Source of the DNA: a virus | Lineage: Duplodnaviria > Caudoviricetes | Virus record (IMG/VR): IMGVR_UViG_3300019926_000239 | Span: 1 to 56,472 of that record | Length of the DNA: 56,472 bases | Direction: 5' to 3' (one strand) | Shown here: piece by piece, positions 1 to 56,472 of the stretch | How the letters are laid out: each line of letters opens with the position of its first letter | Position numbering within the stretch: position 1 is the first letter of the stretch | Notes under the pieces: model-generated | Told to the model about the DNA's origin: nothing | The model's database searches: none | The model's input: only the letters and a program-made list of their open reading frames with translations | Translations under genes and position numbers: made by a program

Positions 1-228
1 CCACGGTACACCGAGACGCTACGCCCACCAACCACCGGCGACGAGGAGGTACCGGACAACTACACCGGCATCGGACTCACCAGCGACGACGGCGGGCGCT
101 TCGGCGTGTGGGTGGACGGCGACCTCATCACCGTAACCGACCGCATAGGCAAAGCCGACGAGTTCTTAACCGCCCTCGGCGTACAACGCGAACACACCAT
201 CGCGGAGGAGATGGAGGCACACGCATGA
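1..228 (+). CDS. hypothetical protein, 5' truncated
   Basis: Frame 1 open from base 1 to TGA 226-228 (PRYTETLRPP...EMEAHA), acidic, ATGA overlap with next gene. Confidence 0.7.
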   Translation, partial: PRYTETLRPPTTGDEEVPDNYTGIGLTSDDGGRFGVWVDGDLITVTDRIGKADEFLTALGVQREHTIAEEMEAHA

Positions 229-539
229 ACATGGACAACAACCCGTTCGTACACGGCAGCGGCGAACTACCGGCACCGGAGGAGGTTGACGACCAATTGC
301 GGGCGATGAGCGACCGCGAGTTGGTGCGGCACGGCAAACAACTCGTCGAAGGCGCGGAAACGTTTGTTGAGCGCGATAACGTTGAGCAAGCGGAGAGTAC
401 GATATTGCGCGCGGTGGAGACGGCTAAGGAACTTTCGCGGCGCAACACGGTACGCCACCGCCGCGATATGCGCGACCTCGAACGCGGCGAGTTCTTACCG
501 GCAGACGAGTATCCCGACGACGAGGAGGGGCGCGTATGA
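225..539 (+). CDS. hypothetical protein
   Basis: ATG 225 after GGAGG; acidic; ATGA-coupled on both sides. Confidence 0.75.
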   Translation: MNMDNNPFVHGSGELPAPEEVDDQLRAMSDRELVRHGKQLVEGAETFVERDNVEQAESTILRAVETAKELSRRNTVRHRRDMRDLERGEFLPADEYPDDEEGRV

Positions 540-748
540 GCGAGGCGTATAAGTGCGACGGGTGCGGCGAGTATTACGACGGCACGCCGGCGGCGACCCT
601 CGAAATCGACTACGACGAGAGGACGGTGGGCGGCGACCTCGTCTACGTAACCGAGAGGGGCACCGAGGAAATACCATACTCACGCAACCAAACCGAGATA
701 AACACTTGCGTGAGGTGCGCCCGCGAACTCATCGAGGTGATAGAATGA
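536..748 (+). CDS. small zinc-finger protein
   Basis: CDGC...CVRC; coupled to neighbours. Confidence 0.75.
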   Translation: MSEAYKCDGCGEYYDGTPAATLEIDYDERTVGGDLVYVTERGTEEIPYSRNQTEINTCVRCARELIEVIE

Positions 749-1068
749 GCCGCGCACGTGACCCACATGAGGAAACACCGTGGGATAACGACACCAGCAC
801 GTTCCTCCTCGACCCTCCTCCACGTGAGGAGTTGGAGGGCATGAACATCTACGAGATAAAGCAAGAGTACGAGGTGGCGGGCGACACGGCAGCGCGGTGG
901 CAATCATACCACGGCATATATGAGCCGGAGAAGGACGAGGGCGGAAGTAGCATACACGCCGGTGCAAGTGGCGGGCTTGCGGGCACCCTCAAAGACCTAT
1001 CGGCGGACGAGTTTAGCCGCAAGTACGTACCGGCACGCCACCGCCGAGGAGGTGAGCCGGATGAGTGA
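745..1068 (+). CDS. hypothetical protein with HTH-like segment, paralog of 30042..30485
   Basis: ATG 745 after GAGGTGA; YEVAGDTAARWQSYHGIYEP...DEFSRKYVP matches YDVGDSVAGRWLCHYGLYEP...DEFSREYVP. Confidence 0.75.
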   Translation: MSRARDPHEETPWDNDTSTFLLDPPPREELEGMNIYEIKQEYEVAGDTAARWQSYHGIYEPEKDEGGSSIHAGASGGLAGTLKDLSADEFSRKYVPARHRRGGEPDE

Positions 1069-1351
1069 ACGCGCGTTATACTTCCGCATCAAACGCATCG
1101 GTGCAACGTTGTTCATACGGCTAACGCCGGAGGATATTGAAGCCTACTCACGCACAATCAAGAGCGTGCCCACACCGGACGGCGACGACCCATACCTCAT
1201 CCAACCGGTAAACCAACTCGGTCACATAGACGAGGACGAACTTTACGACATCGTGTTCGACCCGAACGAGTTTGATGAGGCGCGCCGTGAGTTGGTGCCA
1301 CGCGAAAAAACACCGTGGCATAACCCAGGTGGTGAGAGCGGTGACGATTGA
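1061..1351 (+). CDS. hypothetical protein
   Basis: ATG 1061 after GGAGGTGA. Confidence 0.7.
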   Translation: MSERALYFRIKRIGATLFIRLTPEDIEAYSRTIKSVPTPDGDDPYLIQPVNQLGHIDEDELYDIVFDPNEFDEARRELVPREKTPWHNPGGESGDD

Positions 1352-1736
1352 TGAGGTGCGGCAAGACGTTAACAGCACGCGGCACCGGCGCGTCCGCATG
1401 ATGTTCGGTCACGACGAGGCGTTTACGCAACTACGCGACGAGGGCACGGTGCTTACGGCGCGTGGTGGGGAGCGTAGCGCCGGACCCGTGTGGGTGAGCC
1501 GTAGCCGCACCGGCGAAAAGAAGTTCGACGCGTGGCGTGAGCATTATGCCACCGTACAACTCGACGCCGACGACGGGTTTACGCGCCGCGGTACGTTTTT
1601 CGAGTGGGCGGCGCGCATACCACTTTCAGTCACCGGCTTCGATACCGTGGCAGCGTGGGAGGATGCACTCTCGGAAAACGGTGATAGTATGCGGCTACCG
1701 CGCACCATATACGTTTACCTGGTGGAACGCGAGTAG
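1341..1736 (+). CDS. putative ASCH/PUA-like domain protein
   Basis: GTG 1341; MMF..EAFTQL..EGTVLTAR and GFDTVAAWEDAL..YVYLV pattern resembles ASCH-fold proteins. Confidence 0.45.
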   Translation: MTIDEVRQDVNSTRHRRVRMMFGHDEAFTQLRDEGTVLTARGGERSAGPVWVSRSRTGEKKFDAWREHYATVQLDADDGFTRRGTFFEWAARIPLSVTGFDTVAAWEDALSENGDSMRLPRTIYVYLVERE

Positions 1737-1875
1737 GTTGCGAGGGTTCACATCCCTCCTCCGGCTTTGAGCCTCCGCCGGCTTGAGTGCGCGCCTACGC
1801 GCGGCACGGCGCGGTTCAGCGCGGTTCTACGCAATAGCATATTATCACCACGCCGCCGTATGCGAGTTAGGGCAC

Positions 1876-1931
1876 CATAAGGTATAAGTGATACCGCCAC
1901 GGACGATTAAGTAGAAGGTGAGGTGAACCCG
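1876..1931 (+). promoter_or_regulatory. dispersed promoter/leader repeat copy 1
   Basis: CATAAGGTATAAGTGATACC...GTAGAAGGTGAGGTGAACCCG then ATG 1932. Confidence 0.9.
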
Positions 1932-2231
1932 ATGACACAAGAAACCCTAAGCGCGTACGAAAGCAACGATGAGCAAACAAACGGCGACGTGTTCGAGACG
2001 CTTGAGGAGGGCGACCGGATACAGTTCGAGAGCAAGCGCCACGCCACCAAGAAGCCACACGTAGTCAAAACCGGTTACGACGGCAGCGACTTCGTAGCGA
2101 TAGAGGGTCCGGGTGGCGCAAGCAAGATGCTTATACAAAGCGCCAACTACCGCGATTATTTGAGCGTGATGAGTATGGGCGGCAGCGGCAAAGGCGAAAA
2201 GGTGAGCAACCTCCGCGTGGTGGGAGAGTAA
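1932..2231 (+). CDS. hypothetical cassette protein
   Basis: ATG directly after repeat copy 1. Confidence 0.8.
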   Translation: MTQETLSAYESNDEQTNGDVFETLEEGDRIQFESKRHATKKPHVVKTGYDGSDFVAIEGPGGASKMLIQSANYRDYLSVMSMGGSGKGEKVSNLRVVGE

Positions 2232-2232
2232 G

Positions 2233-2358
2233 ATGGCGTTTTGCGAAGGTTGCGGTGTGGATATGTGGGAGTATAGTGAGGCGGCTAAGAGCGACGGGTG
2301 GTGCCGTGGGTGTGCGCCGGAGATGTATTCCGGTGGGACTCACGTGGACGCCGAGTAA
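2233..2358 (+). CDS. 41-aa zinc-finger microprotein
   Basis: MAFCEGCGVDMWEYSEAAKSDGWCRGCAPEMYSGGTHVDAE; below ORF-track cutoff. Confidence 0.65.
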   Translation: MAFCEGCGVDMWEYSEAAKSDGWCRGCAPEMYSGGTHVDAE

Positions 2359-2485
2359 CCAGGCGGTTGCGGCAGCGGCACTATTCTACGCGGTTCCGCG
2401 CGGTCGTAGGCACAAGAAATATTAACCACGCGCCGGTAGCACCGGTTAACCACGGCACCCTCGTCGTGGCTAACACGGGAAAAAC

Positions 2486-4927
2486 ATGGAACTCGCCACA
2501 CAAGAAGCCACACCGGACGGGGATGAGGTACGCATCGAGGAGTTGCGCGGAGAACAATACCTCGTCGCACCCATAGTCCTCGTCCGTGAGAAAGTGCTTA
2601 ACGGCGGCTACCTTTCGCCGGATGAGATGCAAGAAAGCGAATACGGGTGGAACGGGCGTCCCGTGACCGCACCACCCAACCAGAACGCAAGTGGGCACCC
2701 CACCGACGAGGAGGGCAATTTCGAGAGCGCCAACACGCCCGAAAACCTCGACGAGATGAAGGTGGGGCACCTCGCCGCGGTTGAGTATAGCGACGACCTC
2801 GAAACCGAGAACGACGAGGCAAGCAAGCACGGGCTACGTGGCGAGGTGTGGATACATCTCAAGAGCGCGAAGTATGTTGGTGAAGCCGCGGTGGATGCGG
2901 CGCAAGCGATAGCCAACAGCGAGGCGCTTGAGGTGTCCACCGGCTACTTCCACCGACCCGTCCAAGAGGAGGGCACGTTCAACGGTGAGGAGTACGACCA
3001 ACGCCAAACCGACCTTATGCCCGACCACCTCGCACTCTTACCGAACGAGAAGGGCGCGTGTTCGTGGTCGGACGGGTGCGGCGCGCCGCGGGTTAACGCG
3101 GCACTCGGCATCGACACCGAAGGCGAGGAAACCGCCACCGCTACCGCCAACGCCGACGAGGAGGATGGTGAGCCGGAAGGCGACGGTGAGGAGGACGAAA
3201 CCGACGCCACCGGCAACCAGATGGTCGGCGACATAGTACGGTGGGGCGAAGGCGGCGACGTACGCCCGCGGTACGGTGAGGTGCTTGACGTACGCCAAGA
3301 GGGAGAGCCGTACGATGAGGAAGCCGACGGTGCGGTGAGCGTACAACCGCCGGCAGCACTTATCGAGGTATGGCGTCCCATAGGCGGCGACTGGCGACCC
3401 ACCGGTACACGCGTGGCGCGTAGCCTCGAAACGATAACCGAGGTTGACGAGTTCCCCGACCCCGCTACGTATAACAGCGGCGCACCATCCTACACGGCTA
3501 CGGGTGAGATGGTGCGGTGGAACGCGGCAGCGGCTACACCTACACGTTACGGGCTAACCGTGGACGTTGAGGGTAACGAAGCCGAGGAGGTTGAGCGCGT
3601 TGAGGTACTACGCGCCACCAACGACGGTTTCGAAACCACCGGCGTCCTGGTTGAACGTGAGCGTGAGGAGTTAACCACGGTTGAGAGTCTACCGCCGGCG
3701 GAGGTTATGCGGGTGCCGGCGGCTAACCTACTTGATGAGGCGCGCACGCCAACGTATGAGGAGACGGAAACCTCATCGTGGGCGGAGGTAGCCAAAACAC
3801 TCGACAACTTCCTCTCCGCGGTTGAGGGCGTTACGCCCGACGACGTTGACGAGGTGGGCGACCTCACGGATGAGCAACGGCAGACGCTCTCCGCGCATAC
3901 GCTACTCGGCGACCCCGATGCCGATACGTTCCAAGAGGTCACTTATTTCCCCGTCGTGAACCCAAGCACCGGCGACCTCAACGAAGGCGCGCTTGAGGCG
4001 GTGCTTAGTGGGCGCGGCGCACAAGCGGATATAAGCGAGGAACAACTTGAGAGCGCGCGCCGCGTAGCGCGCAACCTCCTCAACCAAGAGTTCGACCGTG
4101 ATATTGAGAGCGAAGTGGAACTCGACCACTACACGCCGGTGGCGATGTATGAGTTGGGCGACGAGGGTGAGAACAACGAACAAGACCGCGCCGGGTTGAC
4201 AGGTCACGCCCGCGCCGCGTTCAACCGCATACTTGGAATAGACAGCGGCAACGCGGAAGCGGAGTGCGGGTGTGGCGTGTGCCGGTGCGGCTTACATAAC
4301 TTGAACGGATATATGAGTCACGACATCGACGCGCTTGCGGAAGCGAGCGGCATCAACCGCGAAACCATCGAGGGCATGAGTGACGAGGAGATTGCGTCAC
4401 TCGCCGAGAGCCTCGACCTCAACGATGAGGGTGAGGAGATGGATGAGAGCGGCGAAGCCGACGAGTCCGAGAGCGCAAACGGCAGCGACGAGGACGTTAT
4501 GGACGAGATAGATGAGGGCATAGACGAGGAACAGGAAAGCGAAAACAACAACGACGAGGTGCGCGTCCCCGACGAGGTTGAGGAGGAAATCAACGCGCTA
4601 CGTGAGCAAGTTGAGGCGCTTACGGAGAGCCAAGAGCAAGAGCGCCGCGCGGAACTCCTCGACCGGCTTGAGGTGCATTCCGTACACGACCGCGAAACCC
4701 TCGAAAACCTCGACACCGAGGCACTCGAAACGCTCGCCGAGGACGTTGAGGTTGAGGGTGAGGCGTACAACGGCAGCAGCGCCACCGGTGTGAACTACGC
4801 CGGACAAGGCGGTGGGCGTGCGCCGGAAAGCGCGGGCGAACAGGATGTTGACGAGGTGGACGCCGACGAGGCGCGCGACATGGGCGCAAACATCGGCGCA
4901 ATAGCCGGCGCGGAGGGTGGTGACTAA
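2486..4927 (+). CDS. prohead protease (DUF2213-like) fused to extra domains and acidic scaffold
   Basis: GRPVT..HP, EVSTGY, DHLALLPNEKGACSWSDGCG motifs; acidic coiled-coil C-terminus; upstream of capsid genes. Confidence 0.85.
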   Translation: MELATQEATPDGDEVRIEELRGEQYLVAPIVLVREKVLNGGYLSPDEMQESEYGWNGRPVTAPPNQNASGHPTDEEGNFESANTPENLDEMKVGHLAAVEYSDDLETENDEASKHGLRGEVWIHLKSAKYVGEAAVDAAQAIANSEALEVSTGYFHRPVQEEGTFNGEEYDQRQTDLMPDHLALLPNEKGACSWSDGCGAPRVNAALGIDTEGEETATATANADEEDGEPEGDGEEDETDATGNQMVGDIVRWGEGGDVRPRYGEVLDVRQEGEPYDEEADGAVSVQPPAALIEVWRPIGGDWRPTGTRVARSLETITEVDEFPDPATYNSGAPSYTATGEMVRWNAAAATPTRYGLTVDVEGNEAEEVERVEVLRATNDGFETTGVLVEREREELTTVESLPPAEVMRVPAANLLDEARTPTYEETETSSWAEVAKTLDNFLSAVEGVTPDDVDEVGDLTDEQRQTLSAHTLLGDPDADTFQEVTYFPVVNPSTGDLNEGALEAVLSGRGAQADISEEQLESARRVARNLLNQEFDRDIESEVELDHYTPVAMYELGDEGENNEQDRAGLTGHARAAFNRILGIDSGNAEAECGCGVCRCGLHNLNGYMSHDIDALAEASGINRETIEGMSDEEIASLAESLDLNDEGEEMDESGEADESESANGSDEDVMDEIDEGIDEEQESENNNDEVRVPDEVEEEINALREQVEALTESQEQERRAELLDRLEVHSVHDRETLENLDTEALETLAEDVEVEGEAYNGSSATGVNYAGQGGGRAPESAGEQDVDEVDADEARDMGANIGAIAGAEGGD

Positions 4928-4929
4928 CG

Positions 4930-5436
4930 ATGGCGGACGATGCCATAGTCCTCAACGGCAACGAAGTTACGTTTGTCGAGGAGGAGGGGCAACCCACCAC
5001 CGACACCGAGGATATATACCCCGGCAACCTCGTCGTCTTTGACGCCAACGGCGACGTAACCAAGAACGGCGGTGAGGCGGCTACCGGGCACGGGCAAGTT
5101 CTCGACCTCCCGTTCGACCCCGACGTGGACAAGGGCGACAACCTTAACGGTGAGTACGCCGGCAACCGCGCTTCGGTAAAGAGCATCCCCATAGGCGGAG
5201 AGGTTGACCTACGCCTCGCCGCGGGTGGCGACCTCACCACCGCCGCCAACGCCAACGTAACCCAGGGCGACCTTCTGGTTGAGTCGGCTAACGGCGGGCT
5301 TGCAGCGTTCGCATCGGCGGAAACCAGCGGCACGCCGGAAGGTGCCGTATATGAGGCGCTTGAGTCCGTAGACAACTCGGGTGCCGCCGCCGGCGTAGGT
5401 AATCAGGTCTACATAGAAGTACGGAGGATAGCATGA
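4930..5436 (+). CDS. capsid decoration/cement protein
   Basis: Small Gly/Ala-rich protein between protease and MCP; IYPGNLVV motif. Confidence 0.65.
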   Translation: MADDAIVLNGNEVTFVEEEGQPTTDTEDIYPGNLVVFDANGDVTKNGGEAATGHGQVLDLPFDPDVDKGDNLNGEYAGNRASVKSIPIGGEVDLRLAAGGDLTTAANANVTQGDLLVESANGGLAAFASAETSGTPEGAVYEALESVDNSGAAAGVGNQVYIEVRRIA

Positions 5437-6524
5437 GCGCAGAACCACAAGAGGGCACCATCCCTCGCGGAGAGCAAGCAAGTACCGACACGATAGATTC
5501 GATGATGAACGCCGCAAGCGGTGGCGGGTTCACACAACTCGCAACCCAAAGCGAACTTGCGGCACTCGTCGCAAACGGCGCGTCGGATGAGCAAGTCAAG
5601 CGTGCCGCCCAGGCGGTGAAGGAGGTACGCGCCAACTCGCAACTACGCGAGGATGAGTGGCGTAGTCTCGACGACCGCCTCATCGACATCGCGCAAAAGC
5701 GTCTCGTCGTGGTGGACTACCTACGTGACGAGGGGCTTACCATTAACGAAGACCTCGCCACCATAATCCACGAGCATGAGGACACGAACGAGTTTGGTGA
5801 CGCCGAAGTGGATATGGCGGCGCAAACGGGCGGGGCGGAGGACGTAAACCAATTCGGCATCCAGGGAACGCCTCTCCCCATAGTCCACAAGAGTTTCCAA
5901 ATCAACCGCCGTTTCCTCCTCGCAAGCCGCCGGCGTGGGCAAGACCTACGCGCAAGCGGACAAGCGAAGGCGGCGCGTGCGGTTGCGGAGGGTGTGGACT
6001 CTCTCGTATGGGACGGGTGGAACGGTGCCGTGCGCGGCTACTCCGCGGACGGGCTTACCACCCACCCCGACCGCAACACGGTGGGCATCGCCGACCCCCT
6101 CGACACGAACACCAGCGTCCAAGACCTACGCAACGACATACTTGCGGGCGTTGAGGCAATCGAGGACGATGAGTACGGCGACATCGAACTCGCCGGCTTC
6201 TTCGGGCGTGGGTATTGGCAGCGCCTACGCGCCGAGGACACCGGTACCAGCGAGGAACGTGGACTCCTCGAACGGCTACAAGAGGAGTTCGCCGACACCA
6301 TCGACATGAACATGGCACCTACGCTACCGGACGACGTAGCGGTGCTATTCGAGCCTTCGCCGGACGTGGTGGAACTCGCTATCGCCGCCGACCTCCAGAA
6401 CGTTGAGTGGGACAGCGGCGACGGCATGACTACCAAGATGAAGGTGATGGCGTCCATCACGCCGGTAGTCAAGAGCGACCAGAGTGGACAATCCGGTGTC
6501 GCCCACCTCGGACCCGGACTCTAA
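5433..6524 (+). CDS. major capsid protein (HK97 fold, encapsulin/linocin-like family)
   Basis: 363 aa; LREDEWRSLD, PLPIVHKSFQINRRFLLASR motifs; position. Confidence 0.85.
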   Translation: MSAEPQEGTIPRGEQASTDTIDSMMNAASGGGFTQLATQSELAALVANGASDEQVKRAAQAVKEVRANSQLREDEWRSLDDRLIDIAQKRLVVVDYLRDEGLTINEDLATIIHEHEDTNEFGDAEVDMAAQTGGAEDVNQFGIQGTPLPIVHKSFQINRRFLLASRRRGQDLRASGQAKAARAVAEGVDSLVWDGWNGAVRGYSADGLTTHPDRNTVGIADPLDTNTSVQDLRNDILAGVEAIEDDEYGDIELAGFFGRGYWQRLRAEDTGTSEERGLLERLQEEFADTIDMNMAPTLPDDVAVLFEPSPDVVELAIAADLQNVEWDSGDGMTTKMKVMASITPVVKSDQSGQSGVAHLGPGL

Positions 6525-6723
6525 GTAGCCGCCGTCTTGCGATGAGTTAGTCGGTTCCAAATCTCACCTCCGCGAAACCCGCTTCTTTGACACCTCACTC
6601 GACGAGTAGCCGCGGCGCTACGGTGCGCGGGCACGCGCGGTTTCACGCGGTTCCGCCGTGGTCACACGCACTTCCTAACACTCGAATAAGCAAGAAGGCA
6701 AGAAGGCGTAGGTATGGGTGGGG

Positions 6724-6779
6724 CATAAGGTATAAGTAGTACCGGTACGGACGATTAAGTAGAAGGTGAGGTGAACCCG
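6724..6779 (+). promoter_or_regulatory. dispersed promoter/leader repeat copy 2
   Basis: CATAAGGTATAAGTAGTACC...GTAGAAGGTGAGGTGAACCCG then ATG 6780. Confidence 0.9.
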
Positions 6780-6884
6780 ATGACAGAAAAAATAGACGTT
6801 GAAACGGTAACGGAACTCGAACGCGTTGCGGCGAACCCCACGGTCGTGCGCGCAACGGTTGCCCTCCTCACCGGTGGGGCGTAA
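6780..6884 (+). CDS. 34-aa cassette microprotein
   Basis: MTEKIDVETVTELERVAANPTVVRATVALLTGGA directly after repeat copy 2. Confidence 0.65.
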   Translation: MTEKIDVETVTELERVAANPTVVRATVALLTGGA

Positions 6885-7177
6885 ACAAGAGGTGAACCCA
6901 AATGAGCGAAAGAGAATCACGACACGACATAAGCGAGCGCGTAGTTGACCAGGTAATACCGGAAGCGGAGAAACTCAACGCGGTGCGTAGCGCGCGGTGC
7001 AAAGTCGGCGGTGAGCAATTCCACGGAGAGATAGGGCACTACTTCCGCCAACACCGCATAACGCTACGCGGCGACACGGATAGCGAACAGTTCCTCAAGG
7101 CGGTGAGTTACCTATGCGATAAGCACGGGCTTGAGGTGGACGAGGAGAAGGGGCACACGTTCGCGGGTGAGGATTAC

Positions 7178-8658
7178 AGGTGATACAGCAGAATGCCCCC
7201 GCCTTTAGGCGGGGGATGAATGCGTCAACCCCTTAGCCTACCGCGCCACGTAAACCCACTTGGATATTCGTTGCCTTTATATACTCTACAACCAATATAC
7301 AACTGTAATGGTCACGACGACGGTGACGGTAAAGTTCCACCAACCCACCCGTGAACGTAGACGCGAATGGCAGAAAGCCATGCGTCTCTACCGCGATACC
7401 AAGCAGTACGTCATAGACGGGTGGGAAAACGGAGACTTCGATATGTCCGTCACCACGTCGGAGATAGACAACGAACTCTACGCCGCCATACAGAACCAAG
7501 CCATACGCGAGGCTAAGAGCGACTACAAACGGGACGGGATAGTAGAGTACCACCAGAGCCAACCTTTCGCCGTCAACAACCAGAACTGGGAAGTTGACAC
7601 TACCGACAACGGCAACGTCGTCATCGGCTTCCCCTGTATAACCGGATGGTGGTACACTCCCGTAGAAGTCTACGACGAAGTGGACGAAGCCGTACAAAAA
7701 CTCATAGACGGTGAAGCCGATAAGTCACGGCTACAAGTCTACCGCCGTGGTTCTGAATGGTATGCCACCTTTAACGTCGAACACGAGCAAGACGTGGGTG
7801 GCGAAACACCTGTCGGTGTAGATGTAGGACACAACCACGTTCTCGCCGTCCGTGTACCCGACGAGGACGAATCCATGCTCGTATCCGGTAAGGAAGCGAA
7901 GTACGTCCGGCGTAAGTATCGTTCCCTACGCGATTCGCTACAGGAAGCGGGTGCGCTTCGCGCACGTAACCGCGTGGGTAACAAAGAACAGCGCCGGATT
8001 AAGGACATGAATCATAAACTCTCCCGTCAACTCGTAGAGTTTGCTTCCAAGTTTGAGAACGCCGTGATACGTATGGAGGACTTAGAAGGCATACGAGACG
8101 GTAACGGTTGGGATGGAGTCCACTCGTGGCATTTCCACCAGCTACAGGAGTTCGTCACGTACAAAGCAGAGAAAGAAGGTATCGAGGTTGAGAAGGTAGA
8201 CCCGCACAACACGAGTCAGACGTGTTCAGAGTGTGGCGAAGATGAAGACACGGTACGTGACGGCGACCACTTCGTGTGTCATGAGTGTGGGTACGAACGC
8301 CACGCCGACTTGAACGCGGCGAACAACATAGCGAGACGGGAGGGAGAAGCTTGTTAAGCAAATCGGAGATTTGCGTACCGTCGGAAATCTTCCGATTTCC
8401 GAGACTCGGCGTAACAGTCCGGCTGACGAACCGAGTGCCACGCGGGATTAGACAACCCGCCGTCGTTTTGACGCCTACCGTGAGTAGGGTGGAAGGCGGC
8501 TTTGACACCGCTACGTGTGCTGTAAAGGAGTGTCGGAGTTATAACGACACCCGACCTATGAAGGAGTCACGCGAAAGCGTACCCGAACTCCGAGGAAAGG
8601 CACAACCTTAATATCCCCTTCGGGGATTCCCGCGTCTTTAGGCGCGGGAGGATGTCAA
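7178..8658 (+). mobile_element. IS200/IS605-family (IS1341-type, tnpB only) element, 1481 bp
   Basis: Left hairpin CCCCCGCC-TTTA-GGCGGGGG, right hairpin CCCGCGTC-TTTA-GGCGCGGG ending in TCAA (8655-8658), inserted 3' of TTAC, no target duplication, no tnpA. Confidence 0.9.
7308..8357 (+). CDS. tnpB: RNA-guided endonuclease TnpB
   Basis: RuvC motifs GVDVG, MEDL, ADLNAA; zinc finger CSEC...CHEC; TTTATATA about 30 bp before ATG 7308. Confidence 0.95.
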
Positions 8659-8678
8659 GTGGTGCTACGCGTGGTCTA
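8358..8678 (+). ncRNA. predicted TnpB omegaRNA scaffold plus flank-derived guide (5' end unknown)
   Basis: Non-coding IS right end after tnpB; by known TnpB biology the guide is the sequence just 3' of 8658. Confidence 0.55.
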
Positions 8679-8810
8679 CGAGGAACACGGTTGGGAACCT
8701 ATGTACGCCACGGCTTGAGCGGGTGCGTGCCCGCGCGGCAGCGGCACTATTCTACGCGGTTCGGCGCGGTGCTATTCACCAAACTCGCATACGGCAGCAT
8801 GACACCGAGG

Positions 8811-8866
8811 CATAAGGTATAAGTAATACCGGCGCGGAGGACTAAATAGAAGGTGAGGTGAACCAA
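8811..8866 (+). promoter_or_regulatory. dispersed promoter/leader repeat copy 3
   Basis: CATAAGGTATAAGTAATACC...ATAGAAGGTGAGGTGAACCAA then ATG 8867. Confidence 0.9.
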
Positions 8867-9259
8867 ATGAGCGCACTACCCAACGAAGGCGACCGCACAG
8901 AACCCGCGTCCATAGAAACCAGCGAACTCAACGCCGGCGATACGCTACAAGGCGAAACCGGCGACTACCGCGGAAACGGCAAATGGAACTTCCACAACTA
9001 CTCGCTACCGGCTAACTTTATGGTAGTTGAGGAAGGTGAGGACAGCGTGACCCTCATACACCGCGGCGACCGTTTAGCGTACAACGTGAGCGAAAACTTA
9101 CGTCCCGACCTCGACACGTTCACCCTCAACCGCGACGGCACGATAGAGGGATACGAGGGCGGCGTGGACGCAACGCTTGCGTGGAAGGAGGTTGAGGTGG
9201 TTGAGGGACTAAGCGGGCGGCACTACGTAGCCGAAGCACTTGCGCACCGTGAGGAGTAA
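8867..9259 (+). CDS. hypothetical cassette protein
   Basis: ATG directly after repeat copy 3. Confidence 0.8.
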   Translation: MSALPNEGDRTEPASIETSELNAGDTLQGETGDYRGNGKWNFHNYSLPANFMVVEEGEDSVTLIHRGDRLAYNVSENLRPDLDTFTLNRDGTIEGYEGGVDATLAWKEVEVVEGLSGRHYVAEALAHREE

Positions 9260-9301
9260 GCGGGCGAAACGCCTAACAACCCCGCGCACTATTTTACGCG
9301 T

Positions 9302-9703
9302 ATGAGCGATAACGGCAAGTATCGCGTAGTATCGAAGCATCGCCGCGGGCGCGGAGAGATATACGAGGAAGGCGACCTCATAGAACCAAGCGACCGCGAA
9401 CTCGAACTTTTCGGCGACAAGTTCGCACCGGTTGAGGGTGCCGGGCAAGAGCCGCAACCAGAACCGGACGAGGACGAGAGCGACGAGGGCGGCGACGAGG
9501 ATGAGGAGACGCAAGCCGACGAGGAGGTTGAGGACGAGGGTGACGAGGAGGACACCGGTGAGGGTGAGGCGCTAACCGAGGAACGAATCGAGGAAGCCGG
9601 CTACGACGAACTTCGCAGCATCGCAAGCGGTTACGATGATGTGAGCGGCAACCAGTCGGAAGACCGCCTCCGCGTGGAACTCCTCGACAAGATAGAGGAG
9701 TAA
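9302..9703 (+). CDS. small acidic virion-associated protein with C-terminal helix-extension-helix-like motif
   Basis: YEEGDLIE N-domain, acidic linker, YDELRSIA...SEDRLRVELL; usual post-MCP position. Confidence 0.6.
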   Translation: MSDNGKYRVVSKHRRGRGEIYEEGDLIEPSDRELELFGDKFAPVEGAGQEPQPEPDEDESDEGGDEDEETQADEEVEDEGDEEDTGEGEALTEERIEEAGYDELRSIASGYDDVSGNQSEDRLRVELLDKIEE

Positions 9704-9751
9704 CCGCACCGAACCGCGTGGTGCCGTACGCGGTAACACACCACCAATAAC

Positions 9752-10165
9752 ATGAGCAAGATAGTCCCAGAAATCACCGCGACCGAACTCCGCGAACTCG
9801 CGTTCAGCGTAGGCGACACGCCACTCTCCGACGCCGCGCTTGAAATGCACATACGCGCCGCGCGTAACCTGGTGGACGACCGCCTCACCGACTACGCGAG
9901 CGAGTTTAGCGACCAGGAACTCAAAGACATCGGTGTGTTGGTAGCGGCGCACTTCGCCACGGTTGAAGACCCCACGGTTGAGAAGGAGTCCACGGCTAAC
10001 TCGTCGTATAGTTACGAGGGCAACGTCGGCGAAGGGCTTGAGGAAACGCGTTATGGGCGGCGGGCAATCTCACAAGACCACACGGGCGCACTTGCGGAAA
10101 ACCCCGGAGAACAAAGCACGTGGACAAGCGTAGGCGTGGACGGAGATTTAGGACCGGAGGCGTAA
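9752..10165 (+). CDS. head-tail adaptor
   Basis: LVAAHFA and GLEETRYGRRA motifs; position. Confidence 0.7.
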   Translation: MSKIVPEITATELRELAFSVGDTPLSDAALEMHIRAARNLVDDRLTDYASEFSDQELKDIGVLVAAHFATVEDPTVEKESTANSSYSYEGNVGEGLEETRYGRRAISQDHTGALAENPGEQSTWTSVGVDGDLGPEA

Positions 10166-10168
10166 CCC

Positions 10169-10519
10169 ATGCCGGTGCCGACTCTTGGGATGCAAGTTCA
10201 AGGTGCCACGGCAGCGGTGCGCACCGTTAGGAACGTACGCGACCAATACGGGCGTGAAGTGGCGTACGTGGTCGGCGTAGGCGCACGGTATGGCGCGTAT
10301 GTCGAGTTCGGCACCAGCAAGATGAAACCACAACCGTATCTGATGCCGGCTACGCGGTACGTGCTACGCTCGGAGTTGCCAAGCATCGCCAACGAAGCAA
10401 ATAGCATCGAGGATATTGTGCGTATGACCGCGCTTGAGATTGAGGCGCAAGCGAAAGAGCGCGCACCGGTGGATACGGGCAAACTCAAAAATAGCATCGA
10501 GGCGGCACCACTAAGATGA
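10169..10519 (+). CDS. HK97 gp10-like neck protein, motif order permuted
   Basis: YVEFGTSKMKPQPYLMPA and AKERAPVDTGKLKNSI. Confidence 0.85.
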   Translation: MPVPTLGMQVQGATAAVRTVRNVRDQYGREVAYVVGVGARYGAYVEFGTSKMKPQPYLMPATRYVLRSELPSIANEANSIEDIVRMTALEIEAQAKERAPVDTGKLKNSIEAAPLR

Positions 10520-10998
10520 GCCGGCAAGCACAGAACGCACGGCGCGCACTCTTACGGCACGGTGAGGAGGTCGTCGTCGCAAACCGGTATTACTCCGGCG
10601 GGCGTGGACGGTATGACTCACGTCCAACCAAGCCACAACCATACCGGGTTAACGCGGCGGTGGATGCCGCACCGGATAGCATACGCGACGTAGGTGGCAC
10701 GGAACAAGAGTACGCCGCCACGTTCTACATCTCAACCGAGGAACGTGCCGCCGAGAACATCGAGGGGCGAGGTGGCGCACGCGAACCGTCTTACCTGGTG
10801 CGCCGCGGCGGGCGTACGTACACCATCACCTCAACCGAACAACTCGGCGACGGCATCCTCATCCTACAAACCGTCCTTCACGGCAGCACGCCGCCGGATG
10901 GCGTACCGACGCCGGAGGAGTTGACGGACGACCGCGTGCTACCGCGTACCGCCACGGTTGAGGTTACTACACCCACGCCGGAGGTGCGCCAACCGTGA
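10516..10998 (+). CDS. putative head-closure protein
   Basis: Position and beta-rich composition. Confidence 0.55.
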   Translation: MSRQAQNARRALLRHGEEVVVANRYYSGGRGRYDSRPTKPQPYRVNAAVDAAPDSIRDVGGTEQEYAATFYISTEERAAENIEGRGGAREPSYLVRRGGRTYTITSTEQLGDGILILQTVLHGSTPPDGVPTPEELTDDRVLPRTATVEVTTPTPEVRQP

Positions 10999-11486
10999 GC
11001 CAAGACAGCGATGTAAAACTCATCGTCCGCGACCTCTTACGTGCCGAGTGGGATGCAACGCGCGCCACGGTAGACCCTAACATACGCACCGGGTGGCACA
11101 ACAACAACCACGAAGTGCAAGTAACCGTCTCGAACGACGAGGAGAGCGCACGTTCGGAGACGGGGCGTAGCAACCTTTCGGGTGGCAGCGCGCGGCGCGG
11201 CACGATTCAGGTGAACACGTGGGCGGATAAGCGCGCGGTGGACGCCGGCACAGATGGCGCGGCGAAAAAGGCGGCGTACGCGGCACGCGACGAGGTGGAT
11301 GAAATCTTGAGGAACCACGGTGCCGATATATACGCCTACAACTTCGATACGGCAACCACCGCGGAAACCTATCGCTACCTTAGTTTCATGGGTGCCACGT
11401 ATATGCCGGAGGAACCAGACGAGGAACAAGAGCCGGTTCGCCACCGTTACCTCGTCACGGTAGGTTATGAGTACCTACGTGAGTAA
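10995..11486 (+). CDS. putative tail terminator protein
   Basis: Position before tail tube; IQVNTWA, RYLVTVGY. Confidence 0.6.
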   Translation: MSQDSDVKLIVRDLLRAEWDATRATVDPNIRTGWHNNNHEVQVTVSNDEESARSETGRSNLSGGSARRGTIQVNTWADKRAVDAGTDGAAKKAAYAARDEVDEILRNHGADIYAYNFDTATTAETYRYLSFMGATYMPEEPDEEQEPVRHRYLVTVGYEYLRE

Positions 11487-11573
11487 CCCGTCGGGTATAT
11501 CCTCACGTTCCTCGACGCGCACCTCATTCCCCTCCTCGTCGTATCCGTAGGCGTACGCGTCCACCTCACTCAC
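11475..11573 (-). CDS. 32-aa acidic microprotein
   Basis: GTG start, SEVDAYAYGYDEEGNEVRVEEREDIPDGLLT; last gene of the reverse cassette. Confidence 0.45.
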   Translation of the reverse strand: MSEVDAYAYGYDEEGNEVRVEEREDIPDGLLT

Positions 11574-11682
11574 CTCCGTGGAAGGCGGGCGCAAGTGCCG
11601 CCAACTTACCTTCCTTCTCCTCGTCCACCTCTTGCACCTCGTCCTCCTCACCGTGGCACGTGGGCGCAAGTTCCTCAAGCAT
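11566..11682 (-). CDS. 38-aa acidic microprotein
   Basis: MLEELAPTCHGEEDEVQEVDEEKEGKLAALAPAFHGGE; overlaps stop of upstream gene. Confidence 0.5.
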   Translation of the reverse strand: MLEELAPTCHGEEDEVQEVDEEKEGKLAALAPAFHGGE

Positions 11683-11878
11683 CGTAATCACACTCGCGTC
11701 CGAACCCTACGGCGGGCGGGTTGAGGCGTCGGAGTTGCTTTTCGCTTGGTTCGTCGCGCACCTCACCGTCGCCGCCGCACTCGTTACAACGGTCGTAACG
11801 GGGCTTCATCATGCCGCCAACCTTTTTCTCTCCAACCATTACTTCGCCGGTGCCCGCGCACTTGTCGCATTCCGTCAT
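11675..11878 (-). CDS. DnaJ-type zinc-finger microprotein
   Basis: CDKCAGTG...CNECGGDG (two CxxCxGxG). Confidence 0.75.
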   Translation of the reverse strand: MTECDKCAGTGEVMVGEKKVGGMMKPRYDRCNECGGDGEVRDEPSEKQLRRLNPPAVGFGRECDYDA

Positions 11879-11880
11879 TT

Positions 11881-12069
11881 TCACCGACCTCCTTCAACGC
11901 GGTCACACGTATATGCTATCCAGTCCGTGCTTTCCCAGGTTTCTTTTCCGTCCTCCCATTCAACGCGCGCTTCGTTTTGCGCGTCGTTTACCTCGACTAC
12001 TTCAAACCTTTTTGTACCGCTTGGGTCTATGTCGTACGTGTCGCCTTCCGTGGGTTGTGTTTCGCTCAT
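11881..12069 (-). CDS. hypothetical cassette protein
   Basis: ATG directly after repeat copy 4. Confidence 0.75.
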   Translation of the reverse strand: MSETQPTEGDTYDIDPSGTKRFEVVEVNDAQNEARVEWEDGKETWESTDWIAYTCDRVEGGR

Positions 12070-12129
12070 TTGGGGTTCACCTCTTTGCTCGCATCCATAG
12101 ATAAAGGGCGGTACTACTTATACCTTATG
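12070..12129 (-). promoter_or_regulatory. dispersed promoter/leader repeat copy 4
   Basis: Reverse complement CATAAGGTATAAGTAGTACC...GCGAGCAAAGAGGTGAACCCCAA-ATG. Confidence 0.9.
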
Positions 12130-12377
12130 GAAGGCAAAACGCAAGAAGGCATAGGGGCGGCGTTATAGGAACCCAGGAACAACCCGTCTACCACGGCGGA
12201 AGCCGCGCACCACCGCGCGCCGCCGCGCCGTGCCCAACGCTTATCACACACGCGCACTTTGAGCCACATAGACGCACTCGCGTGGCGGCGTGAGTATAAC
12301 CGAATACCGCCAAACCCTCGGTGAACGCAAGACCGAGCCGTAAGCCCTCTTGCTATTAGCCGAGTGTAAACGCAAAT

Positions 12378-12548
12378 ATGTATATCGAGACAGACCGCGA
12401 CAACATAAGCCGGCTACGCATACGCGAGGACGGCACGACGTACACCGCCGACTTCAACGACGACGGCGTGGCGCGCGTGACCAAAGAAGCCGGTAACGTA
12501 TTCGCGGAACGGTACACGTCAGTCGAGATACGTGAGGAGGAAAACTAA
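12378..12548 (+). CDS. 56-aa protein preceding tail tube
   Basis: MYIETDRDNISRLRIREDGTTYTADFNDDGVARVTKEAG...; abuts ATG 12549. Confidence 0.7.
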   Translation: MYIETDRDNISRLRIREDGTTYTADFNDDGVARVTKEAGNVFAERYTSVEIREEEN

Positions 12549-13790
12549 ATGCCCGAAGAATCACCAATAAGGGAACAGCGCCTACACTTCGCACGTGAGA
12601 GCGAACGCGGCGTTTTCCCCACCGACCCGGAGTTCTTGAAGTATAGTGACAACATACCGTCGTTCACGTGGAGTCCCACCGTGGGCGTTGAGGTACGCCG
12701 CGGCATCGGTAGCCCCGACATAAGCGCGTTTCACAAAGGTGTCGAGGAACACGAAGTGACGGTTGAGTACGACCTACAACGTTTTGTCGTAGACTCTCAA
12801 GGCGACCCCAACGACGCCGCCGGCGACGGTGTGATACGCAACGCCAACAACGCACTACCGAACGCGCACACCATCGTAAAGCGTGAGGACATATTCAACA
12901 TCAACGCCGGCGACACCATCGACGCGCGTGAGGGTGGCAGCGGCAGCACGCGGGACACGCGGCTTTACGTGGTCGTAGTAGGTGCCCGCATCGGCACGGT
13001 GGAACTCGCCGGCGACCCAGGTAGCGACCAACCGGTAGTCGTCTCACTCACGTACACCGCGGAAAAGGGACGTGAGTACCAAATCGACCAACCACAATCC
13101 GACGCGGAAACGCTTGAGGTTGTGAGTACCTCGGATAACGACACGGGTGAGGTAACGGTCGAGAGCGACGACGGCACCAGCGGAACCATCACCCTCAACG
13201 GCACCACGCCGGTGAGCGTCCCCACCGACCGCGGCACAATCGACGCGGTTGAGGTTGAGTTCGAGAACGAAGGAGATGTTGAGGTGAACGAAGTGTCGAG
13301 TGGTGAAACGCTTGCGGTAATACGCGGCACCAACGCGTACGACCACGACACCAGCGACGAGGGCATACCGACGCTCGGCAGCGGTAGCCGTGAGGATGTT
13401 ATCGGTAGCAACTACGAAACTATAATCGGCGACCAGGTTGAGCGCCCGGCGGGCGAAACTCTCGCCGCGGAGATAAATAGCGTCACCATGACCATCGAGA
13501 ACAACCTCGGCACGCGTGAGCGCGTAACCACTCCGCGCATGGGCATCAACGCCGGCGACCGCGACGTGAGTATCGACGCCACTATCGTGGGCGCAAGCGA
13601 GAGCGTCCAAAAGGCGGACGAGGCGTTCCGCAACCAGGGCAACGACGTGGTGTGGGTGCTTGACGGTGGGGAACTCCGCGCTAAGGATGCGCGCCTCACC
13701 TCTTTCGGCGGCGTGGATGAAAGTAGCGGTGACGCGGTGATGAGTACGGACAACACGTTCACCGGCAAAACCGTGGAGGCGAGCGTCTAA
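12549..13790 (+). CDS. major tail (tube) protein
   Basis: 413 aa, FARESERG N-terminus, beta-rich, upstream of chaperone and tape measure; no sheath gene. Confidence 0.8.
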   Translation: MPEESPIREQRLHFARESERGVFPTDPEFLKYSDNIPSFTWSPTVGVEVRRGIGSPDISAFHKGVEEHEVTVEYDLQRFVVDSQGDPNDAAGDGVIRNANNALPNAHTIVKREDIFNINAGDTIDAREGGSGSTRDTRLYVVVVGARIGTVELAGDPGSDQPVVVSLTYTAEKGREYQIDQPQSDAETLEVVSTSDNDTGEVTVESDDGTSGTITLNGTTPVSVPTDRGTIDAVEVEFENEGDVEVNEVSSGETLAVIRGTNAYDHDTSDEGIPTLGSGSREDVIGSNYETIIGDQVERPAGETLAAEINSVTMTIENNLGTRERVTTPRMGINAGDRDVSIDATIVGASESVQKADEAFRNQGNDVVWVLDGGELRAKDARLTSFGGVDESSGDAVMSTDNTFTGKTVEASV

Positions 13791-14335
13791 TGGTTGACGT
13801 AAACAACGACGAAAACGTACGCATCGCAAGCCGTGAGGATTTCGAGCATAAGCGCGACGGCGACGGTGAACTTGAGCCGGTGGTGGAACCCATACCTGGC
13901 AAAACCGAACCGTGCCGCAATTGCGACGGCAGCGGCATAATCATCGAGGACGTTGAGCCGGATGAGGGTGAGGAGGTTGCGCCGGAACCGGATGAACGGG
14001 CGTGCCCGGAGTGTGGTGGCGTAGGTGAGGAACAGGTCTACGTAAAGGTGCAACCACTCACCCAGGGCAACGCGAACGAGTATCTACCGCAAAGCGGCGC
14101 GCCGCAAGACATACCGGATGAGAAGATGGTCGAGATAATCCGCAACTTCGTGGTTGAGCCGGATTTCAGCGACCTCACAAGCCTCGACGACCTCAAGGCG
14201 TACGGCGTTGACCCGCTTATCATGGCGGTGGTTAACGCGTCCGGCTTCGACATGACCACCGGTATGATGCAAGACCAGGCGGATACGCTTGAACTTGTGG
14301 AGGAAATCGAGGGAAATTCGAGCGGTGGCAACTAA
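13790..14335 (+). CDS. tail assembly chaperone with inserted DnaJ-type zinc finger
   Basis: Between tube and TMP; CRNCDGSG...CPECGGVG; ends at slippery site. Confidence 0.8.
   Translation: MVDVNNDENVRIASREDFEHKRDGDGELEPVVEPIPGKTEPCRNCDGSGIIIEDVEPDEGEEVAPEPDERACPECGGVGEEQVYVKVQPLTQGNANEYLPQSGAPQDIPDEKMVEIIRNFVVEPDFSDLTSLDDLKAYGVDPLIMAVVNASGFDMTTGMMQDQADTLELVEEIEGNSSGGN
14311..14317 (+). other. programmed -1 frameshift site G GGA AAT
   Basis: X XXY YYZ heptamer in the correct phase; -1 frame open to 14634 (lambda gpG/gpGT paradigm). Confidence 0.85.
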
Positions 14336-14634
14336 GCGCGCGGGTTGAGTGGCTACTCCACGAAGCGGGTTACGACTACGAGAGTATGCAGCGCCTCACC
14401 GTCCGAGAGATAAGGCGGTTGATGGAGGGGCAACGCGTTCACAACGAAATCAAGCGTATGCGCCAACAACACGAACAAGAGAAACGCCGCGGCGGCGCGC
14501 GGTTCGATGCGGCTACGCCACGGTCGAGTGACCGCGAGAAACTTGAGGAGTACGCGGAGGCGATGGACGAGGAGGGCAAAACCGGCGCTAAGAAACTCGC
14601 CAAAAAGAGCAAACGGCAAGCACGGAGGAACTAA
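14311..14634 (+). CDS. frameshifted C-terminal extension of tail chaperone
   Basis: -1 frame FERWQLSARVEWLLHEAGYDYESMQRLTVREI... Confidence 0.8.
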   Translation, partial: GKFERWQLSARVEWLLHEAGYDYESMQRLTVREIRRLMEGQRVHNEIKRMRQQHEQEKRRGGARFDAATPRSSDREKLEEYAEAMDEEGKTGAKKLAKKSKRQARRN

Positions 14635-14637
14635 CGT

Positions 14638-17082
14638 ATGGCATTCACACCCGGCATGGAACAAAGCGTGCGCGTGAACGTCGAGAGCGGCGGCGCGGAA
14701 CAGTTTATGGGGCGGATGGACGGCGTAGCGGATAGCCTCTTGAGCATCAAGGGCGCGGTGGGCGTAGCCGGTGCCGCCCTCGCCGGACTCGCCGCGGGCG
14801 CACTCGCCGAATCCATCTCACAAGCACGCAAGTTCGAGGACGCGATGGTTGAGGTGCGCCGGGTGACAGCGGAAGGCGTCGGCGACAAACTCACCGACGA
14901 CATCAAGCAAATGGCGGCTAACATACCGATAGCGCGTGAGGAACTCGCAAGCGTGACCGCCGACGCGGCACGGTTTGGTGTCGAGGGTGAGAAGAACATC
15001 CAACGGTTCGCCACGGTAACGGCTAAGATGGCAACCGCCACCGACCTCAACACTAACCGCGCCGGTGAGGCACTCGCCAAACTCGCCACCATAACCCAAA
15101 CCCCGATGGACGAGGTTGAGAAACTCGGTAGTTCCATCAATAGCCTCGGCAACACGATGGCAACCTCACAAAGTGAGATTGTCGAAGGTAGCCTCCGGGC
15201 AAGCGCGCAACTAAGCAACCTCGGGGCAAGCCAAACCGAGATATTCGGGCTACAAGCCGCACTTAACGAAGTGTCGCCAAGCGCACGCCGCGCCGGTACA
15301 AGGTTGCGCCGCGTAGCCCAGGGCATAAGCAACCCCAAGAACGCGCAAGAGTACGCCAACGCCCTCGGCATGAGCGTCGAGGAGTTCAACCGGATGAAAG
15401 ACCAGAACCCCATCGGCATAATTCGAGAGATGGCGGTGGCACTCGGCAACGGTGGTGAGCGTGCCGACAAGATGGCTAAGGTGATGAACAAGCGCACCCT
15501 CGCCGCGATGAACGCGCTAAGTACCAACATCGACGGACTCGACGCCGCACTCAAACGCAGCAACGAGGAGTTCGAGAAGGGCGAGAGCCTACAAGACGAG
15601 TTCGAGACTAAGATGAATACGTTTAGCGCGCAACTCACCATCCTCAAAAACCGGTTCGCCAACCTGGGGCAAGAAATAGGTAAGATGTTCCTCGACCCTA
15701 TGACCAAGGCACTCAAGAGCGTCAACGACTTCATCAAGGGTGGCGGGCAACTCACCGGCATGATAGACGAAAAGGTGGCAGCGTTCGGACTCCTCGGCAC
15801 GATAGTGGGTGGCACCGCCGCCGCGATAGTCACGTTCACCAGCGTAGCACTCTCGCCACTCTTGGGTGTAATAGCCGCGGTCGGTGCGGCAATATGGGCA
15901 CTCAAAAACAACTTCGCCGGCGTGCGTGACGCGGTGATGGAGTTAGCCGGCATCGTACGCACCAATTTCAGCATCGTAAAGGATATATTCCTCTCCGTGG
16001 TGAGCGACATTCAATCCACGTGGAACCAATACGGCGGCGCGATACTCGCCAACTTCGAGAGCATCTTCGGCGACATCAAGCAAGCCGTTATGGGTGCGGT
16101 GCGGTTCATACAGAACAACGTATGGAAGCCGGCACTCAAATTCCTAAACTCCTTCTGGGATAAGGAGGGCGGCAGCCTACTCGACTCGGTAGCCACCATA
16201 TTCCTCGCCATCCAACGCGTAGCCAAACGCATCATAAACGGGTTTGAAGCGGTGTGGGCAGCGTTCGGTGACGAGATAGTTACCATCGTGAAGTTCGCGT
16301 TTGACGCCGTCGGCGGCATAATAAAGACGGCGGTACGCACCATCACCACCATCATTAACGTGTTCGCCAAACTCCTCAAAGGCGACTGGAAGGGCGCGTT
16401 TGATGAGATAGTGGACTTCGCAAGCACCTCACTAAGCGGCTTGTTCGGTTTCATCAAAAAGTGGGGCGGGAGAGTCCTCAAGTGGCTCGGTGGGCTACTC
16501 GGTGACTTTGCATCGTGGGCGGGCGACGTAGCCGGTGCGATAGTGGACGGCATCGTACAAGGTGCAAAGGACGCGGTGAAACTCGGTAAACAGATATTCA
16601 ACGCGTACATCGAGTTTATGAAAAGTCTACCTGGTGAGATTATGGACGCGTTCAGCGACTTTGCGGTGAGCATAGGCGGGCGCATCAAGCAAGCGATAAA
16701 TAACGCGCTTGGGCTACCGCGCGAAATAACCATCGGTGACGTGAGCGTGCAAGGTAATGAGGTGTTCAGCGGCAAGACGTTCACCATACCGGCACTCGCC
16801 GAGGGCGGCATCGTAAACGAACCTACGATGGCGATGGTCGGTGAGGCGGGGAGTGAGGCGGTTATCCCCCTCGATAAACTTGAGCAAGTTATGGGTGGCA
16901 CCGGCGGCGGCAGCGGGCAATCGGTAGCGCAAGCACTCGCCGACACCACGTTCACCATAACCGACGCGTCGTTCACCCTCGACGGTGAGGTGGTTACGGT
17001 GGACAAGATGGAAGCACGTTTCGAGCAAGAGGGCACCAGGACGGAGTTAGCCGAGCGCCGTAAAAATACACGGAGGCGGTAA
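14638..17082 (+). CDS. tail tape measure protein
   Basis: 814 aa helical, FEDAMVEVRRV TP901-type core, periodic W/F repeats, LAEGGIV..PT.AMVGEAG.EAVIPL. Confidence 0.95.
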   Translation: MAFTPGMEQSVRVNVESGGAEQFMGRMDGVADSLLSIKGAVGVAGAALAGLAAGALAESISQARKFEDAMVEVRRVTAEGVGDKLTDDIKQMAANIPIAREELASVTADAARFGVEGEKNIQRFATVTAKMATATDLNTNRAGEALAKLATITQTPMDEVEKLGSSINSLGNTMATSQSEIVEGSLRASAQLSNLGASQTEIFGLQAALNEVSPSARRAGTRLRRVAQGISNPKNAQEYANALGMSVEEFNRMKDQNPIGIIREMAVALGNGGERADKMAKVMNKRTLAAMNALSTNIDGLDAALKRSNEEFEKGESLQDEFETKMNTFSAQLTILKNRFANLGQEIGKMFLDPMTKALKSVNDFIKGGGQLTGMIDEKVAAFGLLGTIVGGTAAAIVTFTSVALSPLLGVIAAVGAAIWALKNNFAGVRDAVMELAGIVRTNFSIVKDIFLSVVSDIQSTWNQYGGAILANFESIFGDIKQAVMGAVRFIQNNVWKPALKFLNSFWDKEGGSLLDSVATIFLAIQRVAKRIINGFEAVWAAFGDEIVTIVKFAFDAVGGIIKTAVRTITTIINVFAKLLKGDWKGAFDEIVDFASTSLSGLFGFIKKWGGRVLKWLGGLLGDFASWAGDVAGAIVDGIVQGAKDAVKLGKQIFNAYIEFMKSLPGEIMDAFSDFAVSIGGRIKQAINNALGLPREITIGDVSVQGNEVFSGKTFTIPALAEGGIVNEPTMAMVGEAGSEAVIPLDKLEQVMGGTGGGSGQSVAQALADTTFTITDASFTLDGEVVTVDKMEARFEQEGTRTELAERRKNTRRR

Positions 17083-17085
17083 CTC

Positions 17086-17565
17086 ATGGCGTCCGGCGCA
17101 CCGTGGCGGTGGAACGGCGACCAAGGCGGCGGCTACGTTATCGACGGCGTAGGCGACTCGTTCCTCTCGTACGTACGTGGTGAAACCACCGGCGGCACTC
17201 TTGTGTTTGACGTTGAGAGCCAACACACGAACGCCACGGCACGCGAGCGGTACCAAAGCATACGCGCCACGTGTGAGGTGGCGGGCGAGTACGTGAGCGG
17301 AGAGACGGAGACTAATCAACCGTGGTACCGGCTACGCGTGCGCCGCGACACGAACGCCTCACCACTCGTCAAACTTGAGCCGGAGGATAACCTCAACGGC
17401 GGGATGCCCGGCGTGTGGGGTTTAGTGGAGAGTTACGACGATAGTACGGTGGTAGCCGGCAGCGACTACGCGCTTGATGTTAGCCTCCTCGTCCTCGCAC
17501 GCACCGACCAGGTACCTACGCGCCAAGAGGTACGCGACAAGTTTAGCGGTAGCCTCATACCATAA
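17086..17565 (+). CDS. putative distal tail protein
   Basis: Directly after TMP. Confidence 0.55.
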   Translation: MASGAPWRWNGDQGGGYVIDGVGDSFLSYVRGETTGGTLVFDVESQHTNATARERYQSIRATCEVAGEYVSGETETNQPWYRLRVRRDTNASPLVKLEPEDNLNGGMPGVWGLVESYDDSTVVAGSDYALDVSLLVLARTDQVPTRQEVRDKFSGSLIP

Positions 17566-17567
17566 CG

Positions 17568-19478
17568 ATGCAACGGCTACAACTCATCAACCAGGCGGAC
17601 ACCAGCGACGAGGTAAACATCCTCGGCGACCGCATCCTCGACTACTCACCCGACCGTGAGCATACGGCGGTCGGCACGTTTGCGGTTGCGGTGGCACCAG
17701 CGGACGGACGCATCAAACAACGCCTCGGTGATAAGGCGCGGATATATGAGTTGCGTGACGACGGCACGTGGGAACTCCTCTTTAACGGCGAACTCCTCGC
17801 CGCCGACGTGAACGACACCGAGGCGACCGCTACACTCAAAGGTGAGGGCATCGGGCGGCACCTCAAGCGGTCGAGTAATAGCGTGGTGTATGAGGATGTG
17901 AAGTATTGGGAGGCAATAGACGACTACGTGAACGAGTTTTTACCGGATTGGGATTGGACGGTGTACCCACCCGACCCCGTCCCGTTACGTAGCGGCACCG
18001 TGTTAACCAGCATACCGAACGAGACGAGTTTCGATAGTTTCTTCGGCAGCGACATACCGGAACCGTGGTCAACCAACATAAGCGGCGGCGAGGGACTTAA
18101 ACTCCTTCAATCCGCGTTACTCTTTAGCACCGACGCGCGTGAGGTGGAAGCCTCCGGCGGCGTATTCACTCGTAGTAGTACGGCTACCGCCGCCGGCGCA
18201 AGCGACAACCTCGATTATGAGTTCGGAGGTCAAGGCACGGATATACCGGCGGTATTAAAATTCGAGGACGGGCTTGGATACGACCTCGACCCCGACGCGT
18301 ACGACGGGCTTGATAAAGCACCACTCGATTTCCACATACGCCACCGGTTCGAGCGTGAGGACTTCCAAGGTAAAATCGAGTACCGCGTGGACGGGCGTGT
18401 GGTGGGTACGTTCGACACCAGCGAAGGAGACGACCCAAGCAACTATTCAACATACACGTGGTATAACGCGACGGAGACGCGGCTTGATTTCCTCGCCTTC
18501 GGACCGCATACGTTCGAGGTGGCGATGGTCGAGAACAACACCACCGACGCCGACGGCAACCCCGACGACGATTCTAATGTGTATAACGTGGATGCGGTGG
18601 CACCACTCGACAACCGGTACGGACCATATACCTTCTCCTCGACTCTTGAGGGCGGCAGCCTCAAAGGACCGGAACTCTATCCGGCGGAGTACCCATTCCA
18701 AATCGAGGACACGGGCTTAGGTAGCAACCTCACGGAAGTAACAATAGACAGCACACTCGAAAACTCGGAGTTCGGCGTGAACGGCAAGTACCGCGTGCGC
18801 ACCAGCGAAACCGCCTCATACACGGATTTCACGCAAGAGACGTTCACCACCGACCTCTCCAACCAAGCCGGCAACCGCCTCGACGTGAAGTTGGTTTTGA
18901 GCCGGTACACCACCGACACCAGCACCTCACCAACACAAGGCGACACCGGCACCAAACTCACGTTCTACGAGAGCAAGATAAGCACGAACGACGTGCCGGT
19001 GATAAGCGGGCGCAAAGAGTTCAGCGGCACCAACCTCGACATACTCACGCAACTACATGAGGAGGGGCGTATGCGGTTTTCCATACTACATGACTCACCA
19101 GGCAAACCGTACCGCGCCGAGAGTTTCAAAAAGGGCGACATCGTGAAGGATGTCGAGTGGAGGGTTTTGAGCAAGCAAACGGGTGAGGACATATTCGATT
19201 ATTGGAACTCGGTTGAGGTGTTCGGACGGCGGCGCAAAGGCGGGCGGCTTAGTGTGACGGAGAAGGCACCGGCGGAGATAAATAACAGCGGCTACGGTGA
19301 GCGCAAAAACAGCAACATATACCCGCGCATAATAGACGACGAGAGCCAACTCCGCACCGAGGCGGTGCGGTTCCTCCTCAAAGGCGTGGATGGTGACGTG
19401 ACCAAAGCCGACCTCACGATAGCCGCAAAGAATATACCACCCGGATACTCATATAAGATTCAAATGGGTGGCGGGTGA
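17568..19478 (+). CDS. putative tail tip/hub protein with inserted beta-rich domains
   Basis: Position; LLFNGEL, ATLKGEG, YWNSVEVFG, IPPGYSY motifs. Confidence 0.65.
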   Translation: MQRLQLINQADTSDEVNILGDRILDYSPDREHTAVGTFAVAVAPADGRIKQRLGDKARIYELRDDGTWELLFNGELLAADVNDTEATATLKGEGIGRHLKRSSNSVVYEDVKYWEAIDDYVNEFLPDWDWTVYPPDPVPLRSGTVLTSIPNETSFDSFFGSDIPEPWSTNISGGEGLKLLQSALLFSTDAREVEASGGVFTRSSTATAAGASDNLDYEFGGQGTDIPAVLKFEDGLGYDLDPDAYDGLDKAPLDFHIRHRFEREDFQGKIEYRVDGRVVGTFDTSEGDDPSNYSTYTWYNATETRLDFLAFGPHTFEVAMVENNTTDADGNPDDDSNVYNVDAVAPLDNRYGPYTFSSTLEGGSLKGPELYPAEYPFQIEDTGLGSNLTEVTIDSTLENSEFGVNGKYRVRTSETASYTDFTQETFTTDLSNQAGNRLDVKLVLSRYTTDTSTSPTQGDTGTKLTFYESKISTNDVPVISGRKEFSGTNLDILTQLHEEGRMRFSILHDSPGKPYRAESFKKGDIVKDVEWRVLSKQTGEDIFDYWNSVEVFGRRRKGGRLSVTEKAPAEINNSGYGERKNSNIYPRIIDDESQLRTEAVRFLLKGVDGDVTKADLTIAAKNIPPGYSYKIQMGGG

Positions 19479-19529
19479 ACCGCACCGTACCGCGTGACAC
19501 CGCGCACACCAGCATGAGGTAAACAAAGT

Positions 19530-19985
19530 ATGCCTGTTCCCAACGCAACAAAACTCGCACTCTTGAACGGTAGCATAGACCTGGCAAACGACACAATACG
19601 CGTCCTACTCCTCAACGATAGCCAAGCGTATTCGTTCGACCCCGACCGGGATGCGACGGTGCAAGACGTACTCAACAATAGCACCGAGTTCGGCGACACG
19701 AACTACACGCGGCAAACGTTGAGCAACCAAAGCACGTCGCAAGACGACACCGACGACGAGGGCGTTTTCGACGCCGACGACGTGACGTGGGCGAACCTCG
19801 GCGGTAGTGAGACTATACAAGCCGCGGTCATATACCGGCAAATCGGTGGCGACGACACAACGCCGGGCGACGACGAGGTTATAGCCGTGTTCGATGATAC
19901 GGATATAGCCGAGTTACCTCTCGCCACCAACGGCAGCGATGTGGACCTCGTGTTCGACACCGAGGGCATCGTTAACCTCACGTAA
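19530..19985 (+). CDS. minor tail/virion protein
   Basis: GSIDLANDTIRVLLL, FDADDVTW, LPLATNGSD motifs seen in small siphovirus tail proteins. Confidence 0.7.
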   Translation: MPVPNATKLALLNGSIDLANDTIRVLLLNDSQAYSFDPDRDATVQDVLNNSTEFGDTNYTRQTLSNQSTSQDDTDDEGVFDADDVTWANLGGSETIQAAVIYRQIGGDDTTPGDDEVIAVFDDTDIAELPLATNGSDVDLVFDTEGIVNLT

Positions 19986-20032
19986 GCGCCTACACCGCGC
20001 CGCGCGGTTTCACGCGGTACAACATTTCATAA

Positions 20033-23000
20033 ATGGTAGACGTAGACATAACCTTTGGCGCGGTAGACCTCACGAGTTCTACGTCTACCGAGATAACTGT
20101 TTACGAGGACACTACCGGCGACGGTAACGCGGATAATCAAGCGACACAGACGTTAAGCGCGGGTACGACTTCCTACACTCTTTCCGGGTTTGGCGGCAGC
20201 GGTGATTTATGGTTCGACCTAAAGATAGATGAGGGTAGTGACCTCACGGCGGGTGATATAGTAACCGCACCGGTAGATATAAACTATGCCTCAACGGGAA
20301 CCTCGCTAAACGCGCCGGTAGCCGAGGTCAACGTAGATGACGTTCTGCCTACGTTTGACCCAGGTACCAACTCACTCACGGCACCAACCGCAACGGTAGC
20401 AACCTCCTCACCTTCGCCGGCGGTCGAAATCAAGTCCCTCCTCAACGCACCGCCGGCAACCGTTAACAGCGAAACACCAACGGGCGCGGTCAACGCCACG
20501 GGTGTGGCGGCGGCAGCGGCACCCGTAACGTCCATCTCCTCATCTACACCGGCGGCAAACGTTGAGGCACGCGTATCACTCACGGCACCCACGGCGAACG
20601 TGGGCACCGACACACCCGCGTTTGAAATACGCGCAACTACTTTCCTACAACCACCGGCGGCAACGGTAAACACCTCGACACCAGGTGGCGAAGTGAGTGG
20701 TAGCGGTACGGCGACAGCGGAGGCGACCGCGGCGGTAGTTAGCACCTCGACACCGGTACCAACCGCGGCGGCACGCGGCACGGCACCGTTCAACGCGGTC
20801 GCGGCAACCCTCACCAGCGAAATACCAACGGCTTCCGTGGATGCGTTCATCTCACTCACCACGCCGGCAGCGTCCATCTCCTCATCTACGCCGCCGGCTA
20901 CAACCGAAGCCACGGGCGCGGTACAACTCTCGCACTCGGTGGCGGCGGTTGAGGCGGTTACGCCGGCGGGTGTGGTTGAGCCTACGGTGGTCGAGGCGTA
21001 CGCACCTACGGCAACGATAGCCACTACCACGCCCACACCACTCGTCGAGCGAACGGAGTTCTTGCGCGCACCCACGGCACTACTCACGACGGAGACGCCG
21101 GCGGGTGTGGCTACCGGCAGCGGCACGGCACCGCTAACACACTCCGCGGTATTGGTGGCAACGTCCTCACCAGCGGGCGCGGTTGAGGCAACCGGCGCGG
21201 TGGCACTTACTCCAACGGAGGTCAAACTACGCACGGAAACGCCGCCTATCGCGCCGGCGCGGCGGATACGGATACGACCGGCTACCGAGGAGTTAACGGT
21301 GGAGGGTGTGGTGCCGACCGCCACCGGCAGCGGGACGATAGAGTTGACATCCTCGACGGAGACGGTCAACGCGGTTACGCCTACGGCGAGCGCGGCAGCA
21401 CGCGGCACCGCACCACTCAACGCGGTCGCGGAGGAGGTTGCGGTCGAGACACCGGGCGTTGACGTGCGCACTCTCCGCGATATGCGTGCGCCGGTAGCAA
21501 CGGTAAACACGACTACGCCGACGCTTGAACCACGCGCACTCGGGACGGTTTACTTGAGCGCCGAGGCGGATGAGGTTGAGGTTACTACGCCGGCATTCGC
21601 CGCCGCCGGTAATTCGCCCGTATCGTTCGCGGCACCGCCGGCGGTAATACAAAGCGCTTCACCCTTCATCACGGTTGAGTTGGTTGACCGCCTCACCGCC
21701 GGACCAGCAACCATCACGTCGTCCGCGGAAACGCCAACGGCTACCGGCAGCGGCACCGCCACGGCAAACGTTGAGCGCGCCGCGGAAGTTGAGGCGGTAG
21801 CACCCACACCGTTCCGCCTCTCCCGCATCCTGGTGGCACCACTCGAAACCATTTCATACACACTCGCCGCGGAGGAGGCACGCGCCGACCTCTCATTTGG
21901 CAAGCCACCGACAAGCCGGCGGAAGCCGATAGAGAACCAGCGCGATGAGCGTGAGACGAGGGCAAGTATAGGCGACCGCGAGGATAACGTGACGCCGCGC
22001 GACCCAAGCGAACCGGCGGATGTTGAGATACAGATAACCGATACGGTGACGCCCATACCGGAAACGGGTGAAAGCGTCGTCACGGCGCGGATACGTAACA
22101 CCGTGTCGGAACAACGTACGGTCACGGCGGAACTCAACATAGATTCCCAGGATGTATCCAACCCGGTGGATAGCGTTACGCTTGATATGGACGCGCGTAG
22201 CGCCACCAGGGTGGAACTCAAATGGCAACCGTTCACCGGCGCGGGCGGCACTACCTTCGACGCCACGGCAGCACTCTCCAACGATAGCGATACTACGCAA
22301 ATCAAAGTCGAGCCTACGGTGGCGGGCGTTGAGTACCGACCGGAGATACTCAACACCAACGCGCCGATAATAGGTGAGGACGGTTCATGGAATACTCTTG
22401 ATGTGGAGGTGCGGTACATAAACTTCGGTGCCGATGACGCCGGTACCGGCGAGCAAGTTTATCTTGATACGGGTCAGAAACAAGGCGTTGATACGCAAGA
22501 CCTAATCCTCGCAAGTGGCGAGAGCGCCACCATCACCCACACGTGGCAACCGGCTTATTACCTCGATGGTGGTGAGTATGATGTTACGGCACGCGGTGAG
22601 GCGGAAGCGGATATACCCGACCAGACCGTGCGCGACCGCGTAACGGATACGGTGACGGTTGAGTTGATAGGCGACCCCATAGATATACGTGACCCGGAAG
22701 GTAAACTACACGTCAACATCCAAGGCACCAACTCGCCCGTTAACGAGGGTGAGGCGGCAAGCGTCAACGTTGAGGTGACGAACCCAAGCGGCAGCGAGGA
22801 GGCAAACGGCACCATCGTACTCGCTAACCAAAGTTACGGCAGCGGCTACGGTCGGGATGTGGGCTACGCGGAGGTTGAGGAGTTACAACCGAACGGCGTT
22901 ACTACGGTGCCGGTTGTGTGGGCAACGCGTGAGGGCGATAAAGGCGACCATAACCTCACCGTACGCAGCGGGTGCGCGAACGGCGTCAACGACGACGAGA

Positions 23001-23737
23001 GTATAGATATACCGAACGATGATTGCGCCGATGAGACTACCGTAACCGTCGAGGAGACGGATGGTGCAATAACACCGTGGGCACTCAACGTCACACTCGA
23101 CGGCGTTGAATCACCGATAGCATACACAGAAAACGCAACCGTAGTCGCAAACATAACTCACGTCGGAAACGTGAGCATGAGCGGCATATCCAAACTCAAT
23201 ATAACCGGACAAGGGCGTAACGACGTGGGCGTAGACGTGAGCGGGCTAAACCTCGGTCCCGCCGAAACCGTACGCAAAACGTTCACGTGGAACGCGAGCG
23301 CGGGCTTTGAACCTCCTTCCGGCGGCAGCGAGAATTTCGAGGCGTGTGTCGAGGTGTGGCGCGATGGAACCGCCGACCCACCCGACGACGTAGCGTGCAG
23401 TACGATAACCGTCGAAAGTAGTACGTATGCGTTAACTCAATCCGCGACGGCGAGAAACGGTACAGTCGGAAGTGCCGAAGCCACCGTTGAAACCGTACCG
23501 GCGGGATATGAGAAAATAAGGTATAGTTGGTCGTTCGACGACGACGGCGCACCCGGACGCGCTAACCAACGCGTATGGGAACTCAAATACGATGGCTCGG
23601 CGATAGAAACTAAGATTTGGTCGTCAGACGAGTATGTGAGCGCGGGCGGCACAGAGACAATACCACTACCGGATACGGACGGCGGAACCCTCGAAATCCG
23701 CGCAAACGATGGTAAAGCGAGTATCGGTCCACCATAG
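20033..23737 (+). CDS. large fibre/adhesin: Ala/Thr/Pro repeat stalk plus several CARDB/Ig-like domains
   Basis: ~25-aa L.AP.A.V...TP repeats in N-half; repeated TNSPV..GE...V.V.N...W modules in C-half. Confidence 0.75.
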   Translation: MVDVDITFGAVDLTSSTSTEITVYEDTTGDGNADNQATQTLSAGTTSYTLSGFGGSGDLWFDLKIDEGSDLTAGDIVTAPVDINYASTGTSLNAPVAEVNVDDVLPTFDPGTNSLTAPTATVATSSPSPAVEIKSLLNAPPATVNSETPTGAVNATGVAAAAAPVTSISSSTPAANVEARVSLTAPTANVGTDTPAFEIRATTFLQPPAATVNTSTPGGEVSGSGTATAEATAAVVSTSTPVPTAAARGTAPFNAVAATLTSEIPTASVDAFISLTTPAASISSSTPPATTEATGAVQLSHSVAAVEAVTPAGVVEPTVVEAYAPTATIATTTPTPLVERTEFLRAPTALLTTETPAGVATGSGTAPLTHSAVLVATSSPAGAVEATGAVALTPTEVKLRTETPPIAPARRIRIRPATEELTVEGVVPTATGSGTIELTSSTETVNAVTPTASAAARGTAPLNAVAEEVAVETPGVDVRTLRDMRAPVATVNTTTPTLEPRALGTVYLSAEADEVEVTTPAFAAAGNSPVSFAAPPAVIQSASPFITVELVDRLTAGPATITSSAETPTATGSGTATANVERAAEVEAVAPTPFRLSRILVAPLETISYTLAAEEARADLSFGKPPTSRRKPIENQRDERETRASIGDREDNVTPRDPSEPADVEIQITDTVTPIPETGESVVTARIRNTVSEQRTVTAELNIDSQDVSNPVDSVTLDMDARSATRVELKWQPFTGAGGTTFDATAALSNDSDTTQIKVEPTVAGVEYRPEILNTNAPIIGEDGSWNTLDVEVRYINFGADDAGTGEQVYLDTGQKQGVDTQDLILASGESATITHTWQPAYYLDGGEYDVTARGEAEADIPDQTVRDRVTDTVTVELIGDPIDIRDPEGKLHVNIQGTNSPVNEGEAASVNVEVTNPSGSEEANGTIVLANQSYGSGYGRDVGYAEVEELQPNGVTTVPVVWATREGDKGDHNLTVRSGCANGVNDDESIDIPNDDCADETTVTVEETDGAITPWALNVTLDGVESPIAYTENATVVANITHVGNVSMSGISKLNITGQGRNDVGVDVSGLNLGPAETVRKTFTWNASAGFEPPSGGSENFEACVEVWRDGTADPPDDVACSTITVESSTYALTQSATARNGTVGSAEATVETVPAGYEKIRYSWSFDDDGAPGRANQRVWELKYDGSAIETKIWSSDEYVSAGGTETIPLPDTDGGTLEIRANDGKASIGPP

Positions 23738-23748
23738 GAGATAAGAAA

Positions 23749-24570
23749 ATGACACCAACATGGTATGCAACCGACTTCGACCAAGGCACAGACGACGGAT
23801 TAGTGCATGAGAACACCGCCGACACCGCGTACACGAACGCGAGCGAGGCACGCAAAGGCGACGCTACCGCCTCGCCTCTGTACTCCGCCGACCTCGTAGC
23901 GTGGTATCCACTTCAAGAGCCGAGCGGGACTACGCTCGTAGATTTCTCCGGCAACAACTACGACGGCACCTATAACGGCGTGACGCTCGGTGGCGGCGAC
24001 ACCCTTCGAGGGATACTCTCACACTCATGGGACGGTAACGACGACTACGCCGATACGGGACAGAAGTTCGAGTATATGAACAACGGTCAGTTTACCGTAT
24101 GTTGGTGGATGTACGTACTTTCCTCGTCACGTAGTTTTATCTTCGATACGGGGAACGGTTCGAGTTCCAACAACGGTTTTGCCGCCGACTACTCAAGTAA
24201 AGGTAACAACCTCCTCGACCTCGCGCCGCGTAGCACGGGTAATAACCCGCGTCTGCAAATCACGATACCTACGGGCGAGTGGCATCATGTGGCGTGGACG
24301 TGGGACGAGGCGGGTAACGCCAACGGCGAGGTGCGCGCATATAAGGACGGTAGCGTAGGAGATAGTTCGTCAGCCCCCAATATAAGCGCGTCTTCTATCG
24401 CTCAGACCATGCAACTCGGACACATAGACGGTAGTTTCGACCTTAGTTACCCCGGATACCTCTTTGACTTCCGGCTATACAATCGTACTTTGAGCGCGAG
24501 CGAGGTTCAGGAGTTATACGACGTGTGGGCTAACCCGTCAACTCATACCTCGGTGGTGAAAAGCGGATGA
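23749..24570 (+). CDS. LamG/concanavalin A-like lectin domain protein
   Basis: LVAWYPL, DFSGNNYDGT, WDGNDDY, WHHVAWTWD, FRLYNRTLSASEV. Confidence 0.9.
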   Translation: MTPTWYATDFDQGTDDGLVHENTADTAYTNASEARKGDATASPLYSADLVAWYPLQEPSGTTLVDFSGNNYDGTYNGVTLGGGDTLRGILSHSWDGNDDYADTGQKFEYMNNGQFTVCWWMYVLSSSRSFIFDTGNGSSSNNGFAADYSSKGNNLLDLAPRSTGNNPRLQITIPTGEWHHVAWTWDEAGNANGEVRAYKDGSVGDSSSAPNISASSIAQTMQLGHIDGSFDLSYPGYLFDFRLYNRTLSASEVQELYDVWANPSTHTSVVKSG

Positions 24571-24965
24571 CGGTTCACTTCGTACGCGTCTACGTCGAGC
24601 CACCGAAGGGCAACGCTCAAAGCGCGATAGACAATCGGATAACGAACTACTCGGAATGGTCGGGTAGCGCGACTAAGCACGGACTCGTCTCGTTTCCGCC
24701 CGACGGCGAGGAACGCTACCTAACCGGATTTTGGCGTTTCGAGGAACAAGGCGAGACACCCACAGGGATACTCCAACGCCTATATGACAACCTCTCAACG
24801 TTCCAAGGCGGGCTTTGGTTCCGCGCGTTCTATCATATCTGCGACCACGACCGCGAGGATAACTTTGGCGATTGCCCCGTCGCCGACTACGCGGCGGAGT
24901 ACGGTAGCGTACCCGACGACATAAAGGATATACCACCGGACGCCGAGGTAGTCGTGCGCGGTTAG
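24567..24965 (+). CDS. hypothetical protein
   Basis: ATGA-coupled to LamG gene; HICDHD motif. Confidence 0.7.
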   Translation: MTVHFVRVYVEPPKGNAQSAIDNRITNYSEWSGSATKHGLVSFPPDGEERYLTGFWRFEEQGETPTGILQRLYDNLSTFQGGLWFRAFYHICDHDREDNFGDCPVADYAAEYGSVPDDIKDIPPDAEVVVRG

Positions 24966-25303
24966 GGCGTAGGTTTCTCGACTTCCTCGACCTCGACCTC
25001 GCCTGCTACGTGCGCGCCAAATGAGCCATCGCGCTCGCATTCCATCGCCGCATCAACGGGCACGGGACGCGTGCCGGTAGCGAACTCGGCGCGGCGGACG
25101 TGCTTGCACGCCTCACCGTCGCGTAGGTTGTGCATCGAGTCGGGGCACTCGCACGCGCGCTTCTCCAGGTCAACCACGTACGTGCTACCGCTACCGCTTG
25201 CGACCGCGTACATATTTTCGACACCGCGCGCCGCGCCACCCATGTCGGGCATCACGGTCATAACCTCCTCAAGTGCGCGGCGTGTGCGTTTGTCTACACT
25301 CAT
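24962..25303 (-). CDS. SWIM zinc-finger protein
   Basis: YVVDL...CECPD...CKH. Confidence 0.85.
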   Translation of the reverse strand: MSVDKRTRRALEEVMTVMPDMGGAARGVENMYAVASGSGSTYVVDLEKRACECPDSMHNLRDGEACKHVRRAEFATGTRPVPVDAAMECERDGSFGAHVAGEVEVEEVEKPTP

Positions 25304-25305
25304 TT

Positions 25306-25449
25306 TTACCACCCTCCGAACGTGGTGGGTTCGTTGTTGAGGGCTTCGCGCGCTTCCTTACGGCGGCGCACGATGCTTCCCTCACCGGTACGCTCGGTCA
25401 TTTGGCGGGCTTCCGTCCAGCGGTCGTCGGTTAGTTCGGTTTGTGTCAT
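25306..25449 (-). CDS. 47-aa cassette microprotein
   Basis: MTQTELTDDRWTEARQM...FGGW directly after repeat copy 5. Confidence 0.65.
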   Translation of the reverse strand: MTQTELTDDRWTEARQMTERTGEGSIVRRRKEAREALNNEPTTFGGW

Positions 25450-25508
25450 CTTGGGTTCACCTCTTTGCTCGCATCCATAGATAAAGGGCGGTACTACTTA
25501 TACCTTTG
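25450..25508 (-). promoter_or_regulatory. dispersed promoter/leader repeat copy 5
   Basis: Nearly identical to copy 4. Confidence 0.9.
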
Positions 25509-25612
25509 GGAACAACGACACCGCGCCGTATGGGAGTTTTGAGAACACTACCGTGAGAAGCCGCCGAAAACCGCGTGGAACCGCGCGGGCACGCGCACCG
25601 TAGCGCCGTGCG

Positions 25613-25993
25613 CTACCTATTCAACCAACGGTCGAGTGCGGGCGTATCACCAATAGGCAACTCCGCATCCGCGTGGCGGTACACGTACACGATAAGGAAC
25701 ACCTCAAGCAAGAGCGTGAGGAGTACCGCCGTCGCGTGCAACGTAACCTCCGCGTACGCCACCGAGGCATAACCGCCGTAGTTGTATAGCAACGTTATCC
25801 CACCAAGCGAAAACAGGAACGCGATATGCCACGGGTTACACTTCCGTCCGGCGACCATTTGGAGTATCACGGCAGCACTAACGCCAAGCGCACCGGCGGC
25901 AACGCCAAGCGTTTGAACGGTTGTCTCACCTAAAACCATCTTAACCCAAACAACACATCCCAACATCATTAAATGTATGGCTACGCGCTTCAC
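25613..25993 (-). CDS. multi-pass membrane protein (holin candidate)
   Basis: About four hydrophobic segments; follows tail module. Confidence 0.6.
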   Translation of the reverse strand: MKRVAIHLMMLGCVVWVKMVLGETTVQTLGVAAGALGVSAAVILQMVAGRKCNPWHIAFLFSLGGITLLYNYGGYASVAYAEVTLHATAVLLTLLLEVFLIVYVYRHADAELPIGDTPALDRWLNR

Positions 25994-26256
25994 TCGTCGC
26001 CACTACCGCCGCCGCCCTCGCCACTACCACCGTCACCCTCCTCACCAGGTGAGCCGACTTCTACTTGAAGCGGCAAGTTGTCAAGTACCATATCGACACC
26101 CAAGAGCGCGCCGATAACCAAGACAAGGAGGTGCAAGCGCGCGGCTTCTATCTCACCGTATCCCAGGAACTCGGCGATGAGGAGGAACAGAAGTACGCCT
26201 ACGGATAGCAAGCCACCGGCGGCGCGTGCGAACCGTAAGTAAGGGCGCTTTTTCAT
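25990..26256 (-). CDS. two-TM membrane protein (holin candidate)
   Basis: MKKRPYLRF basic N-terminus, two hydrophobic helices, acidic tail. Confidence 0.6.
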   Translation of the reverse strand: MKKRPYLRFARAAGGLLSVGVLLFLLIAEFLGYGEIEAARLHLLVLVIGALLGVDMVLDNLPLQVEVGSPGEEGDGGSGEGGGGSGDE

Positions 26257-26354
26257 ATTGTACGACACCCTAAGCACGCGTGGTTCTTGAAACCACGCGG
26301 TCGTATGCGGGCAAACGCGGCGACTTGTTAGGTAATACCGAGTAATACATAAGC

Positions 26355-26410
26355 CAAAGGTATAAGTAACACCGGCAATTAAAGACGACCGGAGACGAGG
26401 TGAACCCAAG
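26355..26410 (+). promoter_or_regulatory. dispersed promoter/leader repeat copy 6 (divergent)
   Basis: CAAAGGTATAAGTAACACC...GAGGTGAACCCAAG then ATG 26411. Confidence 0.8.
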
Positions 26411-27646
26411 ATGGCAAGCAACGACACCGAGTACGAAGCGACGTATAGCACGGACGGGTATGGAATACCAAAGTGGTACACGGAAAGCGTAACCGCACCA
26501 CACGGACGGCACAACCGCACCGGTGGCACGTGGAACGACGTGGTTGCCACACTAACCGATGAGTACGGCGCAACCACGCGCGCGGTCTACTACGAGGACG
26601 AGAGCCAGGGCGGCAAGTTCGAGATTCCGCACCGCGCCGCCGTCGTGAATCCGGCGTGGGAGGGTGAGGATGGCACGGACGACGCACCCCAAGACCATGC
26701 GGCTTGGACTACGGCAAGCACAGACTACACGCCGGTGAACGCCGACGAGGCACTCGGCACGTTCACCAGCGTAGCGCATAACCGCGGCTACGAACACGCG
26801 TACGGTAAGGTCGTGGCGCGCCGCAACGGCGGAGAGGTGGTAGCCGAAATCCTCCTCGACGACCTACGGATGGAGTATGAGGGCACCGAGTACGTGTTCG
26901 GCATAGAAGCGGGCTACGACCACTTCGGTAATACGGCGGTGTGGAGTAGCCTCATAGCGTACAACACGGAAACCGGTGCGCCGTTACGCCACCTTAGTGA
27001 GCGTATGGCGTTCCGGCACCAGGGCACCGAGGTACGTGAGCGCGTGAGCGAGTGGTATGAAAACGTGCTTGAGCGTGCGGAAACGCTACGCGACGAGATG
27101 CTTAACGTGGTGGCGGATGCGGATGCGTACGAGGTTGAGGTGAGCGAACTACCGGCGTCCGTAGCCGAGTGGTATGAGGCGATGGGTTTCCCAACCTCTT
27201 ACGCCGAGCGTGCCGCCAACCGCGTGCCTACACCGGCGGGCAACAACGGCAACCCCACGGCACTCGACCTTTACAACGCGATAACCTCAACGCTACAAGA
27301 GGAGTTCAACGGCAAGCGCGGCGGCAGCGCGATACAACGCCACGCAAGCCGTGCGAACGAGATACTATTCGCACCGGACGCCGCGGAACGTGCCGCGCTT
27401 GAAACCCTCCTCGACGGTTATGAGAACCAGGCGGCGCTTGAGGAGTACGAGGATGGTGAGGTGCCGGACGCCGAGGAGGTTGAGGGCGTACGCGAGCGGT
27501 ACCAACGTCTACAAGAGGGCATCGAGCAATTCGAGGGTTTCCGTGACCGTGTGCGCACGATACTCGACGGAGTTGAGGCAGACGACGAGGAGGGCGGCAA
27601 CGGTGAGAGCGAAAACCAGGCGGCGCTTACGGATGGAGGTTGGTAA
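26411..27646 (+). CDS. DUF932-like protein
   Basis: DYTPVN, GGEVVA, GYDHFG..AV, FRHQG, LYNAIT pattern resembles DUF932/DUF945. Confidence 0.5.
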   Translation: MASNDTEYEATYSTDGYGIPKWYTESVTAPHGRHNRTGGTWNDVVATLTDEYGATTRAVYYEDESQGGKFEIPHRAAVVNPAWEGEDGTDDAPQDHAAWTTASTDYTPVNADEALGTFTSVAHNRGYEHAYGKVVARRNGGEVVAEILLDDLRMEYEGTEYVFGIEAGYDHFGNTAVWSSLIAYNTETGAPLRHLSERMAFRHQGTEVRERVSEWYENVLERAETLRDEMLNVVADADAYEVEVSELPASVAEWYEAMGFPTSYAERAANRVPTPAGNNGNPTALDLYNAITSTLQEEFNGKRGGSAIQRHASRANEILFAPDAAERAALETLLDGYENQAALEEYEDGEVPDAEEVEGVRERYQRLQEGIEQFEGFRDRVRTILDGVEADDEEGGNGESENQAALTDGGW

Positions 27647-27648
27647 AC

Positions 27649-29274
27649 ATGGAACAAAAACAACTCAACGAAGTGGACGAGTATAGCCACGGGCGTATAG
27701 AAGCGGAAATACCGGATACGGCTACCGAGCGGCAAACCGAGGTTTTGGTGGCGGCGATACGTAACCCCGACCTCAAGATAAGCGAACTTGCGGAGGCGAG
27801 CGACCTCGACCCTAACCACGTGGTTGAGGTGCTACGTAGCCTCGCCACCGGCGTGCTACAAGAGCAAGCACGCGCCGCGCACGAAGCAAGTAACCTCCGC
27901 GACGGGCACAAAGAGGCGGAGAACTTTAGCGAACTCACGCGCAAGCAAAAGGCGGTCGTGGACTACCTGGCACGCCACCCGCGTATCGACTGGCGTACCG
28001 TGAGCGGTGCCGACCTCAACGAAGGGATACGTGAGTATGAGGAGGGTGAGGCGGCGGACGCACCAGCGATGTCCGATTCGTACGTTAAGCGTGTGGCAGC
28101 GCAATACGCCGGACTCATCGAACGGCGGCGCGCGTGGTACCGTGAGCATAACCCCGCGGCAATCAGCGACGAGGAGGTGAGCGTCGAAGCCAACCGACCG
28201 GGTAAAGAGGATACGCCGCGTGAGTACCTCGGCGACCGTTTCGAGTTGCCAAGCGAGAACCTCGACGTGGGTGAGGGTGAGGATGCCGTCGAGGAGTTAA
28301 CCGAGGACGAACGGCTTGACCAGGCGTTCAAAAAAGCAAGCCAACGCCTCGCCACGGTTGAGGTGGTCGAGGGCGAGTTATACCTCAACGGTGAGCATCA
28401 AGATACGCACCGCGTTGAGCCGCGTAGCCACATCGGCGACGACGACTTTTACGACGGCGACGTGCGCATCGGTGAGGTATATGAGGGCGTGGTTAACGGC
28501 TTCGCAAGTTGGGGCGTGTGGTGGACGGTGGGCGGCACACCAGACACGCCGGACGATGTGAGCGGCATATCGCCGGAGGACGAACTCAACGCCGCCGGTT
28601 ACACGACAGACAACTTCGAGGTGGGCGACACTCATACGCTTGTGTGCTTCGGACGCGTAACCGGTCAAGACGGGCGCACCAGGCATCGGTTCGTACCGGA
28701 ACCGGAAGCGGTGCGTAAGCGGCGTCGTGAGCGCCGTAGACGCGGCGTTAGCGGAGAGGGTGAGGCAACGGACGCGGAGAGCGAGGACGGACGTGAGGAG
28801 GGCGAGAGCGACGTTTACGAACCAGACAACTACGACCGCGGGGATGCAGCGGAAACCCTCGACAACCTGGTGGGCACGGTAAGCACGATGGTCGAGCGCG
28901 TGAACGAGTTGGAGGATGAGAACTTACCGGAACGTATGGAAGCGGTAGCCGCCGGGTTAAGCGAGGTTGAGGAGGACGTTAGGGATGCCATCAATACGGC
29001 AAGCGGCGGCGCGGGCAAAGCCGACGAGGCAATCGAGAAGGTTGAGGAGTTACGCGAGGACGTTGAGGAGTTAGCCGAGGGTGTGGGGCGCGTAGGCGGG
29101 CAAGCGCACGAAAATGAACAGGCAATCGAGCGCGTTGAGGATGCGGTGCGTGCGGCAGCGGACGCCGACCCCGACGTAGACCTACAAACCGCAATCCAAG
29201 AGATACGCGACCACGGCGGTGAGGTGCGGTTCAACGCGGTAAACAGCGACGAGGGAGGTGAGGACGATGAGTGA
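27649..29274 (+). CDS. multidomain protein: HTH, S1/OB-like domain, coiled coil
   Basis: LKISELAEASDL HTH; IGEVYEGVVNGFASWGVW...FEVGD S1-like; GGAGGT before ATG 27649. Confidence 0.65.
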   Translation: MEQKQLNEVDEYSHGRIEAEIPDTATERQTEVLVAAIRNPDLKISELAEASDLDPNHVVEVLRSLATGVLQEQARAAHEASNLRDGHKEAENFSELTRKQKAVVDYLARHPRIDWRTVSGADLNEGIREYEEGEAADAPAMSDSYVKRVAAQYAGLIERRRAWYREHNPAAISDEEVSVEANRPGKEDTPREYLGDRFELPSENLDVGEGEDAVEELTEDERLDQAFKKASQRLATVEVVEGELYLNGEHQDTHRVEPRSHIGDDDFYDGDVRIGEVYEGVVNGFASWGVWWTVGGTPDTPDDVSGISPEDELNAAGYTTDNFEVGDTHTLVCFGRVTGQDGRTRHRFVPEPEAVRKRRRERRRRGVSGEGEATDAESEDGREEGESDVYEPDNYDRGDAAETLDNLVGTVSTMVERVNELEDENLPERMEAVAAGLSEVEEDVRDAINTASGGAGKADEAIEKVEELREDVEELAEGVGRVGGQAHENEQAIERVEDAVRAAADADPDVDLQTAIQEIRDHGGEVRFNAVNSDEGGEDDE

Positions 29275-29497
29275 GTACCTACGCAACGCGCAAACGGGCA
29301 CGTTCGACGCCCACCTCTTTGAGCGTGAGGAGGTCGAGGATGCCGGCGGCGGTGTGGGTGAGCAAGCGGATAAGCCGGTGGCGAGCGTGTGCAACTTCAC
29401 AACCTCATACGGTGAGTTCGAGGAGGTTGAGGACGTTGAGGACGCGGAGGGGTTGTGTGAGAAGTGCCGCGATGCAGCGGGTGAGGCGGATGAGTGA
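29267..29497 (+). CDS. small Cys/His protein
   Basis: H...C...CEKC; GGAGGTGA before ATG. Confidence 0.65.
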   Translation: MSEYLRNAQTGTFDAHLFEREEVEDAGGGVGEQADKPVASVCNFTTSYGEFEEVEDVEDAEGLCEKCRDAAGEADE

Positions 29498-29687
29498 CGA
29501 GGTGCAAGAGGTGGTCGAGGAGGTTGACCAGCATCTCAAGTCGGCGCTTGAACACGCAAACACTCACATGAGCCACGACGACATACGCCCGTCCGCGCTT
29601 ATGGCGTTCGACGAGGTTGAGGAAGCGCGGCAAGCACTCAACAAGATTGACGAGCGCGACTTTACCACGGAGGAGGACGATGGTTGA
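29490..29687 (+). CDS. hypothetical protein
   Basis: Acidic helical ORF coupled to neighbours. Confidence 0.65.
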   Translation: MSDEVQEVVEEVDQHLKSALEHANTHMSHDDIRPSALMAFDEVEEARQALNKIDERDFTTEEDDG

Positions 29688-30045
29688 GTGGGTTGAGCAA
29701 GAGGGTGAGGAATGGATGTTGTACCGCAACCAGGGCAACACGGCGGCACTCATCACGCCGGACAACCCTCTCCGACAGTGCCGGGCACCAAGCGTCCTCG
29801 CCACGGTAAGAGTGACGCGCCAAGCGTTGCGTATGGCGGAATACCTCGGCTTCGCAAACGCGCGCATAACACCCGCACTCGTGGATAAGGACTCTCTCAA
29901 GACCGTCCCAGGTTTGTGGGTGCGCCCGCACGACGACGACTACCGTACGGTTGAGTATGAGGGTGAGGAAGTGCATCTCCTCGTAGCGGGGCGGGATGTG
30001 GACGACGACGAGGCGGAGGAATACAACGTGGCGAAGGTGAGGTGA
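29680..30045 (+). CDS. hypothetical protein
   Basis: ATG 29680 after GGAGG. Confidence 0.65.
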   Translation: MVEWVEQEGEEWMLYRNQGNTAALITPDNPLRQCRAPSVLATVRVTRQALRMAEYLGFANARITPALVDKDSLKTVPGLWVRPHDDDYRTVEYEGEEVHLLVAGRDVDDDEAEEYNVAKVR

Positions 30046-30485
30046 GTATGGTCAAACCAGAAGACCGGCTACCGGATGGCGTGGATACGGTTGAGGAGTA
30101 CCGTGAACTACCGCCTACGGTGAAAGGCGACATCGAGGTGGACGCCACACGCATTCCCAAGAAGTACGCGCGCCCACCGCGGCACGAACTCGAACAGATA
30201 ATCGAGGAGGGCGATGAGCGTACGGGCATCTACGTGGTGGCGGAACACTACGATGTGGGTGACAGCGTAGCCGGACGGTGGTTGTGCCACTACGGGTTAT
30301 ATGAGCCGGTGCGTGACGAGGACGGCAACGCTACGGAAGCGGGCACTTGCAGCGACATGGGCAAACGCCTCATCGAGATGGACCCGGACGAGTTTAGCCG
30401 TGAGTACGTGCCGGAACGGCTACGCCGCGACCAGGGTGAGGAGGTAACTCGCCAAACGAACGAAATGTTCGCGGAGGGGGATTAG
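30042..30485 (+). CDS. hypothetical protein, paralog of 745..1068
   Basis: Shared PPR.EL, RW...G.YEP, DEFSR.YVP. Confidence 0.75.
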   Translation: MSMVKPEDRLPDGVDTVEEYRELPPTVKGDIEVDATRIPKKYARPPRHELEQIIEEGDERTGIYVVAEHYDVGDSVAGRWLCHYGLYEPVRDEDGNATEAGTCSDMGKRLIEMDPDEFSREYVPERLRRDQGEEVTRQTNEMFAEGD

Positions 30486-30486
30486 C

Positions 30487-30819
30487 GTGGGCTACCGCAC
30501 GGAGTGCCACTTCGATGGTTGCGCCACGCGGTTCGTTGCGGTTTCACGCGGCGAGTACCTCGAACACGTCGAGGAGGTACACGGTGAGGTTGAGGCGGAG
30601 ATATATCGAGAAGTGAGCGGGCAAGAGGTTGAGGAGATGGATGTACCGCCGGCAGCGGTGGTCGAGTATGCCGTCGAGTCGCTTGAACAGATACTACCGG
30701 TACCACTCGACCAGGTGGAAATCGAGAGCATCGACGTGGCGTTTGACCCCACGGCGGAACGTAGCCACTCGTTCACGTTCGACTTTGAGGACGAGGAGGG
30801 CGGCGGGCAAGATTCATAA
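30487..30819 (+). CDS. C2H2-like zinc-finger protein
   Basis: CHFDGC...HVEEVH. Confidence 0.65.
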   Translation: MGYRTECHFDGCATRFVAVSRGEYLEHVEEVHGEVEAEIYREVSGQEVEEMDVPPAAVVEYAVESLEQILPVPLDQVEIESIDVAFDPTAERSHSFTFDFEDEEGGGQDS

Positions 30820-30845
30820 CCAGGCGGCGGCAATACCGTGGCAAC

Positions 30846-31088
30846 GTGGGCGAACTACCTCGGTGTCCCGATTGCGGGCGTGCCGACCTCAAGCGCGGCA
30901 AGCGTGCCGAAGTGGTGCGTGGTTATTGGTGCCCGGATTGCGTGCGCCTCATCGAGTTCGAGGAGGTACACGACCACCGCCTCGGCAACCCGTCGAGTTT
31001 CGGCACGTTAACGGACATCGTTGAGAGCCAACAACAACCAAGCGAGCAAGAGGACGACAACAAAGGAAACTTCAAACATGGCAGATAG
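30846..31088 (+). CDS. small zinc-finger protein
   Basis: CPDCG...CPDC. Confidence 0.65.
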   Translation: MGELPRCPDCGRADLKRGKRAEVVRGYWCPDCVRLIEFEEVHDHRLGNPSSFGTLTDIVESQQQPSEQEDDNKGNFKHGR

Positions 31089-31356
31089 AATCGCAAGAAT
31101 AGGCGTAGCGTTGACCGTGGCGGGTTTGGTGTGGGCGGGCGTGGTGTATTACACACACGGCGTCAACAACGCACTACTCGCCCTCGGAATAGCAACGGTC
31201 GGGTTCCTCCTCACCGCCGCCGGTGCGGATGAGGACGAGGTGGTTACGGTATGCGAAGCGTGTGGTGCCGACCCGGTGCCGCCTCAAGAGGGTGGCGTTT
31301 ACCGGTTGTGTGAGCCGTGCGAGGACGAGTTGCCAACGGACGCGGAGGGTGAGTAA
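31078..31356 (+). CDS. two-TM membrane protein with C-terminal zinc finger
   Basis: Two hydrophobic helices then CEAC...CEPC. Confidence 0.7.
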   Translation: MADRIARIGVALTVAGLVWAGVVYYTHGVNNALLALGIATVGFLLTAAGADEDEVVTVCEACGADPVPPQEGGVYRLCEPCEDELPTDAEGE

Positions 31357-31810
31357 CGTGGGCGGCGCGGGCAAAGAGCGCGGCGTCGTTAAGGCGTTCT
31401 ATGAGTTGGGTTTCGCCGTGCAACGTTCACCGAGTAGCGGCAGCGCCACGGAACGAGAGTTACCGGATATAACGGTGCTACAACGCGACGAGGTTGATGG
31501 TGTGGTGAGGGCGCGGGCGATGGCGATTGAGCATAAGGCGACCAGCGACACCACCGCGTACGTGGACGGGCAAGAGGTTGAGGAGTTGCGTGAGTACGCG
31601 CGCCGTGCCGGCGCACAACCATACCTCGGCGTCAAGTTCAAAAAGAGCGGTGTGCGCCGTCCGCACTACCTGGTTAAGCCGAAGGATGCGCGCCTCACCA
31701 GCGGCGGCAACTTCGGGCTACCGCACGCGGATGTACGTGAACGCGCCGTATATGAGGTCTACGAGTCCACGGAACAGAAGCCGGCGGAGTTCAACCGCGT
31801 CGAGGAGTAA
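31349..31810 (+). CDS. hjc: archaeal Holliday junction resolvase
   Basis: G...ER, GFAVQRSPSSGSATERELPD, AIEHK. Confidence 0.9.
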   Translation: MSNVGGAGKERGVVKAFYELGFAVQRSPSSGSATERELPDITVLQRDEVDGVVRARAMAIEHKATSDTTAYVDGQEVEELREYARRAGAQPYLGVKFKKSGVRRPHYLVKPKDARLTSGGNFGLPHADVRERAVYEVYESTEQKPAEFNRVEE

Positions 31811-31814
31811 CCGG

Positions 31815-31834
31815 GTTTTCGTTTTTTCTTTTTT
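31815..31834 (+). terminator. archaeal oligo-T terminator
   Basis: TTTTCGTTTTTTCTTTTTT right after hjc stop. Confidence 0.7.
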
Positions 31835-32043
31835 GGTAGCGTGAGAGATAGGCGGGCGTGTGACGGGAGTACCGTAACACTACGATAGGACGGCACCGTT
31901 ACGTATGGCGATTGTGTGTTTTTGAGGACGTTTTTTGGTTTTTGGATGCGCCGGTACTACTACTATTCTAACCTAATAAGTTACCATACCGTTACCGTAC
32001 CGATAGGATTTAAGCCGTATGCTACCGCATCCGTTAGCGTACT

Positions 32044-32640
32044 ATGTCGGAGGAAAACGACCGCACCCAGGTGGGCGCACGTGTGGATACGGAAATCTAC
32101 GAACGGTTCAAAGAGTATAGCGAGAGCGAAACCGGGAAATCCTCAAAGGGCGTCGGGGAAACTCTTGAGAAGGCGATGCTTGAGTATATGGACGACGACC
32201 GGTTGAGCCGCATCGAAAACAAGGTTGACCGCCTACTCGATGGCAGCACCCAAAAAGAAAAAACGCCAAAAACGGGCGACCCGTCACGGCGTGAGAAGCG
32301 GTTAAGGCAGATTGAGTCCGACCTCGCCGGTGAGGACGAGGTGGTTACGCAAGAGGATGTCAACGACCTCATCCGTAAGCACGCCGGTGGCAGCAAGCCG
32401 ACGCTACGTGAGTATAACCGGCGGCTACGTGAGCGCAAGAGCGTGTTCCCGCGCCCGAACCACGACTCGATAGTTTACACGGATGCCGAACGTTTTGTTC
32501 GTGAGGTGAACGAACTCGCGGAGAGCAAGAGCCTCCGACCGGCAACGTATGAGGAGACAGTCGAGCGGTATGGGCGCGCGTGGTGGCAGCGGCACCTTCC
32601 GGCAAGCGATGAGCCGGACGACGACCGTGCGTTCTCATAG
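32044..32640 (+). CDS. ribbon-helix-helix regulator with C-terminal helical domain
   Basis: RTQVGARVDTEIYERFKEY...ETLEKAMLEYM; TTTAAG about 35 bp upstream. Confidence 0.65.
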   Translation: MSEENDRTQVGARVDTEIYERFKEYSESETGKSSKGVGETLEKAMLEYMDDDRLSRIENKVDRLLDGSTQKEKTPKTGDPSRREKRLRQIESDLAGEDEVVTQEDVNDLIRKHAGGSKPTLREYNRRLRERKSVFPRPNHDSIVYTDAERFVREVNELAESKSLRPATYEETVERYGRAWWQRHLPASDEPDDDRAFS

Positions 32641-32877
32641 GGCTAAATTTAAGGCGGCGTGGCGTTTACGTGTGTGTGAGTGCCGAGGTGGTTTCCGGTA
32701 AAGGGTTCACCTCACACACACTTTTTACCGCCGCCGCCTCGGCGTCTCATTTAACACGAGTCCCATACCGTGTTCACCTCCCTTTGGCGCGGCGGCACGT
32801 GCGCGGGCAACCGCGTCACCGCCGCGTTTTCCTACTTACTCGAACACTAACCCACGGAAGGCGCGGGGCTACGCCAC

Positions 32878-32933
32878 CATAAGGTATAAGTGATACCGCC
32901 ACGGACGATAAGGTAGAAGGTGAGGTGAACCAG
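32878..32933 (+). promoter_or_regulatory. dispersed promoter/leader repeat copy 7
   Basis: CATAAGGTATAAGTGATACC...GAGGTGAACCAG then ATG 32934. Confidence 0.9.
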
Positions 32934-34016
32934 ATGCAACAAAGCGAACCACTAAGAGAAATACTCGGCAACCTCGCGGATGAGTACGCCGAAGGCAACC
33001 CCGACGTACAATTCGACGACCAACCCCGCATCAGCACGGACGGCGAAACCATATACGTGAACCCGGAGTTCGCGGATATGCTTGGCATCGACGTAAGCGC
33101 CGCGAACGAGTTCCGCCTCGTACGCAACACCCTCAACCATGAGGTTGCGCACGAACTATATAGCGACCTCGAAGCCAAAGAGGAGTTCGGCGCGCGGTAC
33201 GAGGACGAGGGTTACACGCAAGTAGCCGGCACCGTTCTCAACATACTCGAAGATGCGTACATCGACGCGCGCCGGCTTAGTGAGTACCCAGGGCTACGGC
33301 AAGCGCAAGCGTTCTTCGCGGAGAACCAGATGGACGAGGACGTGAGCGAAAAGCCCACCGGCGAAGCACTACTCACAAGCATCCACCAGATAGCCCTCGG
33401 CGGGCGTGTCAACGGCATCAAGGACGCGGATGAGGTGGTGCGCGACTTTGCGGCTTGGGTACGCCCACGCGTGGTCGAGGTGCGCCGCACACACACCCAG
33501 GACGAACGCGTTGCGCTTGCGGCGGAGGTCACGGATAAGGTCACGGAACTCCTCGACCAACACGGCACCCAGGAACCCGACCTTAGCGACCTCCTCGACG
33601 CACTCGATAGCATGAGCGGCGGCGAACTACCGGACGACGCCGAAATCGAGAACGCGGAACCGCTAACCGACGAGGAGATGCCCGACATGGATGGTGCGGC
33701 GATGCCCGACATGGACGCCGAGGACATGGGTGAGGGTGAGAGTGAGCAAGCCGGCGGTGGCGAGTGCGACGGTGAGGGTGAGGGCGACGAGGGCGATGGT
33801 GAGGGTGGCAGCGGCGACGGCGACGGTGAGGAGGGCGACGGCGCGGAAGGTGAGGAGGGTGATGAGGGCGATGGTAGCGCCGGCGACGAGGATGGCGGTG
33901 AGTACGGTGAGGGTGAGGGTGACGCCAACGGCGGCGGTACACCGGACGAGGAGATGAGGGACATCGACTCACTACTCGACGGGCGTAACCCCGCCGACCT
34001 CAAGATAACCGAGTAG
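32934..34016 (+). CDS. CobT N-terminal-like HExxH domain with acidic Gly/Glu/Asp tail
   Basis: STDGETIY, HEVAHELYSD, NILEDAYID. Confidence 0.75.
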   Translation: MQQSEPLREILGNLADEYAEGNPDVQFDDQPRISTDGETIYVNPEFADMLGIDVSAANEFRLVRNTLNHEVAHELYSDLEAKEEFGARYEDEGYTQVAGTVLNILEDAYIDARRLSEYPGLRQAQAFFAENQMDEDVSEKPTGEALLTSIHQIALGGRVNGIKDADEVVRDFAAWVRPRVVEVRRTHTQDERVALAAEVTDKVTELLDQHGTQEPDLSDLLDALDSMSGGELPDDAEIENAEPLTDEEMPDMDGAAMPDMDAEDMGEGESEQAGGGECDGEGEGDEGDGEGGSGDGDGEEGDGAEGEEGDEGDGSAGDEDGGEYGEGEGDANGGGTPDEEMRDIDSLLDGRNPADLKITE

Positions 34017-34175
34017 GTACCGCGTGGTGCCGCGGCGCGCCGCGCCCGCGCGCACCTAACGGTCGATATACGAGTTTTCACGCGCTAACGTATGTTCGCG
34101 TATGCCCTTAGACTATGACACCGCGCCGTACCGGACTTTTTCGTGGACTATGAGGCACACGCGCACATATCTAAG

Positions 34176-34233
34176 CATAAGGTATAAGTGGTACCGCCAC
34201 GGACGATAAGGCAGAAGGTGAGGTGAACCCAAG
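34176..34233 (+). promoter_or_regulatory. dispersed promoter/leader repeat copy 8
   Basis: CATAAGGTATAAGTGGTACC...GAGGTGAACCCAAG then ATG 34234. Confidence 0.9.
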
Positions 34234-35394
34234 ATGGCAAAACTAACAGACGGCAGCGAAACGATAGCAAGCAACCTAACGCCCAAAGAGGTGCGCGCGC
34301 TACGCAACCGCGGCGTTGAGGTGTCGATGGAGATAACGCAAGAGTCCGGCACCGGCGCGGGCGACGAGGAGGAAATCGAGGACGAGAAGGACGAACTCGA
34401 CGAACTCGATGAGGAGGGTGAGAACACCGAGTGGCATGGTGTGGATGAGGATGAGGATTATGAGAGCGCAAGCCGTAGCGACCGCCGCCGCGTTGAGCGC
34501 GCACAACGTGAGGCGGACAAGAACGAGACGCCACTCGGCAAGCGCATCAACGACCGCGACGAGCGCATCACCGGCGGCGATAACCCGTACTACAACAACG
34601 AACAACTACGTGAGGAGATGGCGGACAACAACATGATAACGGACGTGCGCCGGGCGTTCGAGAAGTTCGCCACCGAGGACGTTAAGCGCCGGGAAACCAG
34701 CGGCGACCGCCTCAACATGAGAGCCGCCACCCGGCACCTAAGCGGCGACTACTCCGAGCGCCACGTTTACGAGAGCGAATACACCGCGGCAACCGGTGGG
34801 CGCACGATAGGCGTGGCACTCGACATAAGCGGCAGCATGGACGGCATACGCATCAAGCAAGCCAAGATGGCACTCGCCTCACTTGCGGAAGCCGCCGATG
34901 CGATAGGCGATGAGTTAGTGGCAAGCGGCTACACGACGGCGGACACCTCGACCGGTGCCGAGGACATCCGAACGCCACTCATCACGGCACCAGGTGAGTC
35001 GTTCCGATACAAGCACCTCGACAGCGTGGCACCCAACGGCTACACGCCCACGGCGTGCGGCATCAACGACGCCGCCGACCTACTACGCGACGAGGGCGGC
35101 AAAGAACTCGTCCTGGTGTGTATTACGGACGGCGTGCCGACGCACGACCTCGAAGGCAACCACCTCGGCGACGGTGCCACGGAGGCGGTTGAGGACGCGG
35201 CACGCCTCACCAACAAACTACGCGCGGAGGGCATCAAGGTGTTCGGCATAGGCATCGGCGGCGCACGACGCGACCTTATGCGTGAGATGTTCGGTGAGAG
35301 CGGGTTCGTTATGACCACCAGCGACCAACTTGCGGACGACTTGGTTGAGATGTACGAAGACCAACTCGACATCGAGCGCCCGCACTCGTTCTAA
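34234..35394 (+). CDS. VWA-domain protein (CobT C-terminal-like)
   Basis: MIDAS DISGSM, GYTPT, ITDG, GIGIG. Confidence 0.9.
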   Translation: MAKLTDGSETIASNLTPKEVRALRNRGVEVSMEITQESGTGAGDEEEIEDEKDELDELDEEGENTEWHGVDEDEDYESASRSDRRRVERAQREADKNETPLGKRINDRDERITGGDNPYYNNEQLREEMADNNMITDVRRAFEKFATEDVKRRETSGDRLNMRAATRHLSGDYSERHVYESEYTAATGGRTIGVALDISGSMDGIRIKQAKMALASLAEAADAIGDELVASGYTTADTSTGAEDIRTPLITAPGESFRYKHLDSVAPNGYTPTACGINDAADLLRDEGGKELVLVCITDGVPTHDLEGNHLGDGATEAVEDAARLTNKLRAEGIKVFGIGIGGARRDLMREMFGESGFVMTTSDQLADDLVEMYEDQLDIERPHSF

Positions 35395-35659
35395 CGCCGC
35401 CACCCGCCGCACCGCACCGCACCGCACTACTCTTTTCCCCGACCTCCTCGACTCGACGCCGGCAGCGGTTTCTATATGTTGAGGTTGGGCATGGATACCG
35501 ACGAGATGTAGTCCTCGACGTGGCGATGAGGTCGTCGAGACTCCTCGTACGTGGTTGAACGGCGCGGTGGGCGCGGGCACGCGCGGTTCCACGCGGTGAT
35601 ATGCGGGCGATATTGCGGTGGTCGAGGGGCACCCCGCCGCCGTATGGCGATTGCCCCAC

Positions 35660-35719
35660 CATAAGGTATAAGTAGTACCGCGGTGAATGGACGAATGCGA
35701 GCAAAGAGGTGAACCCAAG
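35660..35719 (+). promoter_or_regulatory. dispersed promoter/leader repeat copy 9
   Basis: CATAAGGTATAAGTAGTACC...GCGAGCAAAGAGGTGAACCCAAG then ATG 35720. Confidence 0.9.
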
Positions 35720-37096
35720 ATGGCAAAAAAGAGCGACTACATCAAGGCGATAGCACAGAACGACGAGAACCCCACCGCGGACGAGATAGCCGACGAGGTT
35801 GACGAACACCTCGGGCACACGCAACGCAAACTCAAGGAACTCGCCGAGGAGGGCGAGATTGAGCGTGAGCGCGGCGGCAACGGCTACGAATACTTCCTCC
35901 CCGCGGAGGCGGAGGCGCTTGTGGGTGAGGGCGGCAGCAACGGACTCGACCGTATGCCCGTTAACCGCGGCTACGATTTCAGCAACCACCGCGTTGAGGA
36001 ACCCCACGAATACTTCTCAAGCGACGACGAGTTAGCGGAACTCAACGCGATGGTTAACGCGCGTGAGGCAACCGGCGAACCCGTGCGCGCACTCATAGAC
36101 GGCGACACCGGCACCGGCAAAACAACCCTCGCCGAAAACGTGAGCGCGCTACAAGAAGCCGCATACTTTGAGGTTCAGATGTCCCCCAACATGGACGAGG
36201 GCGACCTATTTGGTAGCCCGGCACTCGCCGGCGACGAAAGTGTGTGGGTGGACGGCACGGTTACGAAGGCGCTTATGGCAAGCGCGGCACCCGAAACCCA
36301 GGTCAAGAACGGGTGGGCGGCAGACCTCGAAAGCGCACACGACGGCACCGTGGTTCTCCTCATAGACGAGGTTAACCGCGCACCGCCACGCGCTAAGAAC
36401 GCACTCTTTAGCGCACTCGACCACCGCGGGCACGTTACGCTTGAGGGACCGCGCGCCGGTGAGGTCATAAGCGGCGACCCCCTCGACCTGGTTGTTATAG
36501 GCACCATCAACCAGGGCGATGAGTACCACGGCACGGCGCGGATGGACTTAGCCGAAAAGAGCCGGTGGACGACGAGGTTCACCAGCGAGTACCTGGCACA
36601 AGACCCCGACGGTGAGGGCGTTGAGCGCGAGGCGGAACTCTTGGTTAGCCGTAAGGGCGTTGCGCCGGAACTTGCGCGCACGATGGTCGAGACGGTTGCC
36701 CGCGTACGCAAGCGCGCCAACGACCGGAGTGACCGCGCGGTAACGTTCGGCATACCTACGCGTGCGGTGCTTGCGTGGGGCGGCACGGCACACGCCCTCG
36801 CCGAAGCCGGTCTCGACAACCCCGTGGTGCGCGCCGCGGAACGCGCGGTGGTTAAGCCGTTCTACGACAAGGCGGAACACCAGGACGCCCGCGACGAGGT
36901 TATGAGCATCATCGAGGACAAACTACACGGCGCACCCTTTGAGGCGGACGCGTACGAGGAGTTCGCCGCCGACGAGATTGTTGAGTGCGGCGAGTGCGAC
37001 TACCGCACCAGCAAGCGCCGCGCCGAGGACGAGGGCGTGATGGCGGTTATGGAGTGCCCGGAATGCGGCGGCACGGTTGAGCGTAAGAGCCGGTAA
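35720..37096 (+). CDS. MoxR/CbbQ/CobS-type AAA+ ATPase with N-terminal wHTH and C-terminal zinc ribbon
   Basis: GDTGTGKT, LLIDEVNRA, GTIN, MDLAEKSRW; CGEC...CPECG. Confidence 0.9.
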   Translation: MAKKSDYIKAIAQNDENPTADEIADEVDEHLGHTQRKLKELAEEGEIERERGGNGYEYFLPAEAEALVGEGGSNGLDRMPVNRGYDFSNHRVEEPHEYFSSDDELAELNAMVNAREATGEPVRALIDGDTGTGKTTLAENVSALQEAAYFEVQMSPNMDEGDLFGSPALAGDESVWVDGTVTKALMASAAPETQVKNGWAADLESAHDGTVVLLIDEVNRAPPRAKNALFSALDHRGHVTLEGPRAGEVISGDPLDLVVIGTINQGDEYHGTARMDLAEKSRWTTRFTSEYLAQDPDGEGVEREAELLVSRKGVAPELARTMVETVARVRKRANDRSDRAVTFGIPTRAVLAWGGTAHALAEAGLDNPVVRAAERAVVKPFYDKAEHQDARDEVMSIIEDKLHGAPFEADAYEEFAADEIVECGECDYRTSKRRAEDEGVMAVMECPECGGTVERKSR

Positions 37097-37218
37097 GCCA
37101 ACAACCCGCCGCGGCACCGTGCGGCACGCGGCGGCACCGGCACCACTCAACCACTACCGCACCCACCCGCGTACAACCGCACCCAACTCTTTTATCCGCG
37201 CCACTTCAATACGCACCT

Positions 37219-37731
37219 ATGGCAGACCTAACCATCGCCGACACGCGCGTAGTACGTGACCACGGGAACGAATACACCGTCGAGGTGGACGTTAAGAATG
37301 AGGGTGACGCCACCGCCGGCGGGCTACTTGAGTTCGAGTATAGCGGTGAGCGGCTATCGCAGCAATACACCAACATCGAGGGCGGACGCACCGGCACCGT
37401 ACGGGCACGCGTACCGGAACCGGCGGCGGCTAACTCGGAGACGCCCAACGTAGCCATCACGTACTCCGGTGAGGTACTCGGCAGCGTGGAACTCAAGGCT
37501 ACCACGCCACCCGACGAGAAGTACGCCACGCGTGAGGAGGTTGAGGCGCTACGCGGTGAGGTGGACGGACTCGAAAACGCGGTTGCGGAACTACGTGCCG
37601 AACTCGATGAGGTCGAGGACGAGGCAAACCAGGACGTACCGGACGGCGGCAGCGCCGACAACGGCTTGGGCGAAACCGTGGAGGAGGGCGTGAGCGTAGC
37701 GCGCCGCATCCTCAACGCGTTCAGCAAGTAG
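37219..37731 (+). CDS. CARDB/Ig-like domain plus coiled coil protein
   Basis: ADLTI...VEVDVKNEGDA; heptad segment. Confidence 0.65.
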   Translation: MADLTIADTRVVRDHGNEYTVEVDVKNEGDATAGGLLEFEYSGERLSQQYTNIEGGRTGTVRARVPEPAAANSETPNVAITYSGEVLGSVELKATTPPDEKYATREEVEALRGEVDGLENAVAELRAELDEVEDEANQDVPDGGSADNGLGETVEEGVSVARRILNAFSK

Positions 37732-37780
37732 CCGGAAACCCGCATATACAACCGCGTTCGACCGCTTTTAGCCGCGTGAA

Positions 37781-37820
37781 CCCGTGGGTGTGAGGGTGGA
37801 AAACCACCTTCCACAACGGG
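37781..37820. terminator. stem-loop between convergent genes
   Basis: CCCGT..GTG.AGGGTGG-AAAA-CCACCTT.CAC..ACGGG. Confidence 0.45.
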
Positions 37821-37822
37821 AT

Positions 37823-38149
37823 TTACTTTGAGTTAAACCGGAATTGTTCTCGTGGGTGTCTCTCTCCACCAAACCCCTCTTTCAAGAAATCCTCGTCGTG
37901 AGGTTCCGGCGGCTTCTCCTCCGACGTGGCGCGGTAGCACCCATCCGCCGGTTGGTACACCTCACCGTCGCGCTTGAGGTCGGCAAGCAACCAGGCGAGC
38001 CGTGAGGGTGAGCCACCACCCTCCTCGACAAGCGCGTGCCGTAGGTGTTCGTACGGCACACCCTCATCCCCCTCGTCGTGTTCGTGCAAGTACCTCAACA
38101 CATCGTTCCGGTGTAATTCGTCCACCTCACTCATATCGTTATCGTGCAT
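37823..38149 (-). CDS. stand-alone winged-helix protein (MCM C-terminal-like)
   Basis: GVPYEHL...LADLKRDGEVYQPADGCYRAT. Confidence 0.6.
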   Translation of the reverse strand: MHDNDMSEVDELHRNDVLRYLHEHDEGDEGVPYEHLRHALVEEGGGSPSRLAWLLADLKRDGEVYQPADGCYRATSEEKPPEPHDEDFLKEGFGGERHPREQFRFNSK

Positions 38150-38193
38150 CCCGTTAGCCTTAAGCGCACCGGCGTATTACTGAATAATACAAT

Positions 38194-38655
38194 ATGGGTG
38201 AACCCGAACCCCTACTCGACGCGGAGAGCAACGCCCGCTATCCCGAAGCGATAGTTGAGGAACTCGCAACACGCATCGGCGCTAAAGACCACGCCACGGT
38301 TGAGGCGTGCAACGTACCGGATGAGCCGGCGGAACCGTGCCACCTCATAATAGCCGTCACGGACGAGGAGTTCAACCCACGCGTACCGCCGGCGGTGGTG
38401 CGCCTACTCGAAAAGTATCCCACCGAGGTAGACCCCTCAAGCATCGAGGCGGACGACGCCGGCGTGCTACGCCTACGCGTGAACGTACACCAGGGCTTCA
38501 CGCCCGTCGAGCGCACCAACTTCGGCAAGTGGGGCAACTCGGTGGCGGTGAGCATACCACGCACCGCACTCGAATTAAGCCGGCTTGAGGAGGGCGACGA
38601 CCTGGTTATGAAGGCGCGGGAAAGTAGCATACTCTTGAGCAAGCCGCCGAGGTGA
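38194..38655 (+). CDS. AbrB/MazE/SpoVT-domain regulator
   Basis: KWGNSVAVSIP...LEEGDDL. Confidence 0.8.
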   Translation: MGEPEPLLDAESNARYPEAIVEELATRIGAKDHATVEACNVPDEPAEPCHLIIAVTDEEFNPRVPPAVVRLLEKYPTEVDPSSIEADDAGVLRLRVNVHQGFTPVERTNFGKWGNSVAVSIPRTALELSRLEEGDDLVMKARESSILLSKPPR

Positions 38656-38659
38656 GGCG

Positions 38660-40396
38660 ATGCAAGACACCAGCATCAGGGAAATAATCGACGTGGTTGA
38701 GGGCTTACCGGTGTGGAGTTGGCTACCGCCGCGTCCCCTCACGTCACGCGAGTTCGTTTGCGCGCTACCGGATACGCTACCGTACGCGTACGTAAACATC
38801 TACGCACTCACGGACGACGACTACAAGCCGGACGACACCTTCCGGTTGTTCCTCCTCAAGACGCCAAACCGGTACCACGCGGTGCGCAAAGGCGGCGGCG
38901 ATGTTAGGTGGTACCGTAGCGGCAGCGACGACGGCGACTTACCGATACAAGAGGCGGCGGAAAGCCTCACCCGCCAAATAGCCGAGGGCGAACGCCCGGT
39001 AACGGTGGCGATATGGGACGACTCGGAGGAGAAAGGTAAGAGCGGCGTGGCAACCCTCGACTATGAGAGCGCACCCGCGCGCCGGTACCTCAAGAGTCTC
39101 GACAACGTGAGCAAGCAACGCACACAACACACCTACGCGGCACCAGGCACTTTCGAGGGTTCGGACGGGCGCACGCAACCGGCAACCACGCGCCTACGCC
39201 TCGCCGTCGAGAGCGAACGCGAAACCGGCGCGTTGAGCGAGGAGGTCGATGAGGTGCCCGCCGCACTCGACCGCGCGGCGCGGCATACGTACCTAATGGG
39301 TGAGGAGGTGGCACCGTGGGAGGAGTTGGACGCCTCGGATGGATATGTAGCCGCAAGCCAATTCTACGTCAACGAATACGGCGATAGCCGCGACGTTAAC
39401 ACGGTAGCCGACTTACCGTACACCAGCACCCTCGAAAACGACGCCGAATTTGAGGTTTCCGGCGGCACTCTCGCGGTAGCCGACGAGGAGACGTTCGGCG
39501 GTGAGGCACAACGCACTACGTACGTGCCCACACGCGTCAACGTGGGCGATATAGTCGTCCGATATGGCGGCGGGTGGAAGCAACTACGCACCGCCGACCC
39601 GTTCGAGAGCGTAACGTATGACGGCGTGCAACCGAACGCGCTTGAGCCGGAGGATTATGAGGTCACGGAGACGATGTTACAAGAGGAGTCCGGCGGCAGC
39701 GCCACCCTCCTCAACGCGGCGGTCGAGGTGCCGCGTGACCAGGTGGATTTCAAATGGCAAGCGCCTACGGCAAGCCACGCGGAAACCAACAACATCGCCG
39801 GCACACCAACGTCCACAACCGCGCACTACACCGGCGAGGTTGAGGCGGTTATCGACGACCTCACTTCGTTATATGGCGACGAGATTGTTGACGAGATGTT
39901 CGACCGTGAGACGATACAAAGCACCCTCAACAACATCGAGACGTTGAGTGAGGCGCTTGCGGATGTGAGTGAGTCCGTTGAGCAATCCATCAAAAACCTC
40001 GCACCGGCAGCAAAGGCGGCGCGCAAGAGCGCCGAAAGCGTAGCCGATGGTATGGAAACCAGCGGCGTGGTCGAGGGTATGAACGACGCGCTTGAGGGTG
40101 TGGGCGCGGCACCCGACATCGAGGAGTTGACGGTAAGTGAGGAGTTCAAGGACGAAATCGAGGAGATACGTGAGAGCGCGCGCCTACGCCGTGAGGAGGA
40201 GTATGAGGAGGAGGGGATGCCGTATTCCATTTTTGAGGATGAGGACGATGGTGAGTATGAGGTGGTCGAAACCGGCGTCCCGGTACGCGAGTGGGGCAAC
40301 CTCACGGATATGGTGGAAGGTGAGTTCCCCGAGTTGAGCGAGGAGGAAGTTGAGCGGGTGGCGCAAGAGTTGGCGGATGTGGCGCGGGAACGGTAG
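38660..40396 (+). CDS. hypothetical protein, N-domain paralogous to 51992..52675
   Basis: PVWSWLPPRPLTSRE...ALP...FLLKT. Confidence 0.75.
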   Translation: MQDTSIREIIDVVEGLPVWSWLPPRPLTSREFVCALPDTLPYAYVNIYALTDDDYKPDDTFRLFLLKTPNRYHAVRKGGGDVRWYRSGSDDGDLPIQEAAESLTRQIAEGERPVTVAIWDDSEEKGKSGVATLDYESAPARRYLKSLDNVSKQRTQHTYAAPGTFEGSDGRTQPATTRLRLAVESERETGALSEEVDEVPAALDRAARHTYLMGEEVAPWEELDASDGYVAASQFYVNEYGDSRDVNTVADLPYTSTLENDAEFEVSGGTLAVADEETFGGEAQRTTYVPTRVNVGDIVVRYGGGWKQLRTADPFESVTYDGVQPNALEPEDYEVTETMLQEESGGSATLLNAAVEVPRDQVDFKWQAPTASHAETNNIAGTPTSTTAHYTGEVEAVIDDLTSLYGDEIVDEMFDRETIQSTLNNIETLSEALADVSESVEQSIKNLAPAAKAARKSAESVADGMETSGVVEGMNDALEGVGAAPDIEELTVSEEFKDEIEEIRESARLRREEEYEEEGMPYSIFEDEDDGEYEVVETGVPVREWGNLTDMVEGEFPELSEEEVERVAQELADVARER

Positions 40397-40487
40397 CCGG
40401 CGCGCGCCTACGCGCGGCACGGCGCAATATCCCGCGGTTCCACGCGGTGCTTATTCCTAACCCACGGAAGGCGTAGGGGCATACACC

Positions 40488-40543
40488 CATAAGGTATAAG
40501 TAGTACCGGTACGGACGATTAAGTAGAAGGTGAGGTGAACCAA
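40488..40543 (+). promoter_or_regulatory. dispersed promoter/leader repeat copy 10
   Basis: Identical to copy 2 through GAGGTGAACC; ATG 40544. Confidence 0.9.
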
Positions 40544-40861
40544 ATGATAACACAAACCAGCGAACTCACGGACGCACTCGAAGCCGGCGACCGCATCGAA
40601 GTAACGTACACCAGCAACCAAAGCGGCAACCGCAAGACACTCACCGGCACCGTTGAAAGCGTAGCCGGCAGCACAACCGGCGGCTACGACTTCGGTGAGG
40701 TCAACCTTACGACGGACGAGGGCGACCAACGCCGCATCAACGCGCAACCGGTAGACGACTTCAAGGTTGAGGCGCGCGTCAACGACCTCGACACCGGCAA
40801 GCACCACACCCGCAAGATAAACGCCACCGCGACCGACGTGGGCGTTGAGGTGGTGGCGTAA
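40544..40861 (+). CDS. hypothetical cassette protein
   Basis: After repeat copy 10; LEAGDRIEV resembles LEEGDRIQF of 1932..2231. Confidence 0.8.
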   Translation: MITQTSELTDALEAGDRIEVTYTSNQSGNRKTLTGTVESVAGSTTGGYDFGEVNLTTDEGDQRRINAQPVDDFKVEARVNDLDTGKHHTRKINATATDVGVEVVA

Positions 40862-41068
40862 ATGAGCGCACTCGACAGCCTCAAGAGCGACGACGACGTG
40901 CGCACCCTCAACACCAGCGAAGGCACGTGGATTGTATGGGTACCGCCACAACCCGCGCGCCACGTGCCGGACATCGTTGAGGTGTGGGACGAAACCCAGG
41001 ACGAATATGAGGTAACGCACCGCGGCACCACGGAAAACAGCACCGCGTACGAACTCACGCGCAAGTAA
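40862..41068 (+). CDS. hypothetical protein
   Basis: Abuts upstream stop, GAGGTGG SD. Confidence 0.7.
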   Translation: MSALDSLKSDDDVRTLNTSEGTWIVWVPPQPARHVPDIVEVWDETQDEYEVTHRGTTENSTAYELTRK

Positions 41069-41123
41069 GCCGGCGTTTCACCAACCCCACAACCATTTTA
41101 ACCGCTATCCACGTAAGCGAGGT

Positions 41124-43514
41124 ATGGAGTTTTCGGAGTTACCACAACCGGAACGCAAAGAGCGGGTGAACCCGGACGAGTTGGATGTGGATGGCGATAA
41201 CCCCAACGCGATGAGCGGGGCAACCCTCGACCTCCTCAAGCAAAAGATACGCGACCGCGGGTGGATAGGCAACCACATAATAGCCGATACAGACGGGCTT
41301 ATAGCCGACGGCGAACACCGGTGGCGCGCCGCCCGCGACCTCGGGCTTGACGAGGTGCCGGTGAAGTTCTACGACCTCACCGACGAGGAACGCCGGCTTA
41401 TACGCCAAGAACTCAACAAGATACGCGGCGAACACGACGCCGGCGACGACGCCGATGAGTACGAACGCCTACTCGAAAACGGCTACGATGAGGAGTTGGG
41501 CGACCTCCTCGACGCCACCAGCGACACCGGTGAGTTGAGTGAGGTGCTACAAGAGGCGAAGGATAGTGAGCAAGAGCGCACCGAGGAGATAGTTAAAGAG
41601 GTGGAACCGGAATACAACCTCGAAAACCCCACCACCAACTCACTCGCCGACGACTTCGGCGCACCACCCATAAGCGTCCTCGACGCGAATCAACCGTATT
41701 GGCGTGACCGGAAGCAAGAGTGGCGGGAAACCACCGGCTTGGGTGACATAGACGAGGCGCGTGAGGAGATACAAACCACGTCGAGCGAACGGATGAACCG
41801 TAGCGGCACCGGCAGCACCACAAGCATATTCGACCCCGTGCTTGCGGAACTCATGTACCGGTGGTTCGCACCAAGCAACGCCACCGTCCTCGACCCGTAC
41901 GCCGGCGGGTTAGTACGCGGCGCACTCGCATCCTGGTTCGGGCATGAGTACCACGGCGTTGACATAAACGAGGAACAGATAGAGGTCAACCGCCGCCGGT
42001 GGGACGAGGAGGTGACGCCGCCCGAAACCGCGCCGGACAGCGTAACGCCGCCCACATACCACCACGGCGGCGCGCAAGACATCCCCGAGCCACTCGACGA
42101 CGGCGCACCGGACGAGTACGAGTTCATACTCGCGTGCCCACCATACCACGACCTCGAAGAATACACCGACCAAGAGAACGACCTATCGAACATGGCGTAC
42201 GACGAGTTCTTGATGCACTACCGTGAGAGCATCATAAACGCCGCCGACCTCCTCAAAGACGGGCACTTCGCCGTCTACGTAGTCGGCGACGTACGCGACG
42301 ACGAGGGCGCATACCGCGGTTTGGTAGCCGACACCATCAAGTGCGCACAGAACGCGGGCTTGAGCCTATACAACGACGCCGTGATGCGCACACCACTCGG
42401 CAGCGTACAACTCCGCGCCCGCAACTTCTTCGTCCCAGGGCGCAAACTCGTCAAAAGCCACCAAAACATCCTCGTATTCTACAAAGGCACGGAACCGGAT
42501 ATACACGCCATCGAGGAGACGCACGGTGAGCCAAATGAGGCGGTGGATATGAAGGCGGATAGCGTGGTGCGTGAGCAAGTAGCCAAAGAGGAGGACGAGG
42601 CGGCAACCAACGGCACCACGGAAACAACCACCAGCGAAGAAACCACCAACGCCGACGAGTTCACACCACCCACCGACCACACGCCCGACGTATCACCTAT
42701 CGAGGAGTACCAACACAACGGCGGCACCGTACACGTGAAACGCGACGACGCCTACGTGTGGGCGGGCGTACGCGGCATCAAAGGGCGCGCACTCAACCAA
42801 CTCATCAACGAAGCCGACCTCGACCAGCACAACGGCATAACGATGGCGTGCGCACGCCAAAGCCCCAACACCATACGCATCGCCAACCTCGGCGAGTACC
42901 TCGACGTTGAGGCGCACGTCCACACCTCACACGGCGGTTATACCGAAGTAATGGAAATCGCCGAACAACAAGGCGCAACCATACACCAGCATAAACCAGG
43001 GTACATGAACGTCATCAAATCCAAAGCGCAAGAGGACGCCGAGGAGAACCACCGCCTACTCATCCCCTTCGCCGTAAAACACCCGGTGGCGCGTGACGTA
43101 GCCGCCACACAAACCACCAACGTACAACAACACATCGACGAGGAGGAACCCAACCGCATCGTAGCACCCGTCGGCAGCGGCACAAGCCTAAGCGGTTATC
43201 TCAAAGGGCTACACGAAGCCGGCTACACCAACACACCCATACTCGGCGTCAAAGTAGGCAACGACCCCACGCCCACCCTTAACGAACTATATCCTGGGTG
43301 GCGGGAAAACCACGACGCCACCGTTGAGTTGGTGGAAAGCGACCTCGAATACCAAGAGACGCCACCCACTAACAAACAACTCCTCGGCACCGGCAGCCAA
43401 CGCCTAAGACTCGACCCCAACTACGAGGCTAAAGCAATCCCTCACTTAAAAGAGGGCGACCTTATGCTTGTCGTCGCACTACGTAGCACACTACCACCAC
43501 ATCCGTACGAATAA
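41124..43514 (+). CDS. ParB/Srx + amino-methyltransferase + fold-type II PLP enzyme fusion
   Basis: NPNAM, IADGEHRWRAA (ParB); VLDPYAGG, GVDI, ACPPY (MTase); VKRDD..GIKGR, PVGSGTSLSG, LDPNYEAKA (ACC deaminase/D-cysteine desulfhydrase-like). Confidence 0.85.
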   Translation: MEFSELPQPERKERVNPDELDVDGDNPNAMSGATLDLLKQKIRDRGWIGNHIIADTDGLIADGEHRWRAARDLGLDEVPVKFYDLTDEERRLIRQELNKIRGEHDAGDDADEYERLLENGYDEELGDLLDATSDTGELSEVLQEAKDSEQERTEEIVKEVEPEYNLENPTTNSLADDFGAPPISVLDANQPYWRDRKQEWRETTGLGDIDEAREEIQTTSSERMNRSGTGSTTSIFDPVLAELMYRWFAPSNATVLDPYAGGLVRGALASWFGHEYHGVDINEEQIEVNRRRWDEEVTPPETAPDSVTPPTYHHGGAQDIPEPLDDGAPDEYEFILACPPYHDLEEYTDQENDLSNMAYDEFLMHYRESIINAADLLKDGHFAVYVVGDVRDDEGAYRGLVADTIKCAQNAGLSLYNDAVMRTPLGSVQLRARNFFVPGRKLVKSHQNILVFYKGTEPDIHAIEETHGEPNEAVDMKADSVVREQVAKEEDEAATNGTTETTTSEETTNADEFTPPTDHTPDVSPIEEYQHNGGTVHVKRDDAYVWAGVRGIKGRALNQLINEADLDQHNGITMACARQSPNTIRIANLGEYLDVEAHVHTSHGGYTEVMEIAEQQGATIHQHKPGYMNVIKSKAQEDAEENHRLLIPFAVKHPVARDVAATQTTNVQQHIDEEEPNRIVAPVGSGTSLSGYLKGLHEAGYTNTPILGVKVGNDPTPTLNELYPGWRENHDATVELVESDLEYQETPPTNKQLLGTGSQRLRLDPNYEAKAIPHLKEGDLMLVVALRSTLPPHPYE

Positions 43515-43631
43515 CCCTCCTCTTTTTGCATCAACGGCACGCCACCAACACGCCGCCACACGAAACCACGTGACGCCGCGCCGGTGCCGCAACTCATAAG
43601 AGTCCGAACGGCGTACCTCAAGCGAACGCAA

Positions 43632-44168
43632 ATGGGCGGCAAAGGAAGCGGCAGCAAAATCGAAGGCAAGTACCGCAACGTGAACGTACCAGCAAACAAA
43701 GAGCCGGATGAGTACGAAACCGCGGAGAGGCGTAGCGAAATCCTCGACGCAATCATCGAGGTCGGGCACCCGGATATGTTGAGCCGCACCGAGTTGGCGG
43801 CACGGTATGGCGTAGACCCCTCAACCATAACCCGCGATATTGACCGGCTTGCGGAGGAGGTGAATAGTGAGTTAGCCGACGACGCAGCACTCATCACCCA
43901 AACGGTGTTCCGCAAGAGCATCAAGGCGAAGATGGATGAGGGTGAGTATATGGAAGCGAAGGAGTTGGTTATGGATTGGAACGAGTACCTATTCGAGACG
44001 GGCACCCAGGCACGGGCACCGGAACGCATCGAGAAAACGGTTCGTGAGGCGGGCAAAAAGAGCGAGGCGTATGAGATTGTTGAGGACGACGAGGCGGTTG
44101 AGGCGGAGTTCGTTGAGGCGGAGGAGGTTGAGGAGTTGCCTACGGGTGAGGGCGACGGTGAGGCGTAG
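43632..44168 (+). CDS. putative terminase small subunit (HTH)
   Basis: SRTELAARYGVDPSTITRDI; upstream of TerL. Confidence 0.65.
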   Translation: MGGKGSGSKIEGKYRNVNVPANKEPDEYETAERRSEILDAIIEVGHPDMLSRTELAARYGVDPSTITRDIDRLAEEVNSELADDAALITQTVFRKSIKAKMDEGEYMEAKELVMDWNEYLFETGTQARAPERIEKTVREAGKKSEAYEIVEDDEAVEAEFVEAEEVEELPTGEGDGEA

Positions 44169-44200
44169 CATTTTAGCCGCGGCGGGGCGTTAACCAGGGT

Positions 44201-44311
44201 ATGCCAGGTCAAGAGTTCGCCGCGCAACCGTCTACGTGCCCCGAGTGTGATAGTCCCGTGGTTAATGGTGAGTGTGTGCGTGCCGGTTGTAACTACACCG
44301 TCGAGGAGTAA
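44201..44311 (+). CDS. 36-aa zinc-finger microprotein
   Basis: MPGQEFAAQPSTCPECDSPVVNGECVRAGCNYTVEE; TTTTAG about 30 bp upstream. Confidence 0.6.
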   Translation: MPGQEFAAQPSTCPECDSPVVNGECVRAGCNYTVEE

Positions 44312-44589
44312 CCGCGCGGAACCGCGGCTTACCACTCGCTCGCTAAAAACGACGAGACTCCTCCACGGCAGCGAGGGAACCCGTCGTTTCCGGCGAGTGT
44401 TTGTAAAGTTCTCGGACGAGAAAGCGAGGGAACCGTCAAGTTCGAGCGAGGGAACCGTCGTATAAGATACGAGGGATGTAAAGTTCGAGGGAAAGTCTCG
44501 TCCACGTATGTGGAGGAAAATACGAGGCTCCCCTCGCCGGAACGCCACAACTCATAAACCGGCGGGTGCCGTACCGCACTCCACCGCGT

Positions 44590-44663
44590 AGTCCCGTGGT
44601 GTAGTTGGGCAATCATACGGCGCTTTGGACGCCGCGACCGAGGTTCGAAACCTCGCGGGACTA
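44590..44663 (+). tRNA. tRNA-Gln(TTG)
   Basis: Acceptor AGTCCCG/CGGGACT, anticodon arm CGGCG-CTTTGGA-CGCCG, T arm CGAGG-TTCGAAA-CCTCG; no encoded CCA. Confidence 0.92.
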
Positions 44664-44684
44664 TAAACGCAAGCGGGCGCTTAC

Positions 44685-44851
44685 TTTACGGTAAAGTTAC
44701 GGTAAAGAGGTGGCAAACGGGAACCCAGGCACGGCGTAGCGTTTACGGTAAATTTACGGTAAACACCACCACCGAAACGCCTAAGTTTACGGTAAATTTA
44801 CGGTAAACACCACCACCGAAACGCCTAAGTTTACGGTAAATTTACGGTAAC
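44685..44851. repeat. eight 11-bp quasi-palindromes TTTACGGTAAA in four pairs, partly within a 44-bp tandem repeat
   Basis: Copies at 44685, 44696, 44742, 44753, 44786, 44797, 44830, 44841. Confidence 0.95.
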
Positions 44852-44853
44852 GT

Positions 44854-45102
44854 ATGCCACCGGACGGTTATGAGACTCTTACGGTGCCGGAGGAGGTTGC
44901 GGCACTCATCCGCGACGACAAGAGTGAGGGCGAAAACCTGGGTGAGTATCTACGCCGGCAAGTACGCGGCAACGGCAGCGGCAACCAAGAGCCAACGCAC
45001 ACCACCGCCGAGGTACGTGAGGAGGTCGAGGAGTTACGCGACGAGGTTGAGCGGCTACCTATGGACGTGGTGGATGAGTTGGAAGCGCGGCAGCGCCACT
45101 AA
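44854..45102 (+). CDS. small RHH/antitoxin-like regulator with coiled coil
   Basis: YETLTVPEEVAALIRDDKSEGENLGEYLRR. Confidence 0.65.
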   Translation: MPPDGYETLTVPEEVAALIRDDKSEGENLGEYLRRQVRGNGSGNQEPTHTTAEVREEVEELRDEVERLPMDVVDELEARQRH

Positions 45103-45114
45103 CCTCCTCAACCC

Positions 45115-46326
45115 GTGCCCAAGATAAAACGGCGGTGGACACCGCACACGATACAACGCCGCATCCTCAACGACGAGACGCGGTTCCGCGTGGTAGCCGC
45201 GGGACGCCGCACGGGCAAAACCACGTTCGCACGGAACGACTGTTTTGAATACGCGTGGCAGAACCCAGGTGCCTACGTGTGGTATGTAGCACCCACCGAC
45301 GCGGATGCACGGGAACTCGCGTTTGAACCACTCGTCAACGAAATCATACCGGAAGCCGCGCTTGATGGTGAGCCGAAGCGTTCCTCACCACGTGAGATAT
45401 ACCTAACCAACGGGAGCCGGATACAGATACGTAGCGCGCGCACCTCAAGCCGCGGGCGTGGACTCGACCGCGCCTACTTAGACGAGGCGTGTGAGTACGG
45501 CGGCGACTATTGGAAGGAGGTCGTACGCCCGTCACTCTCCGACAAAGAGGGCGGCGCACTCATCATGTCCACACCCCAGGGACGTAACTACTTCTACGAC
45601 CTCTTTCAACGCGGCGGCGACGACTCATATCCCGAGTGGAGTAGCCACCACGCCACCACGTACGACAACCCGCACGTGCCGGATAGTGAGGTCGAGAAAG
45701 CGCGACGTACGCTACCGGAACGCGTGTTCACTCAAGAGTACCTCGCCGAGTTCCACACGGACGAGGGCGCGGTGTTCCCCGACCCCGACGACGCTACTAA
45801 ACCCTACGCACTCGATGATGTGAGCGGGAACGCACCGTACGCCACCGGCGTGGACTTAGCGCGTTCAAGCAACTACCTGGTGGCGGCAACCCTCGATAAG
45901 AGCGGTATGCTTGTGGACTTGATGAGGACGCGCGGTGGTAGTTGGGCGCGGGCGCAACGCCGCCTAAGCACGTACCTCGCGGAGTACCCAGGCGTGGCGT
46001 ACATGGACGCCTCACGGGACAACAAAGTTATCGAGGACTTGAGCCGTGAGTTACGTGAGGTACAAGTCGAGCCGGTGAGGTTCACCGCCTCAAGTAAACA
46101 GAATATGATTGAGAATCTCGCGGCGCGGCTTGAGACGGCGGATATTATACTACCGCGTGACGGCGAACACGTGGATACGTTGCGGACGGAGTTGCGGGCG
46201 TATGAGTATGAGACTACGGACGCCGGTAACGTACGCTACGGTCCACCGGAAGGGTATAACGACGACTGCGTGGATGCGCTTGCGCTTGGGGCGAAGGAGA
46301 CTAAGCAAGCGAAAAGCACTTGGTAA
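45115..46326 (+). CDS. terL: terminase large subunit
   Basis: AGRRTGKT, YLDEA, STPQG, GVDLA, NDDCVDALA. Confidence 0.95.
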   Translation: MPKIKRRWTPHTIQRRILNDETRFRVVAAGRRTGKTTFARNDCFEYAWQNPGAYVWYVAPTDADARELAFEPLVNEIIPEAALDGEPKRSSPREIYLTNGSRIQIRSARTSSRGRGLDRAYLDEACEYGGDYWKEVVRPSLSDKEGGALIMSTPQGRNYFYDLFQRGGDDSYPEWSSHHATTYDNPHVPDSEVEKARRTLPERVFTQEYLAEFHTDEGAVFPDPDDATKPYALDDVSGNAPYATGVDLARSSNYLVAATLDKSGMLVDLMRTRGGSWARAQRRLSTYLAEYPGVAYMDASRDNKVIEDLSRELREVQVEPVRFTASSKQNMIENLAARLETADIILPRDGEHVDTLRTELRAYEYETTDAGNVRYGPPEGYNDDCVDALALGAKETKQAKSTW

Positions 46327-46563
46327 CGGCGCGGTTATGTGCGGGTGCCGCGTAACCGACCGCGAACCTACAACGCCCGCGGGCAACCGCGTGGCGTAAG
46401 TCGAAATATCCGTGTGACCGCCTCATCGGAGGCGCGGTACACTACGACGGCATATTGGTATTGTCAAGCCGTGGGAGGGCTAAAGCATACTATACTCGAC
46501 CGTCACACCGCGGCGTCCTGGTGGGCGCGCCGCGTTTTTGAGAACCGTACCGCGTAGCGCCGC

Positions 46564-46797
46564 CTACGTGCCGCGCCCGCGTTCCTCGTTCCTGGTTTCA
46601 GGGTGCCGGCGTTCGGCAGCGCGCGCAACCTCCTCACCACACTCGGGGCACGACACGGTTTTGTAGTACGTGCCGTCCTCCTCGTCGGTGCCGTGGATGC
46701 ACTCACTCGCAAGCGCTTCGTGGTAGCACTCGTCGCACTCGAACTTCGGTTCGGGTTCCGGCGGGCGCTTGCGTGGCGTAGGACTACGGCGCGCCAT
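46564..46797 (-). CDS. small zinc-finger protein
   Basis: CDEC...CPECG; abuts upstream stop. Confidence 0.7.
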   Translation of the reverse strand: MARRSPTPRKRPPEPEPKFECDECYHEALASECIHGTDEEDGTYYKTVSCPECGEEVARAAERRHPETRNEERGRGT

Positions 46798-46959
46798 CTA
46801 AACCACCCGCCCACTCACGGCGGTGAAATCGAAGCCGTCCATCATGTACGGCGCATCCTCCAGGGCGGCTTCCACCGCTTCCTCGTCACTCTCCGCCACA
46901 ACCGTTATTTCCCGCGTCTGTCCTACGTTGCTTTCGACCGTTATTGTGTATTCTTGCAT
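46798..46959 (-). CDS. 53-aa cassette microprotein
   Basis: MQEYTITVESNVGQTREITVVAESDEEAVEAALE... after repeat copy 11. Confidence 0.7.
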   Translation of the reverse strand: MQEYTITVESNVGQTREITVVAESDEEAVEAALEDAPYMMDGFDFTAVSGRVV

Positions 46960-47014
46960 CGGGTTCACCTCACCTTCTACTTAATACCATACACCGGTAC
47001 CACTTATACCTTTG
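46960..47014 (-). promoter_or_regulatory. dispersed promoter/leader repeat copy 11
   Basis: Reverse complement CAAAGGTATAAGTGGTACC...GTAGAAGGTGAGGTGAACCCG-ATG. Confidence 0.9.
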
Positions 47015-47143
47015 GGAACAACATCGCCGCGACGTATGGCGATTCCTCGAACGGCACCGCATAGAACCGCGTATTACCGCGGCGCACGGCGCGCACGCGG
47101 CGCAAGCGTTCCACTCGACGAGACTCTCGCGCAACCCGGAACG

Positions 47144-47500
47144 CTACGGCGGCGACCAGGTGGGCGACACCTCAACGAACTCGACTTCTTGCGTTAGGTA
47201 GCCGGCACCCAACTCCTCAACCGCGTGGGTGGGTACGATAACCACGGCAGCGTACGGCTTACCGCGGCGGTCGCACAACTCGTTCTGGTATGCCAGGGCT
47301 TGACCGACCGCCTCATACGTAGCCCACCGAGAGTTCTCGACCTCGACGGCAAGCGACCGACCGATAGGCGTCTCAACCACGAAGTCGGCGCGCCGCCCAC
47401 TCGGTAAAACAACCTCCTCGTCAACATCCTCCTCGGCGTAATGATGCGTTAGCCACGCGCGTACCGTCTCACCAAACTCACTTTCCGATATGTGCGTCAT
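47144..47500 (-). CDS. PD-(D/E)XK-fold nuclease
   Basis: E..LPSGRRADFVV...AVEVE...AVGQALAY (QxxxY motif). Confidence 0.75.
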   Translation of the reverse strand: MTHISESEFGETVRAWLTHHYAEEDVDEEVVLPSGRRADFVVETPIGRSLAVEVENSRWATYEAVGQALAYQNELCDRRGKPYAAVVIVPTHAVEELGAGYLTQEVEFVEVSPTWSPP

Positions 47501-47520
47501 ACGCACCGGCGTACGCACCC

Positions 47521-47757
47521 GTGGCACTTATCGGCAGCGTACACGTACCGGCGCGCGTGAAAGAGGAACGGAAGCGGTATGTGGCGTATCACGCGCGTTG
47601 GCAACTTTCTACGCTTGTGATGTTGGTGCCGATGTGGTTACTCAACACGTTCGCGGGCTTGAGCGGGTGGGCGGCGCTACCACTCGTCCAACTATACGGC
47701 GCGGTTATATTCTGGTATGTAGACCGATACATCTTCACCGCCGACCTCGACGGGTGA
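47521..47757 (+). CDS. small two-TM membrane protein
   Basis: YHARWQLST...GAVIFWYVDRYIF. Confidence 0.6.
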   Translation: MALIGSVHVPARVKEERKRYVAYHARWQLSTLVMLVPMWLLNTFAGLSGWAALPLVQLYGAVIFWYVDRYIFTADLDG

Positions 47758-47848
47758 AGCGTGTGGCGTGCGCGCACCACGGCGCGGCATCCGGCGGTCG
47801 AACGCGGCACTTTCGCGGCACCGTGCCGCCGTATGCGAGTTAGGGCAC

Positions 47849-47913
47849 CATAAGGTATAAGTGGTACCGGTGCGGAGTCACGAATGCAGACGGACGACAA
47901 GAGGTGAACCCAA
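47849..47913 (+). promoter_or_regulatory. dispersed promoter/leader repeat copy 12
   Basis: CATAAGGTATAAGTGGTACC...ACAAGAGGTGAACCCAA then ATG 47914. Confidence 0.9.
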
Positions 47914-48294
47914 ATGAGTGAAGAACACACCAACGACGAAGCACAGAACGAAGCAAACGACGACCTCGGCGACTTTGAGGAGGAAACCGGCATCACGCCG
48001 CCGGGCAACGACGAGAGTGAGAGCGACGAGGAGTACGCCGGCACCACGGAAAGCGACGAGGATAGTGAGGAGTACGACGAGGTTAGCAAGCGCGTGAGCG
48101 AGAGCGCGGATAAGGTAACGGTTACGTGGAAGTGCAAGCGCGGCAACGGCACGCGCGACCAGGACGAGTTCAAGGTCAAGGCGAAGGGTGAGAGCGCGGA
48201 GGAGGTTAACCAGCAACTCACCGCGGTGCAAGAGCAAGTCGCCGAGATGATGGACGTGGCGCGCGACATACAACCCGACGAGGACGATGAGTGA
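47914..48294 (+). CDS. haloarchaeal-virus hypothetical protein
   Basis: KRGNGTRDQDEFKVKAKG motif after acidic N-terminus. Confidence 0.75.
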   Translation: MSEEHTNDEAQNEANDDLGDFEEETGITPPGNDESESDEEYAGTTESDEDSEEYDEVSKRVSESADKVTVTWKCKRGNGTRDQDEFKVKAKGESAEEVNQQLTAVQEQVAEMMDVARDIQPDEDDE

Positions 48295-48490
48295 GGTGCT
48301 TGAGCGTACCGCCGACGCGTTTGCGGATGTGAGCGTGCCCGCCGACCTCAACGGCAGCACGGTCGAGGTACGCCGTCCGGTGGGCGGCACGATTGCGGAG
48401 GGCGTGGTTGAGGATGGCACGGTGAGCGTACCGCCGTGCTACGCCGGCGCGGATGTTGAGGTACACCCGGTCGGCGAAATACCGGCGTAA
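48287..48490 (+). CDS. hypothetical protein
   Basis: Coupled to upstream gene. Confidence 0.65.
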   Translation: MSEVLERTADAFADVSVPADLNGSTVEVRRPVGGTIAEGVVEDGTVSVPPCYAGADVEVHPVGEIPA

Positions 48491-48581
48491 GCACGCGCAC
48501 GCCCGCGCGGCTACGGCACTATTCTACGCGGTTCCATGCGGCGCGTGAGGCAAACCCACGGAAGGCGGCACGGTGGTAAGG

Positions 48582-48640
48582 CATAAGGTATAAGTAGTAC
48601 CGCGGTGAATGGACGAATGCGAGCAAAGAGGTGAACCCAA
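48582..48640 (+). promoter_or_regulatory. dispersed promoter/leader repeat copy 13
   Basis: Identical to copy 9 through GAGGTGAACCCAA; ATG 48641. Confidence 0.9.
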
Positions 48641-49063
48641 ATGACACACGAACGCAAGCACGTAAGCGAGTATAGTGGCGAAAAGAGGTACGAGATGGAA
48701 GCCGCCTTCGGTGAGGACGCGACCGTGGTGGAACTCGACACGGACGAACTTGAGAGCGCGGGGCGCGACGAGAATGAGCCGTCGGCGCGTGAGGAGTTCC
48801 ACACCGACATCGAGGAGGGCGACAAGATAGTGGTGCGCTTCGGCAGCGGCAAACTTGCGGAGGACATCGTGACCGACGTAAAGAGTTGGGGCTTCACGAC
48901 GGACGGCGTGCGCACCACCGAACACTACGAAGGTGAGACGACGGGATGGTTTGGCAGCACGTACCGCTTCGAGGACTTTGGTGGGTTTGACGACCGCGGC
49001 GTTAACTACGAACTCGTCGAACACGTGCCCGCGGCGGAACACGACGAGGAGGTGAGCCACTAA
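48641..49063 (+). CDS. hypothetical cassette protein
   Basis: After repeat copy 13. Confidence 0.8.
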   Translation: MTHERKHVSEYSGEKRYEMEAAFGEDATVVELDTDELESAGRDENEPSAREEFHTDIEEGDKIVVRFGSGKLAEDIVTDVKSWGFTTDGVRTTEHYEGETTGWFGSTYRFEDFGGFDDRGVNYELVEHVPAAEHDEEVSH

Positions 49064-49233
49064 TGGGGCGGCGCTACGCGGCAAAGGTAACAACCACGCG
49101 CGCCGAGGATGTTGAGGTGCGCGTAACCGCCGGCAGCGAGGACGAGGCAAAGAGCGCGGCGCTACGTAGGGCAACGCACCAGGTGGTTGGTGACGACCCG
49201 TACGTGACCGAGGTTGAGGAGGTCGAGGGATGA
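49063..49233 (+). CDS. 56-aa microprotein similar to 46798..46959
   Basis: VRVTAGSEDEAKSAAL vs ITVVAESDEEAVEAAL; TAATG coupling. Confidence 0.65.
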   Translation: MGRRYAAKVTTTRAEDVEVRVTAGSEDEAKSAALRRATHQVVGDDPYVTEVEEVEG

Positions 49234-49463
49234 GCGACCACGCCGACGTGTTCGACTCATACGTTGAGGAGGGCACCGTGTTTGAACGCCGTAGCACCGG
49301 CGGGCGTGTCACGGTTGAGGGCATCGCACTCGATGAGGATGCGCGCGTCCACGTCTACATCACCGACGAGGAAGCGGGTTATGACAACGACTCGGTTTAC
49401 CTCGGCGACCTGGTGGATGCGGTTGAGCGTGGAGAGTTGCGGCAACTCACGGCGCGCGCGTAA
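49230..49463 (+). CDS. hypothetical protein
   Basis: ATGA-coupled. Confidence 0.7.
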   Translation: MSDHADVFDSYVEEGTVFERRSTGGRVTVEGIALDEDARVHVYITDEEAGYDNDSVYLGDLVDAVERGELRQLTARA

Positions 49464-49542
49464 CGCCGCGGTCAAACGTGGTTTCCGGCGGCATCGACAC
49501 ACCTATTTTCGCAGAATACCGGAAGGCAGCACGACACCGAGG

Positions 49543-49603
49543 CATAAGGTATAAGTGGTACCGGTGCGGAGTCATGGATGCGAGCAAAGAGGTGAACCCC
49601 AAA
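49543..49603 (+). promoter_or_regulatory. dispersed promoter/leader repeat copy 14
   Basis: CATAAGGTATAAGTGGTACC...GCGAGCAAAGAGGTGAACCCCAAA then ATG 49604. Confidence 0.9.
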
Positions 49604-49873
49604 ATGACACAAGAGTTCCCCGAAACCGTGACGTGTGGCGCGTGCATCGTAGACAGCATCGAAAACGACGGCGGCGAACCAGCGGACGCCGAACTCGACA
49701 CCGTGAAGGAGGTCAACGGTTGGATTAACGAAGCAAGCGTGTACGAGGTAGCCGAATACGAGTGCCCGGAATGCGGCGGCACCGGCAGCATCCACGAAAG
49801 CGGTGGACGCCTCGGCGTGTGCGCCACACCCAAGCCACCCCAGGAACCACCCGTTGCCCCGGAACACAAGTAG
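49604..49873 (+). CDS. small zinc-finger cassette protein
   Basis: CGAC...CPECGGTG. Confidence 0.75.
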   Translation: MTQEFPETVTCGACIVDSIENDGGEPADAELDTVKEVNGWINEASVYEVAEYECPECGGTGSIHESGGRLGVCATPKPPQEPPVAPEHK

Positions 49874-49987
49874 GCGGGCAACCTCGACCACCATACCGCT
49901 AAACCGCCTCGACGCGGAGTGCGTCGGGCGGGGCGGTCGGGCAACCCGCCACCCGTACAACCGGCGGGCATAACAAAAGGTGATATA

Positions 49988-50835
49988 ATGGAAAGCCAAG
50001 ACAGCGAATTGGACTCGATGAAGGTATTGCCATCCGCCGCCGGCTTCGGCGACGTTGAGGAGGGCGCGGTCTACTACGGGCGCGTCAACAACGTTACCGA
50101 CTTCGGCGTGTTCGTAACACTCTCCGAGGGTTACGGCGACGACGAGGTTACGGGATTGATGCACATTAGCAACCTCAAGCCACTACACCGACCCACCGAC
50201 TTCGGTGTGGGCGACCAGGTGGCGGTTGAGGCGCAAGAGGTCAACGTACGGAAGCAAGAGATAGCCCTCGGCTTGGTGCGTGTGATTGAGGGGCTTAAGG
50301 GCACCAGCGACGACGAGGGTTGGAGTGGTGTGCGTGAACGCGTAGCCGCGGACGGCAGCGACGAGGACGAGGAGGATGAGAGCGTGCCGTGTGAGTATTG
50401 CGGTGAGCCGTTCGAGAACGACCACAACCTTGCGGTGAGCCGTTCGAGAACGACCACAACCGCCGCATACACGAAAACCGGTGGTGTGAGGAGAACCCCG
50501 ATAGCGCGCGCAACCAGGGCGCGGACAATACCGGCACCTCCTCGCAAGAGGCGGGCACCGGCGACGAGGATGAGGAGTTGGATGAGGGCAAGCAAGAGCG
50601 TGAGTTCGTTACGCAACCAGCGGAGGAGTTGGACGAGGCAGACCACACGGTTGGCACGCCCGCGGGTGAGGCGCGTGAGGCGGTAGACCTCAACCGCATC
50701 GTGGCAACGTTGCGCGATGAGCCGGATGTGCGTGATGTGGTGTTCGACGCGACGGAGTTGGGCGACCTCATCGGCTTCGAGTTCGATGAGGATGAGCGTG
50801 TGGTGGACATCAGCATAGACCTCTCGGACAAGTAG
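49988..50835 (+). pseudogene. S1 RNA-binding domain + zinc finger protein frameshifted by a 32-bp tandem duplication
   Basis: GRVNNVTDFGVFV...GLMHISNL...VGDQV S1 motif; duplication 50398-50429/50430-50461. Confidence 0.75.
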
Positions 50836-50947
50836 CGGCGCGGTAAGCCGCGGCGGCGCGCGGCGTGCGCACTCTCCGCCGTGGTAAATGCCACTTTTCT
50901 ATTACGCGAACGGGCAAACCCGCATACGGCAGCGCGATGGTGGTACC

Positions 50948-51002
50948 CAAAGGTATAAGTAGTACCGGTACGGACGATAAGGTAGAAGGTGAGGTGAACC
51001 AA
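50948..51002 (+). promoter_or_regulatory. dispersed promoter/leader repeat copy 15
   Basis: CAAAGGTATAAGTAGTACC...GTAGAAGGTGAGGTGAACCAA then ATG 51003. Confidence 0.9.
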
Positions 51003-51338
51003 ATGACGCTAACACAAAACCCCAGGCAAGACGAACGCCGTAGCATAGAAGCCGAGAACATCCACTTCGACCTCGACCGCGATGAGTACGAGGTTGCGCT
51101 TGAGGTGCTTGAGGACGAACGCGACGAGGACGGCACCGTAACCGTAGACATAGACCTCATCACCGAGGCGATAGACGTGGTGCGTGAGGAGGTTACGGAG
51201 GCAGCACGCCCGCAAACACGTGAGAAAGCCGTGGCGCGCCGCGTTGGTGAGCGCGCGATGGAGAACGTAGACGAGGCGGTGCGCGACCTGGCATACGACT
51301 ACGAGTGGATAGAGGTGGCGGACGAGGTGAACCTATGA
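51003..51338 (+). CDS. hypothetical cassette protein
   Basis: After repeat copy 15. Confidence 0.8.
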   Translation: MTLTQNPRQDERRSIEAENIHFDLDRDEYEVALEVLEDERDEDGTVTVDIDLITEAIDVVREEVTEAARPQTREKAVARRVGERAMENVDEAVRDLAYDYEWIEVADEVNL

Positions 51339-51634
51339 CGCAAGCGGCACTCGGCGACTTCGGCGACGACGGCGGCAGCACCGAGGAGGACGAGAGCGCG
51401 GGCATCACCCAGGCACCGGCACCCGCCGGCTTCGAGAGCGGCGAAACACTCACCCGCATCCGTGAGGGCGGGCGCATATACGCGGAGGTTGAGAGCGTGC
51501 CCGCGGCGAACAACATGGACGTTTACGAACTACGCGTAACCAACACGGAGGAGTCGAGCGCGGTGGGCGTGGGCAACCTCATAACCGCACACCAGGCGGC
51601 AATAGGCGACAAGTGGAGGAGGTGCGAGGAGTAA
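51335..51634 (+). CDS. hypothetical protein
   Basis: GAGGTGAACCT-ATG, ATGA overlap. Confidence 0.7.
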   Translation: MTQAALGDFGDDGGSTEEDESAGITQAPAPAGFESGETLTRIREGGRIYAEVESVPAANNMDVYELRVTNTEESSAVGVGNLITAHQAAIGDKWRRCEE

Positions 51635-51990
51635 TGCCGTCGCTACGCCTATCGAAAGCGCGGTCACTCATCAAAGAGGAGACGCACGAATACCGTGGGC
51701 GTACGATAGAGGTTTACGCGTACGCCGAACTATACGACCGCCCACTACTCGACCGGTGGTTGTGGCACCGCCTCACGGGCAAACCAACCGCAAAGACGTA
51801 CGTAGGGCGGCATATACGCGCCGAGGTTGAGAGACGCGGCGGCGGCAGCAAGTACGTACACGACCGCATCAACAAGTACGGCAACCACCAGAAGCCGCAA
51901 ACCGAACTCAACCGGCACATCACTCACACACTACGCAAAGCGCAACGGTGGGTCGATAAGGACGAGGAGTTAGCCGCGGGGGCGCGGTAG
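51634..51990 (+). CDS. basic hypothetical protein
   Basis: TAATG coupling; unusually Arg/Lys/His-rich for this genome. Confidence 0.65.
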   Translation: MPSLRLSKARSLIKEETHEYRGRTIEVYAYAELYDRPLLDRWLWHRLTGKPTAKTYVGRHIRAEVERRGGGSKYVHDRINKYGNHQKPQTELNRHITHTLRKAQRWVDKDEELAAGAR

Positions 51991-51991
51991 T

Positions 51992-52675
51992 ATGAGCGAA
52001 GTGCCGGACGCCGTGATGAGCGAACTCAACGAACTCATCGAGGAACGCACCAGGGACATGGTTGAGGCGAGCCGCAAACTCGATAAAGCACCTATGTGGG
52101 CGTGGCTACCGGGACGCGCGCTTAAGCCGCGCGAACTTGCGGCGGCGCTACCAAGAGAAATCGGCAACCTCGTCGTATATGCACCGGTAACGTTCGACGG
52201 CAAACACCCGCCGGTAGTTATCGACGAGGACGACGTGCTACGGGTGCGGTGGTTCCTCCTCAAAACCGAAAGCACGTACACCGAGGTCTTCCTACACCAC
52301 GTAATGAAGCCGAAGGTAAGACCAAGACCGTCATTACATGGGTGGCGGAAAGACCAGCGCGGGCGGGTTGAGGAGTTCCCCGACGTACAAGAGGCGGGCG
52401 CGTACTACCTACCTTCGGGTTGGGGCGCACCCGAATTAACAGCGATAGCCGGCTACTTCCAAGCCGACGGTATGGATTTCCCCTCATACCGTGAGGCGGT
52501 GGTTAAGGACGGGGAGACGCGCACAAGCCTATTCAAGAACGACGATAAGTTACACCTCACACGCCTCAACCTGGCAGCGGAGTCCAACCATCTCATGTCG
52601 AGCGACTATGAGGTGCTTAGTGAGGTACGTGAGGCGCTTGACGAGTTCGGCGATTGCTTAGAAGTTGAGTGGTAG
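51992..52675 (+). CDS. hypothetical protein, paralogous to N-domain of 38660..40396
   Basis: PMWAWLPGRALKPRE...ALP...FLLKT. Confidence 0.75.
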   Translation: MSEVPDAVMSELNELIEERTRDMVEASRKLDKAPMWAWLPGRALKPRELAAALPREIGNLVVYAPVTFDGKHPPVVIDEDDVLRVRWFLLKTESTYTEVFLHHVMKPKVRPRPSLHGWRKDQRGRVEEFPDVQEAGAYYLPSGWGAPELTAIAGYFQADGMDFPSYREAVVKDGETRTSLFKNDDKLHLTRLNLAAESNHLMSSDYEVLSEVREALDEFGDCLEVEW

Positions 52676-52717
52676 CACGGCGATACCTCTTTAACGCACG
52701 CGCCGGTACGTGCCCGT

Positions 52718-54469
52718 ATGACCGACGAGGAACCAGAACGCGTCGAGGAGGGCGTTAACTCCGGCAAAGGGCATATCACACCCGCGGCTAACCAGGACGA
52801 GGGTGGGGGCGAGGGTGAGGAGGGTGGCGGTGAAGTTACGGCGGCAGCACTCTTACGTAGCGGCATCGACCCGTCGTTACTCACGGGCAACCTACGCGCC
52901 GGCGGAAGCCCTATGGGCACCACCACGGCGGACACCGTTCAGCGTGCGATGATTGCACGGCGCGCCGGACTTTCGCATGAGAACCACCGCGATTATTACG
53001 GCGTACTCGGCTACGACCGGCAACCTCTCGCCGAGGACTACTACGTTAAGTATCTACGCAACGACATCGCGCGCATCATCGTTGACAAGCCGGCGGAAGC
53101 CGCGTGGAAAGAGGCACCGGTGGTCGTGGATGATGCGGACGAGGGTGGCGACGAGGAACGTGCTACCGATTTCGAGAAGGCGGTGGAACGCCTCTTTAAC
53201 GAACACCGCGCACTCCACTATCTTGAGCGCGCCGACAAAGCCGCCGGCATAGGTGAGTACGGCATCCTACTCTTGGGCGTGCGTGATGGTGAGCGCGTGG
53301 AACTTAGTGAGGCACCGGACGAGAACTCTTACCGTAGCCTCACGGATACGGAGGGCGCGGGCACCAGCGACGACCTCGCGTACATGGCGACGTTTACCCA
53401 GGCATCCATAACGTCACTCAACATGGAAAACAACCCCAACTCGCCACGGTACGGTTTACCTAAGAGTTACGACGTTCAATTCAATAGCGGCGACTCGCAA
53501 ACGACGAAGACGGTACACCACAAGCGCGTTATCCATATCGCGGAGGGGCTACTCGAAAATGAGGTGTTCGGACGCCCGCGGCTTGAGCCGGTACTTAACC
53601 GGCTTGAGGATTTGGAAAAGGTGCTTGGTGGCAGCGCGGAGATGTTTTGGCGTGGTGCCGACCGCAAACTACAATTCAATTACACCGGCGACGGTTCGCC
53701 ACGGGACAGCGAGGCGCTACTTCAAAAAGGTGAGGAGTTGAACCACGGGCTACGCAACATCCTCCCCACCAGCAACATCGAGGTGAACGAGATAGGCGGT
53801 GAGGACGTAGACCCGTCGGGCGTGGTGGAACAGGAACTCAAGCATATCGCCGGCGCGGTGGGCATACCGCTACGTATGCTTACCGGTAGTGAGCGCGGTG
53901 AGTTGGCAAGCACGCAAGACCGCGCCACCTTCTACGAACGCATCTCCTCACGCCGCGAGCAATTTTGTGAGCCGAAGATATTGCGCCCGCTACTCGACCG
54001 CCTCATTTGGCTCGGCATACTACCGAAACCCGAGGGTGGTAGTTACACGGTTGAGTGGCAACCCCTCTTTGAACTCAACGAACTCGAACGCGCCGAGTTG
54101 AGGTCTAAAAACGCGAAGGCACTCAAAGCCGCCGCGCCTATGGGCGACCCCGCACAACTCGCCACGGTGCCGGAAATACGTAGTCTACTCTTTGACCTCT
54201 CGCCGGAACGTGGCAGCGAGGTGAGCGACGACGTGGGTGGTGAGGCACCGCCGGAAACACCGGACGAGGAGAACCCCGACGAGGGTGAGGACGCCGCGCA
54301 ACTACCGGAGGATATAGCCGACTTGGACGAGGTGGACGACGCGGAGTTCCGTGAGGTTATCGACGACCTCGACGGCGTGGACTCTTTGGAAGGTTTGGAC
54401 GAGTTGGACGAAAACCCAAACTCGAAAGCCTTACCTGATGGCGGCAACCGCACGGACGAGGAGTTGTAA
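52718..54469 (+). CDS. portal protein (DUF1073-like)
   Basis: YLRNDIARIIVDKPA, PRYGLP, VHHKRVIH, IPLRMLTGSERGELAS. Confidence 0.9.
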   Translation: MTDEEPERVEEGVNSGKGHITPAANQDEGGGEGEEGGGEVTAAALLRSGIDPSLLTGNLRAGGSPMGTTTADTVQRAMIARRAGLSHENHRDYYGVLGYDRQPLAEDYYVKYLRNDIARIIVDKPAEAAWKEAPVVVDDADEGGDEERATDFEKAVERLFNEHRALHYLERADKAAGIGEYGILLLGVRDGERVELSEAPDENSYRSLTDTEGAGTSDDLAYMATFTQASITSLNMENNPNSPRYGLPKSYDVQFNSGDSQTTKTVHHKRVIHIAEGLLENEVFGRPRLEPVLNRLEDLEKVLGGSAEMFWRGADRKLQFNYTGDGSPRDSEALLQKGEELNHGLRNILPTSNIEVNEIGGEDVDPSGVVEQELKHIAGAVGIPLRMLTGSERGELASTQDRATFYERISSRREQFCEPKILRPLLDRLIWLGILPKPEGGSYTVEWQPLFELNELERAELRSKNAKALKAAAPMGDPAQLATVPEIRSLLFDLSPERGSEVSDDVGGEAPPETPDEENPDEGEDAAQLPEDIADLDEVDDAEFREVIDDLDGVDSLEGLDELDENPNSKALPDGGNRTDEEL

Positions 54470-54471
54470 GC

Positions 54472-55440
54472 GTGAGCGAGTGCGCGCATAACCACCAGGG
54501 TGGTGAGGCGCAAGAGGTGGTCGAACGCCTCACCGCAAACCGTACGTTCCCGCACGGCGGCAAAGACCCAACGGGCACCACCAAACTACGCGACCGGTAT
54601 GCGGGTGAGATGTACCGCCGGTTCCGCGCACTCAAAGGTCTGGTTCGGCAAGTTGTAGTCGAGGACGACGCGTTCAACCTCAAGAGCGAGGAACGGTTGA
54701 GCGGTAGCCGCGCGGAACAACGTGGTGCCGCACAAGAGCGCGACCGGTTTGGTATGAAGCCGCCGCGTAACGGCTTCGATTTCCCTAACGATGCGCGTAA
54801 GATTGAGGAGTTCAGCGAGTGGCTTGACGCGCAAGTGGATAAGGGCATCCTCGAACGCGTGCAACACAACCGCGGCGCACGTGATTCCTGGCAGCACACA
54901 TACATCCGCAACGCGTACCGTAAGGGCGTGGAACACGCCGAGCAAGCGATGCAAAGTGAGGGCATCGCCTCGGCGAGTGAGGTGTCGGCGGATGCGTTCA
55001 ACGCGCCGCGCCACACCGACGCCGCACAGATGTTATACGCGCGTGCTTATCGAGAACTCGACGGCGTGACGGCTAAAATGGGGCAAGAGATGAGCCGTAC
55101 GCTTGCGGAGGGTCTTACCCAGGGCAAGAACCCGCGTGCCGTTGCGCGTGACCTCAACGACCGCGTGGATAAGGTGGGCATCCGCCGCGGGCGTCTCATC
55201 GCACGCACCGAAACCATACGCGCGCATAATGAGGGTGCGCTTAACCGCTACCAGGATTTCGAGAAGCGGATGGACGGCGTTACGGTGAAGGCGGAGTGGA
55301 GTACGGCGGCGGATGCCAGGGTTTGCCCGCGGTGTGCGATGCTTGAGGGGCGGCGGTTCAAGATGAAAGAGGCGCGCGGACTCATACCACTACACCCTTT
55401 GTGCAGATGCACCGTCATACCGGTTAGGCAAAACACTTAA
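54472..55440 (+). CDS. MuF/SPP1 gp7-like head morphogenesis protein
   Basis: LIARTETIRA, W....DARVCPRC, PLHPLCRC. Confidence 0.9.
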   Translation: MSECAHNHQGGEAQEVVERLTANRTFPHGGKDPTGTTKLRDRYAGEMYRRFRALKGLVRQVVVEDDAFNLKSEERLSGSRAEQRGAAQERDRFGMKPPRNGFDFPNDARKIEEFSEWLDAQVDKGILERVQHNRGARDSWQHTYIRNAYRKGVEHAEQAMQSEGIASASEVSADAFNAPRHTDAAQMLYARAYRELDGVTAKMGQEMSRTLAEGLTQGKNPRAVARDLNDRVDKVGIRRGRLIARTETIRAHNEGALNRYQDFEKRMDGVTVKAEWSTAADARVCPRCAMLEGRRFKMKEARGLIPLHPLCRCTVIPVRQNT

Positions 55441-55593
55441 TGCTGGTGTGCCATAAACAGCGTGAGCGCGACGAGAACGGACGTTACGTATAACGCGCTT
55501 TTACCGGTGCGCACGGATAACAACTAAACCCGCGTTGAGCGCGTTGGGTTTAAGTATCCGCCGGTACTATTTACACCCGTAGGTGAACCAATA

Positions 55594-56073
55594 ATGGCGA
55601 AACCAACAACGGCGGCACCGGATAGAGATACAAAAGAACGAGAGACACTCGCACAAATGGCGTCCCTCCTCACCGACGAGGGCTTGAGCCACGCGGAGGC
55701 GGTCTACTACTACCTTATCGACGTAGTGGGTGCCGACCGCTACTCCCAGGTGGCAGCGGAGAGCGGCACGTACGCCACGGGGCGCGATGCAAGTAGCATC
55801 AAAACCGTGCTTGACCGCGCGCGTGAGAAGGTCGAGAACCCCGACGCGTACACCGACCCGTATGATGCGCATAACCGTTTCCTGGTGAACGTGACCAGGC
55901 GTATGCGTGACGAGGGCGCTACACCACGCCGCGCGTTTTACGCGGCAGCACTCGATGTCAACGGCATCGAGAACCAACACCTCGCTACCGACCGCGGTAA
56001 GCCGTCTCCCTACGTTACGGGGCAAAAGCACGGCAACATCCGCGAGGCGGTGAGGAACGTCGGCGGCGCGTGA
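55594..56073 (+). CDS. hypothetical protein with two HTH-like halves
   Basis: TTTAAG promoter and AGGTGAACC SD upstream. Confidence 0.65.
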   Translation: MAKPTTAAPDRDTKERETLAQMASLLTDEGLSHAEAVYYYLIDVVGADRYSQVAAESGTYATGRDASSIKTVLDRAREKVENPDAYTDPYDAHNRFLVNVTRRMRDEGATPRRAFYAAALDVNGIENQHLATDRGKPSPYVTGQKHGNIREAVRNVGGA

Positions 56074-56161
56074 GGCGCGTGCCCGCGCGGCAACCCGCGG
56101 TTCGCGTACTATTCTACCACTCTTAATATACCACCACGGCGGAGTGTGGCGATTGCCCCAC

Positions 56162-56221
56162 CATAAGGTATAAGTGCTACCGGTGCGGAGTCATGGATGC
56201 GAGCAAAGAGGTGAACCCCAA
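56162..56221 (+). promoter_or_regulatory. dispersed promoter/leader repeat copy 16
   Basis: Nearly identical to copy 14; ATG 56222. Confidence 0.9.
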
Positions 56222-56472
56222 ATGAGAGCAAACACCGAACGAGACGAACGAGACGAAGCACAAACGCGCGAACAAGTCCTCGAAGCCACCCAGGCGGAAC
56301 GTGAGGGTGCAAGCGATGAGCGGCTTGCGCGGCTACTCGAAAACGCCAACGCAAGCACCACCAGCGCCGACGATACGCTTGCGCTAACCTCCTTCCGCGT
56401 CCGTGAGGTTCTTGCGGAGGAACTCCTCGACCGTGGACGCCGCGACCTGGTTGTTGAGGTTCTTGAGGAGGG
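56222..56472 (+). CDS. hypothetical cassette protein, 3' truncated
   Basis: MRANTERDERDEAQ... open to window end. Confidence 0.75.
   Translation, partial: MRANTERDERDEAQTREQVLEATQAEREGASDERLARLLENANASTTSADDTLALTSFRVREVLAEELLDRGRRDLVVEVLEE

Follow-up and report, generated by a model that had tools for sequence, protein, structure and literature searches.

The window, by which we mean the whole stretch of DNA analysed (56.5 kb), is an IMG/VR contig taken whole, and its source is an uncultured Hardycor1-like (Graaviviridae) haloarchaeal siphovirus. The contig has an estimated completeness of 84%, and its intergenic DNA amounts to 11.8% of the total. Hardycor1 is the closest cultured relative, with identities of 58% for the MCP, 57% for the portal protein and 62.5% for TerL. 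No close relative of the virus was found in searches of IMG/VR, metagenome contigs and species genomes. A TerL search returned only relatives at about 30% identity; a portal profile returned two short contigs at 60% identity (L046 and L047) and three more distant ones, with none among metagenome contigs; and an AAA profile returned HHTV-2 itself, contig L053 and two weak hits. A megablast comparison of 25 kb of the window with a phage collection gave no match, and the sole Rfam match in the window at gathering thresholds is a tRNA-Gln.

The most repeated 12-mers of the window are those of a header element that precedes sixteen ORFs (Table 1). In all sixteen copies the core AAGGTATAAGT is followed by (T/C)ACC, by the Shine-Dalgarno (SD)-like 10-mer GAGGTGAACC, which starts 40-49 nt past the core start, and by an ATG that begins an ORF (34-458 aa; the one behind copy 16 runs off the contig end). 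The ATG lies 2-5 nt after the 10-mer and 53-62 nt from the core start, by which copies are also named (1879 is copy 1 and 35663 is copy 9, for instance). The core occurs 16 times exactly, 13 on the plus strand and three on the minus strand; allowing up to two mismatches raises the count to 27, where shuffles average 5.74 and 0 of 100 reach 27. The 10-mer occurs 19 times exactly, 16 times within the elements and three times outside them (6889+, 32704- and 51324+), and 40 times with at most one mismatch, against a shuffle mean of 3.52. The sixteen elements listed in a preliminary description were all recovered, at 36.8-61.4 bits, by an nhmmer profile built from them, which finds only those sixteen in the window (next best, 9.6 bits). 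The order of core, (T/C)ACC, SD and ATG given in that description also holds; its CA(T/A) start and gap of about 25 nt do not, since the three bases 5' of AAGG read CAT 12 times and CCA four times, and the gap from (T/C)ACC to the SD is 23-32 nt. CACC replaces TACC in one copy only (26357, copy 6). The core 11-mer and the ACC are invariant in 16/16 copies, while the adjacent leader varies by up to 19 edits. Every copy is intergenic and co-oriented with the downstream ORF, and the profile scan of the window found none within coding sequence or reversed relative to its ORF. At about one header per 3.5 kb, this is the densest of the sets compared here.

Table 1. Header copies with the genes behind them, and landmark genes and inserts of the window
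Feature	Coordinates	Strand	Leader type	Genes behind the header and remarks
Copy 1	1876..1934	+	A	ORF 1932-2231 (99 aa, ORFan; no Pfam or PHROGs hit); MuF-to-protease interval
Copy 2	6724..6782	+	A	34-aa ORF 6780-6884, then 6902-7183, which has its own exact GAGGTGAACC upstream; MCP-to-neck insert
Copy 3	8811..8869	+	A variant	ORF 8867-9259 (130 aa, ORFan); neck genes begin 42 nt later
Copy 4	12067..12129	-	B	Three small ORFs 12069-11566, one with a CXXCXGXG zinc finger
Copy 5	25447..25509	-	B	ORFs 25449-25306 and 25303-24962; leader identical to copy 4
Copy 6	26354..26413	+	Unique, CACC	Replication/recombination operon 26411-31810 (5.4 kb, 12 predicted ORFs), including Hjc; first gene is the orthologue of Hardycor1 _215
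Copy 7	32878..32936	+	A	32934-34016, homologous to the N-terminal third of Hardycor1 vWA/MIDAS protein _245
Copy 8	34176..34236	+	A	34234-35394, vWA-domain half of the _245 homologue; header inside the split gene
Copy 9	35660..35722	+	B	AAA_5 (MoxR-like) ATPase 35720-37096, orthologue of Hardycor1 _240
Copy 10	40488..40546	+	A	ORFs 40544-40861 and 40862-41068; leader identical to copy 2
Copy 11	46957..47015	-	A variant	46959-46798 (53 aa) and 46797-46564 (zinc ribbon); first of five headers in the TerL-to-portal insert
Copy 12	47849..47916	+	Long B variant	47914-48294 (DUF7389) and 48287-48490
Copy 13	48582..48643	+	B	Three ORFs 48641-49463; leader identical to copy 9
Copy 14	49543..49606	+	B	49604-49873 (CxxC protein, partly homologous to Hardycor1 _235), followed by S1-domain ORF 49988-50686
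Copy 15	50947..51005	+	A	Four ORFs 51003-52675; portal gene begins 42 nt later
Copy 16	56162..56224	+	B	ORF 56222 to contig end
Candidate diverged 17th copy	55546..55596	+		TTTAAGT ... GGTAC ... AGGTGAACC-AATA-ATG before ORF 55594-56073; spotted by eye only, no significant profile hit
Protease-like gene	2486-4927
MCP	5433-6524
MCP-neck block	6525..9301			2.8 kb; two headers and a TnpB gene
Neck1-like gene	10169-10519
AbrB/MazE-type domain ORF	38194-38655			Candidate DNA binder
Weak wHTH ORF	43632-44168			Candidate DNA binder
TerL	45115-46326
TerL-portal block	46327..52717			6.4 kb; five headers
Portal	52718-54469
MuF	54472-55440

The genes behind the headers had been described as unrelated and non-structural. 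BLASTP among the sixteen first ORFs gave 0/120 pairs at E<0.01, and a paralogous cargo family was rejected on this ground. None of the first ORFs matches a structural family; since most are ORFans, however, 'non-structural' here says that no sign of a structural role was found, and does not assert a known function. The cassettes do lie, as described, between TerL and portal, MuF and protease, and MCP and neck genes. Hardycor1 and contig L046 have TerL next to portal, and the Hardycor1 counterparts of the genes flanking the MCP-neck block are 80 nt apart; cargo in both blocks is mostly without family hits. Copy 4 is indeed inverted, between homologues of Hardycor1 _090 and _105, and the names tail terminator and tail tube given to its neighbours rest only on position and on this homology. 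The view of the cassettes as self-contained fared less well: a terminator-like site lies just upstream of 2/7 headers in the 40000-56472 region (26 such sites there, against 18.3 +/- 4.7 in shuffles), one header heads a 12-ORF operon, and copies 8814 (copy 3) and 50950 (copy 15) may read through into the neck and portal genes, respectively.

The anatomy of the header, intergenic only, co-oriented and at a fixed distance from an ORF, agrees with the archaeal promoter and short SD-bearing leader proposed in the preliminary description. The sequence TATAAGT lies 49-58 nt before the ATG in 16/16 copies, always pointing to the ORF. The purine-rich CAT/CCA-AAGG would form the BRE-like part and TATAAGT the TATA box, with TACC as a conserved proximal element. 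An AT-rich hexamer 45-62 nt before the ATG is present in 16/16 headers but in only 6/25 unit-first genes without the element, of which 14/25 have such a hexamer at -38..-24, the geometry of leaderless transcripts. About 72% of haloarchaeal mRNAs are leaderless (PMC4983044). By our own reading of upstream sequences, an SD match is lacking in most of the element-less unit-first genes. A bacterial promoter was rejected, as none of the five sites given by a sigma-70-type scan of 40000-56472 (4.0 +/- 2.1 in shuffles) coincides with a header. The precedent of promoter-bearing repeats in HF1/HF2-type haloviruses, cited in the preliminary description, is real: class I repeats of HF2 carry GGTATCTTTAAGTC, their promoter activity was shown by a bgaH reporter and primer extension, and in the repeats described the TATA box starts at -26 (PMC8707807). 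By analogy with these mapped repeats, transcription is predicted to start about 26 nt past the first T of TATAAGT, and the resulting 5' UTR would be some 19-27 nt long. Seven copies, five of type A and two of type B, have a further AT-rich box 24-37 nt ahead of the ATG, which could give them a second, near-leaderless start.

Since most other unit-first genes look leaderless, in the ordinary haloarchaeal manner, the headers appear to mark one co-regulated class, presumed early in the preliminary description. We consider it likely that they are archaeal BRE/TATA promoters joined to a standard SD-bearing leader that head this class, with flanks reshuffled by recombination. Expression of the replication operon, of the AAA ATPase gene, of both vWA halves and of roughly a dozen small ORFan units would be driven from them. 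Fold z-scores for the 100 nt upstream of the headers range from -3.1 to +1.5, only 1/16 falling below -2, and a run of at least four T was noted by eye upstream of 6/16 copies. CGCGG/CCGCG-rich blocks are enriched in intergenic DNA, and CGCGGTT lies there in 12/24 occurrences, a 7.5-fold density excess. The upstream motifs CATACGGC and CACGGAAGGC show no genome-wide enrichment once mismatches are allowed; by our own reading, however, 6/11 perfect matches to CATACGGC precede a core by 17-27 nt, in one orientation or the other.

Related viruses carry headers at corresponding places, but with other sequences. Hardycor1 has eight copies of its own header, recognised by the motif GGGGCGACCC; six ORFs with repeats had been listed for this virus, the function not being given (PMC7911831). 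Five of the eight match sites in the window by orthology or position (_215, _240, _245, _045 and _095), _045 being the site after MuF and _095 an inverted site between neck and tail genes. In HHTV-2, three copies precede the AAA gene and the split vWA genes. A vWA gene broken in two, with a header between the parts, is found in both the window and HHTV-2, each with its own header sequence. In HCTV-2 the vWA and AAA genes lack a header. The headers that Hardycor1 and HHTV-2 carry on orthologous genes are unrelated in sequence to those of the window; position and gene are shared, with Hardycor1 at 5/8 sites and with HHTV-2 at AAA and vWA, and sequence is not. A scan of related halovirus loci with a profile of the element, suggested in the preliminary description, detected no header in 26 relative loci (312,867 nt; nhmmer; best E=4.5). 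At syntenic sites, where it had also suggested comparing cargo, relatives carry other cargo or none. Searches further afield were likewise negative. The core plus TACCG gave 19 single hits in IMG/VR, taken as chance because the contigs are of 29-51% G+C and all lack the SD part. The core-gap-SD pattern gave 0 hits in metagenome contigs, and one in the genomes of 185,579 species (a Sporomusaceae MAG) was set aside as chance. In IMG/VR, the type-A leader gave one unrelated hit without a TATA core and the type-B leader gave none.

One possible refinement of the promoter-leader reading, with which it is compatible and which we hold only tentatively, is that the GGTA-N7-TACC dyad is an operator, bound by a virus-encoded factor (or a particular TFB/TBP-type factor of the host) that switches the sixteen units together. 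A basal promoter alone would not need 15 invariant bases, and here a core without variation stands beside so variable a leader; the headers are uniform within the genome, yet their profile misses those of relatives on orthologous genes. Dyads flanking or adjacent to the TATA box also occur in HHTV-2 (GGGGA...TCCCC) and Hardycor1 (ATATCG-N5-CGATAT), and the window encodes candidate DNA binders, namely the AbrB/MazE-type and weak wHTH proteins of Table 1. Several zinc-ribbon ORFs are also candidates of this kind. For the HF2 repeats, the authors proposed virus-encoded factors, but the same report describes these repeats as active in Haloferax volcanii without any viral gene (PMC8707807). Moreover, the dyad arms are only 4 bp long, the proposal names no specific factor, and recent duplication or gene conversion alone could account for the uniformity.

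The leader raises the question of translation. GAGGTGA, a 7-nt SD match, lies 5-8 nt before the start codon in 16/16 headers; 32/65 of the other genes have an SD match of at least 5 nt placed 3-12 nt before the start. In the Haloferax volcanii experiments reported, 5'-UTR SD motifs of 0-7 nt left translation unchanged and an 8-nt motif repressed it (PMC3986360). Because the SD is dispensable in that host, the SD-like 10-mer may act otherwise, for example only on polycistronic read-through RNA. The header could be mainly a unit at the RNA level, the common leader being a translation-control signal: its SD would let ribosomes start internally on long read-through transcripts, or else a leaderless 5-codon mini-ORF of type B would stop in the UGA of the SD and pass ribosomes to the main AUG. 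The 10-mer is invariant in 16/16 headers and, in its exact form, precedes two internal genes (6889 and 51324); ATGCGAGCAAAGAGGTGA is present in six type-B copies, and the longer variant at 47852 (copy 12) retains an 8-codon ATG...TGA frame. SD motifs are described as functional at distal genes of haloarchaeal operons (PMC3986360), and very long transcripts are reported for HF2 (PMC8707807). We nevertheless think this reading unlikely, for the mini-ORF is missing from the eight type-A copies and the invariant TATA-containing core is left unexplained. A conserved leader RNA structure was rejected, as the sole pairing given by RNAalifold is TACC with GGTG (4 bp, -1.64 kcal/mol, zero covariation), and TACC is expected upstream of the start site.

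Returning to the promoter-leader reading, the two sides of the header appear to have separate histories. Across the 16 copies, distances in the upstream part (-33..-4) are uncorrelated with those in the leader (Mantel r=0.004, p=0.45), whereas far-upstream and upstream distances are correlated (Mantel r=0.35, p=0.0065). Two upstream types and two leader types occur in all four combinations (copies 1879, 35663, 40491 and 48585). Such independent assortment of the two sides is consistent with crossing-over at the invariant core. Inter-copy recombination with its crossover point in the core would keep the copies uniform and reshuffle their flanks, and leader and cargo would assort independently of everything upstream. 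Such exchange would also account for moron-like cassettes among the virion genes and for the splitting of the vWA gene into two separately headed ORFs. The same assortment could, however, arise by repeated independent insertion of a core-plus-leader unit into unrelated contexts. The suggestion that the elements form a platform for gene shuffling gains internal support, both from the assortment of their halves and from the differing cargo of relatives.

A more ambitious proposal, which we regard as improbable as a whole, combines a self-propagating recombination module that has a private reader with reinitiation from the type-B mini-ORF. Exchange at the core would then put any downstream gene behind any upstream context and could cut genes into separately expressed domains. 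Headers that are alike within one genome, cannot be recognised from one related genome to the next and stay on orthologous genes suggest that each virus may co-evolve its header with its own factor, hence a private regulon. The mini-ORF ending in the UGA of the SD would load ribosomes for reinitiation, a would-be viral workaround where hosts do not use SD motifs in 5' UTRs. Least credible of all is a miniature mobile element or IS remnant spreading through intergenic DNA with no regulatory role: high copy number, mosaic flanks, one copy inside a split gene and a TnpB gene sharing an insert with two copies would fit it, but the copies showed neither terminal inverted repeats nor flanking target duplications, none lies in coding sequence or in reverse orientation, and selfish insertion would not place 16/16 in the sense of the ORF and ending 2-5 nt before its ATG.

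Among known systems, the HF2 class I repeats (Haloferacalesvirus) come close to the headers in kind: both are multi-copy, genome-specific, intergenic-only and, in HF2 as described, linked to non-structural (early-middle) genes. A TAAGT-type TATA box after GGTA(T) is common to both, both have conserved bases around the start site (predicted in the window), and the T-TAAGT columns are invariant when the window headers are aligned with six HF2 repeats. Homology is not indicated, as the two share only the TATA box and a short ATTA-AG (18/43 positions by our own count). HF2 has seven copies in 77.7 kb against 16 in 56.5 kb here. The six HF2 repeats end anywhere from 2 nt inside to 190 nt before the next feature, two of them before tRNAs, and therefore HF2 lacks a fixed leader-SD-ATG arrangement. 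Among relatives of HF2 the repeats are conserved in both sequence and position; the window headers keep position only, and the viruses differ in family and morphotype. Hardycor1 is of the same lineage, and its repeats also lie directly before start codons, partly overlapping them; the header of _215 contains GTATAAGTG. The Hardycor1 header differs in having its palindrome, a leader hairpin CCGGGGCGACCCGG and no GGTGA-type SD, and the virus lacks cassettes at TerL-portal and MCP-neck.

The idea of such a header role in haloviruses is not new, as a conserved TATA-plus-inverted-repeat motif of HGTV-1 has been given a PeSL-like role in a review (PMC3950731). Like this motif, compared here by its description, and like the PeSLs of T4-type phages, the headers are repeated promoter cassettes before many ORFan genes, in hyperplastic regions between conserved core genes; modular shuffling by inter-copy recombination is proposed for HGTV-1 and shown for PeSLs in these accounts (PMC3950731, PMC2839356). 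The five TerL-portal and two MCP-neck headers form just such clusters, flanking ORFans in variable regions between core genes. PeSLs, as described, have sigma-70 promoters and proven terminator stem-loops, belong to bacterial myoviruses and have been seen as mini-circles; in the window a stem-loop/terminator part would be putative, and exchange between copies is predicted. Morons of lambdoid phages are extra genes with their own promoter and terminator between genes adjacent in relatives, and they do not share one standard promoter. The cassettes resemble them in placement, with a promoter that is predicted. The SAS of Cluster K mycobacteriophages is, in the accounts of it, a conserved RBS-containing motif a few bases before a subset of start codons and not a promoter, and the headers likewise carry an RBS-bearing motif just before the starts of a gene subset. 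Morons and SAS are bacterial-virus concepts, whereas the window comes from an archaeal virus.

Few handles exist on gene regulation in the tailed viruses of haloarchaea; repeats that carry promoters are one of them, and to our knowledge the HF2 set is the only halovirus promoter-repeat set tested. The present contig carries a larger and more standardised version of the promoter repeats known from related haloviruses. It presents a fixed promoter-leader-start design in a host group described as having mostly leaderless mRNAs (PMC4983044). Together, the window, Hardycor1 and HHTV-2 point to a regulon of replication operon, AAA and vWA genes that would keep its membership while its cis-sequence is replaced, and comparison of the copies with one another suggests that the invariant promoter core may be the recombination joint. 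If confirmed, the headers would provide ready-made reporter parts for Haloferax or Halorubrum and a way to test PeSL-like modular shuffling in viruses of archaea.

The 16 headers of the window, repeats that each comprise a TATA-bearing core, a leader, an SD-like 10-mer and an ATG, form a sharply bounded class. The 11-mer core, AAGGTATAAGT, occurs at exactly 16 sites, which confirms the positions listed in the preliminary description, and the most repeated 12-mers of the window are those of this element. With up to two mismatches allowed, the observed number of core matches was reached in none of 100 shuffles; the repetition is real and far exceeds chance. In all copies GAGGTGAACC begins 40-49 nt past the core start and an ATG lies 2-5 nt beyond it, opening ORFs of 34-458 aa. 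A profile of the 16 copies, searched against the window, scores them at 37-61 bits and the best other match at 9.6 bits; a site before ORF 55594 resembles a decayed copy, by eye only. All copies are intergenic, in gaps of 140-509 nt (the intergenic share of the window is 11.8%), and precede mutually unrelated genes, as had been claimed, with none of the 120 pairs of first ORFs similar at E<0.01.

The window comprises an entire IMG/VR virus record; it is linear, with 56,472 bases, an estimated completeness of 84% (CheckV), a G+C content of about 60% and one tRNA gene (tRNA-Gln). Its nearest cultured relative is Hardycor1, a Halorubrum phage of the Graaviviridae (MCP identity 58%, tblastn). The 81 window proteins, predicted by heuristic gene calling, gave 30 segments matching Hardycor1 in conserved order by tblastn, including TerL (62.5%), portal (57%), MuF (57%), the homologue of Hardycor1 gene _105 (56%), the AAA ATPase (56%), a protease-like protein, the MCP, neck-region genes, the tape measure, Hjc and the vWA/MIDAS protein; family scans (Pfam, 50 proteins; PHROGs, 20 proteins) are concordant with these identities. 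By hand count, about 40 of the 81 predicted genes follow a header with no obvious promoter in between. The few small headed ORFs with a family match encode a DUF7389 protein, zinc-finger or zinc-ribbon proteins and, in the unit of copy 49546, an S1-domain protein. Because the units of copies 8814 and 50950 end 42 nt short of the neck and portal genes, respectively, read-through into structural genes is possible.

Header units and other loci of the window (copies are named by core position)
Feature	Position (strand)	Content	Remarks
Copy 26357	to 31810	Operon of 12 predicted ORFs, Hjc included	Count includes two low-scoring overlapping calls at 30855-31088
Copies 32881, 34179	32934-34016, 34234-35394	Each heads one half of the vWA/MIDAS protein	
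Copy 35663		AAA_5 ATPase	
Copies 1879, 6727, 8814, 12126(-), 25506(-), 40491, 47012(-), 47852, 48585, 49546, 50950, 56165		One to four small ORFs apiece	Nearly all without family match
TnpB/Cas12f-like gene	7308-8357 (+) and 8358-8650	MCP-neck interval	Cas12f1-like_TNB E=3.6e-25; weak OrfB_IS605
Tandem hairpin-plus-T-run sites	32668-32726, 32785-32832	After gene 32044-32640, before header 32881	
Divergent gene pair	37823-38149 (-), 38194-38655 (+)	Homologue of Hardycor1 _260 (-); C-terminal AbrB/MazE-type DNA-binding domain (+)	E=8.7e-06 for the domain
Fusion protein	41124-43514 (+)	796 aa: ParB_N, N6/N4 DNA methylase and PLP-dependent-enzyme domain	
Direct repeat	44741-44850	44-nt unit x2.5, 100% identity, built of 11-nt TTTACGGTAAA units	Adjoins, upstream, small ORF 44854-45102 and TerL; candidate packaging (pac) or terminase-binding site
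First ORF of copy 47012	46798-46959 (-)	53 aa; weak 'RNA polymerase inhibitor' family matches in two libraries	PF16857 E=0.0064 (below cut-off); phrog_1307 E=6.6e-4; lead only
S1 RNA-binding-domain protein	49988-50686 (+)	TerL-portal insert	E=5.4e-07

The core, ACC at +14 to +16 and the 10-mer ahead of the start are invariant in all copies; +13 is T in 15 copies and C in one, and G at +17 is near-invariant in an ungapped tabulation. The leaders fall into type A (...ACGGACGATTAAGTAGAAGGT...; eight copies), type B (...ATGCGAGCAAA...; seven copies, one long variant included) and the unique leader of copy 26357 (n=1), and are identical within the pairs 6727/40491, 12126/25506 and 35663/48585. The 30-110 nt upstream of the core also group into sequence families, and CGCGG/CCGCG-rich blocks lie farther upstream, one of them also before the header-less gene 2486 (family D13). 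Six cores (1879, 8814, 25506, 35663, 47852 and 50950) have the 8-mer CATACGGC, on one strand or the other, 17-27 nt upstream, with a spacing to the core that is independent of orientation; these sites are 6 of its 11 exact occurrences genome-wide. At cores 32881, 40491 and 48585 the equivalent place is taken by CACGGAAGGC, which is also found within the first codons of ORF 12069-11881. These upstream elements could be a factor site or the footprint of a past rearrangement.

In each header a purine-rich CAT/CCA-AAGG precedes a TATAAGT that lies 49-58 nt upstream of the ATG, a geometry that fits an archaeal BRE/TATA promoter. The halovirus precedent cited in the preliminary description is real: the class I repeats of HF2 (GGTATCTTTAAGTC...) are promoters that drove a bgaH reporter, start by primer extension at a G that lies 26 nt downstream of the beginning of the AT motif, and lose activity on mutation of the TATA box or start region (PMC8707807). 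When six HF2 repeats are aligned with six window copies, the T-TAAGT columns are invariant in both, whereas little aligns outside them. From the HF2 spacing, transcription would start about 30 nt past the core start, giving a predicted 5' UTR of about 19-27 nt. Header anatomy, genomic context and this tested analogue together make the promoter-leader reading well supported as a prediction for this virus.

Outside the headers, the window behaves as a normal haloarchaeal genome. An AT-rich hexamer lies at -62 to -45 in 16 of 16 headed genes and at -38 to -24, the leaderless geometry, in 14 of 25 element-less unit-first genes. SD matches of at least 5 nt, 3-12 nt before the start, occur in 32 of 65 non-headed genes; as read by eye from the listed sequences, these are mostly operon-internal, and header-less unit-first genes are mostly without an SD. 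Since these other unit-first genes favour the leaderless geometry, mostly without an SD, the headers are a distinct leadered class. Leaderless mRNAs make up 72% of the coding transcripts of Haloferax volcanii (PMC4983044).

All copies contain GAGGTGA, seven of the eight bases of the extended motif GGAGGUGA; the full motif is present in none of the 16 headers. To regard the 10-mer as the SD behind initiation is unsafe, because within the 5' UTRs of H. volcanii a match of 0-7 nt was without effect and one of 8 nt repressed tenfold (Kramer et al., PMC3986360). According to the same source, SD motifs are enriched ahead of distal operon genes and are probably functional there. HF2 transcripts are up to 35 kb in length (PMC8707807). 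The 10-mer may serve on read-through polycistronic RNA, or in another role. RNAalifold found no conserved structure in the leaders, its consensus having 4 pairs at -1.64 kcal/mol and no covariation. Six type-B leaders (12126, 25506, 35663, 48585, 49546 and 56165) hold a putative mini-ORF, ATGCGAGCAAAGAGGTGA (ATG-CGA-GCA-AAG-AGG-TGA), which sits about at the predicted transcript start and takes its stop codon, TGA, from the SD-like motif, 5-8 nt upstream of the main ATG; copy 47852, with a leader 6 nt longer, keeps the ATG...TGA frame (8 codons), and type-A leaders have no equivalent.

The case for self-contained cassettes is weak: the 100 nt ahead of each header fold with unremarkable stability (z from -3.1 to +1.5, below -2 in 1 of 16), perfect hairpins of at least 6 bp precede some copies only, and a scan of 40000-56472 gave 26 terminator-like sites, against 18.3 +/- 4.7 in shuffles, with two directly upstream of headers. 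The clearest terminator-like sites found are the tandem pair before copy 32881, the first with an 11-bp GTGTGTGTGAG/CTCACACACAC stem followed by TTTTT.

Among the 16 copies, edit distances of the 30 nt upstream and of the leader are uncorrelated (Mantel r=0.004, p=0.45), and those of the far-upstream 65 nt and near-upstream 30 nt are correlated (r=0.35, p=0.0065). Where leaders are identical, the sequences upstream are unrelated: copies 35663 and 48585, for instance, combine a leader distance of 0 with an upstream distance of 17-19; conversely, copies 1879 and 47852 have an upstream distance of 2 and a leader distance of 18-19. Two upstream and two leader types occur in all four combinations (copies 1879, 35663, 40491 and 48585). 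Statistically, this is the clean signature that an exchange at the core would leave. In the simplest account, a crossover within the invariant core would swap everything downstream, as in the PeSL (promoter-early stem-loop) model of T4-type phages (PMC2839356); the model was earlier suggested for HGTV-1, most of whose left-arm ORFs are preceded by a conserved TATA-plus-inverted-repeat motif (PMC3950731). Alternatively, independent, repeated insertions of a core-plus-leader unit could explain the assortment. The vWA/MIDAS gene is one ORF in Hardycor1 and HCTV-2 and two in the window and HHTV-2, where the split falls within an acidic linker and a header occupies the gap in both; because it is whole in two viruses and header-split in two, a header was gained or lost inside this linker more than once.

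The TerL-portal gap is 250 nt in Hardycor1 and about 220 nt in a related contig (L046, portal identity 60%); in the window this junction spans 6.4 kb with five headers. Similarly, 80 nt separate the MCP from the next gene in Hardycor1, and the MCP-neck junction of the window spans 2.8 kb with two headers and a TnpB gene. The MuF-to-protease interval is occupied in Hardycor1 also (_045/_050), by genes non-homologous to those of the window, and in contig L047 by an inverted ORF (99 aa) that has a header of its own. Between the _090 and _105 homologues, the place of the window's inverted unit is taken in Hardycor1 by a non-homologous gene, _095. At family distance, cargo is thus not identical at the shared sites, which is compatible with exchangeable cassettes. 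The TnpB gene (7308-8357) is preceded, at about -32, by a TATA of the leaderless type and followed by several perfect hairpins, possibly its guide RNA or the element end; no tnpA was seen.

Headers also precede shared genes in relatives. The Hardycor1 paper describes 20-83-bp repeats ahead of six ORFs, with no function proposed there (PMC7911831). By its leader motif GGGGCGACCC, the Hardycor1 header has eight copies, before _045, _095, _160, _215, _230, _235, _240 and _245, three of them on orthologues of headed window genes (_215, orthologue of 26411; _240, AAA; _245, vWA); _235 has partial homology to window 49604. The copies before _215 and _240 (32585-32660 and 38694-38770 of Hardycor1) are not listed in that paper. 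HHTV-2 (Saparoviridae) has a different header in exactly three copies, one before each gene of its split vWA pair (2 and 3) and one before AAA gene 10, and an HHTV-2-type header precedes the AAA gene of contig L053; in HCTV-2 neither the vWA nor the AAA gene is headed. In HHTV-2 the GTG annotated as the start of gene 3 (position 1703) falls inside the header repeat, and the true start is probably an ATG farther downstream.

In all three header types (window, Hardycor1 and HHTV-2) a TATA-like box precedes the ATG by 47-63 nt, and bases resembling GAGTGTAG or AAGTAG lie close to the expected start. With the window profile, no header of the relatives is detected (best E 4.5 over 26 loci), and a mixed alignment of header types has a mean column identity of 53%. 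Membership of the putative regulon is conserved and its cis-sequence replaced, a pattern that fits factor co-evolution, within-genome homogenisation by recombination, or both. The divergent genes at 37823-38655, 44 nt apart with a palindrome, GTATTACTGAATAATAC, in the gap, look like a small regulatory switch and may encode a factor that binds the headers.

The phenomenon is already known in kind, from halovirus promoter repeats and PeSL-like cassettes. Distinctive of the window headers are their copy density and fixed leader-SD-start design, their invasion of the morphogenesis module and the core-exchange signature.

Follow-up and report, generated by a model that had tools for sequence, protein, structure and literature searches.

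A hairpin behind a regulator-like gene may serve as one RNA switch for the gene set of an archaeal halovirus

Introduction

Why does the spacer behind a regulator-like gene of a salt-loving archaeal virus carry, in antisense orientation, the start-site word that this virus places ahead of most of its operons? Gene control in archaeal viruses is little understood, and an RNA aimed at the start word of many operons would, if true, represent a new regulatory logic and a compact handle on the whole viral programme. The virus is uncultured and is known from a linear IMG/VR record of 56,472 bp, referred to here over its entire length as the window, which is estimated to be 84% complete; its genome has 60% G+C and its proteins are acidic. 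Among deposited phages the only relative at the DNA level is the Halorubrum phage Hardycor1, whose VWA and AAA ATPase genes align at 68.7% identity. A previous interpretation of the spacer, referred to here as the sequence-only reading, had proposed that a small antisense RNA of about 50 nt could block translation of a dispersed viral regulon in trans. That interpretation is partly supported by the analysis presented here.

A start-site word shared by most operons

We found that a promoter-leader cassette of approximately 190 nt is present in 16 copies in the genome. Each copy runs from a GC-rich element through the promoter AAGGTATAAGT and a leader, of which there are two main classes, to the word GAGGTGAAC(C), with an ATG 1-7 nt further on. 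A profile built from the 16 cassettes recovers all 16 (nhmmer, E 1e-42 to 8e-22). Allowing at most 2 mismatches, we counted 28 matches to GTGAGGTGAACCC, the extended Shine-Dalgarno (SD) word, on both strands against 1.16 expected, a count that was reached in 0 of 100 shuffles. Exact copies of the word number five: those of cassettes 1, 2, 8 and 11 in window order (1918+, 6766+, 34218+ and 46961-) and one on the minus strand at 32703. Among the other cassettes, four carry GTGAGGTGAACCA, which keeps 12 of the 13 positions of the 13-mer, and eight carry AAGAGGTGAACCC or ACGAGGTGAACCC, which keep 11 contiguous nt.

The 9-mer core GAGGTGAAC has 23 sites in the window, and 16 of these lie downstream of the promoter AAGGTATAAGT. 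Two further sites (6889 and 51324) stand ahead of an ATG without a promoter, so that the SD word is common to most operons of the virus (16 cassettes and 2 promoter-less starts), and three (13281, 32503 and 53780) are in-frame Glu-Val-Asn codons within ORFs. Only 2 of the 23 sites are orphans, and both lie in a single 284-nt spacer (32641-32924), antisense to the flanking genes. The 13-mer complement in this spacer is real and beyond chance. The shorter word TCACCTC has no overall excess on the plus strand (9 occurrences against approximately 3.4 expected, 3 of the 9 being real minus-strand SDs), only clustering in spacers. An anti-SD-like word at 11557-11576 was rejected as a further candidate; it coincides with the stop codon of a small acidic minus-strand ORF and overlaps the likely start of a second such ORF. 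Possible weak extra anti-SD-like words are present at 6564 and 1744.

The regulator gene upstream of the spacer

The spacer follows a plus-strand gene for a regulator-like protein of 198 amino acids (32044..32640, with a TAG stop at 32638-32640) in a neighbourhood of VWA, AAA ATPase and Hjc genes that resembles a replication-type module. The protein has an N-terminal ribbon-helix-helix-like (RHH) part and a C-terminal winged-helix-like domain, and its family comprises 155 representatives at E<=1e-3. The match to RHH_3 (E 0.046) falls below the cut-off, while residues 4-47 match PDB 2k6l_A, which we take to be an RHH protein, with E 0.004. The AlphaFold model has a pLDDT of 81.6, with residues 80-185 above 95; as a monomer it contains two helices and the strand is absent. 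Foldseek searches with this model returned no match at E<=0.001, only weak winged-helix matches at E>=0.026. Runs of A in the gene encode a Lys-rich linker common to several family members.

We found no GAGGTG, and thus no SD, upstream of the regulator ATG. A TTTAAG at 32009..32014 on the plus strand, 35 nt before the ATG at 32044, is presumed to be the TATA box of the gene under the -26 rule reported for HF2 (PMC8707807), and the combination implies that the regulator mRNA is leaderless or near-leaderless. Five runs of T5-T6 lie upstream of the gene, after hjc (31822-31943). Given the absence of an SD, the TTTAAG box and the upstream T runs, the regulator looks like a separately controlled, leaderless unit.

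Two anti-SD boxes in the spacer

All the motifs named in the sequence-only reading are where it had placed them. TTTAAG occurs on the plus strand at 32648-32653, 8 nt past the regulator stop codon, and also makes up part of three in-frame stops (TAG, TAA, TAA). It is followed by GAGGTGG at 32685-32691, by anti-SD box 1, GGGTTCACCTCAC, at 32703-32715, by a T5 run at 32722-32726 and by a second word, GTTCACCTC, at 32772-32780, 67 nt after the first. Box 1, located by word search, is the exact reverse complement of GTGAGGTGAACCC, and its complementarity to cassettes 1, 2, 8 and 11 over 13 nt and to the remaining cassettes over 11-12 nt holds as had been described. The second word is part of a further copy of the complement (32770-32782) and belongs to anti-SD box 2, which consists of GTGTTCACCTCCC plus TTT (32770..32785, plus strand) and pairs at 13 of 14 positions with the class A leader sequence AAGGUGAGGUGAAC. 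Each of the 16 cassette SDs has a complement of 13, 12 or 11 contiguous nt in the spacer boxes, and 2 further starts have one of at least 9 nt. These targets are 200 nt to 31 kb distant, and the similarity is confined to 9-13 nt.

The TTTAAG at 32648 is a plausible haloviral TATA box, and its position suggests a promoter function: the main stem of the long hairpin described below begins at 32676, 28 nt after the first T of the box. In HF2, CTTTAAGT is reported as part of proven promoters, with the TATA box at -26 (PMC8707807). Since there is no T run between the regulator stop codon and 32722, a transcript of the regulator must cover box 1. The T5 run at 32722-32726 is a likely leaky terminator; the plus strand of the window holds 16 runs of at least five T, and 11 of the 16 lie outside gene calls, which are crude. 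Further downstream, a GC-rich hairpin followed by TTTT (32786..32829, plus strand) is the upstream element of cassette 7, as seen from a profile match starting at 32764 and from its fold, and may form the 3' end of a long RNA. The promoter AAGGTATAAGT, leader, SD (32920-32932) and ATG (32934) of the next cassette gene (32881..32936, plus strand) are a proposed target in cis.

On the minus strand the two words lead to no credible ORF, as had been claimed. No ATG, GTG or TTG follows the first word in any frame within 13 nt. An ATG 5 nt downstream of the second word opens only the 13-codon micro-ORF MGLVLNETPRRRR (32725..32766, minus strand), which is basic, whereas the proteins of the virus are acidic, and is probably no gene. 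A TATA-like TTAAAT on the minus strand (plus coordinates 32744-32753) has the correct spacing for a minus-strand start near 32722. We also considered whether the spacer holds a decayed minus-strand cassette header, the origin that would have spoken against a regulatory RNA. The 16-copy profile touches only 32715-32703, at profile positions 174-186, with E 0.76 (nhmmer); identity is limited to this 13-nt island and the flanks are unrelated, so a decayed header was rejected for the window. A cis-antisense RNA of the phiH T_ant type was likewise rejected, since the targets are encoded elsewhere, there is no full overlap and similarity extends over 9-13 nt. Rfam gave no family match for the spacer (the best hit, a mir-2007 hairpin with E 0.05, scored 24.9 bits where the gathering score is 100), and BLAST of the spacer against phages and plasmids gave chance-level matches only.

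Two competing folds of the plus strand

Two competing folds are predicted for the plus strand of the spacer. The short or closed hairpin spans 32670..32726 and consists of GTGTGTGTGAG / CTCACACACAC followed by T5; it is terminator-like, with -23.5 kcal/mol and z -3.35. In this fold, which ends at T5, the pairing partners are GUGUGUGUGAG and CUCACACACAC, as well as GAGGUG and CACCUC; the latter is the fold-back on GAGGTG noted in the sequence-only reading. The stem at 32670-32721 and the T5 after it have the features of a hairpin and T-run terminator (a stable stem, at least five T, a position after a gene), and a simple terminator scan missed this stem because its loop limit was 8. Within the closed form, 11 of the 13 anti-SD bases have an unpaired probability of 0.0-0.1, and the cost of opening is 11-13 kcal/mol. 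An RNA of about 50 nt ending at T5 would thus hold its anti-SD paired, and the proposal that this length is the active form is not supported by the fold analysis.

The long or open hairpin spans 32669..32760 on the plus strand and forms only if the RNA passes T5. Its predicted energy is -48.5 kcal/mol (z -7.24, 0 of 200 shuffles as stable), and it ranks 1 of 7048 plus-strand windows for stability given G+C in a scan with 92-nt windows. It contains 33 pairs, 6 of them G-U, and a 13-nt apical loop, UCACCUCACACAC; the T run lies inside the stem, as the 3' arm of its inner part. The reverse strand of 32669-32760 reaches -34.2 kcal/mol with z -2.59. The minus strand is unable to form the long stem because six pairs are G-U, which become A-C on the other strand. 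With DNA parameters the plus strand has z -3.99 and the minus strand z -2.48, an asymmetry smaller than with RNA parameters. The short hairpin can form on both strands.

We next compared the accessibility of the boxes with the energy of their pairing. In the long form nine bases of box 1 lie in the apical loop, where opening of 32707-32715 costs 0.0 kcal/mol, and box 2 is nearly free, with an opening cost of 1.5-5 kcal/mol. The duplex energy of box 1 is -24.4 kcal/mol with class A leaders and -21.6 with class B leaders; the values for box 2 are -21.2 and -15.3 kcal/mol, respectively. Overall, duplexes with leaders range from -12 to -24 kcal/mol and opening of the target sites costs 2.4-6.1 kcal/mol, and the summed net energy is approximately -9 to -15 kcal/mol for both boxes with both leader classes. 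When the fold is extended by read-through to the next gene, that gene's SD becomes the partner of box 2. Two cofold controls gave no support: the hairpin alone had a mean net energy of +1.38 kcal/mol and was outdone by all 40 shuffles, in a calculation where a partner in a closed loop is not representable, and a 157-nt RNA had -9.49 kcal/mol against -6.24 +/- 2.98 for shuffles, of which 4 of 40 were equally good, a difference that is not significant.

The same layout with a different word in Hardycor1

Hardycor1 has a homologue of the regulator, HrrHc1_265 (31% identity over 84 amino acids, E 4e-9), for which the alignment favours a start at 44202, and the AAA ATPases of the two viruses are 57% identical. 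Related repeats have been reported upstream of six ORFs in Hardycor1 (PMC7911831). We found that these repeats have a common promoter, leader and start word, GAACGACCATGAAC, and are without an SD. With up to 2 mismatches, GAACGACCATGAAC has 9 sites in Hardycor1 against 0.33 expected; 7 of the 9 are at annotated start codons, and 1 is out of frame inside the 5' end of HrrHc1_260. The remaining site is an orphan without a gene at 45030-45043 on the minus strand, 94-107 nt past the stop of HrrHc1_265 and antisense to it. A 70-nt hairpin with self-complementary flanks presents this orphan at its apex, and in the plus-strand fold its loop bases are unpaired with a probability of 0.99-1.0. An AT box, TTTTTA, lies at 44953, 17 nt after the HrrHc1_265 stop codon. 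The start words of these two old relatives are thus unrelated, yet each orphan is the exact antisense of its own virus's word and follows a homologous regulator gene.

Three points qualify this parallel. The Hardycor1 hairpin folds alike on both strands (-29.2 and -31.7 kcal/mol), and a T5 precedes the orphan, so that the regulator mRNA may not reach it. The Hardycor1 orphan also aligns with the whole leader, sharing acgtatga, gtcgggg and 17-18 nt at the start codon, with the TATA region replaced, and it likely originated from a cassette. A decayed header, which fails for the window with its 13 nt, is therefore the likely origin of the Hardycor1 orphan, with its whole leader and dead TATA box; the refuting condition of the sequence-only reading applies there in part, to origin and not to present use.

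Conservation in relatives, which had been named as a check, gave a mixed picture. The layout recurs in Hardycor1 with a different target word, but in four other viruses with a homologue (HRTV-28, HRTV-4, V_ICIS4 and the contig L010) the gene lies inside operons and no spacer follows it, so that a regulator with a spacer orphan is found in 2 of 6 homologue-bearing viruses. These four were compared by gene layout, and the repeat scan covered the 7-kb L010 locus alone. HHTV-2 has a cassette of its own, and a regulator homologue was not found in it. Searches with the cassette pattern returned 15 and 11 single chance matches in viral contigs, 56 single matches in genome contigs and 109 stretches in metagenome contigs, the best 80 of which were all single matches; none of the viral contigs, genome contigs or these best 80 had several cassettes. 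Protein searches for close relatives of the regulator gave one locus, L010, a word-index protein search with the regulator returned only the regulator protein itself, and protein searches with the next gene and with the AAA ATPase found no relatives.

Discussion

Our data suggest that the hairpin may serve as one RNA switch for the whole viral gene set. The reading that we prefer, with a probability of roughly 0.45, is that viral start sites are masked, both in trans and in cis, by a plus-strand RNA; this would be the regulator 3' UTR or a separate transcript whose length is about 155 nt instead of 50 nt. This reading draws on the strand-biased fold, the intact islands of complementarity, the expected escape of a regulator without an SD and the Hardycor1 parallel; transcription, the ends of the RNA, pairing in the cell and any effect on translation are what we infer from them. 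The structured RNA, with its two copies of the start-word complement, would come from 145 nt of sequence after the leaderless regulator gene, either as the tail of the regulator mRNA or through initiation at the TTTAAG box 8 nt past its stop codon, or by both routes. The T5 inside the element would separate two forms. A stop there would leave the closed hairpin, with the anti-SD paired with the SD-like GAGGUG, while read-through to the T4 at 32826-32829 (approximately 155 nt) would give the 33-pair stem, with UCACCUCAC presented in the 13-nt loop and box 2 nearly single-stranded. How much closed and how much open RNA is made could then depend on T5, as a leaky stop. The open form would reach the SDs of all 16 leaders of the cassettes and of both promoter-less starts by base pairing, and translation from them would be blocked in trans; on transcripts running into the next gene, box 2 would mask that gene's SD in cis; and the regulator, lacking an SD, would escape repression. 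A point against this model is that T5 may halt most transcripts and leave the closed form.

We further considered a two-part switch, in which the gene of a DNA-binding regulator is joined to an RNA whose loop co-evolves with the start word of the virus, the layout being kept across distant haloviruses. This extension is tentative, and we regard it as possible rather than probable. If it is true, one small RNA could shut off translation of the entire viral regulon, it would be the first case described in archaea of a regulatory RNA that is encoded by a virus and acts in trans, and it would suggest that pairing with the viral RNA, no less than with the ribosome, maintains the unusually long leader SD. 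Haloferax volcanii has been reported not to use the SD mechanism at 5' UTRs. If this rule holds for the host of the virus, a viral RNA partner would be one answer to why an SD-like word of 9-13 nt is perfectly kept. Since Hardycor1 is in culture, the idea is testable now.

Several other explanations of the locus have to be weighed. The spacer might hold a plain transcription stop or 3' UTR of the regulator, with the SD complement a by-product, for example a short inverted leader copy, without a target. The terminator-like short hairpin with T5, the concentration of T>=5 runs after genes (11 of 16 outside the crude gene calls), the burial of the anti-SD in the form ending at T5 and the cofold controls that were not significant all fit this explanation. 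We nevertheless judge it unlikely: a terminator needs no set sequence, yet no orphans other than the exact 13-mer and the 9-mer 67 nt on occur in 56 kb, the long fold, which is far more stable, draws on sequence past T5, and Hardycor1 has the same layout with a different word. Somewhat less probable again is a minus-strand counter-transcript that starts from about 32722, driven by TTAAAT or by the TATA box of the next cassette working backwards, and silences the regulator in lytic growth, with the orphan SD near its 5' end as a ribosome-binding stabiliser or decoy. Such 5' SD stabilisers are known in Bacillus, a TATA-like box lies approximately 26 nt upstream on the minus strand, minus-strand T5, T6 and T5 runs at 32272-32252 could end the RNA, and the short hairpin forms on either strand. 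A bidirectional halovirus TATA box is documented in HF2 (PMC8707807). However, the strongest fold belongs to the plus strand only (z -7.24 vs -2.59), the minus strand of the spacer lacks a cassette promoter, the Hardycor1 orphan is not preceded by an AT-rich box when read on the minus strand, and the A runs in the regulator gene, read on the minus strand as T runs, are explained by the family's Lys-rich linker.

The element could also act as DNA, the word or inverted repeats being bound by a viral DNA-binding protein or used in cassette recombination or replication. CGGTA at 32696-32700 is inverted in TACCG at 32726-32730 and 32765-32769, and TACCG flanks both boxes; in 15 of 16 cassettes TACCG comes after the TATA box (CACCG replaces it in one), and it occurs four times just upstream of the regulator ATG, three before the TATA-like box and one after. 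The neighbours VWA, AAA ATPase and Hjc are of the replication type, and the plus strand is structured as single-stranded DNA as well (z -3.99). We consider a DNA-level role improbable, given that a 5-mer is too common to carry weight (approximately 55 per strand expected), that RNA is favoured by the six G-U pairs and by an asymmetry that is much larger under RNA parameters, and that GC skew has no origin-like switch at the spacer. Least probable of all, and by our estimate very improbable, is that an inverted cassette header persists as a dead relic and has no function today. The Hardycor1 orphan, which aligns with the whole leader and has its TATA region replaced, speaks for such a relic, but a relic should decay evenly, whereas 13 of 13 positions in the window and 18 of 18 in Hardycor1 (against cassette 095) are intact between unrelated flanks. 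Moreover, these old relatives have unrelated target words and yet each orphan matches its own virus, and the flanks have turned self-complementary with the word at the apex of a hairpin. A plus-strand RNA that masks start sites thus remains our preferred reading.

How does this putative RNA compare with known systems? Bacterial small RNAs such as RNAIII and RsaE of Staphylococcus use a C/U-rich seed in a loop or linker to pair with the SD of several mRNAs, and are linked to Hfq or RNase III. Those anti-SD RNAs are cellular and address a generic SD, whereas the seed in the spacer is tuned to an extended, virus-specific word. An intrinsic terminator is alike in having a stem followed by T5 after a gene, but here the stem holds a functional-looking word and competes with a much stronger fold that absorbs the T run. 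The intergenic repeats of HF2 (PMC8707807) and the upstream repeats of Hardycor1 (PMC7911831) are multi-copy and promoter-bearing and appear to be counterparts of the 16 cassettes; an antisense orphan copy finds no mention for either in the available portions of these two papers. The accessible literature on Hardycor1, HF2, PhiH1 and HFTV1 likewise yielded no description of such an element, nor did the titles and abstract openings covered by a wider literature search.

The closest halovirus precedent is phiH, where T_ant is a counter-transcript of the DNA that it targets, a cis-antisense RNA forming a long duplex with an overlapping partner. Together with RepR it gives a haloarchaeal virus a repressor and an antisense RNA, the combination that is proposed here. 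T_ant forms a hybrid with T1, an early lytic transcript, and cleavage of this hybrid renders the mRNA untranslatable (PMC8707807; PMC6210493). In the literature consulted, the antisense RNAs of phiH (PMC6210493; PMC8707807) and HFTV1 are counter-transcripts of single loci. The appeal of the sequence-only reading to phiH therefore holds for a halovirus repressor with an antisense RNA; since T_ant pairs with the single transcript T1, it is an analogy and not a match. The spacer element shares 9-13 nt with targets that are encoded elsewhere and so would be trans-acting. A second parallel is the c4 RNA, which carries two short complementary boxes covering a ribosome-binding site, an arrangement that would match the two boxes here. 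In the c4 (immI) system of phages P1 and P7, a phage RNA and a protein repressor are described as keeping lytic functions off through a site on the target mRNA (PMC8198154), and the present element would work in a similar way. The c4 RNA acts on its own single operon, whereas here the target word is carried by 16-18 dispersed transcripts and the host is archaeal.

Repeated promoter-leader cassettes and TACCG words

We found that the repeated promoter-leader unit of the window, referred to here as the cassette, spans approximately 190 nt and occurs 16 times (nhmmer E values of 1e-42 to 8e-22), at 1879, 6727, 8814, 26357, 32881, 34179, 35663, 40491, 47852, 48585, 49546, 50950, and 56165 on the plus strand and at 12126, 25506, and 47012 on the minus strand. 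Each cassette runs from a GC-rich element (GCGCGGGCACGCGCGGTTCCACGCGG-like) through a variable part to the promoter AAGGTATAAGT, a leader, the SD, and ATG, and the leaders fall into two main classes. A short T run often lies 3' of the GC-rich element, and this element may provide a transcript end for the upstream gene.

The word TACCG is found 3' of the TATA box in 15 of the 16 cassettes, while the remaining one has CACCG. Both anti-SD boxes, complements of the cassette SD word in the plus-strand spacer 3' of the regulator gene (box 1, 32703-32715; box 2, 32770-32785), are also flanked by this word (CGGTA at 32696, TACCG at 32726 and 32765). Just 5' of the ATG of the regulator, a 198-aa ORF with an RHH-like N-terminal part (32044-32640, plus strand), TACCG occurs four times within 31957-32030, three times before a TATA-like box and once after it. 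The region upstream of the regulator gene contains ACTACTACTA in both the window and Halorubrum phage Hardycor1, to which the window adds TACCG and Hardycor1 (44080-44125) adds TACCG/CGTAAC-type words. These words may serve as an operator, although a motif of only five bases counts as weak evidence.

The interval that separates hjc from the regulator gene (31811-31960) is AT-rich in part and contains five T5-T6 runs; these features are probably strong insulators or terminators, or possibly an unwinding region. Within the regulator gene, A5, A6, and A5 runs (32252-32272) code for a Lys-rich linker common to several family members; read on the minus strand, they are three T runs.

A possible shorter RNA and other anti-SD-like words

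TTTTTA at 32722 could be a TATA box in its own right. Transcription from it would start near 32748 and leave box 2 single-stranded at the 5' end, followed by a GC hairpin and then U4 (window 32722-32829). The predicted RNA, approximately 80 nt long, would have a classic sRNA shape.

Weaker anti-SD-like words on the plus strand (GGGTTCACATCCC, 1744-1756; TCTCACCTCC, 6562-6571; ACACCTCAC, 6596-6604) lie in the spacers that precede cassettes 1 and 2; they may represent additional cis-masking sites or have arisen by chance. Similar words at 11557-11576 were set aside, being accounted for by two small acidic minus-strand ORFs (11475-11691), one of 41 aa (11566-11691) and one of approximately 33 aa, which has its GTG start codon inside GGAGGTGAGTGAGGTGGAC and extends to 11475.

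Comparison with Hardycor1 and HHTV-2

The window 363-aa ORF, with a likely ATG start at 32934, carries the HExxH-like motif NHEVAHE. This ORF and the 386-aa VWA protein of the window, which together occupy 32934-35394, seem to correspond jointly to the single 710-aa MIDAS/VWA gene of Hardycor1 (38836-40968), suggesting a gene split or fusion.

Alignment with the window regulator and its family suggests that the Hardycor1 homologue, HrrHc1_265, would start at ATG 44202 (MSDRVQPGG...; gene 44202-44936) rather than at the annotated 44232; the added residues include the presumed RHH strand. A perfect copy of the repeated Hardycor1 start word (43170-43183) lies 8 nt inside the annotated HrrHc1_260 start in a different frame, and the frame that begins at its ATG is non-acidic. 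The leader piece GTGACCGGGGCGA also occurs in two 13-nt antisense copies (22217-22229 and 22747-22759, minus strand), both within the 530-bp direct repeat spanning HrrHc1_135 to HrrHc1_145.

HHTV-2 carries a repeated promoter-leader of its own, GGGAAACCTTTAT ... TGAGTGTAGCAGGT, at 361-407, 1704-1717, 5926-5972, 22282-22327, and, on the minus strand, 38650-38696; the word TGAGTGTAG is common to this repeat and the Hardycor1 leader.
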